This document shows, piece by piece, positions 1-64,000 of a stretch of 64,000 nucleotides of DNA. The position numbers and the translations under genes were made by a program. Origin of the DNA: an uncultured virus (IMG/VR IMGVR_UViG_3300003702_000449) (Duplodnaviria; Heunggongvirae; Uroviricota; Caudoviricetes); IMG/VR virus record IMGVR_UViG_3300003702_000449. One strand, written 5' to 3'. How positions within the stretch are numbered: position 1 is the stretch's first letter; each line of letters opens with the position of its first letter. Under the pieces are notes generated by a model, which made no database searches, was not told the origin of the DNA, and saw only the letters and a program-made list of their open reading frames with translations.

Positions 1-36
1 TTAAGTAGCCAAAGGATCATAAGAACCAGTTGGGCA

Positions 37-285
37 TTAACCTTTGCTAATTCGTTCATCAACCACATTTCTCTCAATTATCCTTCTATGTAGAGGCTTT
101 CTTCTATAAACTGTAAGGAGGATTAATCCATGGAATAGAGTTGTAACTATTAGTCCAAAGCCCATTATAGGACCAGATCCTAATTTGGTACAACCCATAA
201 GTGCAATAATCCAACTTATGCTTCCTATAGTAAGAAAACCTTTCCTAATGGTTATCTTTCCAAGATTAAGTTTACGTCTAGCCAT
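37..285 (-). CDS. small membrane protein (2 TM), hypothetical
   Basis: Two hydrophobic stretches flanked by basic residues; coupled to the upstream ORF. Confidence 0.55.
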   Translation of the reverse strand: MARRKLNLGKITIRKGFLTIGSISWIIALMGCTKLGSGPIMGFGLIVTTLFHGLILLTVYRRKPLHRRIIERNVVDERISKG

Positions 286-466
286 TGGCTTGTACTTTCA
301 CATCAAATCCGAACCCATTAGTAGGAGGAACAAACCAGCCTACTTTCGCCTGAACTATGGCACAGTAGCCTGTAGGATGTTCCGGATCTTGGGCCCTGTC
401 TGTCCTAACGGAATATGTCCGTCCACATCCCATACAAACTACCTCTGTAGTAATGTCCATCATCAT
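278..466 (-). CDS. small hypothetical protein with CxxC
   Basis: GGTGGAGGAG SD directly upstream; first gene after the promoter at 519-548. Confidence 0.6.
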   Translation of the reverse strand: MMMDITTEVVCMGCGRTYSVRTDRAQDPEHPTGYCAIVQAKVGWFVPPTNGFGFDVKVQANG

Positions 467-518
467 TCTCCTCCACCTTTTTATTTTAAGAAGACGGGTC
501 TTGCTTCTTATATTAAGT

Positions 519-548
519 ATTATAGCATTTGTTAATGAAGGATGTCAA
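519..548 (-). promoter_or_regulatory. sigma70-type promoter TTGACA-N18-TATAAT with extended -10 (TGn)
   Basis: Minus strand reads TTGACA tccttcattaacaaatgc TATAAT in an intergenic gap. Confidence 0.8.
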
Positions 549-636
549 CTGAAGCCTGTTTATTTTATTATTGTATAATTTCAACAAGGTCTGAAATAAA
601 TTTTGCCAAAAATTAAAAAAAAGCAGCCCAGGACCT
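519..636. repeat. ~115 bp promoter-containing intergenic module, copy A (copy B at 22416-22530)
   Basis: Colinear shared blocks: atagcat.tgtta, atgtcaac, tattattg.a.aattt, caaca, aattaaaaaaa, gacct. Confidence 0.7.
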
Positions 637-1252
637 AGGGATTAGTCCGTTGCCTCAGAGCCTCATATAGTCTATAAGTGATTAGAACATCTGCTGCTGC
701 TCTATGGGCAGTTACATCATTAGTTTGGACATTTTGATCTTCACAGGCTACTTTAAGATTATACTTTAGGCCTTTAACAGGCTGATCCAGGACTCTACTA
801 GCATAAAGCATAAAGAGCTCTCCATCCTTCATTGGGGCTTCCATCTTATAACCTTTATAGATAACTGCAGTATCAATTAGTCTACTTAAGCCTAAAACTG
901 AGGCTAAAGGATGCTTATACTTCCTGGCGGTATTCAATAGGAATGGATGGTCAAATCTGAATATATTATGTCCTACTAAAGGATAGTCTGTTCCTATTAG
1001 TTCATAAAACCAATCAAGGGCTTGAATGATTGGGATACCAGACGATTCTAAATCATAGTTACTTATTCCAGTAATACGAGTTATATTCCTACTAAGTTTT
1101 TGGCCTTCAGGCATTTCAATTAGAGTTGAATTAGACTTTAAGGGTTCTCCATTCCTAACAAAAGTATATCCTATTTCTATAATAGAATCGTTGTCAAAGG
1201 ATAAGCCAGAAGTCTCAATATCAAAGCATATGTAAGTTGAAGGTAGTTGCAT
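635..1252 (-). CDS. DEDDh 3'-5' exonuclease (DnaQ / Pol III epsilon-like)
   Basis: FDIETSG, VGHNIFRFD and HRAAADV motifs. Confidence 0.9.
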   Translation of the reverse strand: MQLPSTYICFDIETSGLSFDNDSIIEIGYTFVRNGEPLKSNSTLIEMPEGQKLSRNITRITGISNYDLESSGIPIIQALDWFYELIGTDYPLVGHNIFRFDHPFLLNTARKYKHPLASVLGLSRLIDTAVIYKGYKMEAPMKDGELFMLYASRVLDQPVKGLKYNLKVACEDQNVQTNDVTAHRAAADVLITYRLYEALRQRTNP

Positions 1253-1420
1253 TTACTTGGCCGCTCCTTTATCAAAGGCCTTAATTTCTATTAACTTTTG
1301 TAAGATATAGTTTTTGGTATCTTCTTTATTACAGCCTAATCTACTGTGTAAGATTACTGTTATGTTTGCTAGAGTTGATTCTTCTGATTCAATAAAGCGG
1401 TCTATTTCATTAAATTTCAT
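1253..1420 (-). CDS. small hypothetical protein (55 aa, not in ORF track)
   Basis: Open frame MKFNEIDRFIESEE... fills the gap exactly; TGATG overlap with the upstream gene. Confidence 0.5.
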   Translation of the reverse strand: MKFNEIDRFIESEESTLANITVILHSRLGCNKEDTKNYILQKLIEIKAFDKGAAK

Positions 1421-1650
1421 CACCAATTCCAATAAGAAAGAAGTTCATCAATATATTCTTTAGACTTCTTAAGTTCTAATTTAGTGTTAGAAAGATTTTG
1501 TTCAAGGTATTTTATTTCCCACTCTAAATGGATTTTATTAGGACTTTCTTGGTATTTTACTTGATGGACAATAGTAGCAACTAAAGCAATAATTAGTACT
1601 ATTGTCCACAAGGTACCAAAGCTATAAGCTAGGTACTTCTTTAAAGTCAT
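1420..1650 (-). CDS. small membrane protein with coiled coil
   Basis: N-terminal TM followed by a heptad-like segment. Confidence 0.55.
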   Translation of the reverse strand: MTLKKYLAYSFGTLWTIVLIIALVATIVHQVKYQESPNKIHLEWEIKYLEQNLSNTKLELKKSKEYIDELLSYWNW

Positions 1651-1840
1651 ATCTTTTACACCTGCTACACATAGTCTCCTTTAGTTCCATGAGACCACCA
1701 CACATAGGACAAGGATCAGTAGGTATCATTTCACGCTCATAGAAAAGCTCTAAAATACAGACGAGACAAGCAGAATCTCCATCATCATTAGTAGCTATTT
1801 CTAATTCACTAGGTTCATGCTTTTCACATACTATAGACAT
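1622..1840 (-). CDS. small Cys-rich (Zn-binding) protein
   Basis: CxxH, CxxC, CxxC, CxxC. Confidence 0.55.
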   Translation of the reverse strand: MSIVCEKHEPSELEIATNDDGDSACLVCILELFYEREMIPTDPCPMCGGLMELKETMCSRCKRYDFKEVPSL

Positions 1841-4140
1841 TCTGAATACGCACAGGCTCTACAAATGGCACAACCTTCTTGATGAACTAATGAATCCCCA
1901 CATCTAGGACATAAATTTCCATTTTGAGACCCTGGTAACATTGGAATAGAAGGTTGGTTTCCATTCAACTGAAGATTAGATGAGAGATCTTCTTTATGAG
2001 AAGGGGTCCCCCAGTTTTGATGTACCATAGGAGGCTCATATTCTGCTAGAATTTTTCCAAGGGCATCAGGTACTGAAGTTACAGTCTGACCATCTGAAAA
2101 GGCTGTATGTGGACACGAAATTCCTTGTAATTGCTCTGCAAGAAGATTTGGATCAATACCTGAGGATAGAGCAGTTGAAAGAACTCTGCCTAAAGCCTCT
2201 GTAAAGGTATTCACGCAACCTCCAGCTTTCCCCAAGTTAAGAAATACTTCAGTAGGATGGGAATTACCAGAGTTAATAGTTGCGTAGAGAGTTCCATGAC
2301 CTGTTGCTATTTTAGTAGTTTCACCAAACAACTTCTTAGGTCTATTTTTATCTGGGTCCCCAAATCTATCTATAGTATCTGAAGATCCACTCTGTAATAC
2401 CTGTACTGCCTTACTATTGTTACGGTATATAGTTATGGCTTTACAGCCCAAATCATAAGCAAGCATAAAGGCATCAGATATATCACCTTTAGTGGCTTCT
2501 TCCTTCATATTGATTGTTTTACTTACAGAATTGGTAGTATACCTTTGCCAAACTGCCTGTATCCTAACATGGGCTTCAGGCTCTATCTGCATAGCAGTTC
2601 TGAATAAATTGGGATCTAATCCATATCTTCGTAGAATGGAGAACCTTACACTTTCATCAGCACTCTCTGCTAATTCCTTAATAGCCTCTTCGTTATCCCC
2701 TTTAAGAGTCTCTCTTATAATTCTTGGGCAGTCATAAAGTTGAAGTTGAGACTTATGAACTCCTTCCCAGATGACATTTGATTTCCAGGCAAGGTCAAAG
2801 TGTGGCTCTATACCTGAACTAGTACCTGCAATCCTAGAAATAGAACCTGTAGGTGCAATAGTGGTTACTGAGGAGTTCCTGATACCTATCTCAGTATCAA
2901 TATCTAAGTCTATAAGAGTCTGTTTCAGATCACCTTTATACCAGGCAGACTCTTTATATTCTGGAAAGGCTCCTCTTTCTTCTGCTAACTTTGCAGAAGT
3001 TACTAAGGCACTGGACTTTATGAAATGACCTACTTGTTCTGCAAGACCTAAGGCTGCAGGAGAATCATAAGGAATGCCTCTTTTAATAAGCATATCTGCA
3101 AAGCCCATGACTCCTAAACCTATACGTCTGGTTTTAAGGTTGATTTCTCTTAGTTTAGGAACACCCATAGGAAAGGTATTAACTTCTATAACATCATCTA
3201 AGAATCTTACAGCAAGTTCCACAGTGTTTTCTAACTCTTCCCAATCTAAGTCATGTCCATCTGCTTCAACAAACTCTGCTAAATTAATGGATCCTAAACA
3301 GCAGTTTCCATAATCCTCTAAAAATTCTTCTCCACATGGATTGGAGGTCTGGATATCTCCGAGTTGGGGATTTGGTTGAGTCTCAAGTATCCTATCCAAA
3401 AAGACCACTCCAGGGTCACCAGTCGCCCAAGCACTTTCGCAAATAGCATCCCATAACTCCTGGTATGTAATTGTAGTCTGTATAGCTCCATTCTTAGGAT
3501 TAATAAGAGGAAAGGCTTCATCAGGATTAGTCTTTAACTTCTGCATAAAAGCATCCGGAATCTGAACTGAGATGTTAAAATTCTTAAGTCCATCATTTCC
3601 TACTTTAGCAGTTATGAACTCTATAACATCCGGATGGGATATATGAAGTTGTCCCATATGTGCACCTGAGCGGAAGGAGCCTTGTGTAAGTAAAATACCC
3701 CCCTCAGAATAGTATTTCATTACTGCAACTGGACCACATGCTATTCCATGTGTTGTGGCTATCTTATCCCCTTTAGGACGTAGTTTGGAGAAACCAAAAC
3801 CTATTCCACCACCCCACTTTTCTACCATGCAGGCGTCATTTGCTATGCCTAAAATGGACTCAGCAGTATCTTCTGGAGACATAGTAAAACAGGCAGATAG
3901 TGATCCTCTAGCCTCTCTACCCGCATTAACCAATGTAGGAGAATTAGGAAGAAAGGCTACAGTATTCATTAGGTCATAGAACCTTGTTTGGTACTCCTCT
4001 CTTAGTAGCTCACCTCCCCAAGACATTTCTCCCTCTGCAACTGCAGCAGCTACCCTCATAAACATATCCTCAGGAGTTTCTCCCTCTTGGAGGTATCTCA
4101 TATAAAGAATAGAAGATGCGTTTTCTGTTAAAGTTGTCAT
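1831..4140 (-). CDS. nrdJ: class II (B12-dependent) ribonucleotide reductase with C-terminal TSCPD domain and Zn ribbon
   Basis: FLPNSPTL, LSACF, SNPCGEE, CCLGSINL, RRIGLGVMG, TIAPTGSIS, SVSKTIN; terminal CPRCG...EGC..C..C.YS.C; no nrdB nearby. Confidence 0.92.
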   Translation of the reverse strand: MTTLTENASSILYMRYLQEGETPEDMFMRVAAAVAEGEMSWGGELLREEYQTRFYDLMNTVAFLPNSPTLVNAGREARGSLSACFTMSPEDTAESILGIANDACMVEKWGGGIGFGFSKLRPKGDKIATTHGIACGPVAVMKYYSEGGILLTQGSFRSGAHMGQLHISHPDVIEFITAKVGNDGLKNFNISVQIPDAFMQKLKTNPDEAFPLINPKNGAIQTTITYQELWDAICESAWATGDPGVVFLDRILETQPNPQLGDIQTSNPCGEEFLEDYGNCCLGSINLAEFVEADGHDLDWEELENTVELAVRFLDDVIEVNTFPMGVPKLREINLKTRRIGLGVMGFADMLIKRGIPYDSPAALGLAEQVGHFIKSSALVTSAKLAEERGAFPEYKESAWYKGDLKQTLIDLDIDTEIGIRNSSVTTIAPTGSISRIAGTSSGIEPHFDLAWKSNVIWEGVHKSQLQLYDCPRIIRETLKGDNEEAIKELAESADESVRFSILRRYGLDPNLFRTAMQIEPEAHVRIQAVWQRYTTNSVSKTINMKEEATKGDISDAFMLAYDLGCKAITIYRNNSKAVQVLQSGSSDTIDRFGDPDKNRPKKLFGETTKIATGHGTLYATINSGNSHPTEVFLNLGKAGGCVNTFTEALGRVLSTALSSGIDPNLLAEQLQGISCPHTAFSDGQTVTSVPDALGKILAEYEPPMVHQNWGTPSHKEDLSSNLQLNGNQPSIPMLPGSQNGNLCPRCGDSLVHQEGCAICRACAYSECL

Positions 4141-4154
4141 TTCATTCCTTCTTT

Positions 4155-4610
4155 TTAATTTGTACCAGTAGAGCCAAAGCCGCCTGACCCTCTCATAGAG
4201 CTAGTAAGAGGCTTGGAGCCTATATCGTGTAATTTTACCTCTTGTACTATAGTAACAACTGCTTGTGCAATTCTGTCTTCATTACTAACTTTGAACCTTT
4301 CACTACCTAGGTTAATTAGTATTACTTTCACCTCACCTCTATAATCACTATCTATAGTTCCTGGGGAGTTCAGTACCATTATACCTGAATTTGCTGCTAA
4401 GCCTGACCTGGATCTTATCTGGATCTCAAAACCTATAGGAACCTCAAAATGTAGTCCAGTAGGTATGACTGCTATATTCCTAGAGTCTATAAATACCGGA
4501 CTTTCTATATAAGCAGCCAAGTCAAAGCCTGAGGCCCCTTTACTTTCATACTGAGGTATCTTTACATCTTCATGTTCCCTCTTAACTCTTATTATCATTT
4601 GATTCCTCAT
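4155..4610 (-). CDS. dut: trimeric dUTPase
   Basis: ASGFDL, RSRSGLA, GTIDSDYRGE, RIAQ and RGSGGFGSTG motifs. Confidence 0.95.
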   Translation of the reverse strand: MRNQMIIRVKREHEDVKIPQYESKGASGFDLAAYIESPVFIDSRNIAVIPTGLHFEVPIGFEIQIRSRSGLAANSGIMVLNSPGTIDSDYRGEVKVILINLGSERFKVSNEDRIAQAVVTIVQEVKLHDIGSKPLTSSMRGSGGFGSTGTN

Positions 4611-4620
4611 TTTACCTCTT

Positions 4621-6369
4621 TTATAACTTAATTGGTTTAGTTGTTAAACCTATTATCTCTCTATTTTGAACAGTTGAAGTTCTTAAAGTTCTTTCTTTAT
4701 GAATTGAAGCTGTTGGTTCTCCTCTTATTAAATCATTGGGAGATGTTAAACTGGCTCCTGGAGTTACAATCTTTAGTTCATCTCCGTTTAATAAAGACTG
4801 AAACTGTTTTTCACTTAGCTTATATCCACTAAAGCCTGCTGATCTCTGTCTTAAAGTTCCTTCTGGAGTTACAAATCCATAAAACTTCCTCATTATAAAG
4901 TAGGCTCTGGATGCCTCTCCAATAACTTGTAGTTCTCCTGCCACCTCTCCAGTTTCTAAAGTGGCTGTAGTATATATAGAATCTGTATCACAATAGAATA
5001 AGCCTTCATTCCCTACTTTTGCCTGAGCCTCCATCAAGACTTTATGGTGACGAATTCTAGCTTCTGCTCTGATACGCATTGCTACTGCAGGCTTTAAAGT
5101 TTTTAGTAGATGCTTTCTTAAAGATCCATTTATTGGTCTATCCCCTTCTAAGTACTGTTCATCATAATCTAGGAAAGTCCAACCTTCCATATCTTTAATG
5201 GACTCAAAAGTGGATACGTGCTTAATTCTGGTACGTCTAGGATTCTGGGCAAACTTACCTACTAATTGGACCCCTAAAGCTTTCCATAGTCTAGTTAGCT
5301 CAAAGTTCTCATCAGAAGAAGCTTTTTGTCTTAAAGCAATCATCATCCGACCAAAGGGCTCTAATGCTGGGAACTCTTCACATTCTAACTGAATCTGCAG
5401 ATCTACTTTTATACCTAGACTATGTGCATATCTTAGTTCTACCATATCCCACCACCCTTCGAACTTTCCTACTGGAAACAGAAGTGCAGTTCCTATATGA
5501 TAGGGTAAAGGCCCCATAAACCAATCTTCAGGTACATGAACCTTTGCAAAGGCTAGTGTACCTCTATTTATACCCATGTCCTTCTTATTTAGAAATTGCA
5601 TCTCTCCTGTAGGAACATCAGTATCATAGCAACTTACATACATACTTCTAATATCATATAAGTTTAAAGTTTCTCCGTAACGGTTATAGATTTCATTACG
5701 GCCACCATATAAACTATTTCTTATCTGAGTATGATATTGTCCGTTACTATCTATTGTATCTAAATCATAAAGTGCATCATAGATTTTAAGGGCAGTTTGT
5801 CCTAAAGTAGTTCCTGGAGCTTCTATATCAAAAGTATACATTAACCTTTGAACAAATAAGGTATAAACTGCTGAAAGTGCTCTACAATCCCTTTCTAAAT
5901 AAGATCTAAATACTTGTAGTTTCTCAGAAGGCATGTCCCAAATATTTGTAGTTTCTGAATGTTTCCAATCTAGCTTCTTTGGTACATTAAAGGCTTCACA
6001 GGCCCTGTCTAAACTTGTTCTCAATAATAGTCTAGTATCAGTGAATACAAGTTTACCTTCTTTCCATCTTAAGGAGCCTAATCCCGCCATCATATCTATT
6101 GTTTGATTATGTCTTATAAGACACTCAAGGATAAACTTATTATCAAAGTTACTAGAGTTATGTGCGTGGAGTGTAGCACCTCCAAAATTTTCTTTTGCAT
6201 ACTGTAGGAAAGTCCAAATAACATCAGTACCATCTGATGCCTTTAGAAAATCCTTATATGTTCTTCCATCAAATAGTCCTATGGCTATAGGTTCAGTCCA
6301 ACCTAAAGTTTCTATATCAAAGGTATGGACTTTTAGATTTTGGATTACGTCATAGTTAGAAATCACCAC
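4621..6369 (-). CDS. family B DNA polymerase, protein-primed (phi29/PRD1-like) type, degenerate motif B
   Basis: Exo motifs FDIET, HNSSNFD, YLERD; YGGRNE; motif A DIRSMY; TPR1-like LPY...FPVGKFEGWW..EL; motif C YCDTDS; KFY. Confidence 0.88.
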   Translation of the reverse strand: MVISNYDVIQNLKVHTFDIETLGWTEPIAIGLFDGRTYKDFLKASDGTDVIWTFLQYAKENFGGATLHAHNSSNFDNKFILECLIRHNQTIDMMAGLGSLRWKEGKLVFTDTRLLLRTSLDRACEAFNVPKKLDWKHSETTNIWDMPSEKLQVFRSYLERDCRALSAVYTLFVQRLMYTFDIEAPGTTLGQTALKIYDALYDLDTIDSNGQYHTQIRNSLYGGRNEIYNRYGETLNLYDIRSMYVSCYDTDVPTGEMQFLNKKDMGINRGTLAFAKVHVPEDWFMGPLPYHIGTALLFPVGKFEGWWDMVELRYAHSLGIKVDLQIQLECEEFPALEPFGRMMIALRQKASSDENFELTRLWKALGVQLVGKFAQNPRRTRIKHVSTFESIKDMEGWTFLDYDEQYLEGDRPINGSLRKHLLKTLKPAVAMRIRAEARIRHHKVLMEAQAKVGNEGLFYCDTDSIYTTATLETGEVAGELQVIGEASRAYFIMRKFYGFVTPEGTLRQRSAGFSGYKLSEKQFQSLLNGDELKIVTPGASLTSPNDLIRGEPTASIHKERTLRTSTVQNREIIGLTTKPIKL

Positions 6370-6965
6370 TAATCTCCTGGTCTTCTAACTCTTTGATAGT
6401 CCGTTGGCCTTGTGTCTCCTGGAAGAGTAACCCCTTGACCTCCTCCTGAACTCCTTACTGATATAACCATTCTTAAAACTCGATATGGAGACTGTTGATT
6501 TACATAAGCACCAGGTGATCCAGATTGAAGCATACCTAAGATAGCTTCTGCCTTATGTGATAAGGATCTGCCTTCTCCACCTAGTTCTTTAGGACTCTCT
6601 CTACTATCTCCCCAAATAAAAGCATCTATATCTGTGGAGGCAGCAGCTGTATAGTTCCTCTCATTTTCTGCAGACCGTCTGCGTGACCCAGTATTTAGTC
6701 TAACTGAAAAAGATCCATAGAACAGTTCGTAGTCTGAGTATCTATTTGCTTCATAGGCTGCTGCCGTTAATAACAAGTCTATATATCTACCAAACTTGTC
6801 AGGGGTCATGCCTTTTAGGTCATAGACTATATCTACTCCATCACTAAGAGATAGATCACTTCTATTGACCTGACGGGGTCTATTCATTAAGACCCCGTCC
6901 TGTATTAACAAACGAACTGAATCGTTAACCTGACTTCCTCTAGGATACCTCCTAGGTGTTACCAT
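6369..6965 (-). CDS. hypothetical protein coupled to PolB (candidate terminal protein)
   Basis: 1-nt overlap with the polB start; Arg-rich termini. Function inferred from position only. Confidence 0.5.
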   Translation of the reverse strand: MVTPRRYPRGSQVNDSVRLLIQDGVLMNRPRQVNRSDLSLSDGVDIVYDLKGMTPDKFGRYIDLLLTAAAYEANRYSDYELFYGSFSVRLNTGSRRRSAENERNYTAAASTDIDAFIWGDSRESPKELGGEGRSLSHKAEAILGMLQSGSPGAYVNQQSPYRVLRMVISVRSSGGGQGVTLPGDTRPTDYQRVRRPGD

Positions 6966-6968
6966 AGT

Positions 6969-7073
6969 TTATCCTAATTTAGTTATTAGATTATAAGCTA
7001 TCAAGATCCCCATGATGCCTATACCAAAGATCAGTAGACCTTTAGTTGTTTTACTGCCTTTTCCGTATTCCAT
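6969..7073 (-). CDS. 34-aa single-TM peptide (not in ORF track)
   Basis: MEYGKGSKTTKGLLIFGIGIMGILIAYNLITKLG with GAGGAG SD upstream. Confidence 0.55.
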   Translation of the reverse strand: MEYGKGSKTTKGLLIFGIGIMGILIAYNLITKLG

Positions 7074-7091
7074 TATATATCTCCTCTCTAA

Positions 7092-9500
7092 TTATACTTC
7101 AATATCCATCTTGCCCCAAGTTTTACCTACTTTAGCATCAACTTTGAAAGGAACAAGACCCCCTGTGATTTCCTGGGCATACTTTTGCATTTCCTCCTTT
7201 ATAAAGGCAACATTTTCTAAACCTCCTTCTTTAAGATCAAACACTATAGAGTCATGCACTGGAAACATTGGAGTTGCTCCAGTTTGCTCTATAAGAGAAT
7301 ACATATGAAGCATACAGTATAAATTTACATCAGAAGCCATTGATTGTATGCCGAAGTTTCCACCCTGCCTATAAATTTCACTGACATTATCTTTTGTTAG
7401 AAGTGGGAATCTTCGTCTTCGACCAAAGTATGAAACCAATTCCCCTCTCTTATGAACTTGCTGCCTAACTCCTTGATGATACTCTTGTAGTGATGGGAAA
7501 AAGGATTCAATAGTACGAACTAGTTCTATTGCTGCTCCTTCTTCTAACCTTAAACCAGTCTTAAATGATTCAAGGCCCCTTCCATACATCTTACCGAATA
7601 CAGCAGCCTTTGCAGGACCTCTTTCTATTAAGCGTCCAGCCCTTTGACTAGCCTCTCCTGCAACTATATTATGGACATCTACATTCTCTCTAAATAAGCC
7701 TTGCAGATACTCATCACCTGACAGAATAGCATAACATCTAAGCTCCATGCCAGAAAAGTCAACATCTAGGATATACCCAGAGTCCTCAGAAGGAATATAG
7801 ATGTTTTTTATACCACCCCGTTTAGTAATGTTCATTATAGAAGGATCTGCAGTTGAGATCCTACCTGTAACTGTTCCATAAAGTTTTGTATAAGGATGTA
7901 CTCTAGAAGTCCTATCTACAAATTTTCCAAGTCCCCTTAAATAAGTTGACCTTAACTTTTGAAGTTCACGGGCCTCAATAATCATTTTGATACCATCTAT
8001 GTCTAAAAAGTGATTCATCCATTTCTTAGAAGTAGTGTATCCATACTGACGAGAAGGCTCCAACTTCAACTGTTCATACATATATCTTTTTACATCAGCA
8101 GGGGATGAAGGAGTTAGAGGCCAGCCAACTTCTTTCCATATCTCTGTCTCAAGTTTCTGATATTCTATATCAAAGTAATCATCCAGAGACATTATCTCAT
8201 TTATATCTACTTTAATTCCCTGATGCCTAAGGTCATTAAACATATTAGTACAAGGCATCAATAACTTTGCAAAAGTACCATTACCACTTCCTGATATAGA
8301 CTCCTCAAATATCTTCTTGAGTTGGTATGTATAACATACATCACGAGCAGCATAAGGATATAATACATGGTCTGGTATATTATCATAGGAAGCTTTCTTG
8401 TTTGGTAAATAGACCTTTAAGGCTTCTTCCCAATCAGGAGCCCCTAAATACTTTGCTGCCAGTACCTTTAAACCATGTGCAAATTCTCTTTCATCAATTA
8501 AGAAGTGGGCTAACATGGTATCATAGGCTATGATAGGTGAAAAGCCTTCTTGCATAAGGAATCCACAGTCAAAATGCCCATTGTGATATATGCCAGGCTT
8601 AGTATCTATTAGATGATGTACCCCAGGATGGTGGATTAGATAATAAGGAATTATATACCCTACTCTTTCATTAGCTGCAATGGCAATACATCTTATTTTG
8701 TCTGGAGTATGTCCATAAGGATAAAATCCATCTGTAGTTGTTTCAAGGTCAATAACTATTTCTGGAGCCTGAGACAGAGTATCTAGTACACTTGCTATAT
8801 TACTCTCATCTACTATGACTGTCTCAGGATCAGACGCTGCTCTATATCTCTTTTCAGTATATAGTTTACTTACCTCAAAGTTATGTTTTAGATCTGGGAA
8901 TCTATCTGCCTCATGTAGAACTGCTGCTGGTTGTAATGATGGCACTATTACTGAATGGGAACTAATATCTGAGAGGTCTCCGATTGGACCTGCAGGAAAT
9001 GGTAATGAATCCATAGCCTCAGGTACTAATCTTGCTTCTATTAGAGGTCTAAGTTCTTCATTAGTCCGTAAGACTCTACCCATAACTGCCATAACACCAA
9101 CATCATATCCAAGGAATTCCTCAGTTGGGGTTTTTCCTAATGGCATTATAACATCAGGCTGATAATGCTCTATTTCTGCTTTTAATCTAGGCCTACAACA
9201 AGCAGCTGCCTTACGTACTTGACTTTCAGTAGCCTCTTCAGGATACCAACAAGAGAAAGCATTAGTTATATAATAGTTATCAAATCCAGTTGCCTCAACT
9301 GTCTTACGTCCTAATTGACCAGATGGCCCTGTCATGGGGAGCTTCTGTTTAAGTTCTTCTTTAGCAGGAGATATACCTACCAACATTAAAGGTAAGTTTC
9401 CTTCTGGATCCTCTCCAACTAATGTACCAGGAACACAACCTAACTTCTCTTTTGACTGCCTCAAAGGACATTCGTTACACTTACATAGTTCTTCAAACAT
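7092..9500 (-). CDS. polA: family A DNA polymerase with N-terminal uracil-DNA-glycosylase-like domain (SPO1-type architecture)
   Basis: UDG-like CxxCPL, LVGISP..EE, GPSGQL, ITNAFSC; exo DLETT, HNGHFD, YAARD; pol motifs DFSGMELR, AKAAVFGKMYG, VHDS. Confidence 0.93.
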   Translation of the reverse strand: MFEELCKCNECPLRQSKEKLGCVPGTLVGEDPEGNLPLMLVGISPAKEELKQKLPMTGPSGQLGRKTVEATGFDNYYITNAFSCWYPEEATESQVRKAAACCRPRLKAEIEHYQPDVIMPLGKTPTEEFLGYDVGVMAVMGRVLRTNEELRPLIEARLVPEAMDSLPFPAGPIGDLSDISSHSVIVPSLQPAAVLHEADRFPDLKHNFEVSKLYTEKRYRAASDPETVIVDESNIASVLDTLSQAPEIVIDLETTTDGFYPYGHTPDKIRCIAIAANERVGYIIPYYLIHHPGVHHLIDTKPGIYHNGHFDCGFLMQEGFSPIIAYDTMLAHFLIDEREFAHGLKVLAAKYLGAPDWEEALKVYLPNKKASYDNIPDHVLYPYAARDVCYTYQLKKIFEESISGSGNGTFAKLLMPCTNMFNDLRHQGIKVDINEIMSLDDYFDIEYQKLETEIWKEVGWPLTPSSPADVKRYMYEQLKLEPSRQYGYTTSKKWMNHFLDIDGIKMIIEARELQKLRSTYLRGLGKFVDRTSRVHPYTKLYGTVTGRISTADPSIMNITKRGGIKNIYIPSEDSGYILDVDFSGMELRCYAILSGDEYLQGLFRENVDVHNIVAGEASQRAGRLIERGPAKAAVFGKMYGRGLESFKTGLRLEEGAAIELVRTIESFFPSLQEYHQGVRQQVHKRGELVSYFGRRRRFPLLTKDNVSEIYRQGGNFGIQSMASDVNLYCMLHMYSLIEQTGATPMFPVHDSIVFDLKEGGLENVAFIKEEMQKYAQEITGGLVPFKVDAKVGKTWGKMDIEV

Positions 9501-10270
9501 TAACTATAGACTCCAATATATCTATCTAAATTATCTACTAACAATTCTGGGATATAATCCTCTAGAAAAGTTATAGGATCCGGAGATGGTCTTATTACAC
9601 CCATATCTGGAAGTAATCTACCTGCATAAGCCATTCTTAATGGTAAGCTACTCCAGCCCCCTTGTATTAAGTTCTTCTGTATACCAGTATGAGCTTGCAC
9701 TGTTGAAACTTCTCGTAGTCCATCAAAGATATCTGACATATATAAAGGAAGTCCAAATTCTCCAGGCTGGTAGATCTCAGTAATAAATGTATGTCTAGGT
9801 AATATCTTTTCCATTGATGAGGGTAAACAGATACCCATAAAAGGATGGATATTCATTAGTTCCATATATCTATTTAAGCATTTACTATATTGGTCTTCAC
9901 TAATACCTTGAATCATCCCTATGACTGGAATATTACCAATCTGTCTTTTCAGGAAAGATATAGTATCTTCTGCAGATTGTATAGTCTTTTTCAAATGTAA
10001 GTCACTATCTGGTAAAATAACTGCTTTAGGACTAATATATTCAATTACAGATTTTACTCTTACTATCCCTCCATGTAAAGGTATATCCCTAGGAGTTTTA
10101 TAGGAATAATCTAAAAGAACTGTCTCTCCTCTTTTACTTACAGTTCTATAAAAGTCTCTATACTGTTTATGGGCATGAGCTAAATCCACATAACAGACAT
10201 GCAGACCCAGGCCAAATTGCTTATTTAACTGACTTAAGTACTTAATTGGACTTATAATAGCGTGGTCCAT
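9500..10270 (-). CDS. TGT/DpdA-like TIM-barrel protein, paralog 2
   Basis: YRDFY...GETVLLDYS, VILPD and GMIQG align with 16111-16947; lies in the deazaguanine cluster. Confidence 0.55.
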   Translation of the reverse strand: MDHAIISPIKYLSQLNKQFGLGLHVCYVDLAHAHKQYRDFYRTVSKRGETVLLDYSYKTPRDIPLHGGIVRVKSVIEYISPKAVILPDSDLHLKKTIQSAEDTISFLKRQIGNIPVIGMIQGISEDQYSKCLNRYMELMNIHPFMGICLPSSMEKILPRHTFITEIYQPGEFGLPLYMSDIFDGLREVSTVQAHTGIQKNLIQGGWSSLPLRMAYAGRLLPDMGVIRPSPDPITFLEDYIPELLVDNLDRYIGVYS

Positions 10271-10272
10271 AA

Positions 10273-10776
10273 TTAACTTAAGTCCTGGTATTTCTTAGTC
10301 AAGTTTTCAACTGAAAATCTACCATAATCAATAGAGTAGTTATGGTTATGTCTCATCTGCATAACATATGACTTACTATTTACATGCTTTAGCCATTCAT
10401 CCCTTTCTACATTATTGACTCGTACCCAGTGATCTTTCATGGTATCTAAATACTTAAGGGGTACTTTTCCTACTTGTATTTCATGCTGTGTTCTAAAGTA
10501 GTGAATAGTATTATGACAATCTGGACATAGACTTTGTAAAGACACTAGAAACTGAGCTTTCTTCTTTTCATTAAAACCCCAATTTTCATGGCAGTGCAGA
10601 GTCATAAATGTCTGTCCACAAATTTCACATCTATTATTAGCACGGGCATAAACTTCACGTCTTAACTTATCCCAGATATCTTTATAAAGTAAATGGGCTA
10701 GGTTATCACCATGGTTATTTCTAGGAGTAGGCTGTATTATTAACTTAAGTCTTTCCCACTCTGGTTGTCTAGGCAC
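10273..10776 (-). CDS. HNH endonuclease
   Basis: WDKLRREVY...RCEICG...LHCHE...LCPDCHNTIH. Confidence 0.85.
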   Translation of the reverse strand: MPRQPEWERLKLIIQPTPRNNHGDNLAHLLYKDIWDKLRREVYARANNRCEICGQTFMTLHCHENWGFNEKKKAQFLVSLQSLCPDCHNTIHYFRTQHEIQVGKVPLKYLDTMKDHWVRVNNVERDEWLKHVNSKSYVMQMRHNHNYSIDYGRFSVENLTKKYQDLS

Positions 10777-11478
10777 TTACACACCTCTCTTTGCACCCCA
10801 TATAAACTTATGAGTTTGTAGATTCAATCTATAACCATACTTTTTACAAAATTCAGTACATCTTTCCATCCACTCTATATCTGAGGTGCCTTTTATGGGA
10901 TTGAAAGGAGAAATTAGTACAGTTCCTCTAAAGTAGTTACTATGTAGGACAAGTTCCACTGCCTTAAGATCCTTTTCATTCTTAACCACACACTTAAGTT
11001 GATCCTGCTGCCTAAAGTGAGTAAAGTCTTCTAGAATAGGACTCTTAGGTGTTTTAGCAGAAGGTCCCTTAAAGTCTACTACCCAGGAGTCTACAAACTG
11101 GTCATACCAAAAAGGTACAGGAACTAGACCTGAAGTTTCGACCTCTATAGAATAATCTAGAGAATGTAACTTTTGAACTAAGTAACCAAATTGGTCTGGT
11201 TGTTCAAGAGGTTCTCCTCCAGTAATACATATCATTGGTTTCTTATCAGACTTCTTATGTAGTTCCCAGACCTTCTTTAAGATCTCTGTATAACTCATTC
11301 CCTTTTCTTCTTCATGCTTCCAAGTATACTTAGTGTCACACCAAACACAACCTAAAGTACAACCTTGGAATCTTATGAAGACAGTAGGCTCTCCTGTATA
11401 TATACCTTCTCCTTGGATTGAATAAAAGATCTCTGATATATTGACTGTGCCTTGTTCTGTTAGAATACTAGAAGACAT
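10777..11478 (-). CDS. queE: 7-carboxy-7-deazaguanine synthase (radical SAM)
   Basis: EIFYSIQGEG, FIRFQGCTLGCVWCDT, ITGGEP, VETSG, LQTHK. Confidence 0.93.
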   Translation of the reverse strand: MSSSILTEQGTVNISEIFYSIQGEGIYTGEPTVFIRFQGCTLGCVWCDTKYTWKHEEEKGMSYTEILKKVWELHKKSDKKPMICITGGEPLEQPDQFGYLVQKLHSLDYSIEVETSGLVPVPFWYDQFVDSWVVDFKGPSAKTPKSPILEDFTHFRQQDQLKCVVKNEKDLKAVELVLHSNYFRGTVLISPFNPIKGTSDIEWMERCTEFCKKYGYRLNLQTHKFIWGAKRGV

Positions 11479-11755
11479 AATAGAGTACCGCCGCTATTAT
11501 AAATAGGATTCCTAATGTACTTGTTATCCTGGCCCATCGAGGCCATGCAGGCAAAGCATCAGTTACAGGATTACCAGTTAAAGGCTTATTAGAGGTGCCC
11601 TTACTTCTGAGACTCTCAGCCTTCATAGAATAATAATCCATAGTTGTCCAGTGTTGTAATAGAGTCCAGTGCTGGTGACACTTTGCACAGGTTCTACTAA
11701 TAATTTCTCCACTACAAACTTTATGGTAGACTCTATACTTAGACAGTACCGACAT
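11468..11755 (-). CDS. hypothetical protein, C-terminal TM
   Basis: HxxC/CxxC pair and a hydrophobic C-terminus. Confidence 0.55.
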   Translation of the reverse strand: MSVLSKYRVYHKVCSGEIISRTCAKCHQHWTLLQHWTTMDYYSMKAESLRSKGTSNKPLTGNPVTDALPAWPRWARITSTLGILFIIAAVLYYVF

Positions 11756-12251
11756 TTTCTAACTCCACAATAATACAGATCTCTGGGACTTTGAAGAAAT
11801 CCGCTGACTGACTTATTGTTGCATAAGCCTTAGGTGTTTCCCAAAAAGTAACAGAAGTTGTAAAATCCTCTTTATAGATCTCAAGCCACTGCATGGTCTG
11901 GTGATGAATAAACATAGCCAATAGTTCCGCTGTTGGAGGCATGTCTATTACAACTAGAGACTTTTTATCTATACCAACTATAGCATTTATTAAAGGATCT
12001 TCTACTTCTAATATAGTACGGTGATCTAAAGTCTTATCTAGCCAAAGTCCTATACCTGCATCAAGGTCCCCAAAGTCCATAATCATACCATTACTAGAAG
12101 ACTTACTAGCTTTAATAATAGGACCGTCTATAGTAATACAGATCTTAGCATTATGTCCATGTAACCTAGCACACTTACCTTTATGATTCAGTAAACGATG
12201 TCCATAAGAAATTTCATACTCTTTAGTTATCTCAGCCATTATAAGTGCCAC
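11739..12251 (-). CDS. queD: 6-carboxy-5,6,7,8-tetrahydropterin synthase
   Basis: YGHRL..H.GKCARLHGHN, MDFG, LDH, PTAE, ETP. Start is likely GTG 12251 (after AAGGAG) or ATG 12239, not 12299. Confidence 0.9.
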   Translation of the reverse strand: MALIMAEITKEYEISYGHRLLNHKGKCARLHGHNAKICITIDGPIIKASKSSSNGMIMDFGDLDAGIGLWLDKTLDHRTILEVEDPLINAIVGIDKKSLVVIDMPPTAELLAMFIHHQTMQWLEIYKEDFTTSVTFWETPKAYATISQSADFFKVPEICIIVELENVGTV

Positions 12252-12457
12252 TTTACTCCTTTTGAATTTTGTTGGGGCTGGGGAAGTGGCGGATGTCATC
12301 CTGATGGAGTACCAGTGACATCCATTATCTTTCTTGTGTGCCCACCTATAAACAAATGCACCAGTGCTGTCAAGTACACTAGTGTCTGATGGACGCCAGA
12401 TTATAGGATGGAAGTCCGATGCTGCAGTCCATATGGATGGGAGAAAGAACCACTATT
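12247..12457 (-). ncRNA. candidate structured RNA / cis-regulatory leader of queD
   Basis: Gap with no convincing ORF and at least six nested or adjacent inverted repeats; the last stem includes the queD GTG. Confidence 0.4.
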
Positions 12458-12793
12458 TTATTCTTTCCATAATAGATCTGAAATTTTCCTAAAGTCCCCT
12501 TCATAGTTCTTTATATGGTCTGGAAAATCCTTTATCATAATCCAGTCCACTCCTCTATGATAATATCTATCAGATCTATTTGAAATAGCTCCTTTACTAT
12601 AACTAAGTAACTGGTCTACATCTGCATTTTCAGTAAAAGGAGCTGGTAGTACTAAATCATGATTTACAGGTTCCTTAAACGCATTTACTCCAACTACAGT
12701 TATAGACATAAGTATACCTGAAACAAAGCCTAATATATAGGGTCTACTACGGATAAGTAACTTACCTAACTTGCTTAGTAAGTTCCTAATCAA
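12458..12793 (-). CDS. hypothetical membrane-anchored protein
   Basis: N-terminal TM. Confidence 0.55.
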   Translation of the reverse strand: MIRNLLSKLGKLLIRSRPYILGFVSGILMSITVVGVNAFKEPVNHDLVLPAPFTENADVDQLLSYSKGAISNRSDRYYHRGVDWIMIKDFPDHIKNYEGDFRKISDLLWKE

Positions 12794-13772
12794 GGAGAGT
12801 AATCCTCATTTGAGTTACATCAATTTGGTTACAGTAACTATCATAGATTTCTTGAGTGTTAGTTGCTATAAATTTCTTGCTATCAAATCTTTTCTGTTTG
12901 AATGAAGTCTTTTTGATTCTAAGAGAAGTTGTATAAAGTTCTGTACTATCCTCTCCTAAAGCATTTTTGAATTCTTCTTTTGCTTCATCTACAAGCGTTT
13001 TACCTAATTCTTGATAGGCTTGGCCTTGCATCCATTTTTCACTTGCAGTAGTTAACTCTTCATAAGTAAAAGCACTAAAGTCTACAATAGGAGTTCCCCA
13101 ACAGATATTAGTATACTTACAGCCTTCACATAAAGGATTCTCTACTGGTTCAGGTATATAGCCATCAACAACAATAGAATCAACTTGATTGATAAGAGGA
13201 AGAGCAAAATCTGAATCTTTCTTTTCAATGACATCTGCTAACTTAACCGACTCTTTATGCTTAAAGATAATATGAGTTTCCTCAACTGGATAAGGAAGAT
13301 TATTACCGTGCATATAGAGTTGGGTTTGAGCTTTAATTCTAGGAAAGGCTGCAAGACCCTGATCTTGGAATTTCTTGAAGGACTGATAGTTACGTGCTTT
13401 TATTTCAAGCATAGCAGGTTTACTTGGATCTATATCTGGACCTGAAAGGATAAATCCGTCTGGATGCCCCTTTATCCCAGATCTTCCTATAGTAACCTCA
13501 GCTTGATTGTCACCTACATAGTCTAGTCCAAAACCTGCCCTAGTTAAGAGATCTACTATTTCTGATTCCTGGTAATGACCATCATCCATAAGTAATTGGA
13601 GTTGCAGGTCATAGTCCATATCAGAAGGAACTTCTCCAGATTTAGTCATCTGGAACTTTCGGAAATTATAGTAGGTTTCACGTGGACAAGTACTAATACT
13701 ACTTATACCAAAGTAATTACGTCTTTCTCTATCTTTATATATATCTAGGACACTAGTAGTTAAGATACCCAT
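12786..13772 (-). CDS. Cas4-like PD-(D/E)XK exonuclease
   Basis: CPR..YY, GHPDG, LEIKA, QTQLYM, CEGC.Y..IC (four Fe-S Cys). Confidence 0.85.
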   Translation of the reverse strand: MGILTTSVLDIYKDRERRNYFGISSISTCPRETYYNFRKFQMTKSGEVPSDMDYDLQLQLLMDDGHYQESEIVDLLTRAGFGLDYVGDNQAEVTIGRSGIKGHPDGFILSGPDIDPSKPAMLEIKARNYQSFKKFQDQGLAAFPRIKAQTQLYMHGNNLPYPVEETHIIFKHKESVKLADVIEKKDSDFALPLINQVDSIVVDGYIPEPVENPLCEGCKYTNICWGTPIVDFSAFTYEELTTASEKWMQGQAYQELGKTLVDEAKEEFKNALGEDSTELYTTSLRIKKTSFKQKRFDSKKFIATNTQEIYDSYCNQIDVTQMRITLLD

Positions 13773-14296
13773 GATAATCTACTCCTTTGATAATCCTTAA
13801 CTAAGGGAAAATACTCTTCTGCATTATTACTAAAGATCCATTTAGTTGGTGGCATTAAATCTAAAAACTTAAAAGTATCTGATAAATCCCCAGTCGGTTC
13901 CTCAAAAAGAATTATATCATCCTTACTTAGACCATGATAGTTTAAAGTTCCTGTCTTACAATAATCTACTACTATATTTTTAGGCTTAGTTATCCAAGAA
14001 GGAGAACTTGAACTATTTCCATTTAGTTTAGGATTATGAATATGTAGGTCAACCTCAACTCCACAAGATATTAGACCATTTATTAAACTACCTATACCTA
14101 CAGGTACACCATCTTTACCAGTCTCTAAACAAACCCAATTATTCTTCTGCTCTCCACCTAGGACAGCATATACCAGATCCTTTACTTGGTCTTGAGTGGA
14201 TCCACCTGGTCCATTAACTAATGCACAGTGGAGCATAGGAATACCTATATTATGGCCTCTAGTTCGTAACTTCACCTCTTTATTAAGAATAATCAC
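13760..14296 (-). CDS. degenerate QueE-like protein lacking CxxxCxxC
   Basis: GIPM..., WVCLETG, L...G.EV.L, VVDY follow the order of QueE segments; the radical SAM Cys motif is absent. Confidence 0.45.
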   Translation of the reverse strand: MIILNKEVKLRTRGHNIGIPMLHCALVNGPGGSTQDQVKDLVYAVLGGEQKNNWVCLETGKDGVPVGIGSLINGLISCGVEVDLHIHNPKLNGNSSSSPSWITKPKNIVVDYCKTGTLNYHGLSKDDIILFEEPTGDLSDTFKFLDLMPPTKWIFSNNAEEYFPLVKDYQRSRLSWVS

Positions 14297-14592
14297 TTAA
14301 TACCTCCAAAGACTGTCTTGTTCCCTTGATAAATTTCTTCTGCTAGTCTATAGGACGTAGCTGCTACTTGGAGGGCCTCCTTATATATATGTAGTAAGTC
14401 TACATCCTTAGATTTTAAAGCCTCCCAAAGTTCATCGACCTCTTCTAAGATAACAGCATAAGCTTCATGCCTAGATCTGTAGTTTCCAAACTTAGTAACT
14501 CCAAAGTTTATCTCTTCACAGAAGTCAGTAATAACTTTATCCTCTCTACCTGGAGTCTCACTGCCTAAGCGGCTATTCGTATTCGACATCAA
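14293..14592 (-). CDS. MazG-like NTP pyrophosphohydrolase
   Basis: HEAYAVILEEVDELWEA...KEALQVAA. Confidence 0.7.
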   Translation of the reverse strand: MMSNTNSRLGSETPGREDKVITDFCEEINFGVTKFGNYRSRHEAYAVILEEVDELWEALKSKDVDLLHIYKEALQVAATSYRLAEEIYQGNKTVFGGIK

Positions 14593-15025
14593 ACTCTTTA
14601 CCTACAGCTACCATTTCAGGTATCCCACCTCTAGTATTAAATGCACCTCTAACAAATAGTCTCTTAGGACTAATAGCTTGATAGACATCAGAATAAATCC
14701 TGTTTATTAGTTCCTCATAAAAGTGGCCTTCATTCCTAAAAGAAACTATATAGAACTTTGCTGACTTTAGTTCAACACACCACTTATCTGGTACGTACTC
14801 AACATGAAGATCCGCAAAATCAGGTTGTCCAGTAACAGGACAAAGAGATGTCAGTTCATCAGTAGTCCAAATTACCGTATAGTCAGTAGATTGAGTATTC
14901 TGAGGCGCTGGAAATATATGAAGTTCCTTTTCTCCATATAGATGGACTACCTCTACCTGTTTGTCAGATAAAGTAGAGAGACTAGGATTAAGTTCCCCCA
15001 ATGCTGGAATACTAGAAGTGTCCAT
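14573..15025 (-). CDS. queF: preQ0 nitrile reductase, unimodular type
   Basis: ELTSLCPVTGQPDF, QueF motif ELKSAKFY, SFRN, RGGI. Confidence 0.88.
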   Translation of the reverse strand: MDTSSIPALGELNPSLSTLSDKQVEVVHLYGEKELHIFPAPQNTQSTDYTVIWTTDELTSLCPVTGQPDFADLHVEYVPDKWCVELKSAKFYIVSFRNEGHFYEELINRIYSDVYQAISPKRLFVRGAFNTRGGIPEMVAVGKEFDVEYE

Positions 15026-15414
15026 TATAAGTTTTCCCCCTCGTTAATTACTTTAACTCTATTATTTTTAGAGTCTTGATCCTGGACCATTCTTAAATAT
15101 ATATAGCCATAAATAGCCAACATAAGATTATCTCTAAGTTCATCCTCTGGCTTATCTTTACCAGCCATACCTAAGACCATTAAATCAAAGACCCTAGAAG
15201 CCTTTCTAATTATACCATTAGCTAGTCCAGGTAAACCTGTAGTAGACCAATCTTGACTATATCTCAGTCTATCATCAAAGACTTGCTCTCTAACCATAGT
15301 AAAAAGATCCTCAAGTCTCTTCTCAAAATCAGCAGACTTAGTAAAAGGTATTACTCTACCAAATCTTAAAGCTGTTAATTCTGATCCTATAACCTGTGAA
15401 TTTGGGTTGTCCAT
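15025..15414 (-). CDS. nucleotide-modification-associated all-alpha protein (DUF1599/Nmad-like)
   Basis: RY..DW...G..G....I.RK..R...ED.L.D...Y pattern. Confidence 0.55.
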   Translation of the reverse strand: MDNPNSQVIGSELTALRFGRVIPFTKSADFEKRLEDLFTMVREQVFDDRLRYSQDWSTTGLPGLANGIIRKASRVFDLMVLGMAGKDKPEDELRDNLMLAIYGYIYLRMVQDQDSKNNRVKVINEGENL

Positions 15415-15416
15415 AC

Positions 15417-16121
15417 TTAATACTCTACTGCCAGTGCTAGAGGAGACTGATAAGATCTAGCTTGTTTATTTCCATTAGGATAGTACAGAAAGTCTTGGTC
15501 TATTATACCTGCAGCTTCCATTGCTAAAGTCTTTCTCCTACAACCTGGACACCTATAAGATTCATTATTAGACCTATAACCACAAGGAGGGTCCCAATAA
15601 CAGCTATACATCATCTCAAAAGGTATATCATAGTCTTTAAGAGAAATACCTATTTCTTCTATACTAAGAGTTTCTATAGGGATACTTAATGTAAGTTGAA
15701 ACTTAGTGGCCTCTTGTAGAGCAGCTCCCATATGTTTATCAAAGGCCCCAGGCTGACAATCAGGACCCACATCCCCCTCATGGACCCCAGTTGCAATATA
15801 GTTATAATCATTACCATGTGTATAAGCCCACATAGAAGCAAGACCTATCATACCTATACTTCGTCCCCATACACTTCCAATCCTTTCTCTTTCTGCCCCC
15901 TCTTCAAAGACTTTATAGATAATGGGACTATGGGCTTTCGATCCTACTTTTAATCTAGCACAAACCTGTTCAACTGCCTCTCTTTCCTTCTCAACTGGCC
16001 ATTGGTTATAATCAACAAAGAAAGGAACTACCTCATCCCCCTGTTCTATACAAGACGCTAATACCAGCGTAGAATCTAAGCCTCCTGATAAAAGTACAAT
16101 ACCCTTTGCCTCAGTACTCAT
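15417..16121 (-). CDS. divergent second QueC-family PP-loop ATPase
   Basis: LLSGGLDS, DYNQ, PDC, YSCY..PCG...CPGC; the canonical VP.RN and YPDC motifs are altered. Confidence 0.8.
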   Translation of the reverse strand: MSTEAKGIVLLSGGLDSTLVLASCIEQGDEVVPFFVDYNQWPVEKEREAVEQVCARLKVGSKAHSPIIYKVFEEGAERERIGSVWGRSIGMIGLASMWAYTHGNDYNYIATGVHEGDVGPDCQPGAFDKHMGAALQEATKFQLTLSIPIETLSIEEIGISLKDYDIPFEMMYSCYWDPPCGYRSNNESYRCPGCRRKTLAMEAAGIIDQDFLYYPNGNKQARSYQSPLALAVEY

Positions 16122-16947
16122 GCGCTAACCATCCTTTTAGGATACAGATATTCCAATACCAAATTTCTTTAAGGTCTGGCTGTAGAAACTCATCATATTC
16201 AAAGTAGTTAAAGTATACTCCTTTAGGTATCAAAGGATCAATTCCAAATTTCTGGCCCCAGACTGCATTAGTCATGGGAGCACCTGTATCTATTGTAACT
16301 CTAGGTTTAAATCCATTCCAATGTTTAGGACCATACCAAACAGTTGGTTCGTTATAGACAGTTAACTCTTCTAAAGTATTTAAGCCTAGAAGATGTACTC
16401 GATTAAAAAGTAGTCCCTCCTTAGTTAAGGCTTTAACTGCACTGACTCTAGTATGACTTAACTCACTCAAAGGTGCTTTATTACTATCATCATAAGCTAG
16501 CTTTGACCTATGTGCAAGTGTTATATCATAAGGAATAGATACTATATCAAAGTCATAATGATGTCTTAGTCTTTTCCCACATTCAACTACCTCTTCAAGA
16601 GAAGTTCCTTGTATAACAGGAATGATTCTATCTTTACCCCATAGTTCAATAGCCTCATCTAAAGTGCTTAAAGTTGCCTCTAAGTTATTAAGATAATCTG
16701 GAGGTATTATATATCTAGGCTGGATTACTTTTGCAACCTCTTCCATATCTTCTATGGATACAGGTACACCCAACTCATTAACTGAATTATCTAGTACTAC
16801 CTCTCTACCTTGTTTAGCCATAGATTCATAGTAGTCATAATACTTATCTGATTCTTTAAATAGATGAGTTAAGGCAAAATCAAACTTTGTTATAAGGGGC
16901 AGTTTGCTAAGAAGGTCTATAGGAGCCTCCATAGCTAAATCTATCAT
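16111..16947 (-). CDS. TGT/DpdA-like TIM-barrel protein (candidate DNA deazaguanine transglycosylase), paralog 1
   Basis: VLDNSVNELG, IIPPD, PVIQG, VHLLG and TIDT resemble the TGT-fold strand motifs; sits between folE and the second queC. Confidence 0.65.
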   Translation of the reverse strand: MIDLAMEAPIDLLSKLPLITKFDFALTHLFKESDKYYDYYESMAKQGREVVLDNSVNELGVPVSIEDMEEVAKVIQPRYIIPPDYLNNLEATLSTLDEAIELWGKDRIIPVIQGTSLEEVVECGKRLRHHYDFDIVSIPYDITLAHRSKLAYDDSNKAPLSELSHTRVSAVKALTKEGLLFNRVHLLGLNTLEELTVYNEPTVWYGPKHWNGFKPRVTIDTGAPMTNAVWGQKFGIDPLIPKGVYFNYFEYDEFLQPDLKEIWYWNICILKGWLAHEY

Positions 16948-17468
16948 AAGTTTCCTCTCCTTTGTTCAGTTCTTACTGGGGCATCCTGTTTAGCTCCCCT
17001 AAACTTCAGACAACCATGTGTACCTGTTACTGAGACTTTTACACCAATAGGATGGACCCGTTCCTCTATGGTGTCTGCAAGCTCCCTAGTATAAGTTTCT
17101 TGCATTATAGGTCTTTTACCTAATATATCTGCTATTCTAGCAAATTTAGACAGACCTAAGACTTTCCCATTAGGAGAATAGGATATATCAACTATATACT
17201 CACAGGGAAGTAGATGGTGGGGACATAAGGTTATAACTGATATATTAGATATAGTCATTACCTCCTCATATCCATCCTCAAATAACCTGGTATGGATATC
17301 TAACTCTCTCTTAATCTTTTCAGGAGACCAACAGAATTCTGAATACATCCTAGTAAGTCTATCAGCAGTACCTTTAAACTGTGCAGCCCCATCCCATCCA
17401 CTATATACTTCTGTTAATGCAGAAACTACACTAGCAAAAGGTTCTCTAGGAAGATGTTCTATATCCAT
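16944..17468 (-). CDS. folE: GTP cyclohydrolase I
   Basis: TADRL.RMY, LCPHHLLP, LGLSKFAR, RPIMQE, HGCLKFRG; start likely ATG 17468. Confidence 0.92.
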   Translation of the reverse strand: MDIEHLPREPFASVVSALTEVYSGWDGAAQFKGTADRLTRMYSEFCWSPEKIKRELDIHTRLFEDGYEEVMTISNISVITLCPHHLLPCEYIVDISYSPNGKVLGLSKFARIADILGKRPIMQETYTRELADTIEERVHPIGVKVSVTGTHGCLKFRGAKQDAPVRTEQRRGNL

Positions 17469-17469
17469 A

Positions 17470-17985
17470 CTATCCCTCAAATATGCTTCCCCTTCTAATT
17501 CTTCCAATTGACCAAGCATGTTCAACTGCATTTTGCACCTGCTCCGATATACTAGTTTCTGAGTCTTCATCTAGCATTGGACTATTCAATATATCTGATT
17601 CTACTTCAGATCCAACTCCTATAACTTGTAATCCCTCTATTTCACATCTGGGGCACTCTCCCTCATCCGCTATAATCCCTTTAGGCAGTCTAATAACACC
17701 TTCAGTTCTACAATTAGGACATCTGACTGCTATAGTATAGAACATTGCTGTATAATAAGACCTTCTTAGTTCTCTACTAATAACGTCTGAAGCTTCTTGC
17801 CTGGACTCAAAGATCTTTACTGATAGTTCCTTCTGTTTTTCATCTGCACTTGCTTCTGAGTCTGTCTGAGGCCTCCCGTATATAATATCATTAAGAGCTG
17901 AATTGTCATAAGGATCTTCTTTCTTAGAACTACCCTTTTTAGAGAAGGGATTTCCAAAGACTATTTTTTTCCAATCAGTTTTCAT
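17470..17985 (-). CDS. hypothetical Zn-ribbon protein
   Basis: CPNC...CPRC. Confidence 0.6.
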   Translation of the reverse strand: MKTDWKKIVFGNPFSKKGSSKKEDPYDNSALNDIIYGRPQTDSEASADEKQKELSVKIFESRQEASDVISRELRRSYYTAMFYTIAVRCPNCRTEGVIRLPKGIIADEGECPRCEIEGLQVIGVGSEVESDILNSPMLDEDSETSISEQVQNAVEHAWSIGRIRRGSIFEG

Positions 17986-18000
17986 ATATGTCCATCCCCC

Positions 18001-18699
18001 TTAAAGTGCCGGGTCTATTATTCCTACTTCGGAAAACGCTGCTATACGTATCCGACAGGAATCACATTCCCCACAAGGTTTTAATCCGCCAATATAGCAT
18101 GAGTAAGTTAGACCTAAAGGAGCATGAAGTTCTAGGCCCCAGTTAATTATATCTGCCTTACTCTTGTCTATAATAGGTGTCTCGATTCGTATTATATGGT
18201 CTTCTTCAACGAATCTCTTACGCGCAAAGTTTAAGGCTATTTGTGCTGCTGTAACAAACTCTGGTCTACAATCAGGATATCCACTATAATCTACAGCATT
18301 AAATCCAGTATAGACTACATCTGCTCCTATTGTGTCTGCATAGCCAAAAGCATAAGTTAGAAAGAGCATATTTCTCTGTGGAACCCATGTATTAGGAATA
18401 CCAGATTCAGTTGCTACTTTAGTAGGTTCAGGAACACTAAACTCTCTATTGTCTCCTACAACTAAAGAAGTATTGCCACCAAAGAAGTTTTCATTAAATG
18501 GAATACGGATAAATTGGTGGTCTTTAACCCCTATAAATTTAGATACTTCTGTAGCCTGCTCAAGTTCCCTCTGCGCATGCCTTTGCCCATACTGAAAACT
18601 TATAGCATATAAGTCTCCATCTCTGTCTAAGCTATCTTTAGCAATACAGGATGTAACTGTACTGTCTAATCCCCCTGATAACATTATCAATGCTTTCAT
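18001..18699 (-). CDS. queC: 7-cyano-7-deazaguanine synthase
   Basis: SGGLDS, YGQRH, WVPQRN, DYSGYPDCRPEF, SCY...PCGECDSC. Confidence 0.95.
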   Translation of the reverse strand: MKALIMLSGGLDSTVTSCIAKDSLDRDGDLYAISFQYGQRHAQRELEQATEVSKFIGVKDHQFIRIPFNENFFGGNTSLVVGDNREFSVPEPTKVATESGIPNTWVPQRNMLFLTYAFGYADTIGADVVYTGFNAVDYSGYPDCRPEFVTAAQIALNFARKRFVEEDHIIRIETPIIDKSKADIINWGLELHAPLGLTYSCYIGGLKPCGECDSCRIRIAAFSEVGIIDPAL

Positions 18700-18974
18700 A
18701 CTGTAAACCTCCTCTCAGCTGGACCTAAACCTAAATAGGCACTTATGGTCCTTAAAATTTTCATTTGCTTAGTAGTAAATGAGGCCTGTCCCCAAGTTAT
18801 TTTCATCACTTCCATAGTCTTACTAAGATTCTCAAATTCTTCTAGACACTCCTTTGCAGTAATTTTTTCTACCCCGTTAGCTTCTCTTGTTCCTTGACTT
18901 ACAATTTCTTTCAAATAAGGAGTTATAGGTGAAATCCATTCCTCATAAACTACCACTGAATAAAAGTTTGGCAT
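18696..18974 (-). CDS. hypothetical protein
   Basis: Coupled ORF within the operon. Confidence 0.55.
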   Translation of the reverse strand: MPNFYSVVVYEEWISPITPYLKEIVSQGTREANGVEKITAKECLEEFENLSKTMEVMKITWGQASFTTKQMKILRTISAYLGLGPAERRFTV

Positions 18975-18977
18975 TAC

Positions 18978-19970
18978 TTATACCTTTTCTTCTTTAGGAG
19001 TATAAATATGTTCTGTATATAAGTTTGGGAGAAGAGCCTCTAACTGTAAAGTTAAATCAAATTCCAGAAATGTCTCTGCATAACCAGAAACAGCTCTTGA
19101 GACTGCTACATAATATACATTCATCTCCTCATCAATATCTGACCATCTCTTTCGTTTGAAAGGTTGCCATCCATGTAAAATAACATTAGAGAACTCAAGA
19201 CCTTTTGCTTTATGAATAGTAGAAATTCTAATGCCTGTACTACCAAAAAATCTATGTTCACGTCTACCTGACACACGAATAGAATGACCTATCTTCTGAC
19301 TTTTAAGTATCTCACTTACTGATTGAACAGCATCATTGGATCTACATAAAATAGAAGTTAGACCATTCTCATTAGTACCTGCTGATTTAGTGCCCCTAGG
19401 ATAAATTGTATTTAGTCTATCGCAAATCCTTTGGGTGGAACGATAGTTATTTTTAAGCTCAAATAACTTACAGTTTGACTGCCTTAAAATAGATAAGGCA
19501 TCAGACCCCATTGCTCCCCCATAACCATAAATACTTTGATAAGGATCACCTACTGCAAATATATTACCACCAGGTTTTACTAGAGATAAGGTTACTTCCA
19601 TCTGTTCAGGAGTTAGGTCCTGGACTTCATCTACTAAAACCCACTGGAATTTTTCTTTGCGGCCTCCCATTAAGTACCTTACTAATAAATCATCATGGTC
19701 CTTTTCCCAACCTACTACAGAGTGACAAAAGGAATGAATAGTACCAGCAAGTATACCAGGAGTCCTATCTCTAATTTCTTGGGCTGCAGCTCTAGTAAAG
19801 GTTAAACAAAGGACATCTCTAATACCTTCATCGAAAAGATATTCTGCCTTTGCAACTAAGGCTCTTGTCTTACCAGAACCAGGACCAGCTATACAGATAG
19901 TACTTGTGGGATGTACTACCGCATCGTGCTGGTCCTGGTCCAGTCCCCCTAGGAAAGATTCATCTATCAT
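18978..19970 (-). CDS. short UvrD/Rep-like SF1 helicase
   Basis: AGPGSGKT, LTFTRAAA, TIHSF, VDEVQD, VGDPYQSIY, NYRS, TIHKAKGLEF, YVAVSRA. Confidence 0.9.
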   Translation of the reverse strand: MIDESFLGGLDQDQHDAVVHPTSTICIAGPGSGKTRALVAKAEYLFDEGIRDVLCLTFTRAAAQEIRDRTPGILAGTIHSFCHSVVGWEKDHDDLLVRYLMGGRKEKFQWVLVDEVQDLTPEQMEVTLSLVKPGGNIFAVGDPYQSIYGYGGAMGSDALSILRQSNCKLFELKNNYRSTQRICDRLNTIYPRGTKSAGTNENGLTSILCRSNDAVQSVSEILKSQKIGHSIRVSGRREHRFFGSTGIRISTIHKAKGLEFSNVILHGWQPFKRKRWSDIDEEMNVYYVAVSRAVSGYAETFLEFDLTLQLEALLPNLYTEHIYTPKEEKV

Positions 19971-20174
19971 AGAGTACGAAGGTGCTCTAGATTCCTAGAT
20001 GGCCAAGGTAAACTCCCTACTCTAGTTTTTCTAGTCTTCTTAGGTTTTTCATCTGTTTCTATAGGTTTAGGTGGTGCCAATACTTGAACTGGAGTTACTT
20101 CAACATGACCTGATCCATTACAGGTTGGACATGGATGTAGCATCATTCCCCCTTCTTATTTTCATTTCTTTTAG

Positions 20175-20328
20175 ATCCTGGGCTGTTGATGACCGCGATT
20201 ACGGCTGGCCCCACACGCGACGGGAGGTAGTTTAGGGGAGGTAACCCTATGCCAGTTTCCCGACCAACAGCCCAGGATACTATTAAGAGGTTCTGAAGGC
20301 TCGGAGTGATCCCTTACCTTCAGAATCT
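20175..20328. ncRNA. candidate structured RNA (two long hairpins with SD / anti-SD-like loops)
   Basis: Perfect 14-bp inverted repeat 20175-20188/20265-20278 enclosing sub-stems; 9-bp inverted repeat 20291-20299/20317-20325. Confidence 0.5.
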
Positions 20329-20333
20329 ATTAC

Positions 20334-20864
20334 TTAAACGGAACTGATCTCCGCCCATTGGTCTGCATGCCTTACCCGATTAACTCGGGCCCGCCAAGTT
20401 CCACTGTCCTTCGGATACTCATCCAAAGTAGTGTTTACTACGCAGGTGCGACCAACATAGTTTTCAGGAACGATCTTGAAGTTACCCCCGTCCTTCATTG
20501 CTTTGGGATCTTCGCCCAGCGCAGTCAACACGTTGAACAAGTTGAACAGAGCGTGCGCCTGTGTGGACATATCGGTCCTAAGCGAGCGACCTTGGAACTC
20601 CTCTGGCTCCTGAATTACGTAAGTGATAGTCATCTTACCCTGACCAGCCCTGGACTTCCCACTGCTGAAGTCTTTTACCATGCAAAGGTAATCATCTTCA
20701 GGAAGGGTAGCCAGTTCAGTTACGGTACTGAAGTCTATTACTAGTCCGTCTCCACTCTCTTCAAGAGAATCAACGGGAATGGGTTCGTCTTGTGCTTTCC
20801 GGGTAGTCATAATGCTTATATCCTCATCGGCCTTAGCCGGTATATTAATAGGCACCTCTTTCAA
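20334..20864 (-). CDS. phage single-stranded DNA-binding protein (DUF669-like)
   Basis: DFS..TELA.LPEDDY...V......S..G..K...Y.I...EF.GR pattern; close to Rad52/Sak. Confidence 0.7.
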   Translation of the reverse strand: MKEVPINIPAKADEDISIMTTRKAQDEPIPVDSLEESGDGLVIDFSTVTELATLPEDDYLCMVKDFSSGKSRAGQGKMTITYVIQEPEEFQGRSLRTDMSTQAHALFNLFNVLTALGEDPKAMKDGGNFKIVPENYVGRTCVVNTTLDEYPKDSGTWRARVNRVRHADQWAEISSV

Positions 20865-20879
20865 CGTACCTCGGGTTAA

Positions 20880-21239
20880 TTATACCCCCTCCTTATAGCA
20901 GACCTGAACTTCAGGATTATCATGCTCTACAAGGTCATCAATGCACTCTTGTCTAGTCATAGTAACTCTATCGCCACTTGGTACTTCCAGTTCAGTCTCT
21001 TCATCCTCAACTGTATCCTCAGGATCTACGTAACTAAAACTATCTCCGTCTACTTGAACTGAATGCCACTCAGTAGGATTGTCTCCTATATTTATCCAAA
21101 AGGCAGTTGAATTAAACATTGCTTGAGCTTTTTCTTCAGGAGTCCCTTCAACTACTGTCCAGGTTGTTATACCATTTTCTACTTGCTGATTTTGCCATGC
21201 CAGAAAGGCATTCAGATGTTCCTCGTTAATATTAACCAC
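20880..21239 (-). CDS. acidic hypothetical protein
   Basis: Likely GTG start at 21239 after GGAGG. Confidence 0.55.
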   Translation of the reverse strand: MVNINEEHLNAFLAWQNQQVENGITTWTVVEGTPEEKAQAMFNSTAFWINIGDNPTEWHSVQVDGDSFSYVDPEDTVEDEETELEVPSGDRVTMTRQECIDDLVEHDNPEVQVCYKEGV

Positions 21240-21453
21240 TTTGGCCCCCTCCAAATATCTTATCTTGATCTTCTTGACACATTCCACTCTGGAAGTATTC
21301 CTTAACTGAAAGACCATCTCTTAAATCAGAATTAGGATTAACTGCCTTTCCACATAGAGGACACTTACCTATTTTAACTGCATCCTCAGGAGACAAACCT
21401 TGAGGTGATACTCCTCTAAGAAGATTCTGGAGTCCTAAAGGTCGTTCAGGCAT
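21232..21453 (-). CDS. small Zn-finger-like phage protein
   Basis: CPLCG...RD.LS.KEY..SGMCQ..QD.IF. Confidence 0.6.
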   Translation of the reverse strand: MPERPLGLQNLLRGVSPQGLSPEDAVKIGKCPLCGKAVNPNSDLRDGLSVKEYFQSGMCQEDQDKIFGGGQSG

Positions 21454-22186
21454 TGGTTGTCTCCTTTTGACGTTCAGTGTCCATTTTAACCAGTTTCTGC
21501 AGCACCTTATTCATCTGCATTTCTGTAAGATCTTCCATGGTAATTTTATCTGGATTTATATCCTTCTGTACCAGTATCCATTCTTTAAGAGCAGCTTCAT
21601 CCATATCCAGATTCTTTGCTCTCATAAGTACAACTTTGAATCTACCACTATCAAATCCAACTTCTGAAGCAGTACCATGGTCTCCATGGGTTCCATAGAT
21701 ATCTGCTGCTATACCAATTAAAGATCCTGCCTTCTTTAAAGCATCTGTAGATGCAGACTTGAGGTCATCAGCAATGTCAATTATCTTTCCACCACCACTC
21801 TGAGTCTTTATGTCTGCTCCACCATAGGCTTCTTTAGAAATCAATCCATCAGGTCCAGGTCCCATTCTAACAGTTAAGATCCCTCTAACCCAAACTTGAT
21901 TTTGTCCTACTTCTTCTTTATCAATGCGCCAAGACCACTGTCTTTGAAAAAGAGCGTTAAGTTGTTCTATCATCCAAGAACCAGACACATAGTTAAAGGT
22001 CATGCCCCCTCTACCTGGTCTTTGATATATAACATCCTTAGGAGTCTTTTTCTCAATAAGTGCCTCTAAAGCATTTTCAAAATCTTCTTGAGTTTTCTGA
22101 GCCCACTTTTCATAGTTCTTAGACTTAAGAATTAATCCAGTATAAGCCCCCTCCACTTCTTCCTTGTGCCCATTTTTGTTAGTCAT
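21446..22186 (-). CDS. Rad52/Rad22 (Sak-like) single-strand annealing protein
   Basis: RPGRGG..FNYV...IEQLN.LF...W; KSASTDALKKA..IG...D.Y. Confidence 0.85.
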   Translation of the reverse strand: MTNKNGHKEEVEGAYTGLILKSKNYEKWAQKTQEDFENALEALIEKKTPKDVIYQRPGRGGMTFNYVSGSWMIEQLNALFQRQWSWRIDKEEVGQNQVWVRGILTVRMGPGPDGLISKEAYGGADIKTQSGGGKIIDIADDLKSASTDALKKAGSLIGIAADIYGTHGDHGTASEVGFDSGRFKVVLMRAKNLDMDEAALKEWILVQKDINPDKITMEDLTEMQMNKVLQKLVKMDTERQKETTNA

Positions 22187-22409
22187 TAAAAGCCTTCTCC
22201 AAAAGTAATTCCTCTGAGGAAATAGAACGAGTTCGAACTTTAGTTCTTAGTACACTTAGAGATAAGTCTACTTCAGGATTATCTGCTTGAAAAGCATTAA
22301 GTGCAAGAGTGACTGCCCTTGCTCTCTGTAAGACCTGGAATCTATAAGTAGAGCCTAAGAGGGTGACCTCCCACACCGAATTTAACAACAGTATATTCTC
22401 GTTCATCAT
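22179..22409 (-). CDS. hypothetical protein, probably leaderless
   Basis: ATG lies 6 nt downstream of the -10 box. Confidence 0.55.
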   Translation of the reverse strand: MMNENILLLNSVWEVTLLGSTYRFQVLQRARAVTLALNAFQADNPEVDLSLSVLRTKVRTRSISSEELLLEKAFND

Positions 22410-22415
22410 ACCTCT

Positions 22416-22444
22416 ATCATAGCATCTGTTATAAAGAATGTCAA
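22416..22444 (-). promoter_or_regulatory. sigma70-type promoter TTGACA-N17-TATGAT with extended -10
   Basis: Minus strand TTGACA ttctttataacagatgc TATGAT; heads the recombination/replication operon. Confidence 0.8.
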
Positions 22445-22530
22445 CCAGAAGGTTATTCAGACTATTATTGAAGAATTTACAACAGTACCTTATTAAAATT
22501 TGTCAATAATTAAAAAAATACATAAGACCT
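22416..22530. repeat. ~115 bp promoter-containing intergenic module, copy B
   Basis: Colinear with 519-636. Confidence 0.7.
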
Positions 22531-22566
22531 GTCAACTCAAGGGGGATAGAGAAGACAGGCCCTATG
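22510..22566 (-). terminator. intrinsic terminator
   Basis: 13-bp stem CATAGGGCCTGTC/GACAGGTCTTATG (2 G-U) followed by TATTTTTTT; the loop is large (20 nt). Confidence 0.6.
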
Positions 22567-22601
22567 TATGCAGGAGAGGAGTTAGAAACTATCTATATTT
22601 A

Positions 22602-22700
22602 CTAGCGCTTGTAGCGTTTAACTGTGACTCTCTTTTTAGCTTTGCGACCTTTGACCTTTCGCATAACTGTATATCCACTAACGGATTTCTTAGCCATCAT
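22602..22700 (-). CDS. 32-aa highly basic peptide (not in ORF track)
   Basis: MMAKKSVSGYTVMRKVKGRKAKKRVTVKRYKR preceded by GGGAGGT. Confidence 0.65.
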   Translation of the reverse strand: MMAKKSVSGYTVMRKVKGRKAKKRVTVKRYKR

Positions 22701-22973
22701 TTACCTCCCGTCTACTAAACTAACTTTTCCATCCAATATAATCTGCTTATACGTTGAGCCTTTGAGGCCTGTAGTATAGCCTTCAAAATCCTGAAGGAAA
22801 TAATCTAGGTCCATTTCGTCTAAAGGCTCATTCTCATCAACATACTTTAGTAGATGATACTCAATAAAACCTGTAGCACTAACATGGATTCTAAGAGCAG
22901 GGTCTCCGAGCTCCATGTCCCTACCTAGTTTATTAAGTCTTTGCCTACCTCTCTGTGTTATTAGAAACTGCAT
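22701..22973 (-). CDS. permuted winged-helix family member
   Basis: N-term FLITQRGR; C-term IILDGKVSL. Confidence 0.55.
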   Translation of the reverse strand: MQFLITQRGRQRLNKLGRDMELGDPALRIHVSATGFIEYHLLKYVDENEPLDEMDLDYFLQDFEGYTTGLKGSTYKQIILDGKVSLVDGR

Positions 22974-23401
22974 TAGCTCAGATCTACTAAACCCTGCTGA
23001 TTCATAGTTATCAGGGTTATATTTATTTCGTGGTCTAAGTCTTTCTTCCCTGGAATCTGTTTAACTAAATCTGCTTTTAACTGAGCTATTGGTAAACTAT
23101 TCATTGCCTTAGCCCCATAAAATACTTTACCTATATAGTTAAATACACCTTTATTAGCTTCCATACTTGCACCAGAATTATAGGCTTCATGGTCCACAGA
23201 TTTCCAGCCTTCTTGATATTCTCTAAGATCTACTGCTTTCTGAATCTGGGTAGATCCACCTAGTCCTCCTGTAGGAGCTTCTAGTGTAGTACCATAAGTT
23301 GTCCACTCTCCACCCAGAGTACTTCCACTGGATGCAACTCCTTGAGGCTCTGGTCTACTATAAACCTGCTTGGTTCGTACCAGCTTATGGTGCAAAGGCA
23401 T
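22973..23401 (-). CDS. EYQExWK / FNxxGxxFY paralog family member
   Basis: Shares motifs with 29003-29356 and 29357-29731. Confidence 0.6.
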   Translation of the reverse strand: MPLHHKLVRTKQVYSRPEPQGVASSGSTLGGEWTTYGTTLEAPTGGLGGSTQIQKAVDLREYQEGWKSVDHEAYNSGASMEANKGVFNYIGKVFYGAKAMNSLPIAQLKADLVKQIPGKKDLDHEINITLITMNQQGLVDLS

Positions 23402-23742
23402 TAGAAGTGATCCTTAAAATCACTCATAAACTCTGGGGGCTCTTCATCTTCAGAAATAGTGATATGATCTGTTACTTCTAACATCCTTATAATGCCTCCT
23501 AAGAGGACTGCAACCTCAGGAGCTCCGGCAGTAGGAGATGCTCCTCTCTGATAGGAAATACTAGAAGCAAATTCTTCTATCATCTCATCTTCACCTGCTC
23601 CATTTTTAATCATAGTTAAGACATGGAGCATCATCATTTGAGTCTGTCGGTTATTCTGAAACCTGGCTGCACTAGCAGGAAGCTCTATCCTCATATTATC
23701 TAAAGCTCTAGTACCCTTGCTAGTTAATTGATAGTCTTTCAT
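23401..23742 (-). CDS. permuted winged-helix family member
   Basis: YQLTSKGT...; tail EDEEPPEFMSDFKDHF shared with 24138-24455. Confidence 0.6.
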   Translation of the reverse strand: MKDYQLTSKGTRALDNMRIELPASAARFQNNRQTQMMMLHVLTMIKNGAGEDEMIEEFASSISYQRGASPTAGAPEVAVLLGGIIRMLEVTDHITISEDEEPPEFMSDFKDHF

Positions 23743-23748
23743 AAAGCA

Positions 23749-24138
23749 CTAGTAATCCTGACCTGGTGGCATTTCATAAATATCTATTTCAGGTTCAGGG
23801 GCATAATAAGTGTCTACTAAATAGTCCGTTAAAACTTTGTTTTTAGGACCCCATTCACGGATATTTATCCTACTAAAGTCATAAGAAGGAACATCTCTTA
23901 TATTTTCAATATACCACTCTACAGTAGCAGGACTATCTAGGGAAATACCTCCAGCTACATAGGATCGACGTTTAAAACTTTCCCCAGGTCTGTCTGGGTG
24001 TATGTATAGTTCCTCACCCTTTCCTAGTTGGGACTGGTATGCCCTATAATGCCTCATAAGGGGATTGATAGCTTTAGAAACTAGAACCGCCTTTTCTCCA
24101 TTTCTTATTGCTTCATGTTTAAGTTCATCAAGTAACAT
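23749..24138 (-). CDS. hypothetical protein
   Basis: Coupled ORF. Confidence 0.55.
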   Translation of the reverse strand: MLLDELKHEAIRNGEKAVLVSKAINPLMRHYRAYQSQLGKGEELYIHPDRPGESFKRRSYVAGGISLDSPATVEWYIENIRDVPSYDFSRINIREWGPKNKVLTDYLVDTYYAPEPEIDIYEMPPGQDY

Positions 24139-24455
24139 TAGAAATGGTCCTTAAAATCACTAAAGGCTTCAGGAGGCTCTTCATCTTCACAAGGTATCCA
24201 TCTTAGATGTCCAGTACTTACTAAGTAGTTAACTAAACTCTCAAATAAGGCATCAGCAGATTGAATATCTATATGACCTATTTCAACTGCGTCCGTAACC
24301 ATATCACTAACTGAATGACCTGCTCTAGTCATGGCTAACACTGCCAATAATTGAACCTTAGCACTCTGAGGTAACTGAGGAGGAGTCTCAATATCTCTAT
24401 CTTCTAAAACCTTTCTGCCCTTCTCAGTTAATTCAACCTCATTATAACTATGCAT
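24138..24455 (-). CDS. permuted winged-helix family member
   Basis: VELTEKGR...VNYLVSTGHL; tail EDEEPPEAFSDFKDHF. Confidence 0.6.
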   Translation of the reverse strand: MHSYNEVELTEKGRKVLEDRDIETPPQLPQSAKVQLLAVLAMTRAGHSVSDMVTDAVEIGHIDIQSADALFESLVNYLVSTGHLRWIPCEDEEPPEAFSDFKDHF

Positions 24456-24790
24456 TAGTGTTGTTGACTATGTCCTGGTGCGAACCAAGCTTGACATTCC
24501 TCACACCATTCTTGACCTTGGGCCCCAGGATGGGTACTACCATAAACACGGTCATAGAACTTAGTACCCTTTTCATAGAGGTCACAGATCTCATGAGTCT
24601 TTATTTGACCTTCAACTAAAGCACAAGCTCCTGTAGTCAAGGAACCTCCTTTAGTACGCATATGACCTAGCCAGTTCTCACATAGACTACATTGTTCTAG
24701 TTCCTTAGGCTGAGCCCACCTTAAATTGACACTTCTCTGAGAAACCTTTCCCTCATCATCGTACTCATCATAAGTTCTTTCGTAAGGCAT
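24455..24790 (-). CDS. HiPIP-like 4-Cys protein
   Basis: CSLCENW...CALVEGQI....ICDLY. Confidence 0.55.
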   Translation of the reverse strand: MPYERTYDEYDDEGKVSQRSVNLRWAQPKELEQCSLCENWLGHMRTKGGSLTTGACALVEGQIKTHEICDLYEKGTKFYDRVYGSTHPGAQGQEWCEECQAWFAPGHSQQH

Positions 24791-25113
24791 TATCTGCCTC
24801 TTCTCTCATAGAAGTTATCCCTAGGATTAGAACTTATATATCTACTAGCTTCAGCCATAGCCCATACTCTAGCAGCTATATGAGGGTCTGTATTCCTGCC
24901 TAAAGAAGCTTCCATTTCATGAAGGTAATCCCTCTTAGTCCAAGGTTTAGACATTAGTTCATTTAAAGCATATAGATCATTACTAATGTCTATGCCATCA
25001 AAATCTCTCGATCCTAATTTACTTGTTGCTACTTCCATTCCAGTATTGGTAGGATAGTAAATAGTCCCATCACCTTCTGCAGCTGGGAAAATATTTGATT
25101 GTCTAGTAGTCAT
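24790..25113 (-). CDS. permuted winged-helix family member (YPT subgroup)
   Basis: YYPTNTG...ASRYISSNPRD. Confidence 0.45.
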   Translation of the reverse strand: MTTRQSNIFPAAEGDGTIYYPTNTGMEVATSKLGSRDFDGIDISNDLYALNELMSKPWTKRDYLHEMEASLGRNTDPHIAARVWAMAEASRYISSNPRDNFYERRGR

Positions 25114-25466
25114 TAGCTTTCAATTTCCTTACTAGCATCTGTACTTATATTACCTGCTGCTAGATGTTCTGCTGCCCAAATTTCAGCTGCATGGTGGTCT
25201 TGCATAGTTTGTCTGCTATTAAAGAGGTCATTAGTTCTATCTACATAACCAGCTCTAGTCTTGGGCTCTTGCTCAAATAAAGCATCATCCCATAATTCAA
25301 ACTGAGTGTTACCACCCATAAAGGAGCTGGAGTTTAGATAGTAGTGGTTTCCTTTTTCAGTGACGTAGTACCGTCTACCGTACATAAGATCACTCCATCC
25401 CCCTTTCCCATAGTAAGGATGGTCAGATCCAGGACTACCAAGTACTGGTCCACGTCTATCTGGCAT
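25113..25466 (-). CDS. permuted winged-helix family member
   Basis: YYVTEKGN...HLAAGNIST. Confidence 0.5.
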   Translation of the reverse strand: MPDRRGPVLGSPGSDHPYYGKGGWSDLMYGRRYYVTEKGNHYYLNSSSFMGGNTQFELWDDALFEQEPKTRAGYVDRTNDLFNSRQTMQDHHAAEIWAAEHLAAGNISTDASKEIES

Positions 25467-25786
25467 TAGCCCCCAACTTCTCCAACTACAGCTCTTTGAA
25501 CATACCCATAGCCTATAAGTCTATCTATAGCTTCTCTTACAAGCATAGGTCCACCAGTACCAGGAGTTCTTATAACTTCCTGTTCATCTACTGGAACACC
25601 AGGTTGTCCATTAGTAAAGTGACTAATAACACTAAGGACTCCTAGAACAGTGGGATTCATAGCTCTAGGAGCTGGTCTAAGTCCACCAGCTACTGCTACT
25701 CCAGTATCAGTCATAACAACTACTGTTTGTCGGCCCTCATTCTCATCAAAGCCCAAACCGTCAAAATCTGCATCTTGTAATACCAT
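25466..25786 (-). CDS. permuted winged-helix family member
   Basis: VVMTDTG...IDRLIGYGYVQR. Confidence 0.55.
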   Translation of the reverse strand: MVLQDADFDGLGFDENEGRQTVVVMTDTGVAVAGGLRPAPRAMNPTVLGVLSVISHFTNGQPGVPVDEQEVIRTPGTGGPMLVREAIDRLIGYGYVQRAVVGEVGG

Positions 25787-25795
25787 TACTATCTC

Positions 25796-26572
25796 CTAAA
25801 GACCTTTAGTTCCACCATGATGTTTTCTAGCAGCTCTTATAGCGTCTGTCTTACTATAACCTAAGGCCTCTAGAATTTCTATAGCTGCATTTATCTGCAT
25901 TTCTGTCCAAACAGACTTACCAGTTTCATCCCTAGTGCCTTTAGCCTCTGCTATGAAGTCCTTTACTTCTTGGCTTCTTAAGGACCTGCGCTTAGCAGCA
26001 TCAATTCCTAAGTATGTCTCATGGAAGGTTGGGAATATCTCAGTCAGGACCTGTTTATGCATCCGGCCTTTTGCAGTCCTAATCTTACCTTGAAGTTTCC
26101 TAGCGGCCTTAGCCTCTTCAGGACTACCAAATACCGTTTTAGGCCTACTGGTTACAGTAATACCAGCAGCCTCCATCTTAGCTATACCTTCTGCTTTCTT
26201 CGTCTGGTACCTAGCAGCTCTGTCTATCTTTATCTGCTCAGGACTTCTGTCAGCCTTCTTAGGACCACGTTTCTTCTTATGACCTAAGAGGTATTGGATC
26301 TGTCTCCTCTTCTGAGCCATATCCAGATTAGGATTTTCCATAATGGCTGCAAGTTGACCCTTAAGGCCACTTTCATCTACTTCCTCTTCACTAACACCAA
26401 ATTGGGCCTCAAACATGCCCCAGTTAACTTCAAGAGTAGATCTTTGGGGCACAGATCCAAAGGCTAGTGGTGGTCTTTGGACATGACTTATCTCAATTTC
26501 GCCATTATCCTCATTTCCGTTACCATTACCATTACCGTTACCGTTGCCATTTCCAGTCTTCTTACGAGGCAT
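25796..26572 (-). CDS. basic protein with (GN)n tract and RuvA-CTD-like C-terminus
   Basis: GNGNGNGNGNGNGN; AAIEILEALGYSKTDAIRAA. Confidence 0.6.
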   Translation of the reverse strand: MPRKKTGNGNGNGNGNGNGNEDNGEIEISHVQRPPLAFGSVPQRSTLEVNWGMFEAQFGVSEEEVDESGLKGQLAAIMENPNLDMAQKRRQIQYLLGHKKKRGPKKADRSPEQIKIDRAARYQTKKAEGIAKMEAAGITVTSRPKTVFGSPEEAKAARKLQGKIRTAKGRMHKQVLTEIFPTFHETYLGIDAAKRRSLRSQEVKDFIAEAKGTRDETGKSVWTEMQINAAIEILEALGYSKTDAIRAARKHHGGTKGL

Positions 26573-26590
26573 TTTAACTATCCTTTGTGC

Positions 26591-28279
26591 TTAGATACGG
26601 CCAGAAAGCTGTTTTCTTCTTCTACTGCCAGTTACCTGTTTACGTTTGGTACCTGTACCAATAGGTCTACCAGTAAATGCAGGACGCTGTCCTAGACTAG
26701 TAACACCAGCTCTAGGAACCCTACCTTGAGACGTCCTTGTCCTTATACTTTGACTTATTCTATCAGTACCACCAACTGCTGCTTTAAGATCTCTACCATC
26801 TATAGGAGGAGAACTAACTGCTTGTAATTCCTGTTGAGGAGAAGTCGTAAGACCTGCAACTAGTCTAGGAGCAGAAGATCCAACTGGTCTAGGAGCACCT
26901 GGTACTCTGGGTACTGCACCTGCAGACCTAGCTGTAGCCGCACCACCACCTAAAGCAGCCTTAAGGGCACTGGGTCCACCTCTTTGTAAGTCAGTTAAGG
27001 CTTGAGTACCAGCTTCAGTAGACCTAACTTTCCTACCTACTGCAGTTCCTCCAGCTGACTTCCCCACCTTACTAGCTACTCCAGCTGCCTGCCCAATATA
27101 ACCCATTGCTTTCCGTCTTTTATCAGGAGAAGCTTCTCTGGCTGCACCTTCAGCAAGACCTTTTTCAGTCTTTACAACTGCAATATTCTTCTTATGACCT
27201 TCAATTAAGAGTTCTAATTCAGATAAAGTCTTCTTCTGACGACCAACTGGCATTGGCCTAGATCTGGCTTCTTTTCCTTGAGGAGCTTTCCCATACTGAG
27301 CTTCAAACTGAGATTTTTCTGAAGGAGACATCTGATCCCAAGTCTTCATGCTAGGTCCCTCAACAGGAATACCTAACCGTCTGGCTTCTGAATAAATCTC
27401 CTTTTCTCTTCTAATCTGTTCCCTTGCCTGGCCCCTAAACCGTTTCTTATAACTTCCAGGCAATTCATCCCAAGTATGCTCAGGAGGTATACTTGCACCC
27501 CCTTCTCTTTGAGCTCTCTCCTGGGCATCTCTTTCTAGCTTTTGGTCATATGCTGCTCTTTTACCCTTATCTCTAAGAGTTTCCCAAGCCTCATTAATCT
27601 GCTTGAAGATGTCTTCTGCCTCAGCAGTTTCATTATGGTCTGGATGATACATCTTAGCTTTTGCTCTAAAAGCTGCTTGTATCTTTTCAAAACTGTCTTT
27701 TCTATTTACACCTAATATAGTATAATAAGTTTCTATACTTTTATCTTCTTGAATACCAGGTATAAACTTTTCTCTACCCAAGACATCTTTTGCCATCTCT
27801 TGGGCTCTGCCTTCACTTAAGGCCCCTTCTTCCTTATGCTCACGGTAACGGTACCTTCCATAGGCAGCACCTGAGCCATACCAAGCTGCTTCTCCAGCTC
27901 TATGTTTCCACTTATCCCAGTCAACTCCTCCACCCTTAGAAGCTCTCCTTCTCCTTAGTTCCTTATTGGATCCACCACCACTACCATTATTGGTTCCATT
28001 TCCATCAGGTCCAGGTCCACCATTAGGACCATTCCCATTCTCGCCATTCAGCATGGACTTAAGCTTCTTTGGACCATTGGACTCTTTACGCCACTGGTTA
28101 TTAATAACCTGGTCTCGTTCTGAATCACTACCCTGGAAAGGTTTAACTCCAGGCCCTAGAACATTACCTATAGGACTGTCAGTAATTTCAAGAGGAGTTA
28201 TAGGACCCCCCTTTTTCTTACCATTACCATTACCATTTTTCTTGGCAAGAGACCCAACAGCAGGTAATGCCTTAACCAT
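26591..28279 (-). CDS. J-domain protein with long low-complexity basic arms
   Basis: YYTILGV...IQAAFRAKAKMYHPD...FKQINEAWETL.D..KR..YD at about 27545-27735. Confidence 0.85.
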   Translation of the reverse strand: MVKALPAVGSLAKKNGNGNGKKKGGPITPLEITDSPIGNVLGPGVKPFQGSDSERDQVINNQWRKESNGPKKLKSMLNGENGNGPNGGPGPDGNGTNNGSGGGSNKELRRRRASKGGGVDWDKWKHRAGEAAWYGSGAAYGRYRYREHKEEGALSEGRAQEMAKDVLGREKFIPGIQEDKSIETYYTILGVNRKDSFEKIQAAFRAKAKMYHPDHNETAEAEDIFKQINEAWETLRDKGKRAAYDQKLERDAQERAQREGGASIPPEHTWDELPGSYKKRFRGQAREQIRREKEIYSEARRLGIPVEGPSMKTWDQMSPSEKSQFEAQYGKAPQGKEARSRPMPVGRQKKTLSELELLIEGHKKNIAVVKTEKGLAEGAAREASPDKRRKAMGYIGQAAGVASKVGKSAGGTAVGRKVRSTEAGTQALTDLQRGGPSALKAALGGGAATARSAGAVPRVPGAPRPVGSSAPRLVAGLTTSPQQELQAVSSPPIDGRDLKAAVGGTDRISQSIRTRTSQGRVPRAGVTSLGQRPAFTGRPIGTGTKRKQVTGSRRRKQLSGRI

Positions 28280-29010
28280 TAGACCTTACCCTTAGGAAAA
28301 AGATTCTTAACGAGTTTACCTATTTTGGATTCCCCTACTAGATTATTAGGAGAAGTAGATGGACCACTTGGACCTATTCTCAGTTTATTAGCACCACCTG
28401 TCAAAGGAATTCTTTGACCTGGAGCTAGGCCCGGAAGCTTATTAGGTGTTGCCCCAGGACTTGGAATAGGGCGTTCTTGCGGATCTACCATTCCTTCATT
28501 GAATGCAGGAGTACCATTGCCTCTTACTGCAGGTCTACGTGTCTGGGGAGCGTAAGAAGGCATTTCTTCTTCATATCTATAAGGATCTCCCTGACCTTGA
28601 GCAGTCTGATCCCATTCAGATCTAACTTGTCTTTCCGAGCCACTAAAAGCAGAACCATTTTGATAAGTAGGTTGTTGAGGAGCATAGCTAGACTGGTCTT
28701 CATAAGAATCATCAGTATAACCAGATCCTAGATCTCCAGAACCATTATAGGCTCCATTTACTTCAAGTTCTTCTTCCTCTATAGGTTGCTGTTGACCATA
28801 AGACAACTGTATATCAGTAGGAATCTGACCAGGGTCAATTCTGTCTATAATAATTTGATCTCTAAGGTCAGTTCGGCCCCTCCAGGGAACAACTCCTGAA
28901 CGGGTCAAGTGATCCAAGTAAACTGTTCTTGCTTGTCTGGTAGATTGTGCAGTAACTTCTGCAGTCACTCCAGAATTAGGCAAGGTTACATAATAACTAT
29001 TATCAGGCAT
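28279..29010 (-). CDS. hypothetical protein, mostly disordered
   Basis: Folded-looking N-terminal ~75 aa followed by Q/P/G-rich sequence. Confidence 0.6.
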   Translation of the reverse strand: MPDNSYYVTLPNSGVTAEVTAQSTRQARTVYLDHLTRSGVVPWRGRTDLRDQIIIDRIDPGQIPTDIQLSYGQQQPIEEEELEVNGAYNGSGDLGSGYTDDSYEDQSSYAPQQPTYQNGSAFSGSERQVRSEWDQTAQGQGDPYRYEEEMPSYAPQTRRPAVRGNGTPAFNEGMVDPQERPIPSPGATPNKLPGLAPGQRIPLTGGANKLRIGPSGPSTSPNNLVGESKIGKLVKNLFPKGKV

Positions 29011-29356
29011 GAGCTTCTACGCCCCCCCATAGTCCCAGTTCCCACATATATTGAAGTACTTCTTTTAGATGTGTTCCCTTAGATCTAAGATCCTTAAGCT
29101 TAGGAGCCATAGTCCTAGCTAAAATAGCAAGATCTACAGTGTCTCGTCCTTCCTTGTAAAATAGATTACCTAAAGCATTAAATGCAATCTTTGCTGTAGC
29201 ATTCAGTTCACCAGAAGGAAATTTCTTGATAATGTCTTTCCAGCTTTCCTGGTATTCTTGAAGAGAAACTGTCTTACTAAAGCTTTCCCCTGATTCAAGT
29301 ATATCTTTATCTGCGTCGGGAGTCTCAGATGGTGGCCTATGTCCATTAGTAGTCAT
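29003..29356 (-). CDS. EYQExWK / FNxxGxxFY paralog family member
   Basis: VSLQEYQESWK...AFNALGNLFY...MWELGL. Confidence 0.6.
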   Translation of the reverse strand: MTTNGHRPPSETPDADKDILESGESFSKTVSLQEYQESWKDIIKKFPSGELNATAKIAFNALGNLFYKEGRDTVDLAILARTMAPKLKDLRSKGTHLKEVLQYMWELGLWGGVEAHA

Positions 29357-29731
29357 TTAAACATCTACCAAATTAAGTTCGTACATAGATTCTAGAATTG
29401 CAAGATACTGCTTTCTCTGGACAGGCTTTTGTCCAGATTGTAATCTGTCAAGAAACTGTTTAAGTGCTACTTGTTCATAATCTTCTCTATAAAAGAGAAT
29501 ACCTATTTTATTATAAACATCTTTAGTCATAGTCATTGGAATAAGCAACTCTTTATGTTGAGCCTGAACCTTAGCTGCTAAATCCCCAAAACCTGCCTTA
29601 TATACCTCTGCTGGAGCTACTCTAACTAAAAGATTAGTTCCCTTAGCTCCTGGATCTGTAGTATCAGAAGTAAAGTAAGGACTATCCCCACCTACTTTGT
29701 ACTCTGGATAGTCTAAGATATCTTCAGGCAT
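29357..29731 (-). CDS. FNxxGxxFY paralog family member
   Basis: VYNKIGILFY...MYELNLVDV. Confidence 0.6.
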   Translation of the reverse strand: MPEDILDYPEYKVGGDSPYFTSDTTDPGAKGTNLLVRVAPAEVYKAGFGDLAAKVQAQHKELLIPMTMTKDVYNKIGILFYREDYEQVALKQFLDRLQSGQKPVQRKQYLAILESMYELNLVDV

Positions 29732-29740
29732 GACTCTATC

Positions 29741-30079
29741 CTAGTAACTAAGCTTCTTTCCCTTCATACTCTTTTTAACTGTCTTAAAGATGTTAGAAGA
29801 AGCAGGATCAGAATTACCCTTAGTCATCTTAACAGGCTTTGCTGCCTTCTTAAGTTGGGAATGTTGCTTTCCAGCTGCCTTAGCAATGCTATTCTTATTA
29901 ATCTTCATTTCCCGACTCCTTCTAGGTCGTCTTGTCTGAGATTGAGCTGCTTGTGATTTGGGCCCCAACATTGTATCAGTGATCTTCATAACTACGCCTG
30001 CTCCTATAACCATAGGAATCAGACCAGTCATGCCATCTAAACCTGCCATACCTTCCATAACTATCTCCCAGGGTTCCAA
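29741..30079 (-). CDS. small protein with a hydrophobic helix and very basic tail (candidate virion protein)
   Basis: GLIPMVIGAGVVM then K/R-rich; first gene after a promoter; true start may be the MEGMAG ATG. Confidence 0.6.
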   Translation of the reverse strand: MEPWEIVMEGMAGLDGMTGLIPMVIGAGVVMKITDTMLGPKSQAAQSQTRRPRRSREMKINKNSIAKAAGKQHSQLKKAAKPVKMTKGNSDPASSNIFKTVKKSMKGKKLSY

Positions 30080-30116
30080 AAACTAATTAAAGACACTTCT
30101 ACCACGATATATTAGT

Positions 30117-30146
30117 ATAATATCATAAATCATCTGGATCTGTCAA
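30117..30146 (-). promoter_or_regulatory. sigma70-type promoter TTGACA-N18-TATTAT, extended -10
   Basis: Minus strand TTGACA gatccagatgatttatga TATTAT in an intergenic gap. Confidence 0.6.
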
Positions 30147-30162
30147 TCAATGATATTGGGTC

Positions 30163-30642
30163 TTAGTAAGGTCCCTGCTTAGGTTTTGTACTTAGTTCTT
30201 GAATAGACTCAGGGCCTAAGTCCAGAGATTGAGCAATACCAAGCATAAAAGTCTGCTCCTTAGGAGTAACTGGAACTTGTATTATTTTACCTTCATCTAA
30301 AGCCTTTTCAAAACCTTCTATACCCCTATGTCCAGTTGCGTGGTCAATCCTCTCTACAAGTACCCTTGCTAAACTTCTAATTTCTCTACTTTGAGTTTCT
30401 GTATGAGCAGTAGTTTCTCCTGTATCAGGATCAGTTAACTCCTTCATACTACTGAGTTCCTCAGACATAAATCTATAAAGATCATAGCCCCACTCAGCAT
30501 TTAGATAAATACTGTTATCTATCTCTCCAGGTTTAAAAACTCTACCTCTAGGTAAGTTTCCTCGTCTACGAAGAGGTTTTTTGCTTCCAAAGGATAAAGG
30601 AGGAAGTTCATCATCAGGCATTAGAATCTCCCTGCCAGGCAA
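30163..30642 (-). CDS. hypothetical protein
   Basis: 159-aa ORF in the operon. Confidence 0.55.
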   Translation of the reverse strand: MPGREILMPDDELPPLSFGSKKPLRRRGNLPRGRVFKPGEIDNSIYLNAEWGYDLYRFMSEELSSMKELTDPDTGETTAHTETQSREIRSLARVLVERIDHATGHRGIEGFEKALDEGKIIQVPVTPKEQTFMLGIAQSLDLGPESIQELSTKPKQGPY

Positions 30643-30869
30643 TAGAAGCCAGGCCTTTCACATTTAAAGCGCATTGACTTACTAAGAGTCCATAAAGCTC
30701 CCTTGTTAGTTATGTCACTTCTATGGTTAGTTCTAGCTAACTCTCCAAGAAGTTCATAGTGCATAGGCTCATTATCATTAGTAGTGATAATACTTAACAG
30801 AAGCCTTTCATATTCCGGATTTACACTAAACCTGGGATTTTTTTGCATTTCCTTGTTCCTCCTAGCCAA
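30621..30869 (-). CDS. hypothetical protein (HARE-HTH-like)
   Basis: PMHY.LL.EL...LS...RF....PG.Y.L pattern. Confidence 0.4.
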   Translation of the reverse strand: MARRNKEMQKNPRFSVNPEYERLLLSIITTNDNEPMHYELLGELARTNHRSDITNKGALWTLSKSMRFKCERPGFYCLAGRF

Positions 30870-31206
30870 ATACCTTAATTAACCATATATACATTAAAGT
30901 TGACATTGCCAGTATAAGAGCTATTGTAAAACTTTTCCTTCTGAAAGTACTAGATTGATTCCTTTTAGCGTCTTTCTCACGTTTCTTCCAGTTACAGTTT
31001 GCACAGAGTAGTTGATACCGTTTAGTTTCTTTCTCTATATTATGGTATAACTGCATCCTAGTTAGGCCTTCTCTTCTTTCCTGGGCCCCATCACCATAGA
31101 CATGGTCAATCTGGAGTACTCTAGTATCTTTCTCACCACAGTGTTTACACTTACCTCCAAGAAGGTTATGAATCTGTGCCTTCCTTCTTTGAGTGTAACT
31201 AGTCAT
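30862..31206 (-). CDS. HNH-family protein with C-terminal TM
   Basis: GGKCKHCG...LQIDHV...YQLLCANCN. Confidence 0.75.
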   Translation of the reverse strand: MTSYTQRRKAQIHNLLGGKCKHCGEKDTRVLQIDHVYGDGAQERREGLTRMQLYHNIEKETKRYQLLCANCNWKKREKDAKRNQSSTFRRKSFTIALILAMSTLMYIWLIKVFG

Positions 31207-31558
31207 CTCTTAGATACTTCATCAGGAATCTTGTAGATATAAGAGGCTCACCTTCAGAATCTAATTCACTAAATATTCTTTTATACACTTTTATATATTT
31301 AGAAGGAATACTACTAAATGAGACTAATTCTGTTTCACTTTCTCCAGTATGCTCAAATTCCTCTGGAATATTAACTTCAAAAACAGTAATTGATATACCA
31401 CCATGTACTTCCTGAGCTTCAGCCCAGGCACTAAACGGATCAGTATCTACAAATACTGCAGGCTGAGTAGAACCATAAATAGGGGATACAGGTACTATTC
31501 CCTTACTGAGAATAGATTTTTCATTCCTAGTAGGTGTTGCATGATAATACTTAGGCAT
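31199..31558 (-). CDS. ADP-ribosyltransferase-fold protein (Tpt1/KptA C-domain-like)
   Basis: YYHAT...SILSKGI.P...AVFV...VFEV...IPSKYI. Confidence 0.6.
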   Translation of the reverse strand: MPKYYHATPTRNEKSILSKGIVPVSPIYGSTQPAVFVDTDPFSAWAEAQEVHGGISITVFEVNIPEEFEHTGESETELVSFSSIPSKYIKVYKRIFSELDSEGEPLISTRFLMKYLRDD

Positions 31559-31850
31559 AACTTATATATCCTGCCTCAAATAGCCTTCTAAGACTGGACC
31601 TAACATCAGAACGTAACTCCTCATCATTCCAATCCTGTCCAGCCTCTAAAGATCCTAGTCCCTGGCCTCTATCAACCATTGCCAGGATATCCTCAGCACT
31701 AGCAGATCCATGCTGTCTTATTCTAGACTCTAACTCAAAAAGAACATCCCAATCATCCATGTCCGGATTAGACATCCTCTTATCATGGAACATCTTATTT
31801 AGATGTCTTCGATATGTTTCACCTTTAGGAGTTATAATAATCTCAGGCAT
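31551..31850 (-). CDS. permuted winged-helix family member
   Basis: IIITPKGE...LRRLFEAGYISY. Confidence 0.6.
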   Translation of the reverse strand: MPEIIITPKGETYRRHLNKMFHDKRMSNPDMDDWDVLFELESRIRQHGSASAEDILAMVDRGQGLGSLEAGQDWNDEELRSDVRSSLRRLFEAGYISYA

Positions 31851-32361
31851 GGGCTAACTGTCCTTTAATTTGTCCACTTAAGTCATGAACCCATCTAAGC
31901 TGAAGTTCTTGTACTCGAGGAGTATCTTCATTAGGAGGATCAGGAGTAACTAAATAATTACAGAAAGGTTCTAATAGTCTTAGGTCCTCTCCACCATTCA
32001 GTAAAACAGTCACCGCTCCTTTACATTGAGCTGCTTCAAAAGCATTAAGTAGATAAGGAGCACGACCACTTATACTAAAGGCTATAACTACATCTCCAGA
32101 CTTAACTAAACCCTTTATCTGACGACTAAATACAACATCCCAACCAAAGTCATTAGTAATAGCTGTAATAATACTTACGTTGTCGTTAAGGCAATATACA
32201 GACAAAGGATCTTCATACTGTTCATACTTACCTGCCAGTTCTCCAGCAAAGTGTGTTGCAGTAGAGGCATTTCCACCCACTCCAAAGATGAATACAGATC
32301 TTCCTACTCTTAATCTATTAGAGACTAATCTAGAAACATCCTTTATTTCTACTTTTAGCAT
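31843..32361 (-). CDS. gmhA: sedoheptulose-7-phosphate isomerase (SIS)
   Basis: FGVGGNAS.A.HFA.EL, TAITNDFG...VFSRQ, GDVVIAFS.SG, TPRVQE. Confidence 0.9.
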   Translation of the reverse strand: MLKVEIKDVSRLVSNRLRVGRSVFIFGVGGNASTATHFAGELAGKYEQYEDPLSVYCLNDNVSIITAITNDFGWDVVFSRQIKGLVKSGDVVIAFSISGRAPYLLNAFEAAQCKGAVTVLLNGGEDLRLLEPFCNYLVTPDPPNEDTPRVQELQLRWVHDLSGQIKGQLAHA

Positions 32362-32657
32362 TAAACTTCTTCTTCCTGCTTAAATTTAGCTCTAGGCAGG
32401 AATTTTTTAGCTTTAGCTATTACTACAGAAACTTCTGATCCACTCAGATCTGTATATCCAATATGTCTCTCACCTTTATGAGATCCACCTACCGCATATT
32501 CTTGGTAGAACCATTTGCTGTCAATTTTCTTAGGTAGAGATTTATAGAACTGTGTCATAGAGGGAGGGCTAGGATCCTCAGTCTTAAACATTATCTGTAG
32601 ATAGTATTTTCTAGATTTAGGCATCCTCTTTAATCCTTTCTGTATGTGGAGGCTCAT
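32361..32657 (-). CDS. hypothetical protein
   Basis: Coupled ORF; start uncertain. Confidence 0.5.
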   Translation of the reverse strand: MSLHIQKGLKRMPKSRKYYLQIMFKTEDPSPPSMTQFYKSLPKKIDSKWFYQEYAVGGSHKGERHIGYTDLSGSEVSVVIAKAKKFLPRAKFKQEEEV

Positions 32658-32814
32658 TCAACCAAAAATGGTCTTTACTTATAGAGTTCTTAAACATCCT
32701 ATTTTCCTGACACTTTAAGCAGGTACCTGAACTAAGAGATCCACTTGCCACTTCTATTACCCAATGATGCACACAGTCTAATTCTAATGATATTACAGGA
32801 CTCTTAAGTACCAT
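32617..32814 (-). CDS. small CxHHW Zn-binding protein
   Basis: CVHHWVIE...G..S.G.C.KC...F.NS. Confidence 0.6.
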   Translation of the reverse strand: MVLKSPVISLELDCVHHWVIEVASGSLSSGTCLKCQENRMFKNSISKDHFWLNEPPHTERIKEDA

Positions 32815-33487
32815 TAATACCTACTCTTTGTCCACTTAGTTGCTCAGCAGATACGTAATCATTTTCAAACTGATTAGAAGTAAAAATTGAGTACTGATGA
32901 GTTATCATCTTTTGTAAAACAGAAGGTGGTACTGTTACAATATGTGCTCCTACTTTAATACAATCCAATACATTTCCAACAGTACGAACTGAACCTACTA
33001 TTAGTTCACATCCTTTATCAAAGAAGTTATTATCTAAATAAGTTACACAATCCTTTACAACTTCCTTATAGTCTCCACCTTCATCATCAATCCGTCCACC
33101 AAAGAGACTAACATATTTAGCACCTGCTTTAGATGCAAGAATAATTTGAGACAAGGAAAGCATTGCAGTACAATTAACTGGAATACCCTTATCAGTTAAC
33201 TCAGAAATTATATCTAGGTTATGGTCTCCTTTTATATCAAGAAAAGGAACCTTTATTACTAAGATAGGATTTATAGGAGAGAGCCAATTCCAAAGTACTT
33301 CTGCTTGCTGAAGTAAATCTCCTCCAGACTCCACAGACACATGCTTATTAGCCATATACCTACAAATCTCTTCAAGGTCCCCACCTTCTTTCTTAAGGAT
33401 TGAAGGATTCGTAGTAACACCAGAAATAACTGATCTCCAATGCTTCATACTATCTATATTAGAAGTATCAAGGAATATCTTACTCAT
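32804..33487 (-). CDS. talC: transaldolase, small TalC/FSA family
   Basis: FLDT, GVTTNPS, VIKVP, NCT, YVSLFGGR. Glu in VSVE and Phe in SLF favour transaldolase over FSA. Confidence 0.88.
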   Translation of the reverse strand: MSKIFLDTSNIDSMKHWRSVISGVTTNPSILKKEGGDLEEICRYMANKHVSVESGGDLLQQAEVLWNWLSPINPILVIKVPFLDIKGDHNLDIISELTDKGIPVNCTAMLSLSQIILASKAGAKYVSLFGGRIDDEGGDYKEVVKDCVTYLDNNFFDKGCELIVGSVRTVGNVLDCIKVGAHIVTVPPSVLQKMITHQYSIFTSNQFENDYVSAEQLSGQRVGINGT

Positions 33488-33879
33488 TATTCTCCTTCAT
33501 TAACTCTTTCATAACTTGAAGTCTCCGAAGTAGGAGGTTCTTTTAATCTTCTGGGTCTTCTTCCAGCTTGTATCTCCTTCTGAGCCCACTTTTCATAGTT
33601 CATTGCTGGATAAATAGGTGCGGTACCTTCCCCTCCAACAATCTCTCCAGGCCTACCTTCCTGATCTTCAAGAGGTTCTTTGCCTTTCTTAAATACATGG
33701 AACTTACATAGGCTAGTAGGTCCAATCCTACCTACAACTATCCTACATTTACCTTGACCTTCTGGAGATCTATGAGTAGCCTTAGATAATTCTGTATAGT
33801 GAGCACAGGTTCCACACTCACGAGGCCAGTCTCCCTGTCCATAATCACATTCTACCTTAGTATACTTCTCAAATGCCAT
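33487..33879 (-). CDS. HiPIP-like 4-Cys protein with C-terminal extension
   Basis: DY...ECGTCAHY...CRIVVGRI....LCKF. Confidence 0.6.
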   Translation of the reverse strand: MAFEKYTKVECDYGQGDWPRECGTCAHYTELSKATHRSPEGQGKCRIVVGRIGPTSLCKFHVFKKGKEPLEDQEGRPGEIVGGEGTAPIYPAMNYEKWAQKEIQAGRRPRRLKEPPTSETSSYERVNEGE

Positions 33880-34133
33880 TACTTTAACTCCACTAAATTA
33901 TTATCTAGCAAAAAATCTAGTACCTCACTAAACTCCCCAGTCCTTACTCCAGTCTTCTGTTTCAAACGCCACCTTCTCAGACCTTTTGTAGGAGTGCCCT
34001 TATTAGTTAATAGTTCACCTAAAACAGCTGGAGTATCCTCGGGAGACTCATCAGCAATATCTTCATATAGAACTAAAGCATCATCAGTTGCTTTAATAAC
34101 AGTCTTTGGATGACTTTTATCACCTTTAGGCAT
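33879..34133 (-). CDS. probable permuted winged-helix family member
   Basis: IKATDDA...LDFLLDNNLVEL. Confidence 0.45.
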   Translation of the reverse strand: MPKGDKSHPKTVIKATDDALVLYEDIADESPEDTPAVLGELLTNKGTPTKGLRRWRLKQKTGVRTGEFSEVLDFLLDNNLVELK

Positions 34134-34528
34134 TATGATAATTCCTCATTCTGAAGCTTAGTCTGAGCCCTCTTCAGCTTCTTTAAGATAGGCTGTAACT
34201 GTGCTTGCCAGTATCTAGCCTGTCTCTGCATTTCAGCCCATTCAACCTTTCTTTCAGGAGACAAAGTTTTCTGCCAATCCACCATCTCTTTATAGTTTCC
34301 AGGTGAGTCCATATAACCTGTTACTCTTTCTTGCCTGAAATACTCAATATAGAGCTTGACTCCCTCTATTACCTCATCAATACTAAGGTCATCTAAACCT
34401 TCCTCTAAAGGAACATCACCACCAAAGTCTTCATCACTTAAAAGATGAGCCTCAGCAGTCTTTATAACATTGACATCTCTTCTACTTAGTATAGAAAAGA
34501 TACCACCAAACCTACTTTTACCTACCAT
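34133..34528 (-). CDS. RFGG family protein
   Basis: RFGGIFSIL...LKKLKRAQTKLQNEEL. Confidence 0.65.
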   Translation of the reverse strand: MVGKSRFGGIFSILSRRDVNVIKTAEAHLLSDEDFGGDVPLEEGLDDLSIDEVIEGVKLYIEYFRQERVTGYMDSPGNYKEMVDWQKTLSPERKVEWAEMQRQARYWQAQLQPILKKLKRAQTKLQNEELS

Positions 34529-34770
34529 TACTTACCAGCCTTATGCTGCTTATAGAAGTATTTTGCATCAGCCTGTGCAGCCTTCCTAGTAGGTTCATCC
34601 TGAGTAACATTTGCAAGTGCCTGCAGAGCACGTCCTGATGAAAGGTTTGACTTATGACCTTTCAAAGCCAGTGCCCTACGTTTCTTTGCAGCATAAGACT
34701 TCTTCCAACCAGTATGTTTAGACTTAGACTCTGCTGTCTTATACCATTTAGAGGAACTAGATCTTCCCAT
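34528..34770 (-). CDS. small basic protein
   Basis: GW.......RR.LALK......RALQAL....D......D..YF; K/R-rich. Confidence 0.6.
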   Translation of the reverse strand: MGRSSSSKWYKTAESKSKHTGWKKSYAAKKRRALALKGHKSNLSSGRALQALANVTQDEPTRKAAQADAKYFYKQHKAGK

Positions 34771-34909
34771 GGGTCTTTAGCTTACCACTCATTTGGGAAT
34801 CAATAGATCCCTTACCTTTCCTAGTATGCTTAGCAAGATCCTTTCTAGCTGCCTTAGCCTTCTTACTGAAACCAGCTTTCATTTTAGCCCAGGTGTCTGA
34901 CTTAGCCAT
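34757..34909 (-). CDS. 50-aa lysine-rich peptide (not in ORF track)
   Basis: MAKSDTWAKMKAGFSKKAKAARKDLAKHTRKGKG...; fills the gap after hddA. Confidence 0.55.
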   Translation of the reverse strand: MAKSDTWAKMKAGFSKKAKAARKDLAKHTRKGKGSIDSQMSGKLKTHGKI

Positions 34910-35936
34910 TTTCTTCACTTCCTATTGATTCTATTAGATTAAGAACGCCAATCTGTCTATCTGAGGTATGAACTATCTCAGCACCATTTGGAGCTACTCT
35001 TATAGTAATGCCTCCAATAGGTACAAGGGATATTTCACTGTACATCAAGAAGTATCCACCTCCTCCTAGTCCAATTAACTTGCCACCAAGTGCGCCTGCA
35101 TCAAGACACTTATTCCAAATATCAAACATTTCAGGAGTAGCTATTTCATGGTCCCTATGTATCTTTGATTCCCAATGTTCAGTAAATAAACTAGCAATCT
35201 CTTTATAACTACCAGAATGTAGATACCTTTCTATTTTATTCCCAATCACTTTAATTTGACTCAGAGACTCCAGCATAGTTTCATCAAATGCTTCAGTCTT
35301 CTCATTCTGTCTAATTGCTATGTCCAAACTAGTTCTAGTCTCATTAGTATAGACTAAATATAACTTATCTACAAATCTAGATATGTCTATAGTAGAAGTA
35401 CCTGACAGATCTTCTCCCTCTTCAGTCATTCCCCCTAATATAACTATATTTGCTCCGCCCTTAGCAGCAAAGAATTGATCCTGCATTCCACCTGGACTAT
35501 TAGCCATTTCCCTTTCAACATAAAAGGCTTCCCCAAATAGTCTTTCAGGAGTATAGACATCACCATCAATAAGAGCATTTAAACCCATTAAAAGGGCACA
35601 AGTAAATGAAGATGATCCACCTAGACCTGAGGATTCAGGTACATCACTAAATGTAGCGATTTCTAATCCACCTTCTTCAGGTAAGCCTATATGTCTAATT
35701 GCTTCTGCTGCAACTTTATTTTCAAGTTGGTCTAATCCTTCTTCAGTTGCATCTACTACTTCATTCTTAGAATACTTAAGATGTATTTTAGCTTCTCTAA
35801 TAGGATGTACTATAACATATACATAGAGATCGCAAGCAAAGCCTACTAAATATCCCCCATACTTATTATAGTAGGATGCAAAGTCTGTTCCCCCTCCACC
35901 TAAGGGTATTCTTAACGGTGCCCTAGTTATTATCAT
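34902..35936 (-). CDS. hddA: D-glycero-alpha-D-manno-heptose-7-phosphate kinase (GHMP)
   Basis: IITRAPLRI.LGGGGTD, DVP.SSGLGGSSS, G.QDQ.FAA.GG, GGKL.G.GGGG. Confidence 0.88.
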   Translation of the reverse strand: MIITRAPLRIPLGGGGTDFASYYNKYGGYLVGFACDLYVYVIVHPIREAKIHLKYSKNEVVDATEEGLDQLENKVAAEAIRHIGLPEEGGLEIATFSDVPESSGLGGSSSFTCALLMGLNALIDGDVYTPERLFGEAFYVEREMANSPGGMQDQFFAAKGGANIVILGGMTEEGEDLSGTSTIDISRFVDKLYLVYTNETRTSLDIAIRQNEKTEAFDETMLESLSQIKVIGNKIERYLHSGSYKEIASLFTEHWESKIHRDHEIATPEMFDIWNKCLDAGALGGKLIGLGGGGYFLMYSEISLVPIGGITIRVAPNGAEIVHTSDRQIGVLNLIESIGSEENG

Positions 35937-35946
35937 CCTTCCCCCC

Positions 35947-36405
35947 TTACCTTAATTCCTCATTCTGAAATTTATATAATCCCCTTTCTAACTTTCTGAC
36001 TATAGGATGTAGCCTGCCCATCCACCTACGACAGGCAGTTAGACGGTCAAAGTGTCCAGGATGTAAAGGATCTTTAGTATAAGTTCCATAAGTTCCTATT
36101 TCATATTCCTGAGCTTCAGGCATACGCATCCTGTTACATTCATCTTTTAGTTCATTATACCAACCTTTTACAAATGCTAAAACATCCTCAAGAGGCAAAC
36201 TAAGGATATAATCTGTAGTTATGAAATCAGTCCCTGGACTTCCTGGTCTTTCGGTTAAGTCAAAGCCTACATCCCCTCCAAATATAATCTCAGTATCAGG
36301 ACTAAGATCCTCTTCCTGGACCCAAACCTCAAACTGTCTAAGAGTATTTATATCTCTTCCACTAAGTACTGAAAAGAGACCACCAAACCTGTCTTTAGCT
36401 ACCAT
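35947..36405 (-). CDS. RFGG family protein
   Basis: RFGGLFSVL...LHPIVRKLERGLYKFQNEEL. Confidence 0.65.
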   Translation of the reverse strand: MVAKDRFGGLFSVLSGRDINTLRQFEVWVQEEDLSPDTEIIFGGDVGFDLTERPGSPGTDFITTDYILSLPLEDVLAFVKGWYNELKDECNRMRMPEAQEYEIGTYGTYTKDPLHPGHFDRLTACRRWMGRLHPIVRKLERGLYKFQNEELR

Positions 36406-36683
36406 TACCTTAATTCCTCTTCTGGTCCCTGGTCCATCTGAACTAATTCCATAATAGAATTGTCTAGAGGTCCATATACTCCCATAGGAATCCCTTCACC
36501 TTTACTTGTTGCTCTAGCTCTAACAATCCTCTGTAAGTCTACAATCCTGCCTATAGCTATTCCTATATCTATTCCACCAGACATATAAGATTCAATTATA
36601 AGTTTATGCTGTTCCCTAATCCAACGAGAATGTTCTAGGTCATTCATTAGGAATTGTCCATTCACTAACTTCTCTAGATCCAC
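36405..36683 (-). CDS. hypothetical protein
   Basis: Coupled ORF; start probably MNDLE. Confidence 0.5.
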   Translation of the reverse strand: MDLEKLVNGQFLMNDLEHSRWIREQHKLIIESYMSGGIDIGIAIGRIVDLQRIVRARATSKGEGIPMGVYGPLDNSIMELVQMDQGPEEELR

Positions 36684-36954
36684 CTCTAGGTCCCCCAGAA
36701 TGTAAAGGTAAAGAGTCTAAATCAGGCATAATTTCTTTTATGTCTCTTTTAAGACCCGGAACTAGTATTTGGTTTGCATCTAATTCTATTGTCTGACCTT
36801 TCTTAATTCTTCCCTTAAGTTCATTAAGCCACCACTCTTCATTAGCACTACTCCAATTAAGGACAGAAGAAGGCTTTGAAGCAGTTACTGTATAATAACC
36901 ATAGACAATCCGTCTATTTATTAAGTCATTAACTTCTTCTAAGTAATCATTCAT
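36640..36954 (-). CDS. hypothetical protein
   Basis: Coupled ORF (begins MNDYLEE). Confidence 0.5.
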   Translation of the reverse strand: MNDYLEEVNDLINRRIVYGYYTVTASKPSSVLNWSSANEEWWLNELKGRIKKGQTIELDANQILVPGLKRDIKEIMPDLDSLPLHSGGPRGGSREVSEWTIPNE

Positions 36955-37166
36955 TAGTCTTCCTCTTGAACATCCTCATTAGGAGTCCAGAGATTACAGA
37001 CTCCTCCCTCATTGATATGGCCTTTAACTAACTGGCAGGAATGACTATTAAAAGGCCCAAAGCTGCTACCTTTCAGGAACTGAACACAGTTCTTACAAAC
37101 TTCAGGTACTTCTCCCTTTCTATAATCTACGTCTCTTTTGGCGTAGACCGAAGTTTGGCTTTCCAT
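36954..37166 (-). CDS. HiPIP-like 4-Cys protein
   Basis: K..VDY....EVCKNCVQF...CQLVKGHI..GGVCNLW. Confidence 0.7.
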   Translation of the reverse strand: MESQTSVYAKRDVDYRKGEVPEVCKNCVQFLKGSSFGPFNSHSCQLVKGHINEGGVCNLWTPNEDVQEED

Positions 37167-37581
37167 TATTCAAACCCTTTATCTTATCAAAATTAGGCTT
37201 ATGGATATTAGCAAGAGGACTCTTTCCACTAAGTCCAGTCTTCATACCAAGATCAGTTTTACCACTAGGTTTAGGAGTCATACTGAAACCAGGAATTTGA
37301 CCTTTGGTAACTAATCTAAAGGCATCAGGAGGAATGAGTCCCCTATAAAATATATTATTATAGTCGACTTTAACTAGCCTCGAAGAATCAATTTTCTTAG
37401 AGTCTATTATAGCTAAAGCCATGCGCTTCATACCCTTCATAGCCTTCTCAACCTGAGATCTAGAAGGGAAAACACTTACAACATCTCCACTAGAGTACCT
37501 TCTAGGTTTTATCCCAGATCTTAGGAACTCATCAGTGAATGCTGCTGGGAAATAACAGTAGAGGTTTTTCCACTTAGCCAA
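37120..37581 (-). CDS. degenerate ART-fold protein with basic tail
   Basis: LYCY......FLRSGIKP...VSVF...IID...YRGLIPPDAF; the catalytic His is replaced. Confidence 0.45.
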   Translation of the reverse strand: MAKWKNLYCYFPAAFTDEFLRSGIKPRRYSSGDVVSVFPSRSQVEKAMKGMKRMALAIIDSKKIDSSRLVKVDYNNIFYRGLIPPDAFRLVTKGQIPGFSMTPKPSGKTDLGMKTGLSGKSPLANIHKPNFDKIKGLNNGKPNFGLRQKRRRL

Positions 37582-38138
37582 CCTTCCGCTCCTTCTAGAC
37601 CTCTGGGGTCATTTATATGTAGATTACCTTCTAAATAGTAGTGTCCAAGTATATCTAACATAGAAGAAAACTTACCACAATTTACAAGGCTCATTTCTAC
37701 TGAGACTTTATCTAGTACTCCTAGGCCACAGTCTCCAAGACTCCCATTGGAATCTTCCTTGACTCCTATTAGAGATCTTCTACCAGTCACTAAAAAATCT
37801 TCTAGGTCCCCAGTATTCTTAAATATAGGATAACAATCTCCATTTGCTAATAGAAACTTATCCTTTAATCCAGGAATACCTAAAACACCTCTATTAACTA
37901 TTATATTAGCTTCTACTAGTCTGACTTCCTTATACTTTCTACTTAGACTATCAAACTGGTTTCTCATATGGCCTACTAGAAGAACTATATCAGATAAGCC
38001 TACTTCTAGTAAATCATCTATAAGCCAAGTTATAAAAGGCTTGCCTGCAACTTCTACTAGAGGCTTAGCTCTATTAGCAGATATTTCTCCTAATCTAGTA
38101 CCTTTACCAGCACATAACAAAACTGCCTGTTGTATCAT
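37521..38138 (-). CDS. hddC: sugar-1-phosphate nucleotidyltransferase (HddC-like)
   Basis: AVLLCAGKGTRL....KPLVEVAGKPF, LANGD; heptose gene context. Confidence 0.75.
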   Translation of the reverse strand: MIQQAVLLCAGKGTRLGEISANRAKPLVEVAGKPFITWLIDDLLEVGLSDIVLLVGHMRNQFDSLSRKYKEVRLVEANIIVNRGVLGIPGLKDKFLLANGDCYPIFKNTGDLEDFLVTGRRSLIGVKEDSNGSLGDCGLGVLDKVSVEMSLVNCGKFSSMLDILGHYYLEGNLHINDPRGLEGAEGWLSGKTSTVISQQHSLMSS

Positions 38139-38249
38139 CTATTAACTACCTTTACTAGCTTTGAAACTGTATAACCAGCACATCCGCCTATTAAGCCTAT
38201 ACAACCAAACCAAAGAAAACTCTTATTAGAAATAGTGAATAACATCCAT

Positions 38250-39827
38250 CTACTGAACTCGTACTCTCCTACCATTAACCTCATTAAGTTGTGGTACATC
38301 ATTAAGGCTATGCCTGTAGTAATCAGAGGAAATAACACCAAACTCAACTTTACTTCTGTTCTTGAGGTAAATGACATACATATCTCTCTCAGGATTTAGA
38401 TTGGATACCCCAGTAATATCTGCTTCATACATACTAGAGTATTCTTCTATAGGTCTTTGATAATTCCGAGTCCAGAAGCCTTTCTCATATACTGGAACTA
38501 GAACCTCACCTTGAGTTTCATTATTCTGTCTAAAAGCATGTCTAGGTTCATACACTTGTATTAAGTTACTATAATTAGAATTAGTATCTCTTAATCTATA
38601 ATAAGTATTTAATAGGACATCCATATGCCCCCAAGTATGCGTATATATTATGGAATCTTCAGGCAAAGTACTGAACTCATTATACATCTGCCTCATAGTG
38701 GAAGGACTAGGATCTACTGACCTACCTATATCATAAAACCAAAGATTCATTCCTAATAAGCCTAGTCCACAGAGTGAAGCTACAACTAAACTAGGTTTAA
38801 AATTATATCTATCCAAATAATACTTAGCACAGATTCCACCTAAAATAGAAAGAAAAGCAATTGAAGGAACTACATAAGTTATCCATTGAGGAGGTCTACT
38901 TGCAAAATAGAAACCTGCAGGTAGTAAACACATAACTAAAAGTAACTTTATAAAAGATGAATTCTGTCTGTAACTTTCTCTTCCTCCTAATATATAAAAA
39001 GGTATTAAAATGCAAATTGATAAAAGTACCAATGAGAAGAATTCTTCTAGTCTGTATTGTAATACCTGTGTGGGATATACAGTAAGATTACCTATCATAC
39101 CTACAGAGGAAAATAGGAAAAACCATCTATCATTAGCTAAACCAGGAAAGTATGCATTTTCAGCACCTAGAAACCATTGAGTCCAACCAACCAATCCTAA
39201 AGAACTTACTAACAGAATCTTTAAGATATGAGGTCTGCCTTCAAGAGGAACCTTTACCATGTAATATAAACAAGGTAGTATAGCAAACATAACAAGTGGA
39301 TGAGTTGCTAAAGACAATCCAAATATAAATCCACTTAGATATAAAAGATTAGGTCTATGGTGCTTATAAGCCTTTATAAAATAATAAACTCCCACTACCA
39401 TAAACATAGTAGTCATTGTATAGACTTCAGGAATAACTCCCTGGGACCAAACTAGAAAAGAACTAGCAAAACATAATAGGCCTAAAGAAGCAGGTAACCT
39501 AGATTCAGTAGAGAATAACCTTATTGTGGCATAGATATATCCACAAGTTATAATAACTGAAATAGCACTTACTAAACCTAAGACCCAATAAGGATTAAAA
39601 CCAAAAGTATAATGGAAGACTTGCTCAAAGAACCAACCTATGGTTATAAACAGAGGATAACCACCTAATCCTGCTTTCTCAAATAGCATACTTGACACAA
39701 CATAATCAGGAGCATCCCCTGCTAATCCCATCCAAGTCATATCAGGTGCTATACCAAATAGATATACTACTGATACAAGTGCTAGTAATGTTCCAGGTAC
39801 TAAAACTCTAGTCATTATGTCTTTCAT
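38250..39827 (-). CDS. DUF2723/TMEM260-like GT-C membrane glycosyltransferase
   Basis: Y...AP..TW...GD..DY, GYPLF..IG, WSQ..IPEVY, GLSLATH; many TM helices and a soluble C-terminus. Confidence 0.8.
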   Translation of the reverse strand: MKDIMTRVLVPGTLLALVSVVYLFGIAPDMTWMGLAGDAPDYVVSSMLFEKAGLGGYPLFITIGWFFEQVFHYTFGFNPYWVLGLVSAISVIITCGYIYATIRLFSTESRLPASLGLLCFASSFLVWSQGVIPEVYTMTTMFMVVGVYYFIKAYKHHRPNLLYLSGFIFGLSLATHPLVMFAILPCLYYMVKVPLEGRPHILKILLVSSLGLVGWTQWFLGAENAYFPGLANDRWFFLFSSVGMIGNLTVYPTQVLQYRLEEFFSLVLLSICILIPFYILGGRESYRQNSSFIKLLLVMCLLPAGFYFASRPPQWITYVVPSIAFLSILGGICAKYYLDRYNFKPSLVVASLCGLGLLGMNLWFYDIGRSVDPSPSTMRQMYNEFSTLPEDSIIYTHTWGHMDVLLNTYYRLRDTNSNYSNLIQVYEPRHAFRQNNETQGEVLVPVYEKGFWTRNYQRPIEEYSSMYEADITGVSNLNPERDMYVIYLKNRSKVEFGVISSDYYRHSLNDVPQLNEVNGRRVRVQ

Positions 39828-41350
39828 TAGGCATAACTAAACATCTCAGGTCGCTGAAATAAATGAATCTTATCCCAAAGAAAGTTTCTAGTTTCTACAT
39901 ACTTTAATCCAGACTTTTCAACTTCACTAATTAAAGTCTTTGCATCTAACATACCTACATGAAATTCTCCATGCAGGAAAGTTTCAATTATATTTCCTGT
40001 TTTACTTGATGTATCAGGAGTAGATATAATAACTTTGCCACCTGGCTTAACACTCTTATACATCAAACTAGTAACTCTATCTAAATTCTCATTATCAAAG
40101 TGTTCTACTACTTCATTACAAAGTACCAAATCAAATGAGTCTATTCCCCCTGTTTGCACCAGACTTCTATGAGGTAATTGAGTAATGTCTGCTACCATCA
40201 GGGTGGTATTATCAGAATCAACATGGTTCTTAAAAAACTCTATTTTATGAGGATTAAGATCAACACCTACTTTCTTTAAAGTTAACTTATTATTGCCTCT
40301 AGGACAATCAAACATATTAAGGATAGGAGAAGATCCACAACCTAAGGAAAGAATTGATCCTCCCTGTGTCATAAGATCATCACCTTTAGCTAAATCATAA
40401 ATGTGCTCTCCTAGAGTCCTCTTAAATTTCTTATGAGGCATTCCAGAAGTCCATTCCCACCAATCAAAATCTCCATCATCATTCCCATGACCTAGATTCC
40501 AAACTGTATTGGGCAGACCTCTTAAAGAAATATTCTTATTTTCTGAATAGGTCCATATTTTGTGCATACCAAAATTCCATATAAAGGCAATACAACCTCC
40601 AACCAACGCACCAATATAATAAGGAATTGTTGTAAACTCATGGGCTCCAATAGTAGCACTTAAATATATAAGAGTACCTACTCCTCCTACTGTAGTATAT
40701 TTAACCACTCGAGTATATTTCATAAATGTAAGTTTAAGTAGTTGTATTATACCAGTAAATAAAATACTACTTCTACCTAATTTAGATTTACCTATTTCTC
40801 TTTTTCTAAAAGTATAAGGTAACCCAATAATAGAAACTGGACTCGTTCTTATTAAATATTCTAAGAAAGGCTTAGGTCCATCATTAATTTCAGTATCTTT
40901 TATAGTAGATCTTTTTATACCAAAGAATCCAGTCATCCTGTCCTTAATACCTGGACCTAAAGGAAAACTCATAACCTTACCAAAGGCACTTATAAGTCTA
41001 TTTAGGAAGCCATCAGCCGAGTCTGCCCTATAGCCATAAACCATATCATGGTAAATAAGAGACTGAGCTAAAGAGGAGGCTAATCCAGGAGGATGAGATC
41101 CATCTGCATCCATAACTATAATTAAATTGTCAGAAGCATAGCTTATTCCAAACTTTATAGCATCACTAACACTTCCAGATTCCTGTGAAACAACTAAAGC
41201 ATCTACTGCCTTAGCTTCCTTCTGGGTATTATCAGTAGAGCCATTATCACTAACTATAACAGAACATCTGGGATCCTCTTTTAGTTGACTAACAAGTCTC
41301 CCTATATTCCCTTCTTCATTTAAAGTAGGTACAACAACAGTATATCTCAC
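39827..41350 (-). CDS. fusion of polyprenol-phosphate glycosyltransferase (GT2, Dpm1-like), GtrA-like membrane domain and class I SAM methyltransferase
   Basis: VVPTLNE, SDNGSTD, VMDADGSH; KYTTVGGVGT...WNF.MHKIWTY; LSLGCG, GVD, FDLVLCNEVVEH, KPGG..IISTP. Confidence 0.85.
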   Translation of the reverse strand: MRYTVVVPTLNEEGNIGRLVSQLKEDPRCSVIVSDNGSTDNTQKEAKAVDALVVSQESGSVSDAIKFGISYASDNLIIVMDADGSHPPGLASSLAQSLIYHDMVYGYRADSADGFLNRLISAFGKVMSFPLGPGIKDRMTGFFGIKRSTIKDTEINDGPKPFLEYLIRTSPVSIIGLPYTFRKREIGKSKLGRSSILFTGIIQLLKLTFMKYTRVVKYTTVGGVGTLIYLSATIGAHEFTTIPYYIGALVGGCIAFIWNFGMHKIWTYSENKNISLRGLPNTVWNLGHGNDDGDFDWWEWTSGMPHKKFKRTLGEHIYDLAKGDDLMTQGGSILSLGCGSSPILNMFDCPRGNNKLTLKKVGVDLNPHKIEFFKNHVDSDNTTLMVADITQLPHRSLVQTGGIDSFDLVLCNEVVEHFDNENLDRVTSLMYKSVKPGGKVIISTPDTSSKTGNIIETFLHGEFHVGMLDAKTLISEVEKSGLKYVETRNFLWDKIHLFQRPEMFSYA

Positions 41351-41622
41351 AAACCCCGACTCCTCATTTTACGTCCAGCCTCAGAAGTTTCACTCTTAAG
41401 AGCAGACTTTAAAGTAGGTACAGATATCAGGCCTTTCAAACCTAAGAATTTTTTCCAGCCTGCTCCATACTTACTCTTAAGTTCCTTTTCTATGGCTTTC
41501 CTCTCAGTAAGCTCCGTTTGCATACCTTGAATCTCAGACTTAATCTTAATCTTTTCCAGATCGTCTTCATAATCATCTACACTCTTTTCTTCTCTATTTA
41601 GAAGTGTATCTAAGAATCCCAT
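41347..41622 (-). CDS. hypothetical coiled-coil protein
   Basis: LK.KYG.GWKK.LG. Confidence 0.55.
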   Translation of the reverse strand: MGFLDTLLNREEKSVDDYEDDLEKIKIKSEIQGMQTELTERKAIEKELKSKYGAGWKKFLGLKGLISVPTLKSALKSETSEAGRKMRSRGL

Positions 41623-41632
41623 AAATATCCCC

Positions 41633-41848
41633 CTATTGAGTTAATTCTGCAACTACGCCTTTCTTAACATAATCTTTAAGGTCTCTCTGAGTCAAAGTCT
41701 CAGGTTTCCCTATCTCCATAGATAATTCCGATAGTCTAGCAGTCTTATGAGAATAGATAAAATCTATAATCTCATCTCTATTATTAGGTCCAGGATGAGA
41801 CCCCATCCTACGACCTAAATCAGTTAACATATAAACTCTATCTACCAT
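41633..41848 (-). CDS. minimal permuted winged-helix family member
   Basis: YMLTDLGR...IIDFIY....ARLSELS.EIG...LKDYVKKGVV. Confidence 0.65.
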   Translation of the reverse strand: MVDRVYMLTDLGRRMGSHPGPNNRDEIIDFIYSHKTARLSELSMEIGKPETLTQRDLKDYVKKGVVAELTQ

Positions 41849-41850
41849 CT

Positions 41851-42003
41851 TTATTCCCCAGGCTTATACCTATCTTTTAAGGTCTTCCATCTAGCCCATA
41901 AGTGCATCTCTATACCCTTCTCAATGGAAATAGCCCTATACAGATAGTTATTATAGAAATTTAGAGATCTATATTCAAGTATCTCTTTAATTAGAGACTG
42001 CAT
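41851..42003 (-). CDS. 50-aa hypothetical protein (not in ORF track)
   Basis: Open frame MQSLIKEILEY... fills the gap. Confidence 0.4.
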   Translation of the reverse strand: MQSLIKEILEYRSLNFYNNYLYRAISIEKGIEMHLWARWKTLKDRYKPGE

Positions 42004-42005
42004 GA

Positions 42006-42644
42006 CTATAAGTCATCCTCATCTATCTTAAGTTGCTTTCCAGTAACTGCGATAACTTCCTTGGTATCAAAGAGAGAGAAGAAATTGGGACCATGGATCT
42101 TTATCTTTCTCCTCTTTCCAGTACGCATATCAAAGAAGGTAATATTAGCAGTTCCACTTACTCCATAGCCATTACATCTGTCACACTTTTCATACTCAAT
42201 GGGATCAGACTTCTTAATGACTACTTCTTTTTCACCTTGACACTTTTGGCAAGGAATTTCCTTCCTATAACGGCAGGTCCCTCGCACATCTATAGCACGT
42301 CTTAAACGCTTATCAACAGTATCTATATGGTGAATACACACATACAAGTCAACATTTCGCTTTCTAGTCTGTGCTATAAAATAGGTGAATAACTTATTTA
42401 ACTTAGAAGCAGAAGTTCTAGCATCTAAATAGATGTAAGCCTCATCAAGGACCATTACGCAGTCAGATAATTCTTGGTCTAGCATATGATCCACAAAGAA
42501 CTGGGTATCTAACTGCGTATGAGGAAAGTTTACATGGACGTTAGATATAACATCCCTTCCCCTAGTAAATTCAAGGTAAGCAAGGGCGGTAGCACTTAAA
42601 GTTTTACCAGATCCCATTACTCCCTCAAAAGTGAATATAGGCAT
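42006..42644 (-). CDS. Zot / inovirus pI-like morphogenesis ATPase with Zn-ribbon insertion
   Basis: GVMGSGKT, VISN, VLDEA...DAR, QTRKRNVDL....H....DKRLR; CQKC...CDRC insert. Confidence 0.8.
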   Translation of the reverse strand: MPIFTFEGVMGSGKTLSATALAYLEFTRGRDVISNVHVNFPHTQLDTQFFVDHMLDQELSDCVMVLDEAYIYLDARTSASKLNKLFTYFIAQTRKRNVDLYVCIHHIDTVDKRLRRAIDVRGTCRYRKEIPCQKCQGEKEVVIKKSDPIEYEKCDRCNGYGVSGTANITFFDMRTGKRRKIKIHGPNFFSLFDTKEVIAVTGKQLKIDEDDL

Positions 42645-42949
42645 TACTCTCCTTCTACTCCACTTCTAGTTGCTAGTAGTGCCTCAATTAGTTCTGCACG
42701 ACCTTTCCTATCTCTAGAAATCTGCAGTTGATAGAACTCACTAGAGAAATCATCTAGAAGTTTAGATTTATACCTCTTCTGGATTGTCATAAGTAATGCT
42801 AAAGGATATACAAGATCTGGTGTGACCTCTGTAATCATCTTCAGTCTGGATTTCTTAGCATCAAAAAGTGTATTTACTACACCTGCTGATTCTTCTCCCC
42901 CTCCCCCTGATGCAAATATTGAATCTAGTAAACTTCCTTGCGTAGTCAT
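42644..42949 (-). CDS. hypothetical protein coupled to the Zot-like ATPase
   Basis: L.ISRDRKGRAE motif; 1-nt overlap with the ATPase. Confidence 0.6.
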   Translation of the reverse strand: MTTQGSLLDSIFASGGGGEESAGVVNTLFDAKKSRLKMITEVTPDLVYPLALLMTIQKRYKSKLLDDFSSEFYQLQISRDRKGRAELIEALLATRSGVEGE

Positions 42950-43218
42950 TATCCTTCCTCTCCTATTACTGTTATATACCCAGCCTCAAATAACCTTCTA
43001 ACTACCTCTTTAGTTATACCTACATGTCTCTCATCAAATTCCTGCCAACTAATAAATCCACGTTTTCCTGAAGCCATAAGTCCTTCATCTATAGCATGTA
43101 GTATTAAAGAATCCCAAGTATCTAGATAATTACCAGTTCCTGGAATCTCCGCCTCAGCAGACTTCTTATTTAACTTTGCTTGATACTGTCTACCTTCTTC
43201 TGTAAGTACAAATTCCAT
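42949..43218 (-). CDS. permuted winged-helix family member
   Basis: FVLTEEGR...VRRLFEAGYITV. Confidence 0.6.
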   Translation of the reverse strand: MEFVLTEEGRQYQAKLNKKSAEAEIPGTGNYLDTWDSLILHAIDEGLMASGKRGFISWQEFDERHVGITKEVVRRLFEAGYITVIGEEG

Positions 43219-43538
43219 TACAAGTACTCTTCTGGAATATTGTCTACTGTAACATAACCGCCCTGGAGTAACTGACCTATTACTGTATACCCATAGTCCC
43301 CATACTTAACTTTAAAGTCATTCCAGTCCCTAAAACTATTATCTCCGGAACCTATTGTTCCATTATCTATAGCAACTAGCCATTTCTTACGTTCAAAGTG
43401 TAGATACTTAGCAGGACCATACATTTCTTCATTATCTTCACCATAATCATATGTACCAGACTTGCGGTGAATCATATCCTGTATATCCCATTCCTTTTCT
43501 AGTTGAACCCTGCCTTTATCTGTAAGTATAAGTTCCAT
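43218..43538 (-). CDS. permuted winged-helix family member
   Basis: LILTDKGR...IGQLLQGGYVTV. Confidence 0.6.
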   Translation of the reverse strand: MELILTDKGRVQLEKEWDIQDMIHRKSGTYDYGEDNEEMYGPAKYLHFERKKWLVAIDNGTIGSGDNSFRDWNDFKVKYGDYGYTVIGQLLQGGYVTVDNIPEEYL

Positions 43539-43933
43539 TAGTCTTTAGGTCCAGTGTACTTATCTTGGATATGTAGAGCAGCTTCCCTAGGATCAGTTGT
43601 TAAGTACCCTTCCTCTAACATATGGCCTAGTTGCCTTTCTAAATATAAACTTTCATATAGTTCAGTTTCATCAGCAGGTACTAAGCCTCTTCCTTGAGTT
43701 ACCCAACCTATATAATGATCCTTAAAAGTCTTAACAGTAAAAGGTTGTCTTGCTACCTTATAAGAGTCTACAATACTTCCCCAGGCACTACGATCCAATC
43801 CATCTAACCATTCTATAAAGTCATCTGTTGGATAAAAGACTCTATCAGGACTCTTTCTAATATCCCTAGCAATTTCCCATTCTACAGGATCTTGGAATTC
43901 TTTACTATTACTAAATCTTCCTGTATTAGACAT
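43538..43933 (-). CDS. YPTDDF subgroup, tandem paralog
   Basis: FYPTDDF...EGYLTTDPREAALHIQDKYTGPKD. Confidence 0.6.
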   Translation of the reverse strand: MSNTGRFSNSKEFQDPVEWEIARDIRKSPDRVFYPTDDFIEWLDGLDRSAWGSIVDSYKVARQPFTVKTFKDHYIGWVTQGRGLVPADETELYESLYLERQLGHMLEEGYLTTDPREAALHIQDKYTGPKD

Positions 43934-44340
43934 CAGTCTTTAGGTCCTGTATACTTGTCTCTGATGTGCATTGCTGCTTCTCTAGGATCAGTAGTATAAA
44001 CACCCCGGAATATATCATTAGCTATTTCAGTCTCTGGCCACAATCCCTCATGGTAATCCTTTGATACTGAAGGATAGAACTTGTCCAGTTCAGATAACAT
44101 ATACTTTGGTGCTACATTAAATCTACCACCAATATATCTTTCTACAGCTTTCTTAACTGTCATAGGCTTTTCCATAAAACCATAAGCTGCTGACCAGTAT
44201 CCACCTATATGACTGTTCTCATACTTTTCTTTATCTTCAAAGAAATCATCAGTAGGATATAACATCCAACTAGGATTGGCTCTAAGCTTCTTTGCTAGTG
44301 TTTGAACTTCAGGCTGCCACTCATCTATCGGAAATGACAT
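43933..44340 (-). CDS. YPTDDF subgroup, tandem paralog
   Basis: LYPTDDF...GVYTTDPREAAMHIRDKYTGPKD. Confidence 0.6.
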   Translation of the reverse strand: MSFPIDEWQPEVQTLAKKLRANPSWMLYPTDDFFEDKEKYENSHIGGYWSAAYGFMEKPMTVKKAVERYIGGRFNVAPKYMLSELDKFYPSVSKDYHEGLWPETEIANDIFRGVYTTDPREAAMHIRDKYTGPKD

Positions 44341-44379
44341 CAGTCTACTTTCTCTTTTCAGTTAATTGATACTTATCCA

Positions 44380-44616
44380 TTATCTTTTGTCCAGTGCTCC
44401 TAAATTAACCAGTTGTTCCAAAGCCCTGTGTACCTGAGCATTAGATGATTTATAAGACTTACCACCAAAATTAAAGGTTTTACTCTGAGTAATAATTGAT
44501 ATAGGTTGGACCCAGTCATTAAGTAAAGAATGTCTGAAAATATACTGCTGGAGGACAGTGCCGTTGCCAATTCTTAACCTCTCACTAATTTTAGGTTTCC
44601 TACGATATTCAACCAT
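44380..44616 (-). CDS. probable winged-helix-like small protein
   Basis: C-term VHRALEQLVNLGAL. Confidence 0.45.
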   Translation of the reverse strand: MVEYRRKPKISERLRIGNGTVLQQYIFRHSLLNDWVQPISIITQSKTFNFGGKSYKSSNAQVHRALEQLVNLGALDKR

Positions 44617-45389
44617 TAGGAAGAATACTTCTGTTTAGCATAAGTCCAAATTTTACGTCTGTAATCTTTAGATTGCTTTTTACTAAGAATACCTTTCTTA
44701 AGAAGATTATTTATAGCAGTATTAGCTGCTTCAAAAACCTTTCTTTTTCTATTTATAGTAGCTGCTCCATATCTGGTATAACTACTCCCTCCTAATTCCT
44801 GTTTAAAGTAGTACAGAAAGGTATCTAGGTACTCAGGTAGCTCTAGATCCCCTATATTCCAACCTTTTACCTCTTGTAGAAGACGAACTTCAAATTCTGT
44901 AACTAAATCCTCATAGGTCTCAAGTCCCCAAACATAGCCTTCCCCAAACTCCTTTTCTATCTTATCCCAATCGCTAGTACCAAACATTTCTAGAGCATCT
45001 GACCTTACTCTAGCTTCTTTATCTGCCTGCTCTGCAGAATGTCCAAGTTGCCAATGGGCTAATTCATGGGATATAACAGCAGCACCACGCTCCTTCATAC
45101 TATCATCAATTACATCCGCAATAGCACGTTTGCCTCTGTCTTTATCTTTAAAGGTATGAAGTTGCCTAGCCTCATGAGCCTCTTCAGTTGACTCAGGATA
45201 AAGTTTTCTTTGATCCGCAATATTAACTGTTTTATCCCTAGCACTATACATACCAGCTGCATGTTTTGCATCTGGCCCATATCTCATCTCTTCAGGATCA
45301 AGATGCAGTCTTAAAAGAATAGCATCTCCCCAGTCTTTACCCTCTTTCTTCCATTTTGATTTATCTGCCATTAGTAAGTTATTCTGCAC
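44616..45389 (-). CDS. zincin-like metallopeptidase (HExxH)
   Basis: AGMY....TVNI, VISHELAHWQLGH, downstream Glu. Confidence 0.65.
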   Translation of the reverse strand: MQNNLLMADKSKWKKEGKDWGDAILLRLHLDPEEMRYGPDAKHAAGMYSARDKTVNIADQRKLYPESTEEAHEARQLHTFKDKDRGKRAIADVIDDSMKERGAAVISHELAHWQLGHSAEQADKEARVRSDALEMFGTSDWDKIEKEFGEGYVWGLETYEDLVTEFEVRLLQEVKGWNIGDLELPEYLDTFLYYFKQELGGSSYTRYGAATINRKRKVFEAANTAINNLLKKGILSKKQSKDYRRKIWTYAKQKYSS

Positions 45390-45774
45390 TCATTACAGGA
45401 TAAAGGTAAGTTATATATTGCGGAGGTATAGTACAATATGCTATCCAAGCATTTATTCTGCTATGAAGACTAAATTCCGGATCTCTCTTTAGTTCGCAAT
45501 ATTCAGGAACATTCACTTCTAGTATATGCCATTCGTCAGGATTAGTTTCTCTCATAAATTGAGTGGATCCACCTAATCGTGCATCATCTTCAGTTCGAAA
45601 GAGATATACTCCATTCTGGATTGAAGATCTAGCTCTTTTAAATCCTCGGAACATTGCTCCTTGAGGCTTTAGACCTTCTTCGAAGATAGATTTAAGGTGA
45701 GCTCTACGAGTTATATGATACCAGTCGTCTGGAACTCCCTTAATACTGGCTTCTACCTGAAAATTAGAAGTCAC
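45379..45774 (-). CDS. ADP-ribosyltransferase-fold protein (Tpt1/KptA C-domain-like)
   Basis: WYHIT....KSIFEEGLKP...GVYL...ILEV...IPPQYI. Confidence 0.65.
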   Translation of the reverse strand: MTSNFQVEASIKGVPDDWYHITRRAHLKSIFEEGLKPQGAMFRGFKRARSSIQNGVYLFRTEDDARLGGSTQFMRETNPDEWHILEVNVPEYCELKRDPEFSLHSRINAWIAYCTIPPQYITYLYPVMSAE

Positions 45775-46228
45775 TTAATTGCCTTCTAGCTTTATCAGCA
45801 AAGTCTCGTCTAGACCTTCTAACATTTCTATTAGTAGTATTAGCTCTCTTAGTTATTTCTCTAAGATTGTTTCTAAAGGCTGTACTTGTATCAATCATAT
45901 TCTCTGGGGTCCAGCCACGCTTCTGGTAAGTGTTCCAATTAAAGGTACCAAAGTCTCCCATGCGCTTTTCATGTCTAACTTCAGTTCGCATCTGATGTAA
46001 AAGAGGGGCAAAGGCCATGAGTAAGAATACTAAACATGATCCTTGTACCCATAGAACACCTATTCCAGGTCCAAGAACTCCAGTAGCAAGGGCCATAATA
46101 GGAACTAACCAGGCAATAGAAGCTCCAAAGGAATAGGGCAACATCTTAACCTGATAAGCCATAAAAGTTAGACCCAAAGCTAAACCTAGAAATGCTATTA
46201 AAGTTACGCCTTCTGCTGAAGTAGCCAT
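45764..46228 (-). CDS. membrane protein (3 TM) with basic C-terminus
   Basis: Hydrophobic N-half and Arg-rich tail. Confidence 0.65.
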   Translation of the reverse strand: MATSAEGVTLIAFLGLALGLTFMAYQVKMLPYSFGASIAWLVPIMALATGVLGPGIGVLWVQGSCLVFLLMAFAPLLHQMRTEVRHEKRMGDFGTFNWNTYQKRGWTPENMIDTSTAFRNNLREITKRANTTNRNVRRSRRDFADKARRQLSDF

Positions 46229-46229
46229 A

Positions 46230-46769
46230 CTAACCTACTTTATTACTTATTTCAGTAACTACGCCTTCTAAACTACCCAATTTAGAAACTAGATAGAACA
46301 TAATAACTATAGATACTGCTCCTACACCTAAACTAGCAAAAGTTATCATTCTATTTGCAGGACTTCCAGCTTGATCCTTAGTACCCTTTACAATAAGTCT
46401 CATCCAGTTAGGATCTAATATGGATCCTAATTCCATTGAACTTAAATGTGTAGGAGTTGCTGAATTCCAATTTATAGGTTCTGCATTTCCCCTTTGATAT
46501 AAGGCACAAGGCATTATCTGTTGCATGAAACCAGGCCAACCAGTTGGATATCTAATTAATCTGACTGCATCAGGATGTACTATATATCTTTCATCGTCCA
46601 TAGTAACAAAGTCTCCTTGAACTTTTACAAGACTCTGTTTAGCTGATCTATCATCCTCCATTATCCAACAAAGCATCCTTCCAACAGTTCGTGTTCTCAT
46701 CCAGAAGAAAGCCGCTACCGGCAGTAAACCCATAACCATTATCATAAGTACAGGTCCCATAAAATCCAT
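46230..46769 (-). CDS. membrane protein (N- and C-terminal TM), candidate morphogenesis factor
   Basis: TM, soluble domain with Y..GN.EPI, TM; first gene after a promoter. Confidence 0.65.
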   Translation of the reverse strand: MDFMGPVLMIMVMGLLPVAAFFWMRTRTVGRMLCWIMEDDRSAKQSLVKVQGDFVTMDDERYIVHPDAVRLIRYPTGWPGFMQQIMPCALYQRGNAEPINWNSATPTHLSSMELGSILDPNWMRLIVKGTKDQAGSPANRMITFASLGVGAVSIVIMFYLVSKLGSLEGVVTEISNKVG

Positions 46770-46803
46770 CCCCCTTAAGTTTTAAAGAAATTTCCTCACC
46801 TCT

Positions 46804-46832
46804 ATTATATATCAGTTATACTTATTCGTCAA
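46804..46832 (-). promoter_or_regulatory. sigma70-type promoter TTGACG-N17-TATAAT
   Basis: Minus strand TTGACG aataagtataactgata TATAAT in an intergenic gap. Confidence 0.75.
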
Positions 46833-46871
46833 CTGGACTGTTTAATATGATATACAGACTTTGACTATAAA

Positions 46872-48233
46872 CTACTTTCCCTGACCCCTGGCTCCTCGTT
46901 TACCCTTTCCTCTTCCCTCTGTCCATTTGGGTAACCCCAACTCTTTTCTATAGTCTACCATAGTACCACTAGAAATTCTTAGATTTTCTATAATATGACT
47001 ATCTGGTACTTTACCAGCATGTTCTAAAAGATAGTCTTTTATTTCCTCATACCGTTTCTGATATTTAAGTCCTCCTCTTATTCTACTAAGACCTCCAATC
47101 TGTTTACCAAGTCCAACTATTCCCAACTTTCTTCTATGAACAGTAATTGTAGGAACACTTATATTGAGGGCATCAGCTATCTGTTCACTAGTCATATAAT
47201 CATTGTGACGTAGTATATAATCATCTATTCTCTTAGTTTCTCTGTCTCTCTTAACAGTCCTATAAGGCCCAAGTCCAAGTCTCTTCCTAGCCTTTGCAAC
47301 TACCCCTGAATCTATATTTAAGGCTTCTGATACCTCAAGATCAGTTACCTCTTCTCCAAAACTTCTTATATACTCTTCCACATCTTCTTGAGTTGTACCC
47401 TTACGTGCTAACAAAGTTTTAGAACGTTTTCCACCCATTTCTAACATAGATTTTTCTCTGGAATAGACACCAGCCTCTTCCATCCAGGTCTTTATTAAAG
47501 CATAACCTATATTAAGTTCTTCTGCTATTTCTTCTATAGCATCAGCCTGAGTAGTAAGTCCATCAAGGGTCTTTTCCTTAAAAAGTTCTATGGCCCTTTC
47601 TTTAATAGCTTCTCTTTCATCTACCTCACTATCATCCCCAACTCCAGTAAACATACGTCTAGTAGATTGTATCTTCTGAACCTGAAGACTTTGTGCAGGA
47701 ACTATTCTCTCTAAATCAGGATGATTCCTGCCAAAAGGACCCCTGCCTTCTTTCCCTAATAAGGCCTTTGAGACTTCTGGCTGAGATATTCCCAAATCTT
47801 TAACTATATCCTTTACAGCCTTTTCAGGATGGTCTGAAGCATAAGTCCTGACCTTTTCCCAAGTAGGTACAGAATACTTAGAACTTCTTGGACTTGTAAC
47901 AGTAGGACTATGAGCAAATCCACCTCTAGCATGTGGTAGCTTCCAACCACCACGCATGGTTCCGCCACCCATCTCGTGTTCCCACAAATCAGACTCAAAC
48001 ATTCCTACACCTTGTTTTTTAGGTGTAGTTCCCTCATATTGAGGATTGGGTCTAACTTCAGGAGTTGCTTCTATATCACCTATTCCTTCATAGGTTTCCC
48101 AAAGCCATGGATCTTTTTTGGCACTCATACATTCGGAACAGGCTACTTTACCTTCTTTTGTAATACTACCAGAAATGTCTTCAGCCTGACACTTTTGGCA
48201 AGGTAAACCAGTTTCCTCACTATAATCCATCAT
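46872..48233 (-). CDS. multi-HTH DNA-binding protein with N-terminal Zn ribbon
   Basis: CQKC/CSEC; about five HTH units, e.g. IADALNISVPTITVHRRKLG and VSEALNIDSGVVAKARKRLG. Confidence 0.7.
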   Translation of the reverse strand: MMDYSEETGLPCQKCQAEDISGSITKEGKVACSECMSAKKDPWLWETYEGIGDIEATPEVRPNPQYEGTTPKKQGVGMFESDLWEHEMGGGTMRGGWKLPHARGGFAHSPTVTSPRSSKYSVPTWEKVRTYASDHPEKAVKDIVKDLGISQPEVSKALLGKEGRGPFGRNHPDLERIVPAQSLQVQKIQSTRRMFTGVGDDSEVDEREAIKERAIELFKEKTLDGLTTQADAIEEIAEELNIGYALIKTWMEEAGVYSREKSMLEMGGKRSKTLLARKGTTQEDVEEYIRSFGEEVTDLEVSEALNIDSGVVAKARKRLGLGPYRTVKRDRETKRIDDYILRHNDYMTSEQIADALNISVPTITVHRRKLGIVGLGKQIGGLSRIRGGLKYQKRYEEIKDYLLEHAGKVPDSHIIENLRISSGTMVDYRKELGLPKWTEGRGKGKRGARGQGK

Positions 48234-48239
48234 AATTAT

Positions 48240-48728
48240 CTAATCACAGTGAGGACAAGTATCATGCCCAAAATGATATCTTTGACACTTTTCACACCAG
48301 TTAGCAGCTTTATGAGCTTCAAACTGCTCTCTTCTATGTATACGCTTAAGATCTTCTATCTGTTTAGTTCCTAGTTCCCGTTCAGTAGAGCTTGGAGCAT
48401 AGTCTACATCAGGCATATAGACTTCTATCTTCTTACCATCTCTATATAAATCTGATATAATTCTTTTAGTCTTCTCTGGAGACCAACCAGTGTGTCTAGT
48501 TACTTGAGTAGTAAGAGAGTCTCTTTCTATACCTTCATCAGGAGCCTCATCTAATATTTCCAGAATGATGGCCTGTTCTTGTTCCTTTCTAAATAAGTCA
48601 GCAGTCTCTTTAACACTAGAACCTGATAATTCTGCTTCTTGAAGATAGTTACGAATATCTCCTAGGAACTCAACACCTGCCTGTGATATTCTAATATTTG
48701 TCATAATACTCATCTGGTGTTCCCTCAC
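48240..48728 (-). CDS. permuted winged-helix family member with C-terminal Zn knuckle
   Basis: IRISQAG...IISDLYRDG; WCEKC...CPHC; start likely 48704. Confidence 0.55.
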   Translation of the reverse strand: MREHQMSIMTNIRISQAGVEFLGDIRNYLQEAELSGSSVKETADLFRKEQEQAIILEILDEAPDEGIERDSLTTQVTRHTGWSPEKTKRIISDLYRDGKKIEVYMPDVDYAPSSTERELGTKQIEDLKRIHRREQFEAHKAANWCEKCQRYHFGHDTCPHCD

Positions 48729-49134
48729 TGTGGTAGAGGGAATCCATACGCATTCTTTCTAATTTAGCCTGTTGATGCATCTCAGCAACTTCTTCAGGAG
48801 ATAGAGCAGTAGGATTCATAGTCATAAGAATATCATCTTCATCATATTCTTGAACTTGTTCTAAATACCTAGCCTCAAACAGATGCCTAACTATCCTATT
48901 GGTAAACTCTCTTGTAAGATTTACTACTGACCAATCTATATATGAATCTTTCTTATTAGTTTCTTGATAGGCATATTCATAGATCTTATCTGAATCTATA
49001 ACTGGACCAAATATCTCAAAGAGGGAAAGTATAGTAGCAGCATCTTCCATAGCCGGAGGATCATCACTTTCAAAGTCAGTATCCCAAGCTTTTTCCATAT
49101 ACTTTCTGCCTAAATCTGTAAGGGCCAACTTCAT
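48691..49134 (-). CDS. permuted winged-helix family member
   Basis: LALTDLGR...VRHLFEARYLEQV. Confidence 0.6.
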   Translation of the reverse strand: MKLALTDLGRKYMEKAWDTDFESDDPPAMEDAATILSLFEIFGPVIDSDKIYEYAYQETNKKDSYIDWSVVNLTREFTNRIVRHLFEARYLEQVQEYDEDDILMTMNPTALSPEEVAEMHQQAKLERMRMDSLYHSEGTPDEYYDKY

Positions 49135-49517
49135 TAGTCTAGAGCCTCATTTTGTAACTTGCGCTGAGCTGCCTTTAACTTCTTCACAATCTTACTGAGA
49201 CTAACCATATATAATCTAGCCTTAGTAACTACAGGCCAGTATTCATCAGGACCTATCTCTTCAGCCCTTTCTTTATGTCTACCTTCACTAGGTCCACCAT
49301 GGTCAAAGAACGTAAACTGTAAAGCACCTATAGCAGTCTCAGCTATTTCTATAAGTATATCTAGAGGCTGACTTTCTAAACTTTTTATTTCCTCCTCATA
49401 TTCCTCTAAGTCTTGCATCATAGTATCAGCACCAATAGTAAAATCTATGGCCTGATAAAACTCAGTCATTTCTCTCTGATTAAGAGGAGAAAATAAACCA
49501 CCAAATCTTTGTGTCAT
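49134..49517 (-). CDS. RFGG family protein
   Basis: RFGGLFSPL...LSKIVKKLKAAQRKLQNEAL. Confidence 0.65.
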   Translation of the reverse strand: MTQRFGGLFSPLNQREMTEFYQAIDFTIGADTMMQDLEEYEEEIKSLESQPLDILIEIAETAIGALQFTFFDHGGPSEGRHKERAEEIGPDEYWPVVTKARLYMVSLSKIVKKLKAAQRKLQNEALD

Positions 49518-49867
49518 TATTCGTACTGTCCAAAGTCTTTCTTAAAGGCTGAAGGTAACTCACTTAACTCAGTTACATCATCTACTCTAACTATAAGACC
49601 ATAATCAACCATATTATCAAATATATTATCTATAAGCTCTATACGCTTACCAGTTCTACTAAGGGCTGGAAGTACACTCTGATATATCTCTGGAATTGAT
49701 GAACCTTGCTCTATACCTATAAGAAAAACTTTTTCCATATTAGCCTGAATGGCCATACTAGGATCTTTGAAGGTTTTCGGATCCTTCATATCTCTACTTC
49801 TATAAACTTCTAAAGCCTTTCTACCTATATCTGTTACTTCATAAGTAGCTGTTATATCATTCTTCAT
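49517..49867 (-). CDS. permuted winged-helix family member
   Basis: YEVTDIGR...FDNMVDYGLIVRV. Confidence 0.6.
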   Translation of the reverse strand: MKNDITATYEVTDIGRKALEVYRSRDMKDPKTFKDPSMAIQANMEKVFLIGIEQGSSIPEIYQSVLPALSRTGKRIELIDNIFDNMVDYGLIVRVDDVTELSELPSAFKKDFGQYE

Positions 49868-49882
49868 TAGAAACTAAGTGTC

Positions 49883-50263
49883 CTAATTTAAGTTAATGGC
49901 CCTAAGATCCCCAGACTTTATTAGCCGTTTAGCCCCTTGAGCACTAACTGCATAAGGTACGTCTCCAAACTCATACATCTCAAATTGAAGTTCCCCTAAA
50001 GATACTGGTTCACCATAATCCGTTAGTAATTCTAAGAAACTAATGTCAATATAGGCACGCATCATACTAGGATGGTGGAGATGAGCAGAACCCTTATATA
50101 GTTCTTTCATCTTCTTATAAGTGTCTTTCCCCTTGTCTGTAATAATCAAGACTATATGATGGTCCCTATCATCAGGCATATCCATCATACGTATATATCT
50201 ATCAGCTCTATCATCAGCCATTATATACTCTCTAGAAACTGAATACCCGACTGAAGACTCCAA
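49883..50263 (-). CDS. permuted winged-helix family member
   Basis: LIITDKGK...AKRLIKSGDL; start likely 50221. Confidence 0.55.
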   Translation of the reverse strand: MESSVGYSVSREYIMADDRADRYIRMMDMPDDRDHHIVLIITDKGKDTYKKMKELYKGSAHLHHPSMMRAYIDISFLELLTDYGEPVSLGELQFEMYEFGDVPYAVSAQGAKRLIKSGDLRAINLN

Positions 50264-50618
50264 TTAAGGTAACTACCATACCCCAAATAACAGCTATTAA
50301 CAACGGACCCAGAATAATCCATCTGAAGGCATCGGCATAAGGATTATTTTCTAAGAAACTAAACTTAAAGAACAACATTTCGAAGATGCCACTAAAAAAC
50401 TCTTTAGTAGCACTTATCACACTAAAGGTATCTCCTACATCCTCAAACTTCACGTTCTTCCAGATTAAGATTTTATCTAAAGTTGTTTTCTCTGCACATT
50501 CCTGCTCTGCTGGACAGGTAAGCTCAGTCATACCTGGCTGGCCACCATCCATAGCTTGGCCCATGAAGGCCCCAGTTATCCAGATAAAGAAAATTAGAGC
50601 TAAATACTTAGGTGCCAT
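50232..50618 (-). CDS. small membrane protein (candidate virion envelope/coat protein)
   Basis: Hydrophobic N- and C-terminal helices; directly follows the giant surface protein. Confidence 0.65.
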   Translation of the reverse strand: MAPKYLALIFFIWITGAFMGQAMDGGQPGMTELTCPAEQECAEKTTLDKILIWKNVKFEDVGDTFSVISATKEFFSGIFEMLFFKFSFLENNPYADAFRWIILGPLLIAVIWGMVVTLIGVFSRVFSF

Positions 50619-50625
50619 TACTTAG

Positions 50626-53600
50626 CTATATACTCCTCGAGATGCCTACTGTTGCTATCCCTACAACTACAAACATTATTAGGTAATAGACTGGGAATGC
50701 TCCTATAGTTACTCCAGCAAGCAGAGCTATACCTACACCTACTATCGTTAGCATGGGATTACCAGTAGCCACATAAGCTCCCAGACCAAGTATTACTGCA
50801 ATAAACAGAATCATTACACCCAAAATAGTATTAGGTGTCAGACCCATAGAAACTGAGGCCCTATCAAATATATTCATCCATCCAGGACTACTAACAGGAT
50901 CTCCAAAAGCATACCTAGGATTACCAGCAGCATTTATCCCAAAACTTTCTATATCGCCCAATAAGGATGGATTAGCTATGCTACTTACATCAGGAACTAG
51001 TGCATCACCCGCAAGCTCAGAAGAATCAACTGTTACATTAACATTGTCTGCTAAGGGGAAAGATATACTTGTTGAGTGATTAGCATTCCCAGATCTATCA
51101 GGCATATAGTAACCAGGAGGATTATTTAACTGGTACCAGAGTTGATTAGTCCCATCAACATCATACTTTAAGTAGTCAGTATAAGGGAAAGGCTTACTAG
51201 GACTTACAGACTTCCAGAAGTCCCAGTTATCACTTACATCAGCTAGAACCCTATTAAATCCTATAGTTTCTACCGTGCCATTCCTCAGACCTAATATAGG
51301 TCCTGTAGCAATAGTTTCAATCGTATATATACCATCTGTAGGAGCTAAGGCTGCCTCCTGAGCATTAGTCCAGTTAAGACTTAGGGGGTCTAGAGCAGTA
51401 GCAGTAGCTGAACTATAAGTAAGAGTTAACTTAGGTACATTTGGTGAGTTACACAGATTATAGTCACTATCTGCATATAAGGCCGTAAAGGTTGTAGAAG
51501 TTGTGCAAGCCGTACCTGGGAATGTTATAGAATTCCCAACTTCAATATCCACAGTCTCAATAGCTGAAGGGGCACTGTTACCAATATCATCCTCATGTCT
51601 AAGCATAAACTGAGTTATACCTGCAGCATTAATAGAAGCTAATCCTGCAGCATTCAGAGGAATATCGTTATAGGCACCAACAACTAGAGTAGAAGCAGTT
51701 AATGCTGAAAGCTGTACTTGCACTGTATAATTTAAGTAATCATAGTCTCCAACAACTAAAGGTTCAGATCCAGCTGCTCCAGCTTCCACTAGGAGTTGCC
51801 AGTCAGTACCCACATTTACACTGTCTATATAAATAGATAAGGTAGCAGCAGTAACAGTAGCATCACTAGGTAAATAACTAGTATCAAAGTTAGCCATATA
51901 TCTATAGATACGATAGTCATTATCACTAGTCCCGGTAAAGTTATATGCAGCTATATAAGGACTAGCTGTCAGACCCACAAATAGAGTATCATCATTAGGA
52001 TGGAACCCTATAGATGTGGTAGCTGAGCCTAATGCAGGACTAGGATCATCAAGTTTGGTACCAAAGACTCCAGTTAGTGTATTAAAGTTATAAACTGTCA
52101 AGTAAGGACCAACAGCATGGGATGCTGCTAAGTTAGTAGGACCAGAAGTATTTTCAGTTAGCCAAGCTACTCCAGTACCAGCCCCAGGTAATGCAGTAGT
52201 AGAAATCTTTGTACCAATAGCCCCTGCACTAAAGGGATATACTTCTAAGTAAGGGCTAGTATCTGTTACTATAGCTATATGAGACCCATCTGGACTAAAC
52301 TCAATGCCTGTAATTACTCCAGAAGGTATGTTACCTCCAGCAGGAGCTGAAGACTTAGAACTCCAAGAAGGGGTGCCTGCTCCTCCATTAGTTATAGCCC
52401 AGACATGCAAGTATGGACTAGTAGAACATCCAACTGCAACAAAAGTAGCATTAGTATTAATATCTACAGCATTACATTCAGCTCCTGGAGGACTCGTAGG
52501 TGCTGTTAAGGTACTAGTCCAGAAACCAGCTATAGCACCAGAGTTATCTATATCGTACATATAGACACCAGCACTATCAGTAGTTGCTGCTACTACTATA
52601 TTATCTCCAGTACCTATATCAAAGCCATTAACTCCTATTGATCCAACAGAGGTAGGATTGGGAGGAGTACCACTTATAACTCCTGTTGCGGGATCGAAGA
52701 CATAAGCCCACAGATAATTAGCGTTAGCAGCAGTACCTACAACAAGCCTAGTTTTATCAGATGTGAACATTGCATCTGTTCCAGCAGCAGCAGGAATAGT
52801 TGTAGGAGGATTAGAAGAAGAATCCCATTCTTTGTCTACTTCATCAAAAGCTTGAACTGTAAAGTAGGGTAGATCAGTATGTGCAAATACTGCATAGTCA
52901 GATCCTGACTGACTAAACGAACCTCCATTTACAGTACTAGACCAAGGTTCAAATATAATCAGTGCATCAGTTAAGGTTGCATTGAGTCCTCCAGCTTCGG
53001 TTGCCTTAACACTCCAATCTCCCGTCTGGATTCCATCGACAAGACAACTTACAACTACTGAAGTACCTCCTCCAGAAATAGGAGTACATGTTATAGGAGA
53101 AGTAGGAGCTCCTGATTTGAAGATTATTACATCCTCGGGAGGTGCAAACGTAGGACCAGGTAATCCAAGTCCAGTTAAGGTTAACTCTAAGCTACCAGAA
53201 TTACCTGCCATTGTAGGAGATATACTAGTAAACCCAAAAGGTATCTGGTCAATGCTAAAATTGTAATTCTCAGGAAGTACTATATCGTCTGGTACAATAC
53301 CTGTTACAAAAGGTTTAATTGCACTACCAGGTATAGTTATACTAATGGTTTCTGTAGGTGTACTAGGATTATACAGAACATGGGGAAGAAGTGTAATAGT
53401 AACTCTACTATCACTAGTCCTTACTACTTCGGAGACGTTCATATCATCTCTAACTGAGGTATTCCAGTTAGTAGAACCAGCTCCTAAACTTCCTGTTAAC
53501 CCATTAATTATATTCTGTCTCTGAGCATCAAAGGTTGCTCCTGCATCTACCCAATGAGTACCCCAAAGGTCTAATACTATAGTTTCCCCACCAGATTGTA

Positions 53601-56600
53601 TAATCTGAGCGTCTCCTATACTAGCACTATTGTCACCATGAATTACTATTAACTGAGGATCCCTGGTAGTTCCACCATACTCTGCCATATTAGCAGTCAT
53701 ATAGTCCGAACCACCTGTAGTATTATATTTAGTACCTAAATAATAAGAAGACTGTCTTATAGTTGGAGGGTCGTCTCCACCAATATAATCTAAATCGAAA
53801 CTAGAACGTAGATTAAAGTAAGTTATACCCCCAGGATTAAAACTATGTAATCCTCTCTCATTAAAGGCCATCATAGGAAAATGTTCGTTCCAAACATGTG
53901 GAGCACCTTGGTTATATATAGAAGGTTGCATTGAAATAGGAAATCTATTACCTAATTCCGTATTGTACCATCTACCATCTTTAAAGTCTGATAGTGTTAG
54001 AATGTCTACATTACCTGAAAGGTCAGGTATGTTAGAATCAGTTAATACTACGGTACTTCCTAAACCAGATACGTTAGCAGAATCCGATGTGAATATTTTT
54101 AAGTAGGCTGAATGGTAACCTTTATTTGCACAGGGCTCACTATAATTTACTGTTAGTCTGGCACCTCTACCACCATCTTCGAAAGCCTGAATATCTACAT
54201 AGGCATTTAACCCTGTTGCGCCTTGTCTCCACATAGGAGCACCATTACGAAAGTGGTCGATAACTATCATAAAGCTAGAGGCACCAGTAGGGTCAATCGA
54301 ATCTATGCCTCTATCATTTAATCTAAATTGATTTTCCTTTGGTCCAAATACCTGTGATGTTGATATATCGTTAATAATCAAATCATTAGCAAATGGAGGG
54401 TCTCCTGAGGGAGTAGCAGTTCTAAAGTTTGAAACTACACTATTATTTGCTACATCGCCAGGACTAAAGCCTATTAAGCTTATATGTATAGGAAAATCTG
54501 CAGTTCCCAAAGTATCATATTTAGCACTTGCCTTAAAGTCGATATAAGCTGAAGTAATAATGGAATCGCTAGGTATACTAGATGTATCAAAGGACAGCGT
54601 AACGTCAGAACGGTCAGTATAGGCGTTGTTCTCAAAACCTAACTGAGACTTCACTCGGTTAGCACCTAAAGTCATACTAGTTTGAGCATCGTAAGGATGT
54701 CCAGGTGACTGGTTTGAAGGATCCCCTAGTATCTCTTTCCAACCTTGGTTCCATCCTCCAGATGTATGGTTAGAGGTGCTAAAGTTTCCATCTTGATGCG
54801 TAGCAGACGTCTGTGTAACAAGAGTGCCTGTAGGACAAGAATAATCAGGTAGACTAGAAGTATCGAATCCATAATACATCTTAGATAGATAGGACCAGGC
54901 ACCTGGTGTATTATCTTTCTGACTTAATTGAATTGCTGAACCACCACTTTGAGTATAATGAACTGTAGTTCCATTACCTCCGTACTGTAGGTATCTCCAC
55001 ATACCTGTATAGAAACCAGGTTGATAATTTACTATATCCCCATCCATACCTGTACCTGGGGCCCAGTTAACTCCTGTATAGAAGGTACTTACTGAGTTAT
55101 TGTTCACAGTAGAGGTATTATCAACTTCAGCACAGGGAAGAACATAGCGTACTTCTAAGTAAGGATCTCTTTCGAGTCCAGTAGGACCCCAGTTATCTTC
55201 TGCATTATATGCAGAAATACCATTCATTCTATTAGCAGCCGTCCACCACGCAAAGTCATTATCTATATCCATACCGAGGGCTAGTTGGAAACTAGTATTT
55301 TCAGTATCTTTCTTTATATAGTCTTTGCCTACATCAGTAAGGTCCCATACTTCATATCCGCCACCTCTATCCTTACCAAAAGACCCAACGTTAGGCGTCG
55401 CGTTCGCTACATGGAAAGGACCCATGTTCTCCATAAGCTTATCATTACTTAATCTCATGTAGGATGTACGATGCATATCCCCATTAGTGAAAGTAGTTTC
55501 TGATTGAGGATCAAAATCAATTAAAGCTAAGCCCTGTTTTCTCCAACGGTAATTTCCAAAACCTCCATAATCTCTATCATTGTAGTGGTAAGCATAATTT
55601 ATATAAAGTCCAACTCTACCTTCTATAATAAAAGCATCATCAGGTATCGCAGAAGTATCAAAACTAAACATCATCCTTTCGCCTACTTCATATAAATTAT
55701 AAGAGGCGTCTGTTTGTATGATAGTTCTCATCGGAGACCAGCTATCACCTCCCCCATTTCCAAAGTTACTAACATTACTACGAGTTATTTGATCCCAAGT
55801 TAGACCAGGATATCCTGCATTTTGAGTTTGACCATATCCATCCCAACTATCTTGACCTGGTACTCCATCTGCATCAGGATAGAATTTCATCTGAGTTGCT
55901 GGACACATCTTTAATGTATCAGTTGCATAGGTAATTACTAATTGAGGAGAAGGTTCTGATGACTCTGAAGTATGGAACCTCATTTCAGTATCTGAAGTAG
56001 CGGCATGAGCGTGCATATCATCCATAAACATAAATAGTTCAGTCCAGCCTGTTCTATTTACATGGACATTTGTCATTCTAGGCCAAGAAGTATGACCCAT
56101 GTTATTCATATTCATGGACCTAAGGGGAAAGGTCTCTAGAACGTTGTGACCTTGCTCACATATATCCGTTACAGCCCTTAATCTATGAGCATCATCTCCA
56201 GGAGAAGTTTTATACTGCTCAGCTGTCCATATATCTGTTGCATCTATAGGCCAATAACCTGTATAAGCTCCAGCAGTTTCACTTGACTGAGGATTAGCAT
56301 AAGGTTGCTTTCCATGTGCCCAACCTATTCCAAATAATATGTGCTGGTCTCCAGTTGTTAATTTAGAATGGCAAGCTAACTTTAAGTCTGCTTCTAAAAT
56401 CAGAGCATCATCAGGTAAAGATGAAGTATCAAACCTTACATGGGAAAAGTTATACCTACCAACACTATATTTAACTTCCATATCAGGCCAAGTTGTATTA
56501 GCGCTGCAACTACTTACAGTAGGAGCAGTAGCATAACAGTTTACCTCACCATCATCGGTACCACTTGATACACTGAAAGTAACAGTGGGGTCAATAAGGT

Positions 56601-58251
56601 AAGGATAAGAAATTTCAGGAACTATAGAATCATCAAAATTCATTCTTATTCTATATTCATCCAATATCTCCCAAGAACCTGCATCAAACCTTTCTTGGTC
56701 TGAACCTATAAGTACAGGTCTAGGAACTACTAGTCTAGGTACCGAACCTCCAAATTCGCTTTCCTCTGTAAACCAATCTAAAGTTATAAAACCATCTATA
56801 GGCTCATAGAATAGGTCAGTATGTCCAGTTACAGCATTTCCCTGAAGATCAAGTCTTAAAGGTTGTACTCCAAATCCTAGAGGTTGGAATACGAAATCAT
56901 ATTCTTGTTGACCTAAAGGATTAGTAACTTCAGCAGTTAACTTAATGCCAGCATTGTTTAATGTATAAATCCATTTAAGTCCTTCATATTCATACCAAGC
57001 AGTATTTCCTTCATAACTAAGAGGAGTAGGAGTATACCATCTACCTCCATATTCTCCATCACTACTTAAGAAAGATATGGTACTCTGATTACCCTCAACC
57101 TTAAACCAGGGATGAGTAACCATAGACCAATTTTCTGGATTATCTGGATCTTGAATTAAGTTTAAACTAGTTTCTCTCCAGTCTCCTTCATCATCTTTAT
57201 AATGTATATTAGGTTCATAAGTACTTCTTAAAGTACCAATTGCTATCTGGAAAGTCTTTGAATCTCTAGTTCTTAAATCTATCCTTTCAGAGAAACTTTC
57301 TACTTCAGGTAACTCACCAAAATATTCTTCAATTAGGCCATCTTCATTTATCTTATAAGCCTTATTTATCAGATAAGAAAACTTGGACGCAAGACTATTA
57401 GCACCTGCAGCCTCATTCTCACTATAACTTCTAATTGGAAGTACTGACCTACCAATGTCCCTAGTCCATCCACTTACAATTCTAGTATAGTGCATACTTC
57501 CGACTACATTAAGTAGTGCCATTTCCTCTAACGAAGTCTCTGTCTTTAACTTCCAAAAAGCTCCCTTATCATAATGCCAACTAGTTCCCCCTGTACCTAT
57601 ATATCTAGGTTCGCCTAGAATAGCCTGAACTTCGTCTCCAGTCATTCCTTCAACTATACTATCTGGAAAGACTCCATAATCATCTATTATTCCAGTTACA
57701 ACCTGATGCTGTCCAGGAGTCTGTCCCTCTACCATTTGATCTATAGTAACAAACCCTGCATTTTCAGGATCATCTGGATCTTCTAAAAATATATCTTCCC
57801 AAGTAGCCGCAGGCGTTACTAATTCTAAGGTAATATATCCAGTGGGTATATACTGCTCTAATTCCTCTACGTCACTATTAGTCTCTTTATTAAATACAGG
57901 ATAGGAACGATAAGGAGCTACAGTATTATCCTCCCTAAGAAATTCTCCTAATATATTAGTTTCTCTATCAACTCTTTCGTTTAGAAGTCCGTCCCAAGTG
58001 TATAGTTCATAAAACCATTCTTTACCATACTTATCTATATGTTGAACTTCTAATACTAGCTTTCCTTGAGCAGAACGGACATCTACTATTCTAAAGTCTG
58101 CACTATCATTATGGTTATGATTAGCTTGGTCGTGAGGCTCGCTTTCGCTATGAGCAAAAAGTTGATTAGGTACTACTATAATAGCTAAAGTAAATAGCAC
58201 TATACTTAGCCAAGTAATTAACCAAGACTTATCTAATCTATGACGGATCAT
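50626..58251 (-). CDS. giant membrane-anchored adhesin/spike (SmpA-like, DNRLRE-like repeats, IPT/TIG, 7-blade propeller, 3-TM anchor)
   Basis: Signal peptide; GMT.DEV..ILG.P; five FDTS.(L/I)P.D units; SISP...LTLTG IPT pattern; seven ..F.P....(L/V)AV....PY..VY.F blades; C-terminal TMs. Confidence 0.8.
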   Translation of the reverse strand: MIRHRLDKSWLITWLSIVLFTLAIIVVPNQLFAHSESEPHDQANHNHNDSADFRIVDVRSAQGKLVLEVQHIDKYGKEWFYELYTWDGLLNERVDRETNILGEFLREDNTVAPYRSYPVFNKETNSDVEELEQYIPTGYITLELVTPAATWEDIFLEDPDDPENAGFVTIDQMVEGQTPGQHQVVTGIIDDYGVFPDSIVEGMTGDEVQAILGEPRYIGTGGTSWHYDKGAFWKLKTETSLEEMALLNVVGSMHYTRIVSGWTRDIGRSVLPIRSYSENEAAGANSLASKFSYLINKAYKINEDGLIEEYFGELPEVESFSERIDLRTRDSKTFQIAIGTLRSTYEPNIHYKDDEGDWRETSLNLIQDPDNPENWSMVTHPWFKVEGNQSTISFLSSDGEYGGRWYTPTPLSYEGNTAWYEYEGLKWIYTLNNAGIKLTAEVTNPLGQQEYDFVFQPLGFGVQPLRLDLQGNAVTGHTDLFYEPIDGFITLDWFTEESEFGGSVPRLVVPRPVLIGSDQERFDAGSWEILDEYRIRMNFDDSIVPEISYPYLIDPTVTFSVSSGTDDGEVNCYATAPTVSSCSANTTWPDMEVKYSVGRYNFSHVRFDTSSLPDDALILEADLKLACHSKLTTGDQHILFGIGWAHGKQPYANPQSSETAGAYTGYWPIDATDIWTAEQYKTSPGDDAHRLRAVTDICEQGHNVLETFPLRSMNMNNMGHTSWPRMTNVHVNRTGWTELFMFMDDMHAHAATSDTEMRFHTSESSEPSPQLVITYATDTLKMCPATQMKFYPDADGVPGQDSWDGYGQTQNAGYPGLTWDQITRSNVSNFGNGGGDSWSPMRTIIQTDASYNLYEVGERMMFSFDTSAIPDDAFIIEGRVGLYINYAYHYNDRDYGGFGNYRWRKQGLALIDFDPQSETTFTNGDMHRTSYMRLSNDKLMENMGPFHVANATPNVGSFGKDRGGGYEVWDLTDVGKDYIKKDTENTSFQLALGMDIDNDFAWWTAANRMNGISAYNAEDNWGPTGLERDPYLEVRYVLPCAEVDNTSTVNNNSVSTFYTGVNWAPGTGMDGDIVNYQPGFYTGMWRYLQYGGNGTTVHYTQSGGSAIQLSQKDNTPGAWSYLSKMYYGFDTSSLPDYSCPTGTLVTQTSATHQDGNFSTSNHTSGGWNQGWKEILGDPSNQSPGHPYDAQTSMTLGANRVKSQLGFENNAYTDRSDVTLSFDTSSIPSDSIITSAYIDFKASAKYDTLGTADFPIHISLIGFSPGDVANNSVVSNFRTATPSGDPPFANDLIINDISTSQVFGPKENQFRLNDRGIDSIDPTGASSFMIVIDHFRNGAPMWRQGATGLNAYVDIQAFEDGGRGARLTVNYSEPCANKGYHSAYLKIFTSDSANVSGLGSTVVLTDSNIPDLSGNVDILTLSDFKDGRWYNTELGNRFPISMQPSIYNQGAPHVWNEHFPMMAFNERGLHSFNPGGITYFNLRSSFDLDYIGGDDPPTIRQSSYYLGTKYNTTGGSDYMTANMAEYGGTTRDPQLIVIHGDNSASIGDAQIIQSGGETIVLDLWGTHWVDAGATFDAQRQNIINGLTGSLGAGSTNWNTSVRDDMNVSEVVRTSDSRVTITLLPHVLYNPSTPTETISITIPGSAIKPFVTGIVPDDIVLPENYNFSIDQIPFGFTSISPTMAGNSGSLELTLTGLGLPGPTFAPPEDVIIFKSGAPTSPITCTPISGGGTSVVVSCLVDGIQTGDWSVKATEAGGLNATLTDALIIFEPWSSTVNGGSFSQSGSDYAVFAHTDLPYFTVQAFDEVDKEWDSSSNPPTTIPAAAGTDAMFTSDKTRLVVGTAANANYLWAYVFDPATGVISGTPPNPTSVGSIGVNGFDIGTGDNIVVAATTDSAGVYMYDIDNSGAIAGFWTSTLTAPTSPPGAECNAVDINTNATFVAVGCSTSPYLHVWAITNGGAGTPSWSSKSSAPAGGNIPSGVITGIEFSPDGSHIAIVTDTSPYLEVYPFSAGAIGTKISTTALPGAGTGVAWLTENTSGPTNLAASHAVGPYLTVYNFNTLTGVFGTKLDDPSPALGSATTSIGFHPNDDTLFVGLTASPYIAAYNFTGTSDNDYRIYRYMANFDTSYLPSDATVTAATLSIYIDSVNVGTDWQLLVEAGAAGSEPLVVGDYDYLNYTVQVQLSALTASTLVVGAYNDIPLNAAGLASINAAGITQFMLRHEDDIGNSAPSAIETVDIEVGNSITFPGTACTTSTTFTALYADSDYNLCNSPNVPKLTLTYSSATATALDPLSLNWTNAQEAALAPTDGIYTIETIATGPILGLRNGTVETIGFNRVLADVSDNWDFWKSVSPSKPFPYTDYLKYDVDGTNQLWYQLNNPPGYYMPDRSGNANHSTSISFPLADNVNVTVDSSELAGDALVPDVSSIANPSLLGDIESFGINAAGNPRYAFGDPVSSPGWMNIFDRASVSMGLTPNTILGVMILFIAVILGLGAYVATGNPMLTIVGVGIALLAGVTIGAFPVYYLIMFVVVGIATVGISRSI

Positions 58252-59530
58252 TTAATTTCGCTCCAAAGGCTGCCGTAGTGTCTATAACCTTATCGTAAGC
58301 CTGCCCAATTTTATGGCTTGTTACTTCACTAGAAGTGTTTGAAAGGACATCTGCAGAATCTTCTTGTCTAACTGTTATATAGTTACTTGAGGCGTTATAG
58401 AAACTCTTTGAGTAAGATTCTTCAGCAGTAGCACTATAATAAACCCCTGCAGTTCCATCCTCCTCATTATGAGTCCAAGTTCCAATATAGTTACCACCTA
58501 CTCCAGGGGCTGTAAGAGTTAAAGTATTATTGCCTCCAGCTACTAAAGCTGACTGGTAGCCTAAATCGAATGAGGCCCCTTTACCAAAGACTGTCCCTGT
58601 CTCATTAGTATCTACTTTAAAGTTCTGTTTAATCTCGAATCTCCAGCTACTACCAGGTTCTAATACAGCTGCATCTGCAGTTACAATCCCATCAAATCCA
58701 GGAAAATAGTTATGGAATGTATCAGTATCAGCCCCTCCAGTATATAGACTATAAGGTAGAGATTCTCCTGCTGCAAGACTATCAGCATGGAACCACCACT
58801 GACCAGTTTCATACCAAGACTGTTCTCCTAAAGGTACTATAGTATTAGTACCAGCTGCAACAGCTGTTACTTCTACCTTTAACCAATAAGCAGCAAAAGA
58901 CTGGTGATTTTCCTTACCCCAGGCTCCACCTGTAGGCATAGTCCAACTAATACTATTATTCCCTACAGTCTTAAAACCATAATCATTACTGTCTAAAGTA
59001 CTATCAAGTACTCCTGAAAATCCTACCCAACTAGTACAAGTAGTTGCATTAGACGTATCACAGTATTTCCAGTTAGTAGTTAGATTATAATCAGTTGCTG
59101 TAGAAACAACTAAACGCATCATTCTTCCAGGATTATGTAAAGCAAATTCATACTCTTCATTTAATTGATAAGGGAATTCCATATCATTGGTAGTATTATT
59201 AGTAGCATCAGTAGTATCATCAGCAGCTAGTCTATTATAAGCTTTCTGCATATTTATCTTTAAAGAAGAGGGCATATTAGGTACATCAAAGGTACCTTGA
59301 TGCAAGTGTGCATTTAAAGCATCTGGAGCTATATATCCAGTATCAATTAAGGTTTGAGCTGATAAACCAAAATTCATAATAGCATCATTAACAGCAATAC
59401 TCTGAGTATTCTGAGCTGTCATCTTCCACTGGACTAAACTACCAGTTATACTAGCTCCTATCAAGAAAACAGAGAAAAAGGCAGTTAATAGAAGAAGGCC
59501 CCTCTTTTTATTTTTAGACTTACTAAACAA
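58238..59530 (-). CDS. secreted surface protein, apparent N-terminal half of a split adhesin
   Basis: Signal/TM; beta-rich; ends FGAKLNDPS, matching the propeller linker FGTKLDDPS of the next gene. Confidence 0.7.
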   Translation of the reverse strand: MFSKSKNKKRGLLLLTAFFSVFLIGASITGSLVQWKMTAQNTQSIAVNDAIMNFGLSAQTLIDTGYIAPDALNAHLHQGTFDVPNMPSSLKINMQKAYNRLAADDTTDATNNTTNDMEFPYQLNEEYEFALHNPGRMMRLVVSTATDYNLTTNWKYCDTSNATTCTSWVGFSGVLDSTLDSNDYGFKTVGNNSISWTMPTGGAWGKENHQSFAAYWLKVEVTAVAAGTNTIVPLGEQSWYETGQWWFHADSLAAGESLPYSLYTGGADTDTFHNYFPGFDGIVTADAAVLEPGSSWRFEIKQNFKVDTNETGTVFGKGASFDLGYQSALVAGGNNTLTLTAPGVGGNYIGTWTHNEEDGTAGVYYSATAEESYSKSFYNASSNYITVRQEDSADVLSNTSSEVTSHKIGQAYDKVIDTTAAFGAKLNDPS

Positions 59531-59531
59531 T

Positions 59532-60620
59532 TTAAGCCATCCTAGACATTATAAAGGTTACCCCAAATAGAACCAAAATAAAGAAGAATACAGCAAAGAC
59601 TAGTCCGATAGGAATAAGTCCTAACATACTTCCAGCTAAAATTAGAGGTATGCCAGTAACCATAGCAGGAGTAACTGCCTGAGTTACATTAAAGATCATT
59701 CCAAGTATAGATATACCTATAAGAACGAAACCTATACCTCCAATAATCATACCTGTAGCCTTTGGATTTCCCTCTGAGTCCTCCTGTTCACCAAATAAAG
59801 CTAAGCCTAATGCATCTAAATTAGTAGACATACTCTCAGGTAAATTTCCCTCTAAGAAATCTTGTCCTTTAGGAGCTCCTGTATACGCTGTAGGTTCCTC
59901 AGCTATAGAAGCAGTAAATGCAAAAATATCTGGAACTAGAGTTCTAACCCCAGGAATAACCTTCATTGCAATAGTAGCACCAGCAACACTAAGTCTATCA
60001 CCTAAGTTAGTTATTGTAGTATACTCCTGACCTGAAGCTATAGAAGCATTCTCAGTAATTTCAAGTATCTTACTCCCAAGAGAGTCTAGAGTAGTTCCTC
60101 CTAAAGTACCATCTATCCATATACTAGTATCATCTACTGATACTTTAGACTCATATGAGTTAGTAGAATCAACTGTAGAAAATAGAATAGGATTAGCACA
60201 GATACAAACCTTTAACTTATCCATATTCCAAGTTAAACCCTGATTTACCACACCCGCAGCAGTAAAGTACATAGCCTGATAAGCATGACCATAATAGAAT
60301 ATCTGTCTTATACCTCTAATAGTATCAGAAATTACAATTGGAGGTCCAGACTCAGTAACTTCTAGGATTAATTGTACTGCGAAGGCTCGCCTTGGATCTT
60401 CACTAGGAACCACAGCATAATTAACATTATATTCCACTAAGATAAGTAAATCATCAGCCTCTAAATAATTTCTAAAGACTGCAACCTGGTGTAACTTAAT
60501 AGAATCAGGGTTAGTAATAGCAAAGACTGGATTAGCAGCAAAGCTAGCCAGAACTATTGCTATAAGTATAAATATTAAGTGAAATCTACGTACTACCATA
60601 CCTGAACCTAGTAAGTCCAT
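59532..60620 (-). CDS. membrane-anchored surface protein (signal + 3-TM C-terminal anchor)
   Basis: C-terminal anchor resembles that of the 2541-aa protein (G..P...). Confidence 0.7.
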   Translation of the reverse strand: MDLLGSGMVVRRFHLIFILIAIVLASFAANPVFAITNPDSIKLHQVAVFRNYLEADDLLILVEYNVNYAVVPSEDPRRAFAVQLILEVTESGPPIVISDTIRGIRQIFYYGHAYQAMYFTAAGVVNQGLTWNMDKLKVCICANPILFSTVDSTNSYESKVSVDDTSIWIDGTLGGTTLDSLGSKILEITENASIASGQEYTTITNLGDRLSVAGATIAMKVIPGVRTLVPDIFAFTASIAEEPTAYTGAPKGQDFLEGNLPESMSTNLDALGLALFGEQEDSEGNPKATGMIIGGIGFVLIGISILGMIFNVTQAVTPAMVTGIPLILAGSMLGLIPIGLVFAVFFFILVLFGVTFIMSRMA

Positions 60621-60810
60621 CCTCCATTTGAGCCTTTACCATCCTAACTGCCCTAGCTCGATTACTTGTAGGAAGATCAAACAACTCAGAATCCTTTATA
60701 TTGCTCTGAGAAGAGATTTCTAATTTCTTCTGAGTTGCAAGATCTTCACTTTGATAAGGTCCATAAAATATAGGAGACCTTTCATCCATTGCCAGTATAT
60801 ACCAAGGCAT
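60586..60810 (-). CDS. hypothetical protein
   Basis: GPY.SE..A...LPTSNR.RA. Confidence 0.55.
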   Translation of the reverse strand: MPWYILAMDERSPIFYGPYQSEDLATQKKLEISSQSNIKDSELFDLPTSNRARAVRMVKAQMEDGLTRFRYGST

Positions 60811-61053
60811 CTAAATACCCTTTATGCCTCTGAGTCCAGGACGCTTCCAGCCTTTCTTGGCTTTCTTTCCCATTACACCACTAGCTTGTTTCTTTACACC
60901 CTTAGCTACTTTAGTAGCTTCCTGGGCTAAACCAGATTTAATCTCACTGGCTTTAAATCCACCATTAGTAACCTTAGCAGCTGCCTTAGCTTCATCTGCC
61001 ATAGTTCTGGGTACTGCCTTAGTTTCCGGTAACGTGTATATTCTCTTAGCCAT
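60811..61053 (-). CDS. small lysine-rich protein
   Basis: K/A/G-rich; GGAGG SD. Confidence 0.6.
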   Translation of the reverse strand: MAKRIYTLPETKAVPRTMADEAKAAAKVTNGGFKASEIKSGLAQEATKVAKGVKKQASGVMGKKAKKGWKRPGLRGIKGI

Positions 61054-61066
61054 TGTCTTACCCTCC

Positions 61067-61207
61067 TTAAATCTTAAATCCAGACTTCTTTGAACCCTTT
61101 TTCCGCCCTTTACTTATACCCTTAGCAATCTTCGAACCCTTTACGTGACCCATTAGCTTCTTAATTTCACTTGCTATTTTAGTGCCACTAACTTGTCCCT
61201 TGTACAT
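61067..61207 (-). CDS. 46-aa lysine-rich peptide (not in ORF track)
   Basis: MYKGQVSGTKIASEIKKLMGHVKGSKIAKGISKGRKKGSKKSGFKI; GGAAGGA SD. Confidence 0.6.
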   Translation of the reverse strand: MYKGQVSGTKIASEIKKLMGHVKGSKIAKGISKGRKKGSKKSGFKI

Positions 61208-61219
61208 CTATTATCCTTC

Positions 61220-64000
61220 CTAACTTATAGCTAATCTAGACATCTCAGTTTTACTTTTTCTATCCAAAGCCGTAGGATACATCTTATGGTAATAAGTCTT
61301 TCCTGCAACTCCACTAGTAACAAACACTGCTGTTAATTCCTTATCATCGTCCATAAGAACCATAAAAGATTTATTGGTTGTATCCTTACCTTCTACATCA
61401 CCCTCCCAGTGATCAAACTTCCAGCCTTTATTTGCAACAGCATTAACCTTAATCATTTTACCAGTTGCAATCCTTCTAGTTTTAGGAACTCCTCTGCCTG
61501 CCCCAGTAGGAGTAGACTTAATAAGTAAGTTAGATATACTTGGATCGTCTGTATCTTCTTCTTCCCTTTCAGGTGTCCACCAAGCGGGCCTACGCCTACG
61601 TATAATCCTTTTAGGCTTAGGTTTTTGAGGTCTGCCTACAGATGTATCAGTTTCAGTAGTAGTACTTGTAGTAACCTCGGGTTCAGTCATAGTACTAGTT
61701 GTTATTTCTGGGACCGTTTGAGTAGTAGTACTAGTTGTTAAACTAGGAGTAGTAGTAGTAAACTGAGTAGGACCTACTATTGGAGCAGTAAACTGGCTAG
61801 GAGTTCCAATAGGTTGCATAGACGGAGAACCTGTTGTAGGAGCAATACCTGGACCAATACCTGGACTAATACTTGGACCTATGCCAGGACCTATCTTTGG
61901 ACCTGTTCCTGGACCTGTTCCAGGGGTTGTAGTAGGACCTACACCAGGAGAGACTCCCGGACTTACTCCAGGTGAAGGACCCACACCAGGAGATATATCA
62001 GGAGATATACCAGGACCCTGCCATTGACCTGGACCCCTTACCGGACCAATAATAGGAAGGCCACCAGGAGTCTTAAGAGGATCTCCAACTTGTCTTCTCC
62101 CAGGAGTAGTGGGACTTATAGGCTCTATAATAGGCGTACTAGGAGCTATCCCAGGACGTCTAACAGGAGTAGTGGGAGTTTCAGGAGGAAGTCTCTCAGG
62201 CTGGATTTCTGGAGTTACTTTAGGTTTCTTACTAGGAGCTGAAATTGTCTCAGGATCTGGAGGAAATAGACGAGTACCAGGAGAAACCGCATCTATTGCC
62301 TCAGCATCAGGATCTGGTTCCAGTACCCAACCTACCCCAGGTACAAACCTACTAGGAGCATCACTAGAAGTTAACATTACAGGAGTACTTAGACCCAAAC
62401 CAGCAGTTATACCTGAAAGAGGTCCCATTACACCTTGAAATCTACTTATTTCAGCGTCTGGTATTCCAGATACAGTACCACGTCTCTTTAAGATTTTAGA
62501 CCATTCTGCATCAGATCTACCACTAGCTGTTAATCCAGGAATATTAGCTTTCTGTCTGAATGTTACAGGAACTATAGTGCCTTCATAACCCCCAGCCCAA
62601 TCTGTACCTGTTGGAGTTATTTTATAAGGTTCTCCTACCTGGGCATAATCTCCTGGAGCACCTTTACCAGCTTGTAGTCTAGAGCCAAGTTCCATGACTG
62701 CATCATCTGGTATATCATCTGCTAGTATAGGAGCTGCTCTACCTTCAGCAATTTGTAACCTATCAAGAACAGCCCTATCTGCTGCACTAAGACCAGAATA
62801 AGCATCATCTGCTACTAGATCTATTCTACCAACCTCAAGAGTATATGCGTCTGCAGCATCATCACCCCGACTCATGCTAATTCTTGAAGCTTCCTCATAC
62901 TGCTCTTTAGTAAGCTTAGGAGTTTGAGGTTCACTAGCACTTTTCCCTGTTGGCCTGACACGAGTATCTGCTACCTTAGCTGACCCTCCAGGACCCTTCC
63001 AGCCTCCTCCTGTTGGAGTTAGACTTGGACTTGGACCTCCAGATATAGGAGGACCACCAGGCTCCAAACCTGGAATCTCCCAGTCATCCCCTTTAACTAC
63101 CTTAAACTCTGTTACTAATTCCTCAGCTTCTCCCTTAGTAAGGGCTGGTAAGACATCTACACCTTCAGTAACCTCTGGCTTGCCAAAGTAAGCCATAGTA
63201 GTTCTTAGTATACCTTCCTCGTCTTCTGGAGTAGCCTCTACGAATTCCCTCCTCCTACTTACATAGACTGTAGTATGCATAGTATCAGCATCTACTTCTC
63301 TGACTACTCTAAGATAAGGCTCATCAACATCACCCGCTTCTCTAGGAACTTTGTATCCAACTATTTTACCTTCACCTGGATCAACAGCAGTTAAGGACTT
63401 CTGCCTAATAGGGATCCAACCCTGATCTTCAATATACTTTGCAGAAGGAACGTAATTAGGAAGTACATCCACCCACTCGATCTCCCCTTTTACCCCTCTA
63501 AAACTATATGCTATATTTTCTATAGCATCTGCAAAATCTGCACCACCCTGTACAGCAGCTGCTTGTAACATCTTAGCATCATTAAGATGTAAGACTCTTT
63601 TACCAACTAGTACATCTCCAGTCTCTTTAATAGTCTGAAGAGGATGCCTAATAACTCTTGTAACATCCTTCACTCCCTGCTTAGCTAAGGTAGGTAAAGG
63701 AGTCTTCCAAGTCTCACTAGCTATTGCAACTGAGCCTTTTACTACAGATTTTCCAGCAGCTACATATCCTGGAAGTACTGCAGCCCCTCCAGGTCCAACA
63801 GGAACTGCCTTCATGAGGGTCTTATCTACCATTCCCCCCAAAGTCCCAATAACAGTTCCAGTCTCCTCAGCTGTCTTTACAACCTGTCTTCCACCAGCAG
63901 CTGCTATATCACTTATAGGTTCAGTAGCTCCCTTATATAGAAGTCGTCCACCAGCAGTAAAAGGACTAAGGATTCTAGATACTTCAGGGGCTCTAGCAGC
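61220..64000 (-). CDS. large Pro/Gly/Thr-rich protein with C-terminal InlB B-repeat-like domain; 5' end lies beyond the window
   Basis: Frame stays open from 63841 to 64000; PG(I/V)(S/G)P repeats; KVNAVANKGWKFDHWEGD...MDDDKELTAVF. Confidence 0.75.
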   Translation of the reverse strand, partial: AARAPEVSRILSPFTAGGRLLYKGATEPISDIAAAGGRQVVKTAEETGTVIGTLGGMVDKTLMKAVPVGPGGAAVLPGYVAAGKSVVKGSVAIASETWKTPLPTLAKQGVKDVTRVIRHPLQTIKETGDVLVGKRVLHLNDAKMLQAAAVQGGADFADAIENIAYSFRGVKGEIEWVDVLPNYVPSAKYIEDQGWIPIRQKSLTAVDPGEGKIVGYKVPREAGDVDEPYLRVVREVDADTMHTTVYVSRRREFVEATPEDEEGILRTTMAYFGKPEVTEGVDVLPALTKGEAEELVTEFKVVKGDDWEIPGLEPGGPPISGGPSPSLTPTGGGWKGPGGSAKVADTRVRPTGKSASEPQTPKLTKEQYEEASRISMSRGDDAADAYTLEVGRIDLVADDAYSGLSAADRAVLDRLQIAEGRAAPILADDIPDDAVMELGSRLQAGKGAPGDYAQVGEPYKITPTGTDWAGGYEGTIVPVTFRQKANIPGLTASGRSDAEWSKILKRRGTVSGIPDAEISRFQGVMGPLSGITAGLGLSTPVMLTSSDAPSRFVPGVGWVLEPDPDAEAIDAVSPGTRLFPPDPETISAPSKKPKVTPEIQPERLPPETPTTPVRRPGIAPSTPIIEPISPTTPGRRQVGDPLKTPGGLPIIGPVRGPGQWQGPGISPDISPGVGPSPGVSPGVSPGVGPTTTPGTGPGTGPKIGPGIGPSISPGIGPGIAPTTGSPSMQPIGTPSQFTAPIVGPTQFTTTTPSLTTSTTTQTVPEITTSTMTEPEVTTSTTTETDTSVGRPQKPKPKRIIRRRRPAWWTPEREEEDTDDPSISNLLIKSTPTGAGRGVPKTRRIATGKMIKVNAVANKGWKFDHWEGDVEGKDTTNKSFMVLMDDDKELTAVFVTSGVAGKTYYHKMYPTALDRKSKTEMSRLAIS

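Follow-up and report, generated by a model that had tools for sequence, protein, structure and literature searches.

A candidate lineage of large linear viruses, probably of bacteria, with a spindle-virus-like assembly block

The analyzed window comprises 64,000 nucleotides from an uncultured deep-sea virus and covers approximately 90% of its genome. The contig to which it belongs has 71,461 bases, of which 7.4 kb, beyond base 64000, were unseen. The minus strand carries 97 of the 100 ORFs selected in the window. Many of the genes are metabolic, and approximately half of the ORFs had no family match in PHROGs or Pfam. Positions 42006-64000 on the minus strand form a conserved morphogenesis block with a gene order common to the relatives. 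The following features were found in this block and directly downstream of it:

41347..41848, minus strand: pair of conserved small proteins (71 and 91 aa) directly downstream of the ATPase
42006..42644, minus strand: Zot/pI-type P-loop ATPase, 212 aa (Pfam, PHROGs, PDB match)
42644..42949, minus strand: ATPase partner, 101 aa, its stop overlapping the ATPase start by one base
42949..44340, minus strand: four small soluble proteins, two paralogous pairs (BLASTP)
44616..45389, minus strand: 257-aa protein with a HELAH motif (weak Peptidase_M48 match)
45764..46228, minus strand: 154-aa protein, three hydrophobic helices plus a C-terminal tail rich in Arg/Lys (hydropathy)
46230..46769, minus strand: 179-aa conserved protein with membrane helices at the N- and C-terminus (hydropathy, homologues)
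46872..48233, minus strand: 453-aa protein with repeated helix-turn-helix units (Pfam, PHROG)
48240..50263, minus strand: five small soluble proteins, some with paralogues elsewhere in the window
50232..50618, minus strand: 128-aa conserved protein with membrane helices at the N- and C-terminus (hydropathy, homologues)
50626..58251, minus strand: giant secreted protein, 2541 aa, with a signal peptide and a multi-helix C-terminal anchor (hydropathy)
58238..59530, minus strand: 430-aa protein with a hydrophobic segment at the N-terminus (hydropathy)
59532..60620, minus strand: 362-aa conserved membrane-anchored protein with a signal peptide, a beta-sandwich ectodomain and C-terminal helices
60586..61207, minus strand: three small proteins, one of 74 aa, conserved, and two of 80 aa and 46 aa, basic and Lys/Ala-rich
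61220..64000, minus strand: protein cut by the window edge, more than 926 aa, rich in Pro/Gly/Thr in its middle and with an InlB B-repeat-like domain at the C-terminus (Flg_new_2, E 4e-9)

The ATPase contains Walker A (GSGKT) and Walker B (LDEA) motifs and a double CxxC zinc ribbon at the C-terminus; hydropathy analysis found no membrane segment. It matched the Pfam Zot family (PF05707, E 2.1e-7; bit score 31.0, cut-off 20.3) as well as PHROG 1675, "protein I of M13" (7.3e-10), and PHROG 197, "Zot-like" (1.1e-9). Residues G11, G13, K14, D67, and E68 are invariant across 29 sequences. The best solved relative is PDB 2R2A (E 3.3e-7), and residues 124-163 matched the DnaJ Zn domain 1EXK with an E-value of 0.035. 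Judged by the one-base overlap, the partner and the ATPase are translationally coupled. The partner adjoins the ATPase in all seven relatives where the position is present (G001, G002, G003, V1, V3, V7, and G005), and homologues of the 71-aa and 91-aa pair occupy the same position in G001, G002, G003, V1, and V3.

Among the small soluble proteins next to the partner, the paralogous pairs are 42949-43218 with 43218-43538 (BLASTP E 7e-8) and 43538-43933 with 43933-44340 (E 6e-19); none of the four matched a family in PHROGs or Pfam. Residues 102-122 of the 257-aa protein matched Peptidase_M48 with an E-value of 0.0027, under the cut-off, and its HELAH motif makes a zinc metalloprotease possible. 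The 154-aa protein may contact DNA as a membrane or virion component; V1, V3, G002, G003, and G005 have comparable "hairpin plus basic tail" ORFs at this position. The 453-aa protein, with matches to HTH_5 (5e-6), HTH_24 (5.8e-6), GerE (8.4e-5), and PHROG 323 (1.9e-10), probably binds DNA, and the small proteins of 60586..61207 possibly do so. Homologues were found for the 179-aa protein in G001, G002, V1, V6, V7, G005, L085, and L108, for the 128-aa protein in G001, G002, V1, G005, L060, L108, and L109, and for the 74-aa protein in G001 and V7.

The 2541-aa protein had no family match above the cut-off in PHROGs or Pfam, and its likeness to the relatives is confined to approximately 200-250 C-terminal residues; it is a candidate adhesin or receptor-binding protein. 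The 430-aa protein had neither a family match in these collections nor a homologue among the relatives. For the 362-aa protein, ten database relatives were found. Its AlphaFold2 model has a pLDDT of 69, with residues 40-190 at approximately 80-90, and Foldseek returned generic Ig/FnIII-like matches only and no capsid fold; as modelled, its ectodomain is a beta-sandwich carried by a membrane anchor, distinct from capsid folds. The first-pass annotation had described two surface proteins with related three-helix anchors. Multi-helix C-terminal anchors were indeed found in the 2541-aa and 362-aa proteins, but the two are alike in architecture only (BLAST E 0.13).

In the relatives, the order of the block is one or more two-helix hairpin proteins, a large variable protein, small basic proteins, the 362-aa anchored protein, the giant anchored protein, the 128-aa and 179-aa membrane proteins, the "hairpin plus basic tail" protein, the partner, and the Zot-type ATPase. 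In relative L108, the entire block lies inside 10 kb. Judged by gene order in V1, G001, and G002, the incomplete protein at 61220..64000 takes the place of the 759-1053-aa proteins encoded after the hairpin genes; it shows no significant sequence similarity to them.

The hairpin ORFs of the relatives, 66-78 aa, occur in tandem. A profile of these proteins was compared with 177,635 PDB sequences, and the best match was 7XDI, the coat protein VP1 of fusellovirus SSV19 (E 0.0035), an entry cited by the paper on the SSV19 structure (PMC9351363). Pfam His1_capsid was the best or second-best match for 5 of 5 hairpin ORFs (E 0.0019-0.13, under the cut-off), and hhalign gave 36% against His1, WyrdV1, and Muninn together. 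JGI metagenomes contained hairpin genes at 166 loci; across the 80 of these that were retained, best-segment identity was 64-100%. The protein is thus highly conserved, as expected for a structural protein. Homologues of the 362-aa protein sit downstream of hairpin genes at 8 of the JGI loci. In the window itself, an HMM built from six relatives found nothing at E<=10 in the six-frame translation; by synteny alone, the gene should sit in the 7.4 kb past base 64000.

Outside the morphogenesis block, genes for replication, modification, and glycosylation were found:

4621-6369, minus strand: pPolB (PF03175, E 1.7e-34)
4621..6965, minus strand: pPolB pair, adjacent and conserved in G001, G002, G003, and G005
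7092..9500, minus strand: family A DNA polymerase, family-4 uracil-DNA glycosylase, and 3'-5' exonuclease, fused
10777..18699, minus strand: 7-deazaguanine set of QueE, QueD, QueF, two QueC-like genes, and FolE
31843..38138, minus strand: sugar-nucleotide genes for a GmhA-like isomerase, a fructose-6-P aldolase/transaldolase, an HddA-like heptose kinase, and a nucleotidyltransferase
38250..41350, minus strand: Gtr-like glycosylation pair next to the morphogenesis block (Pfam, PHROG)

A terminal-protein role may be assigned within the pPolB pair. QueC, QueF-II, and dut exceeded the NCBIfam cut-offs, whereas every NCBIfam match of the sugar-nucleotide genes was under the equivalog cut-offs. The glycosylation pair consists of a 525-aa GT-C enzyme, PMT_2/TMEM260-like, and a 507-aa fusion of GT2, GtrA-TM, and methyltransferase, with a match to PHROG 841, "GtrB-like" (7e-16). 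The ATPase with its coupled partner, the small membrane proteins, the surface proteins, the pPolB, and the glycosylation genes are thus all present on the minus strand, where the first-pass annotation had placed them.

None of the 96 minus-strand window ORFs matched terminase, portal, HK97 or double-jelly-roll capsid, tail, or lysin families (PHROGs, E<=1e-3; Pfam, E<=1e-2). The relative G002, 87.8 kb long with 96-nt inverted terminal repeats of 100% identity at both ends, had no head-tail match in 150 ORFs by PHROGs or in 140 of those by Pfam, and none was found in 145 larger ORFs of G001 and G005:C6. The absence of these genes, claimed from the window alone, extends to G002. It is very improbable that this is a tailed phage with head, tail, and packaging genes that escaped recognition through divergence or lie outside the window. 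The many ORFs lacking a family match, the unseen 7.4 kb, and a single weak PHROG match of a 1003-aa G002 protein to "baseplate wedge connector" (1.6e-9) would fit it, but a head-tail module is too big for 7.4 kb, and the conserved large proteins have signal peptides and membrane anchors, the 362-aa one being modelled as an anchored beta-sandwich. Because G002, with its terminal repeats, has no head-tail family and so little of the contig is unseen, the lineage of non-tailed viruses that had been proposed is supported, rather than a tailed phage truncated by the window edge.

Linear plasmids, too, can have pPolB and inverted terminal repeats. A non-viral element (for example a protein-primed linear plasmid, or one carried in vesicles) using the membrane proteins and ATPase for the cell surface or transfer would also account for the metabolic genes, and all runs containing the sequence are total metagenomes without library description. 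This reading is improbable: in both content and order, the block matches spindle-virus morphogenesis modules (hairpin, adhesin-like anchored proteins, ATPase with partner), the hairpin protein is conserved like a structural one, and IMG/VR holds the relatives as viral contigs. Moreover, relaxase and T4SS families were absent from all 96 minus-strand window ORFs in PHROGs and Pfam, and Pfam scans of the window and relatives found no partition, relaxase, or T4SS genes.

Four sigma-70-type promoters were found in the window:

519..548, minus strand: perfect consensus, TTGACA-18-TATAAT, in a gap
22416..22444, minus strand: TTGACA-17-TATGAT, in a 291-nt gap with two more TTGACA motifs
30117..30146, minus strand: TTGACA-18-TATTAT, with TG preceding the -10
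46804..46832, minus strand: TTGACG-17-TATAAT, in the gap before the 179-aa gene, at the start of an operon whose last gene is the ATPase

The window has four matches of at least 11 of 12 positions to TTGACA-N16-18-TATAAT, and all four are on the coding strand and inside its 1,922 non-coding bases. At a threshold of at least 10 of 12, the intergenic regions gave 7 sense and 0 antisense matches (decoy mean 1.05). Five genomes pooled gave 7 sense against 0 antisense and 0.55 decoy matches (at least 11 of 12). G005:C6 by itself gave 6 sense and 2 antisense matches (decoy 1.4); in G003, enrichment was absent (0 sense, 1 antisense). Upstream of hairpin genes, among 63 distinct loci, 12 of 12 positions matched in 6, at least 11 in 10, and at least 10 in 22, compared with 0, 1, and 4 for antisense and 0, 0.2, and 3.6 for decoys. 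AGGAGG is 4-fold enriched upstream of genes. The relatives encode GerE/LuxR regulators, RusA, bacterial-type MetK, dut, and QueF-II.

The bacterial signals noted earlier thus hold against controls, but the assignment to a bacterial virus is contested. Both relatives found in species-representative (GTDB) genomes lie within archaeal MAGs, titled Bathyarchaeia and Thermoplasmatales, and G005:C6 encodes an STT3 with an AglB core domain whose best NCBIfam match is archaeal STT3 (8e-86, under the cut-off). A large spindle-shaped archaeal virus, a big-genome relative of Wyrdviridae-like viruses with coincidental or horizontally acquired bacterial-looking promoters and genes, would suit these observations, the Asgard-virus likeness of the ATPase, and that of the hairpin protein to SSV19 VP1 and His1 VP21. 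Spindle-shaped viruses are described as archaea-specific in PMC10541130, and PMC9894754 describes large spindle viruses of ANME-1 archaea with an "enzymatic arm" including QueCDEF. We regard this reading as unlikely, if the most serious of the alternatives. Against it stand the consensus -35 and -10 elements at 17-18-nt spacing, sense-enriched also in G005:C6 and at hairpin loci, the bacterial-type genes of the relatives, and Pfam scans of the window and relatives in which no TFB, TBP, PCNA, or Orc1-type genes were seen. A close family member was found in only 1 of 197 genomes of the class of G005 (5 others gave distant matches), which fits chance binning, and IME1-like elements are reported as mis-binned to archaeal MAGs (10.64898/2026.09.15.751708). 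The host is probably a bacterium.

We therefore favor, with moderate confidence, a large linear protein-primed dsDNA virus, probably bacterial, with spindle-virus-like membrane assembly instead of a head and tail. In such a virus, the hairpin coat protein and C-terminally anchored glycoproteins would enter the cytoplasmic membrane. The partner and the small membrane proteins would dock the soluble Zot-type ATPase, which would spend ATP to load or condense terminal-protein-capped DNA with basic proteins into the growing particle. Release may be by budding or extrusion, with no lysin involved. The giant protein, conserved in its anchor and variable at the N-terminus, could serve as the adhesin, and the heptose, GT2/GtrA, and GT-C genes of the virus may glycosylate virion or cell-surface targets on the outer side of this membrane. 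Host sigma-70 RNA polymerase would transcribe the viral genes. An envelope, earlier held probable, was not supported.

The lineage is widespread and apparently undescribed; a literature search found no paper on it, in line with the first-pass annotation. The extrusion/envelope-type module of that annotation stands as a morphogenesis block, but its specific likeness to spindle viruses had been missed. In a tblastn search of 50,697 GenBank phage and archaeal-virus records, the ATPase had 3 matches in all: WyrdV1 (34%, 3e-11), Muninn (33%, 3e-12), and an inovirus-like Zot. These Asgard spindle-shaped viruses are its nearest named relatives, and the partner is weakly similar to the ORFs directly upstream of their ATPases (phmmer E 0.0024; hhalign 48.5%, E 1.8e-4, 85 columns). 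In the relatives, the hairpin protein shows a likeness, at the level of weak homology, to fusellovirus VP1 and His1 VP21. Spindle viruses bearing such ATPases are not all far smaller, as had been stated: archaeal spindle-shaped viruses reach 72.6 kb according to PMC9894754. For bacteria, the idea has a precedent in Dehalococcoides IME1, as presented in a preprint (10.64898/2026.09.15.751708).

The minus strand carries 97 of the 100 selected ORFs of the window. In transcription order, from high to low coordinates, the genes are arranged in the following blocks.

Gene blocks of the window
64000-41347, minus strand: block 1, genes for secreted, membrane, and small proteins, ending with the Zot-type ATPase
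41350-31843, minus strand: block 2, glycosylation and sugar-nucleotide genes
between blocks 2 and 4: block 3, small unknown genes and a gene for a DnaJ-domain protein
22186-635: block 4, replication and DNA modification genes

Block 4 encodes a Rad52-like protein, a UvrD-like helicase, the FolE/QueC/QueD/QueE/QueF set, a Cas4-like nuclease, and HNH endonucleases, together with a fusion of PolA and a family-4 uracil-DNA glycosylase (UDG), a protein-primed PolB (pPolB), a dUTPase, a class II RNR, and a DnaQ-like exonuclease. The fusion gene, located at 7092-9500, encodes an 802-aa family A DNA polymerase with the family-4 UDG at its N-terminus and a 3'-5' exonuclease; with pPolB besides it, the genome encodes two replicative-type polymerases. 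Genes for FolE, QueD, QueE, two QueC-like proteins, and the QueF-II preQ1 synthase were found at 10777-18699 and point to 7-deazaguanine DNA modification. Two paralogous genes without family assignment are located at 16111-16947 and 9500-10270 (E 6e-8). Genes for a GmhA-like isomerase, a fructose-6-P aldolase/transaldolase, an HddA-like heptose-7-P kinase, and a nucleotidyltransferase are clustered at 31843-38138. This cluster suggests a virus-encoded nucleotide-heptose pathway, all of its NCBIfam matches being below the equivalog cut-offs. Families of small paralogues are scattered over the window (22973-25786, 29003-29356, 31551-31850, 33487-37166, 42949-44340, and 48691-49517), and some of these proteins have a common N-terminal 'L-T-D/E-x-G-R' motif, as judged by eye. 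Additionally, a 187-nt intergenic stretch at 20147-20333 (minus strand) is predicted to fold into a hairpin and a long branched stem (-75.9 kcal/mol, z-score -5.4), with none of 200 shuffles folding as well. This structure could be a non-coding RNA, a terminator complex, or a cis element. No Rfam family was found for this stretch or elsewhere in the window, and no tRNA was found in the window.

The first-pass annotation had proposed a Zot/pI-like ATPase with a coupled partner in block 1, and both were confirmed. The ATPase, encoded at 42006-42644 (minus strand), matches the Pfam family Zot (PF05707) with 31.0 bits against a gathering cut-off of 20.3, and the gene for the 101-aa partner (42644-42949, minus strand) is located directly upstream, overlapping the ATPase start by one base. 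The ATPase also matches the PHROG of M13 protein I (PHROG 1675; 7.3e-10), and its family profile matches the solved Zot-like domain 2R2A (E 3.3e-7). The Walker A and B residues G11, G13, K14, D67, and E68 do not vary among 29 sequences. The protein is 212 aa long and has a C-terminal double CxxC zinc ribbon, faintly DnaJ-like; no hydrophobic segment that would serve as a membrane segment was found in it.

In total, 121 relatives of the ATPase were found among 90%-identity clusters, on contigs of up to 118,856 bases. Among 1.84 billion representatives, the ATPase profile matched 115 proteins at E<=1e-30 and 1,669 at E<=1e-10, and the matches in the ESM Atlas were only Zot clusters, labelled as viruses. 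In a tblastn search, the ATPase matched 3 of 50,697 GenBank phage and archaeal-virus records; the similarity was to the Lokiarchaeota virus WyrdV1 (34%, 3e-11), the Muninn virus of Odinarchaeum (33%, 3e-12), and one inovirus-like Zot (28%). The identity of 33-34% to the WyrdV1 and Muninn copies covers half of the ATPase length. The partner is weakly similar to the ORF located just upstream of the ATPase in WyrdV1 and Muninn (phmmer E 0.0024; hhalign 48.5%, E 1.8e-4, 85 columns). No match of the window region 42006-48233 was found in GenBank phages by blastn.

Relatives of the ATPase were found on seven IMG/VR contigs by an alignment-based search; a pattern search of IMG/VR with the single protein found none, so that an alignment was required. 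Three related IMG/VR contigs, G001 (109.6 kb), G002 (87.8 kb), and G003 (54.2 kb), were read whole, and a further relative, the 91.2-kb contig G005:C6 from an archaeal-titled MAG, was also read. The replication block common to the window and the relatives includes RNR, pPolB with an upstream 198-aa gene, PolA-UDG, HNH and Que genes, as well as the Cas4-like nuclease, the helicase, and the Rad52-like protein. The order of the morphogenesis block is also kept in the relatives. This block starts with a 362-aa protein (59532-60620, minus strand), a giant 2541-aa protein (50626-58251, minus strand; kept in its C-terminal part only), and membrane proteins of 128 and 179 aa, and it ends with a basic-tailed hairpin protein, the partner, the ATPase, and proteins of 71 and 91 aa. 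No significant similarity was found between the protein of more than 926 aa at 61220-64000 and its positional counterparts in the relatives.

The first 96 bases of G002 recur reverse-complemented, 100% identical, 113-208 bases from the other end. Therefore, G002 is linear, carries inverted terminal repeats (ITRs), as expected for protein priming, and is nearly complete. Of the features of protein-primed linear replicons, pPolB is present in the window and the ITRs are seen in G002. The conserved 198-aa gene adjoining pPolB is a candidate for the terminal protein. For the pPolB itself, only distant relatives were found, those of tectivirus, autolykivirus, and Methanosarcina virus, and it is thus uninformative on the host. 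An inovirus was rejected as a reading of the lineage in view of the 71,461-base contig with both pPolB and PolA and of the relative with ITRs.

Several further genes were observed in the relatives. A tRNA gene for Met-CAT is located in G002 (L015:4807-4881), and G005:C6 contains those for Leu-TAA and Arg-TCT (L028:11996-12079 and 17750-17823). A QueE-like radical-SAM gene of G001 (L010:18071-19918, 615 aa) has matches to intein/HINT domains and is therefore probably interrupted by an intein. A gene for an STT3/AglB-like oligosaccharyltransferase was found in G005:C6 (L027:9047-10777), beside genes for an epimerase, a nucleotidyltransferase, several radical-SAM/SPASM enzymes, glycosyltransferases, and a bacterial-type MetK; this neighbourhood is an odd mixture of archaeal-looking and bacterial-looking genes.

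Neither terminase, portal, capsid, tail, or lysin families nor a relaxase or type IV secretion system (T4SS) were found in 96 window ORFs. The former absence had been noted from the sequence, and the presence of head-tail genes, or of a relaxase and T4SS, elsewhere on the replicon had been named as what would speak against a non-tailed virus. Only 7.4 kb of the 71,461-base contig lies beyond the window, which is too little for a head-tail module, and sequence profiles found none in the relatives either; thus, the proposal is not refuted. In G002, no head, tail, or packaging family was found in 150 ORFs with PHROGs or in 140 ORFs with Pfam, the latter run leaving out 10 already-named replication and Que genes. 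The sole head-tail hint in this genome is a weak match to 'baseplate wedge connector' in a 1003-aa protein. Similarly, 171 ORFs in G001 and G005:C6 reach 125 aa or more, and no head-tail or packaging family was found with Pfam in the 145 examined, the other 26 being homologues of annotated window genes. A tailed phage (Caudoviricetes) was thereby rejected, as sequence profiles found no terminase large subunit, portal, or HK97-fold capsid, and a conjugative or mobilisable plasmid was rejected because no relaxase or type IV secretion Pfam family was found.

The other components listed in the first-pass annotation, namely small membrane proteins, two signal-peptide proteins with multi-helix C-terminal anchors, pPolB, and glycosylation genes, are present as claimed. 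The anchors of the 2541-aa and 362-aa proteins had additionally been described as related. They have the same layout, but their sequence similarity is not significant (E 0.13), and therefore they are alike in architecture only.

In the relatives, ORFs of 66-78 aa consisting of two hydrophobic helices, often in tandem, were found upstream of the morphogenesis block. These hairpin ORFs are present in V1, V7, G001, and G002, that is, in all four ATPase-found relatives reaching that far; the remaining five end before the hairpin position. The ATPase and hairpin genes thus co-occur on the same contigs, a capsid-linked ATPase being part of the signature module described for spindle-shaped viruses, which consists of a hydrophobic hairpin capsid protein and an ATPase (10.1101/2025.02.15.638363). 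The Pfam family His1_capsid (PF25665) was the best or second-best match for five of five hairpins, over the full length and with E 0.0019-0.13, below the 27-bit cut-off. For three of the five, the top PHROG match was phrog_11172 (E 0.012-0.3), the family to which SSV1 VP1 is assigned (10.64898/2026.09.15.751708). Among 177,635 distinct PDB sequences, the best match of the hairpin profile was 7XDI chain A 'VP1' (E 0.0035), an entry cited in the SSV19 structure paper, and hhalign of this profile with the coat proteins of His1, WyrdV1, and Muninn gave only 36%. No match of the hairpin protein was found in GenBank viruses by tblastn. These matches, weak but consistent, are suggestive of a relation between the hairpins and the spindle-virus coat proteins.

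No hairpin gene was found in the 64-kb window with an HMM of the hairpin proteins. Judging by gene order, the corresponding gene would be located just upstream of the gene for the protein of more than 926 aa, which leaves the window at 64000. In JGI metagenomes, a pattern search based on a 4-sequence alignment, a 6-sequence one being too varied, found 166 loci with a hairpin gene; the 80 kept loci are 64-100% identical in the best segment. Several of these hairpin genes are near a contig end. In 8 longer loci, a gene of the 362-aa type is located downstream of the hairpin gene, and the locus L108 contains the whole block from the hairpin gene to the ATPase in less than 10 kb. Tandem genes for Lys/Ala-rich basic proteins of 46 and 80 aa were found in the window at 60811-61207, and a basic protein is encoded directly upstream of the hairpin gene in several relatives. 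The composition of the two window proteins probably gives rise, as an artefact, to an antisense hydrophobic ORF of 89 aa (60824-61093).

For the 362-aa protein, 10 database relatives were found, and a search of IMG/VR with their alignment found no new contig. Its AlphaFold model (mean pLDDT 69; about 80-90 for residues 40-190) has an ectodomain with a beta-sandwich fold, after which come helices and the membrane anchor. Foldseek searches of PDB and BFVD with this model found only generic Ig/FnIII-like sandwiches (TM 0.16-0.24) and no capsid fold. The predicted structure fits a surface protein and says nothing more specific.

A mode of assembly may be proposed beside the directly observed features, which are the gene content and its conserved order, the ATPase family, the signal peptides and anchors, the ITRs of the relative, and the promoters. 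By analogy with spindle-shaped viruses and inoviruses, the coat and anchored proteins would insert into the cytoplasmic membrane. Terminal-protein-capped DNA could then be loaded into a membrane-associated particle by the soluble ATPase, acting with its partner and the small membrane proteins, and the basic proteins (60811-61207) and the basic-tailed hairpin protein (45764-46228) may enter this particle with the DNA. Particles would be released through extrusion or budding, which agrees with no lysin being found. The giant protein, with its variable N-terminal part and conserved anchor, is a likely adhesin. A fusion of GT2, GtrA, and methyltransferase, a GT-C enzyme, and the heptose genes may form a Gtr-type system acting at the outer face of the membrane, with virion proteins or host surface glycans as possible targets.

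The host of this lineage is probably a bacterium. Four matches of at least 11/12 to TTGACA-N16-18-TATAAT were found in the window, all on the coding strand and all within 1,922 non-coding bases; in shuffles, the number over the whole window is 2.9. At 10/12 or more, the intergenic matches in the window are 7 sense and 0 antisense, with an average of 1.05 for letter-permuted decoys. For five genomes pooled, 7 sense and 0 antisense matches of at least 11/12 were found (0.55 for decoys); no promoter enrichment was found in G003. Among 63 distinct 150-nt regions upstream of JGI hairpin genes, matches of 12/12, at least 11, and at least 10 were found in 6, 10, and 22 regions, respectively, with 0, 1, and 4 for the antisense strand and averages of 0, 0.2, and 3.6 for decoys. 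A loose promoter scan found no overall excess (38 vs 49.5 expected, and 44 vs 61.1), and the informative matches are only the high-scoring sites in gaps. Upstream of genes, AGGAGG is the second most enriched hexamer (64 vs 15.7 expected). Among the genes of the relatives are those for three GerE/LuxR-type regulators, RusA, and a MetK of bacterial type that exceeds its equivalog cut-off; dut, QueC, and QueF-II of the window are above the NCBIfam cut-offs. A lipobox scan found three candidates in the relatives and none in the window; as lipoboxes also occur in some archaea, they were not used as host evidence.

An archaeal host is favored by other observations. The nearest named ATPases are those of archaeal viruses, and both relatives found in species-representative genomes belong to MAGs titled Bathyarchaeia and Thermoplasmatales. 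The STT3 of G005:C6, with an AglB core domain, has archaeal STT3 as its best NCBIfam match (8e-86, below the cut-off). Among 197 genomes of the class of G005, only G005 itself has a close family member, and 5 others have distant matches. Elements like IME1 of Dehalococcoides are reported to be mis-binned to archaeal MAGs (10.64898/2026.09.15.751708). Together, the single genome out of 197 and this report weaken the evidence from archaeal binning, and a bacterial host is preferred here.

Near-identical sequences were found in hydrothermal-vent-metagenome runs of two studies, from 2015 and 2023. In the 2015 run (X1), 0.96 of the sampled words matched, and the window sequence may derive from this run; in two runs of 2023 (X2 and X3) this value was 0.53 and 0.48. 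Pieces from X2 cover all 30 bins of the window region 44001-64000, and 44 of the 45 are alike to 99% or more. A seawater run of 2024 (X7) contains mostly pieces that are 90-95% alike, with many small skips in the gene for the giant protein. No RNA run was found among the sequencing runs with the window sequence, and no exact match of the last 60 bases of the window was found in IMG/VR or JGI metagenomes.

Spindle-shaped viruses are described as archaea-specific (PMC10541130). We consider it a realistic possibility, of slightly less than even probability, that the hairpin-capsid, membrane-assembled virion thought to be exclusive to archaea is also found in bacteria, with genomes of 70 to ~110 kb that are widespread in marine, vent, and sediment environments and read by sigma-70. 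If so, these genomes would exceed those of the largest spindle-shaped viruses that we found described (72.6 kb), and this particle architecture would either span both prokaryotic domains or have been transferred between them. Among known large dsDNA viruses of bacteria, nearly all have tails; with bacterial hosts, the lineage would break both this rule and the archaea-specific one. In it, a spindle-virus-like module occurs together with bacterial promoters, a linear, protein-primed genome, and genes for replication and DNA modification in the style of phages, and it would offer a testable case of non-tailed particles scaling to large genomes. With an archaeal host, the genomes would still be among the largest of the hairpin-capsid virion type. 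Since terminase, portal, and known capsid genes are absent, standard detection markers miss such genomes, and they are therefore probably under-counted in viromics. No description of this large linear lineage was found by full-text searches of the literature.

The nearest named relatives of the window ATPase are those of WyrdV1 and Muninn, the WyrdV1 protein being annotated as 'AAA+ ATPase related to morphogenesis (pI) proteins of filamentous phages'. In these Asgard viruses, one block carries tandem genes for hairpin coat proteins together with those for a large adhesin and small membrane proteins, a grouping similar to that of the window lineage with its candidate coat and adhesin genes; both viruses are annotated with His1-like capsid genes, and Muninn also has a pPolB. 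In contrast, their genomes are 12.7-15.6 kb long, against at least 71 kb for the window lineage, and PolA, RNR, deazaguanine, and sugar genes are missing from them. Both viruses infect archaea, and a TFIIB-like gene is present in WyrdV1, whereas the window promoters are of the sigma-70 type. Their hairpins are not demonstrably homologous to those of the relatives (hhalign 36%).

Among the Fuselloviridae, SSV19 VP1 (7XDI) is the best PDB match of the hairpin profile, below family thresholds. His1 (Halspiviridae) has a block of similar logic, in which a coat gene is accompanied by genes for proteins with helices at both termini and for proteins with a signal peptide and an anchor, and it shares pPolB and ITRs with the lineage. 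The window ATPase belongs to the Zot/pI family and had no tblastn match in the His1 and fusellovirus records, including the His1 genome with its ORF16 ATPase. Fuselloviridae and Halspiviridae infect archaea, and their genomes are 14-20 kb long; that of His1, at 14.5 kb, is smaller than those of the window lineage.

Inovirus protein I/Zot (Tubulavirales) shares PF05707, PHROG 1675, and a similar Walker core with the window ATPase. Inovirus pI has a membrane segment and, together with pIV/pXI, extrudes a genome that is a small ssDNA circle. The window ATPase, in contrast, is a soluble 212-aa protein with a zinc ribbon, lacking the membrane-spanning segment and the C-terminal periplasmic part, and the genome of the lineage is large, linear, and protein-primed rather than a small ssDNA circle with rolling-circle replication.

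The Itzamnaviridae and Tepeuviridae of ANME-1 are described as having, like the window, a structural arm and an enzymatic arm with QueCDEF and nucleotide metabolism, in genomes of up to 72.6 kb, but with archaeal hosts and an RNA-primed PolB (PMC9894754). The ATPase tblastn gave no match to these families among the GenBank virus records, which may or may not include them.

An October 2026 preprint describes the 21-28-kb IME1 elements of Dehalococcoides as proposed bacterial budding or filamentous viruses (10.64898/2026.09.15.751708). According to this description, IME1 is, like the window lineage, a dsDNA element without tailed-phage hallmarks, and its proteins include a pI-like ATPase and small hydrophobic ones with structural similarity to SSV1 VP1 (phrog_11172). 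It is bacterial, and 14 conserved orthologous groups are reported for its lineage, which differs from the window in size and replication genes. Thus described, IME1 is circular and integrative, has a primase-helicase and a serine recombinase, and occurs in Chloroflexota only, whereas the lineage of the window has genomes of 71 to ~110 kb that are linear with ITRs and encode both pPolB and PolA.

Follow-up and report, generated by a model that had tools for sequence, protein, structure and literature searches.

The 430-residue protein encoded by an uncultured marine virus (IMG/VR record IMGVR_UViG_3300003702_000449) and residues 1768-2541 of the 2541-residue protein encoded by the next, overlapping gene are two halves of one membrane-anchored protein family. 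The split between them is real, old, and kept, being fixed in a lineage with 25-55% identity between members. We think it likely that the two chains, both exported, fold with one another in trans, so that what was a loop at the tip would become a free end bearing a long, swappable arm with predicted carbohydrate-binding domains on a putatively non-tailed virus with a pI-like ATPase. As the same spot is cut through three folded domains in all the relatives examined, the products probably lock together after export. Coordinates (Table 1) refer to the window, i.e., the whole 64,000-nt stretch of DNA that was analyzed.

Table 1. Features of the split gene pair and its surroundings in the window
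Feature	Position	Strand	Basis or remarks
pI-like (Zot-family) ATPase, same putative virion module	42006..42644	-	PF05707 above cut-off; M13 pI PHROG, E=7e-10
Large gene, 2541 aa	50626..58251	-	Signal peptide-like segment of its own, followed by inserted arm, back half, and membrane anchor at C terminus
C-terminal hydrophobic helices (about three), predicted membrane anchor	50629..50847	-	Hydropathy; compare helices 683-753 in the P0017 model
LamG/ConA-like sandwich, second part (residues 2304-2399, large protein)	51055..51342	-	hhalign 98.1%
CBM96/DNRLRE-like sandwich, second part (residues 2109-2280, large protein)	51412..51927	-	hhalign 99.7%
Predicted seven-blade β-propeller without outer strand of last blade (residues 1768-2107)	51931..52950	-	WD40-type matches; blade count by eye
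Insert, 5290 nt	52951..58240	-	Signal peptide, N-terminal module, CBM96/DNRLRE-like domains, Ig-like domain, IPT/TIG-like domain
14-nt overlap	58238..58251	-	Large-gene start codon (+1 frame) within Asn-Asp-Pro-Ser codons of small gene
Front-half gene, 430 aa	58238..59530	-	Single N-terminal hydrophobic segment (10-33), signal peptide-like; without C-terminal anchor (hydropathy)
Terminal strand (residues 417-430, small protein)	58241..58282	-	Putative outer strand closing propeller blade 7
CBM96/DNRLRE-like sandwich, first part (residues ~366-414, small protein)	58289..58435	-	Whole-protein alignment; purifying selection
LamG/ConA-like sandwich, first part (residues 273-328, small protein)	58547..58714	-	hhalign 98.7%
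β-Sandwich inserted in N-terminal domain of small protein (residues 96-238)	58817..59245	-	Resembles LME-1 phage orf18 domain
Upstream membrane-protein gene, 362 aa	59532..60620	-	Similar-size gene directly upstream in related loci (tblastn from L001, L004, L005)

The gene pair and its interrupted domains

Both reading frames are intact, as stated in a preliminary description of this DNA. Within the bases that encode the terminal strand of the small protein lie a GGAG box and the large gene's start codon and, because these overlapping start signals share them, conservation of the terminal strand is confounded. The overlap probably couples translation of the two proteins 1:1. Scans for promoters and terminators did not exceed chance. 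Stop readthrough is unlikely since, in the window, a second in-frame stop lies three codons past that of the 430-residue protein.

The two outer domains are divided between the chains. In a LamG-like profile built from six rows, positions 1-67 are matched by the small protein and positions 76-171 by the large one, while positions 44-185 of the CBM96/DNRLRE-like domain are matched by the large protein. This agrees with the preliminary description, in which the propeller was followed by the second half of a DNRLRE-like domain and then by the remainder of a LamG-like sandwich. The front CBM96-like part scores weakly alone (0.4-17%) and is supported via whole-protein alignment to the homolog P0070. 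Neither PF24517 nor PF06848 scored above the Pfam cut-off for the 2541-residue protein or for another homolog, P0017. At the sequence level, an incomplete fold in one chain finds its missing element in the other, as expected for trans complementation.

The propeller region, in which the codon for residue 1768 begins at 52950, has WD40-type PDB matches with E values down to 1e-9. A blade HMM recovered six of seven blades in one related locus (L005) and exceeded 3 bits for only three of seven (4, 5, and 7) in the window, where seven were counted by eye. In line with the earlier claim that the junction matches blade 7 in register, the last 12 residues of the 430-residue protein are identical at eight positions to the strand before blade 7, a match that is weak alone (E=0.30 in a two-sequence BLAST), and the register of blade 1 was set by eye. 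The inserted sandwich near the N terminus of the small protein matches the LME-1 domain with an E of 5.7e-9 (Z 18.2 for P0017) and is missing from some homologs (P0105, P0112, and others).

One-chain homologs and conservation of the split

A search for uninterrupted homologs had been proposed, and such proteins exist: both parts are present in a single chain in 57 of 124 homologs, 13 of which have the CBM96-like part. Examples are the metagenomic proteins P0017, P0027, P0070, and P0099. In P0070, the alignment of the front half ends at residue 805, where that of the C-terminal half starts, and the two profiles abut. The structure model of P0017 (pLDDT 86.7) has a discontinuous LamG-like domain (residues 256-617; Z 15.4-15.5 over 162-167 aligned residues), which encloses a CBM-like domain (residues 323-509). 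The former matches LamG/ConA-like folds, including 4dqa (Z 15.5, RMSD 2.8, 167 aligned), PAPP-A (Z 15.4), and laminin LG (Z 13-14). The latter matches 8wab (Z 14.8, RMSD 3.4, 163 aligned) and the CBM96 structure 7vbo (Z 12.7, RMSD 3.4, 155 aligned), the front CBM96 part (residues 336-363) being modeled with low confidence. The two outer domains are thus nested in a natural one-chain homolog. Of the ancestral nested protein of ~1204 residues proposed previously, nesting and common ancestry are upheld by these homologs, but a propeller-bearing one-chain form was found neither among the 124 homologs nor among the 14 matches of a further search, which makes it an inferred intermediate, the order of events being likewise inferred.

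P0017 had no match in 50,697 phage records. A search for related loci with single proteins or alignments as queries found none in viral contigs, and one with P0017 found none in genomes. In the ESM Atlas, there was no usable match for the 430-residue protein and a lead at 0.78 for P0017 (a LamG + CBM96 cluster). A word-seeded search for longer forms of the 430-residue protein found none in 7996 candidates, which means little since a later full scan found many. A weak match to SSV19 B210 (E=0.41), via membrane helices, was not used.

The insertion is not peculiar to this genome, the same split being present in all eight loci. In each, the small gene stops after an identical Asp-Pro-Ser and the next gene starts inside those codons. 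Since six of the eight were retrieved with a motif that did not include the stop, a one-chain form could have shown up. Of the 124 homologs, 10 end in the motif G-x-K-x-x-D-P-(S/T), and in none does it occur internally. Two genome matches of the junction pattern (L007 and L008) proved unrelated by tblastn and were dropped.

Both orphan CBM96 halves are under purifying selection. In L001-L004, the front half has a pN of 0.09-0.22 at a pS of 0.49-0.70 and is 67-86% identical, versus 23-50% for the two front domains (N1 and N2). In L003/L004, the back half is 65-67% identical, versus 24-28% for the intact CBM96-like copies in the insert. Moreover, the two orphan halves diverge together (r=0.96, 2/120 permutations, five related loci), the rest of the small protein not tracking (r=0.16, 43/120 permutations). 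The propeller (r=0.82) and the front LamG part (r=0.79) also track divergence, so that module co-inheritance explains part of the co-divergence; the LamG halves correlate less (r=0.63, 7/120 permutations). On their N-terminal domains, the split forms are not one clade (AU p=0.00044, 12 vs 20 rows), which calls for recombination or repeated origin. The tree was a quick one, of 75 rows chosen for complete N-terminal domains.

These data bear on whether the two proteins might work separately, the back half drawing on its own chain or on further copies of itself to complete its folds and the small protein being a separate component. Intact CBM96-like domains in the large protein might swap strands, and in some propellers six blades close without the seventh outer strand. 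We nevertheless find separate function decidedly unlikely: the back half lacks the first 43 of 185 CBM96-like positions and about 70 of 172 LamG-like ones, which are found in the small protein. The orphan front half of that protein is its most constrained long stretch in four of six loci and tracks the orphan half of the other gene. The conserved split, the selection, and the co-divergence instead make reassembly in trans, already suggested in the preliminary description, the likely mode.

The insert and its junctions

As claimed earlier, the interval between the halves supplies extra domains and a new signal peptide, which we found as a domain arm and a signal peptide-like segment. It comprises several CBM96/DNRLRE-like domains (residues ~557-1545), from which carbohydrate binding is predicted, and an IPT/TIG-like domain that ends at residue 1767. 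In L003 and L005, the insert has intact CBM96-like copies that exceed the PF06848 cut-off. Among five complete loci, the insert measures 2.4-5.7 kb and its IPT-like domain ends where blade 1 resumes in every case. The insert is variable in length and exchanged between relatives by recombination, i.e., mosaic.

Removal of this segment from the DNA had been put forward as a receptor switch, which we could not substantiate. It had also been remarked that there is no clear junction repeat and, indeed, the two junctions share no exact match longer than 6-8 nt in four of four loci, and none of the listed repeats flanks them. None of 13 joints in four DNA runs links both junctions (58241 to 52950), with the proviso that contigs drop rare forms; contigs of other studies run through both junctions, and the joined-junction pattern has no match in viral contigs. 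Although the insert does act as a cassette among relatives, its excision or inversion in DNA to switch between a short and a long spike is very improbable. Removal at the RNA or protein level (by splicing, recoding, or ligation) to give a one-chain spike would fit with junctions that are residue-exact in five of five complete loci, as splicing requires. It is, however, very unlikely, as no Rfam family, self-splicing introns included, matched in five sources (the window and four loci), junction RNAs pair at background level (46-70% of random pairs are as low), the end bases of the insert are not conserved except for the stop, and the insert brings a signal peptide-like segment and a start context of its own. 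In addition, the second junction is without the His-Asn followed by Cys/Ser/Thr that is the rule for inteins. With no junction repeat, intron, or joined DNA found, excision is unsupported, and receptor change seems to proceed via recombination of the insert instead.

A putative two-gene spike and its counterparts

We propose that nested insertions enlarged a viral surface protein anchored in the membrane, a LamG-like base having received a CBM96-like domain and the latter a propeller, so that the chain would reach the tip and then return to the anchor. A break in a loop at the tip would then have turned the front half into an exported 430-residue protein ending in the propeller-closing strand and the back half into the last third of another exported protein, which has a signal peptide of its own. 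After export, the small chain would give the first LamG-like and CBM96-like strands plus the closing propeller strand, and the large chain the remaining strands and the membrane anchor. The N-terminal strand of a CBM96 is described as required for fold and binding (PMC9971899). The break would free a chain end at the tip, which would bear an arm of 0.8-1.9 thousand residues, composed of Ig-like domains and domains of carbohydrate-binding type. Such an arm would have no need to loop back and may be exchanged by recombination. More broadly, we lean toward a picture of large non-tailed marine viruses with a branched spike, in which a there-and-back nested protein, severed at the tip and zipped up again from the products of two genes in three domains simultaneously, provides a socket for exchangeable host-range arms of any length that are swapped as a gene cassette.

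As for the virus, in L002-L004 and L009 the gene for a pI-like ATPase is found three to four genes upstream of the pair, with neighboring small membrane-protein genes as in IME1-type elements. The terminase PF03237 was found in neither of two records (one family, linear records), and there was no head or tail PHROG among 51 further ORFs of the window, in a scan covering the first 64,000 nt of the 71.5-kb record. The records measure 71.5 and 78.8 kb, outside the 21-28 kb of IME1 elements, and that of the window encodes its own PolA, a reductase, and a DNA-modification cluster. Since the carrier is a virus record, "spike" fits better than cellular adhesin. The halves might also assemble into a host-cell surface protein displayed by the virus, for exclusion or adhesion, rather than into a virion spike: CBM96/DNRLRE and LamG domains are described as common in cellular surface proteins (PMC9971899), and virions of this group have yet to be observed. 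We view this as unlikely, because the pair sits among small membrane-protein genes near the pI-like ATPase in the window, L002-L004, and L009, as in the proposed IME1 virion module, and because the fold matches of P0017 include phage tail proteins.

If true, this would make the pair a naturally occurring split-protein assembly that spans three domains and lies outside the membrane. It would offer a natural two-part docking pair, and its receptor-module exchange would differ from tail-fiber C-terminal swapping, from shufflons, and from diversity-generating retroelements. The arrangement suggests a way for a nested protein to escape its topological limit, its tip being broken, re-zipped in trans, and freely extended, and it indicates what is likely used for attachment by a hitherto undescribed group of pI-ATPase viruses of 70-80 kb. 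Fission within folded domains is usually taken as decay or assembly error, but here it is kept under selection at 25-55% identity, a warning against dismissing split "pseudogenes" in such genomes, which may be functional pairs.

A literature search, with most subscription papers outside its scope, turned up no viral protein described as split in this way. The closest relatives, the one-chain family members P0017, P0027, P0070, and P0099, share with the window N-terminal domains, a LamG-like base, a C-terminal anchor, and often a nested CBM96-like domain, but have no propeller, no break, and no comparably long N-terminal arm. In donor-strand complementation (chaperone-usher and type V pili), a terminal strand likewise completes the fold of a neighbor, but this involves a single Ig-type domain, forms polymers, is driven by a chaperone or protease, and involves no broken nested protein.

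Among viruses, the IME1s of Dehalococcoidia (bioRxiv 10.64898/2026.09.15.751708) are also described as having no tailed-phage hallmark found and a pI-like ATPase beside small membrane and exported adhesion-type proteins, but they integrate and span 21-28 kb, versus 71 kb for the record of the window. CARDB and PEP-CTERM are the terms used for their adhesion proteins, and no split spike is mentioned in the available text. The pleolipovirus spike VP4/VP5 (PMC10599561) is likewise a membrane-anchored, host-recognizing surface protein with a C-terminal anchor, but is described as a fusion protein of V shape that has a single transmembrane helix. The matches of the P0017 model were β-sandwich folds, with no pleolipovirus spike among those listed. 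In the RTX adhesins FrhA and MpIBP (PMC10865825), a split domain projects an inserted ligand-binding domain outward, as in the window, but their split Ig-like domains are described within one chain and at one nesting level, compared with three levels and a break into two genes. Finally, in domain invasion motifs (PMC8907234), the propellers of Sec13 and Seh1 are completed by Nup145C/Sec31/Sec16 and Nup85, respectively. There too, an incomplete β-propeller is completed in trans by a partner chain. However, those motifs are described as donating a whole blade between unrelated cytoplasmic eukaryotic proteins, whereas the window pair would share one propeller strand and the halves of two sandwiches between products of the same ancestral gene, outside the membrane and in a virus.

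The split gene pair and its conservation

As for the two ORFs and the codon at 52950 at which the second half resumes, they are as the preliminary description gave them, and the 14-nt ORF overlap was verified. The assembly is sound at the first junction, through which contigs of two other studies pass (assembled DNA runs X2, record 15, and X4, record 27), and at the second, through which one contig passes (X4 record 27). The split is real.

Features of the window and of related sequence
Feature	Coordinates	Strand	Remarks
430-aa ORF (small protein)	58238-59530	-	front half
2541-aa ORF (large protein)	50626-58251	-	residues 1768-2541, back half
Insert (arm)	52951-58240	-	between junctions at 58241 and 52950
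Asp-Lys/Arg-Ser-Trp motif	58213-58240		ahead of hydrophobic segment of large protein's signal peptide
Further nested domain, small protein	58817-59245		like domain of LME-1 phage orf18 (PDB 9efk; E=5.7e-9, Z 18.2)
pI-like (Zot-family) ATPase	42006-42644		inserted zinc-finger-like segment (weak DnaJ-type matches)
Large replication/metabolism gene set	1831-21317, 31843-41350		reductase, PolA with N-terminal extension, second (B-type-like) polymerase, Cas4-like nuclease, helicase; by eye, 7-deazaguanine-type modification cluster (QueC/D/E/F- and FolE-like genes) and heptose/sugar-modification cluster
Short, acidic, related genes	22701-50263		numerous
2114-aa protein	G000:C1 61220-67564		extends beyond window end; acidic N-terminus, Pro/Gly/Thr-rich repeats, C-terminal InlB B-repeat-like domain (PF18998)
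Exported-protein gene of related locus L005	14788-15474		homolog of large-protein residues 50-147 (42% identity), the module beginning the window's arm

Complete scanning for relatives of the small protein returned 124 homologs, ten of which, 25-55% identical, have in common the ending G-x-K-x-x-D-P-(S/T). A true stop at this ending was confirmed in the DNA of eight of eight loci, i.e., the window, L001-L006 (at least six confirmed among the 599 candidate stretches listed, with a search pattern that contained no stop) and L009 (retrieved with a pattern that included it). The ATG of the next gene lies inside the ending codons in six of the eight; the large gene of L004 and L006 probably starts at a TTG that precedes this position by one codon. 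The inserts of the five complete loci measure 5290, 5179, 5650, 2380 and 5317 nt. Each of these loci has an IPT-like domain that terminates exactly at the point of resumption of blade 1. A back-half profile search (8000 candidates) found 14 proteins of up to 1624 aa, none joined to the front half. The split is a lineage trait. The Asp-Lys/Arg-Ser-Trp motif occurs in seven of the eight loci (window, L001, L002, L003, L004, L006 and L009) and is absent from L005.

Nested domains and selection on their halves

The preliminary description had postulated one contiguous ancestor, propeller included. One-chain forms do exist, since 57 of the 124 homologs combine the N-terminal domains of the small protein with the C-terminal part of the large one (LamG-like part or anchor), 13 of them with the CBM96-like part in addition; the propeller, in contrast, is present in none of the 124. 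On the metagenomic homolog P0070, the front-half profile aligns with 457 to 805 (probability 100%) and the back-half profile with 805 to 1190 (99.8%); since the two abut at 805, propeller and insert would occupy a short hairpin. Both halves belong to a single family. The AlphaFold2 model of another homolog, P0017 (754 aa; pLDDT 86.7), shows a CBM-like domain nested within a LamG-like domain: the single LamG-like domain has 162-167 residues aligned yet spans 256-617 (Z 15.4-15.5), with the CBM-like domain at 323-509 inside it (8wab, Z 14.8; alginate CBM96 7vbo, Z 12.7).

Of the LamG-like domain of the window, positions 1-67 come from the small protein and 76-171 from the large one, which also holds CBM96-like positions 44-185; the front 43 positions match weakly when taken alone (0.4-17%). 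Seven propeller blades can be counted by eye; the outer strand is missing from the seventh, and its motif is the end of the small protein; a blade HMM backs three of seven blades in the window and six of seven in L005. The orf18-like domain is elsewhere or missing in some homologs (e.g., P0105 and P0112), and one-chain homologs P0022, P0026, P0061, P0073, P0035, P0046 and P0056 carry CBM-like and other modules at differing nested positions, which suggests that members of this family have expanded through successive insertions into loops.

In comparisons with L001-L004, identity of the front CBM96 half is 67-86%, with a pN of 0.09-0.22 at a pS of 0.49-0.70, against a pN of 0.35-0.45 for the N-terminal domains; its conservation thus reflects constraint and not recent transfer. 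Compared with L005 and L006, this half is 18-29% identical and no better conserved than the remainder. For the back half, identity to L003 and L004 is 65-67%, and for intact insert copies 24-28%. The orphan CBM96 halves are under selection. A CBM96 without its N-terminal strand is impaired in binding and fold (PMC9971899). The two halves co-diverge (r=0.96, 2/120 permutations; 10 pairs, 5 loci), a pattern from which the N-terminal domains of the small protein itself depart (r=0.16). Since the propeller (r=0.82) and the front part of the LamG-like domain (r=0.79) track it as well, and the LamG halves correlate less (0.63), module co-inheritance contributes to this correlation. That the small and large proteins fold independently is, in our estimation, unlikely.

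We consider it probable, instead, that both chains are exported and zip together in trans over three domains, with the gene overlap probably coupling their translation and the large protein anchoring the pair in the membrane. In a nested design both chain ends would be at the base, so that tip additions must loop back; a break at the tip would remove this limit and provide a free end on which a long arm made up of carbohydrate-binding-type domains could be carried. As a separate question, the assembled protein might be displayed by the host cell instead of the virion, which seems doubtful.

Exchange rather than removal of the insert

The preliminary description saw no clear junction repeat, and indeed the longest match between the two junctions is 6-8 nt in four of four loci. 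Its suggestion that the insert may be removable at the DNA level found no support: none of 13 joints in the contigs of four DNA runs links the two junctions, and no viral contig matched the joined-junction pattern, which makes excision most improbable. Joining of the halves at the RNA or protein level is very unlikely; against the former, RNA pairing at the junctions is no better than chance (five of five loci) and no Rfam family was found there.

The insert is instead exchanged between relatives. L001 and L009 are 89-94% identical in residues 1-600 of their large proteins and 29-35% in the small one. X4 record 27 matches the window at ~98% identity from 52835 to 58354 and diverges beyond 58354, and another X4 contig is unlike the window over 51920-52376. 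The L005 arm starts with a different domain, and the separate L005 gene (see table) may have supplied both the front module and the new signal peptide. In a tree on the N-terminal domains, the 12 split forms do not make up a single clade (AU p=0.00044), and at least two changes are forced. Because split forms end identically, recombination that spread a single junction module appears more likely than repeated origin.

Viral setting and comparison with known systems

The virus record is linear and 71,461 bases long (completeness estimate 95%), the window being its first 64 kb. All 44 listed window ORFs of at least 150 aa are on the minus strand; PolA, a second polymerase and a reductase are encoded. 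Terminase family PF03237 was found in neither of two records (the window's and the related 78.8-kb record of L009), and no head/tail PHROG among 51 further window ORFs. The pI-like ATPase without a found terminase, together with L009's record, points to large viruses without tails that would form a group. Two runs each contain at least half of the region's words; both are hydrothermal-vent metagenomes, and one may be the source. L003, L004, L005 and L009 have very long genes at the position matching the 2114-aa gene. IME1 viruses of Dehalococcoidia (bioRxiv 10.64898/2026.09.15.751708) have a gene set reminiscent of the window's and are about one-third the size of its record.

No comparable split viral protein was found in the literature, the coverage of which is incomplete. 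Sec13/Seh1 propellers are completed in trans (PMC8907234), and RTX adhesins have split domains projecting a ligand-binding domain (PMC10865825), each as proposed for this pair, which would combine both across three nested domains and two products of one ancestral gene.
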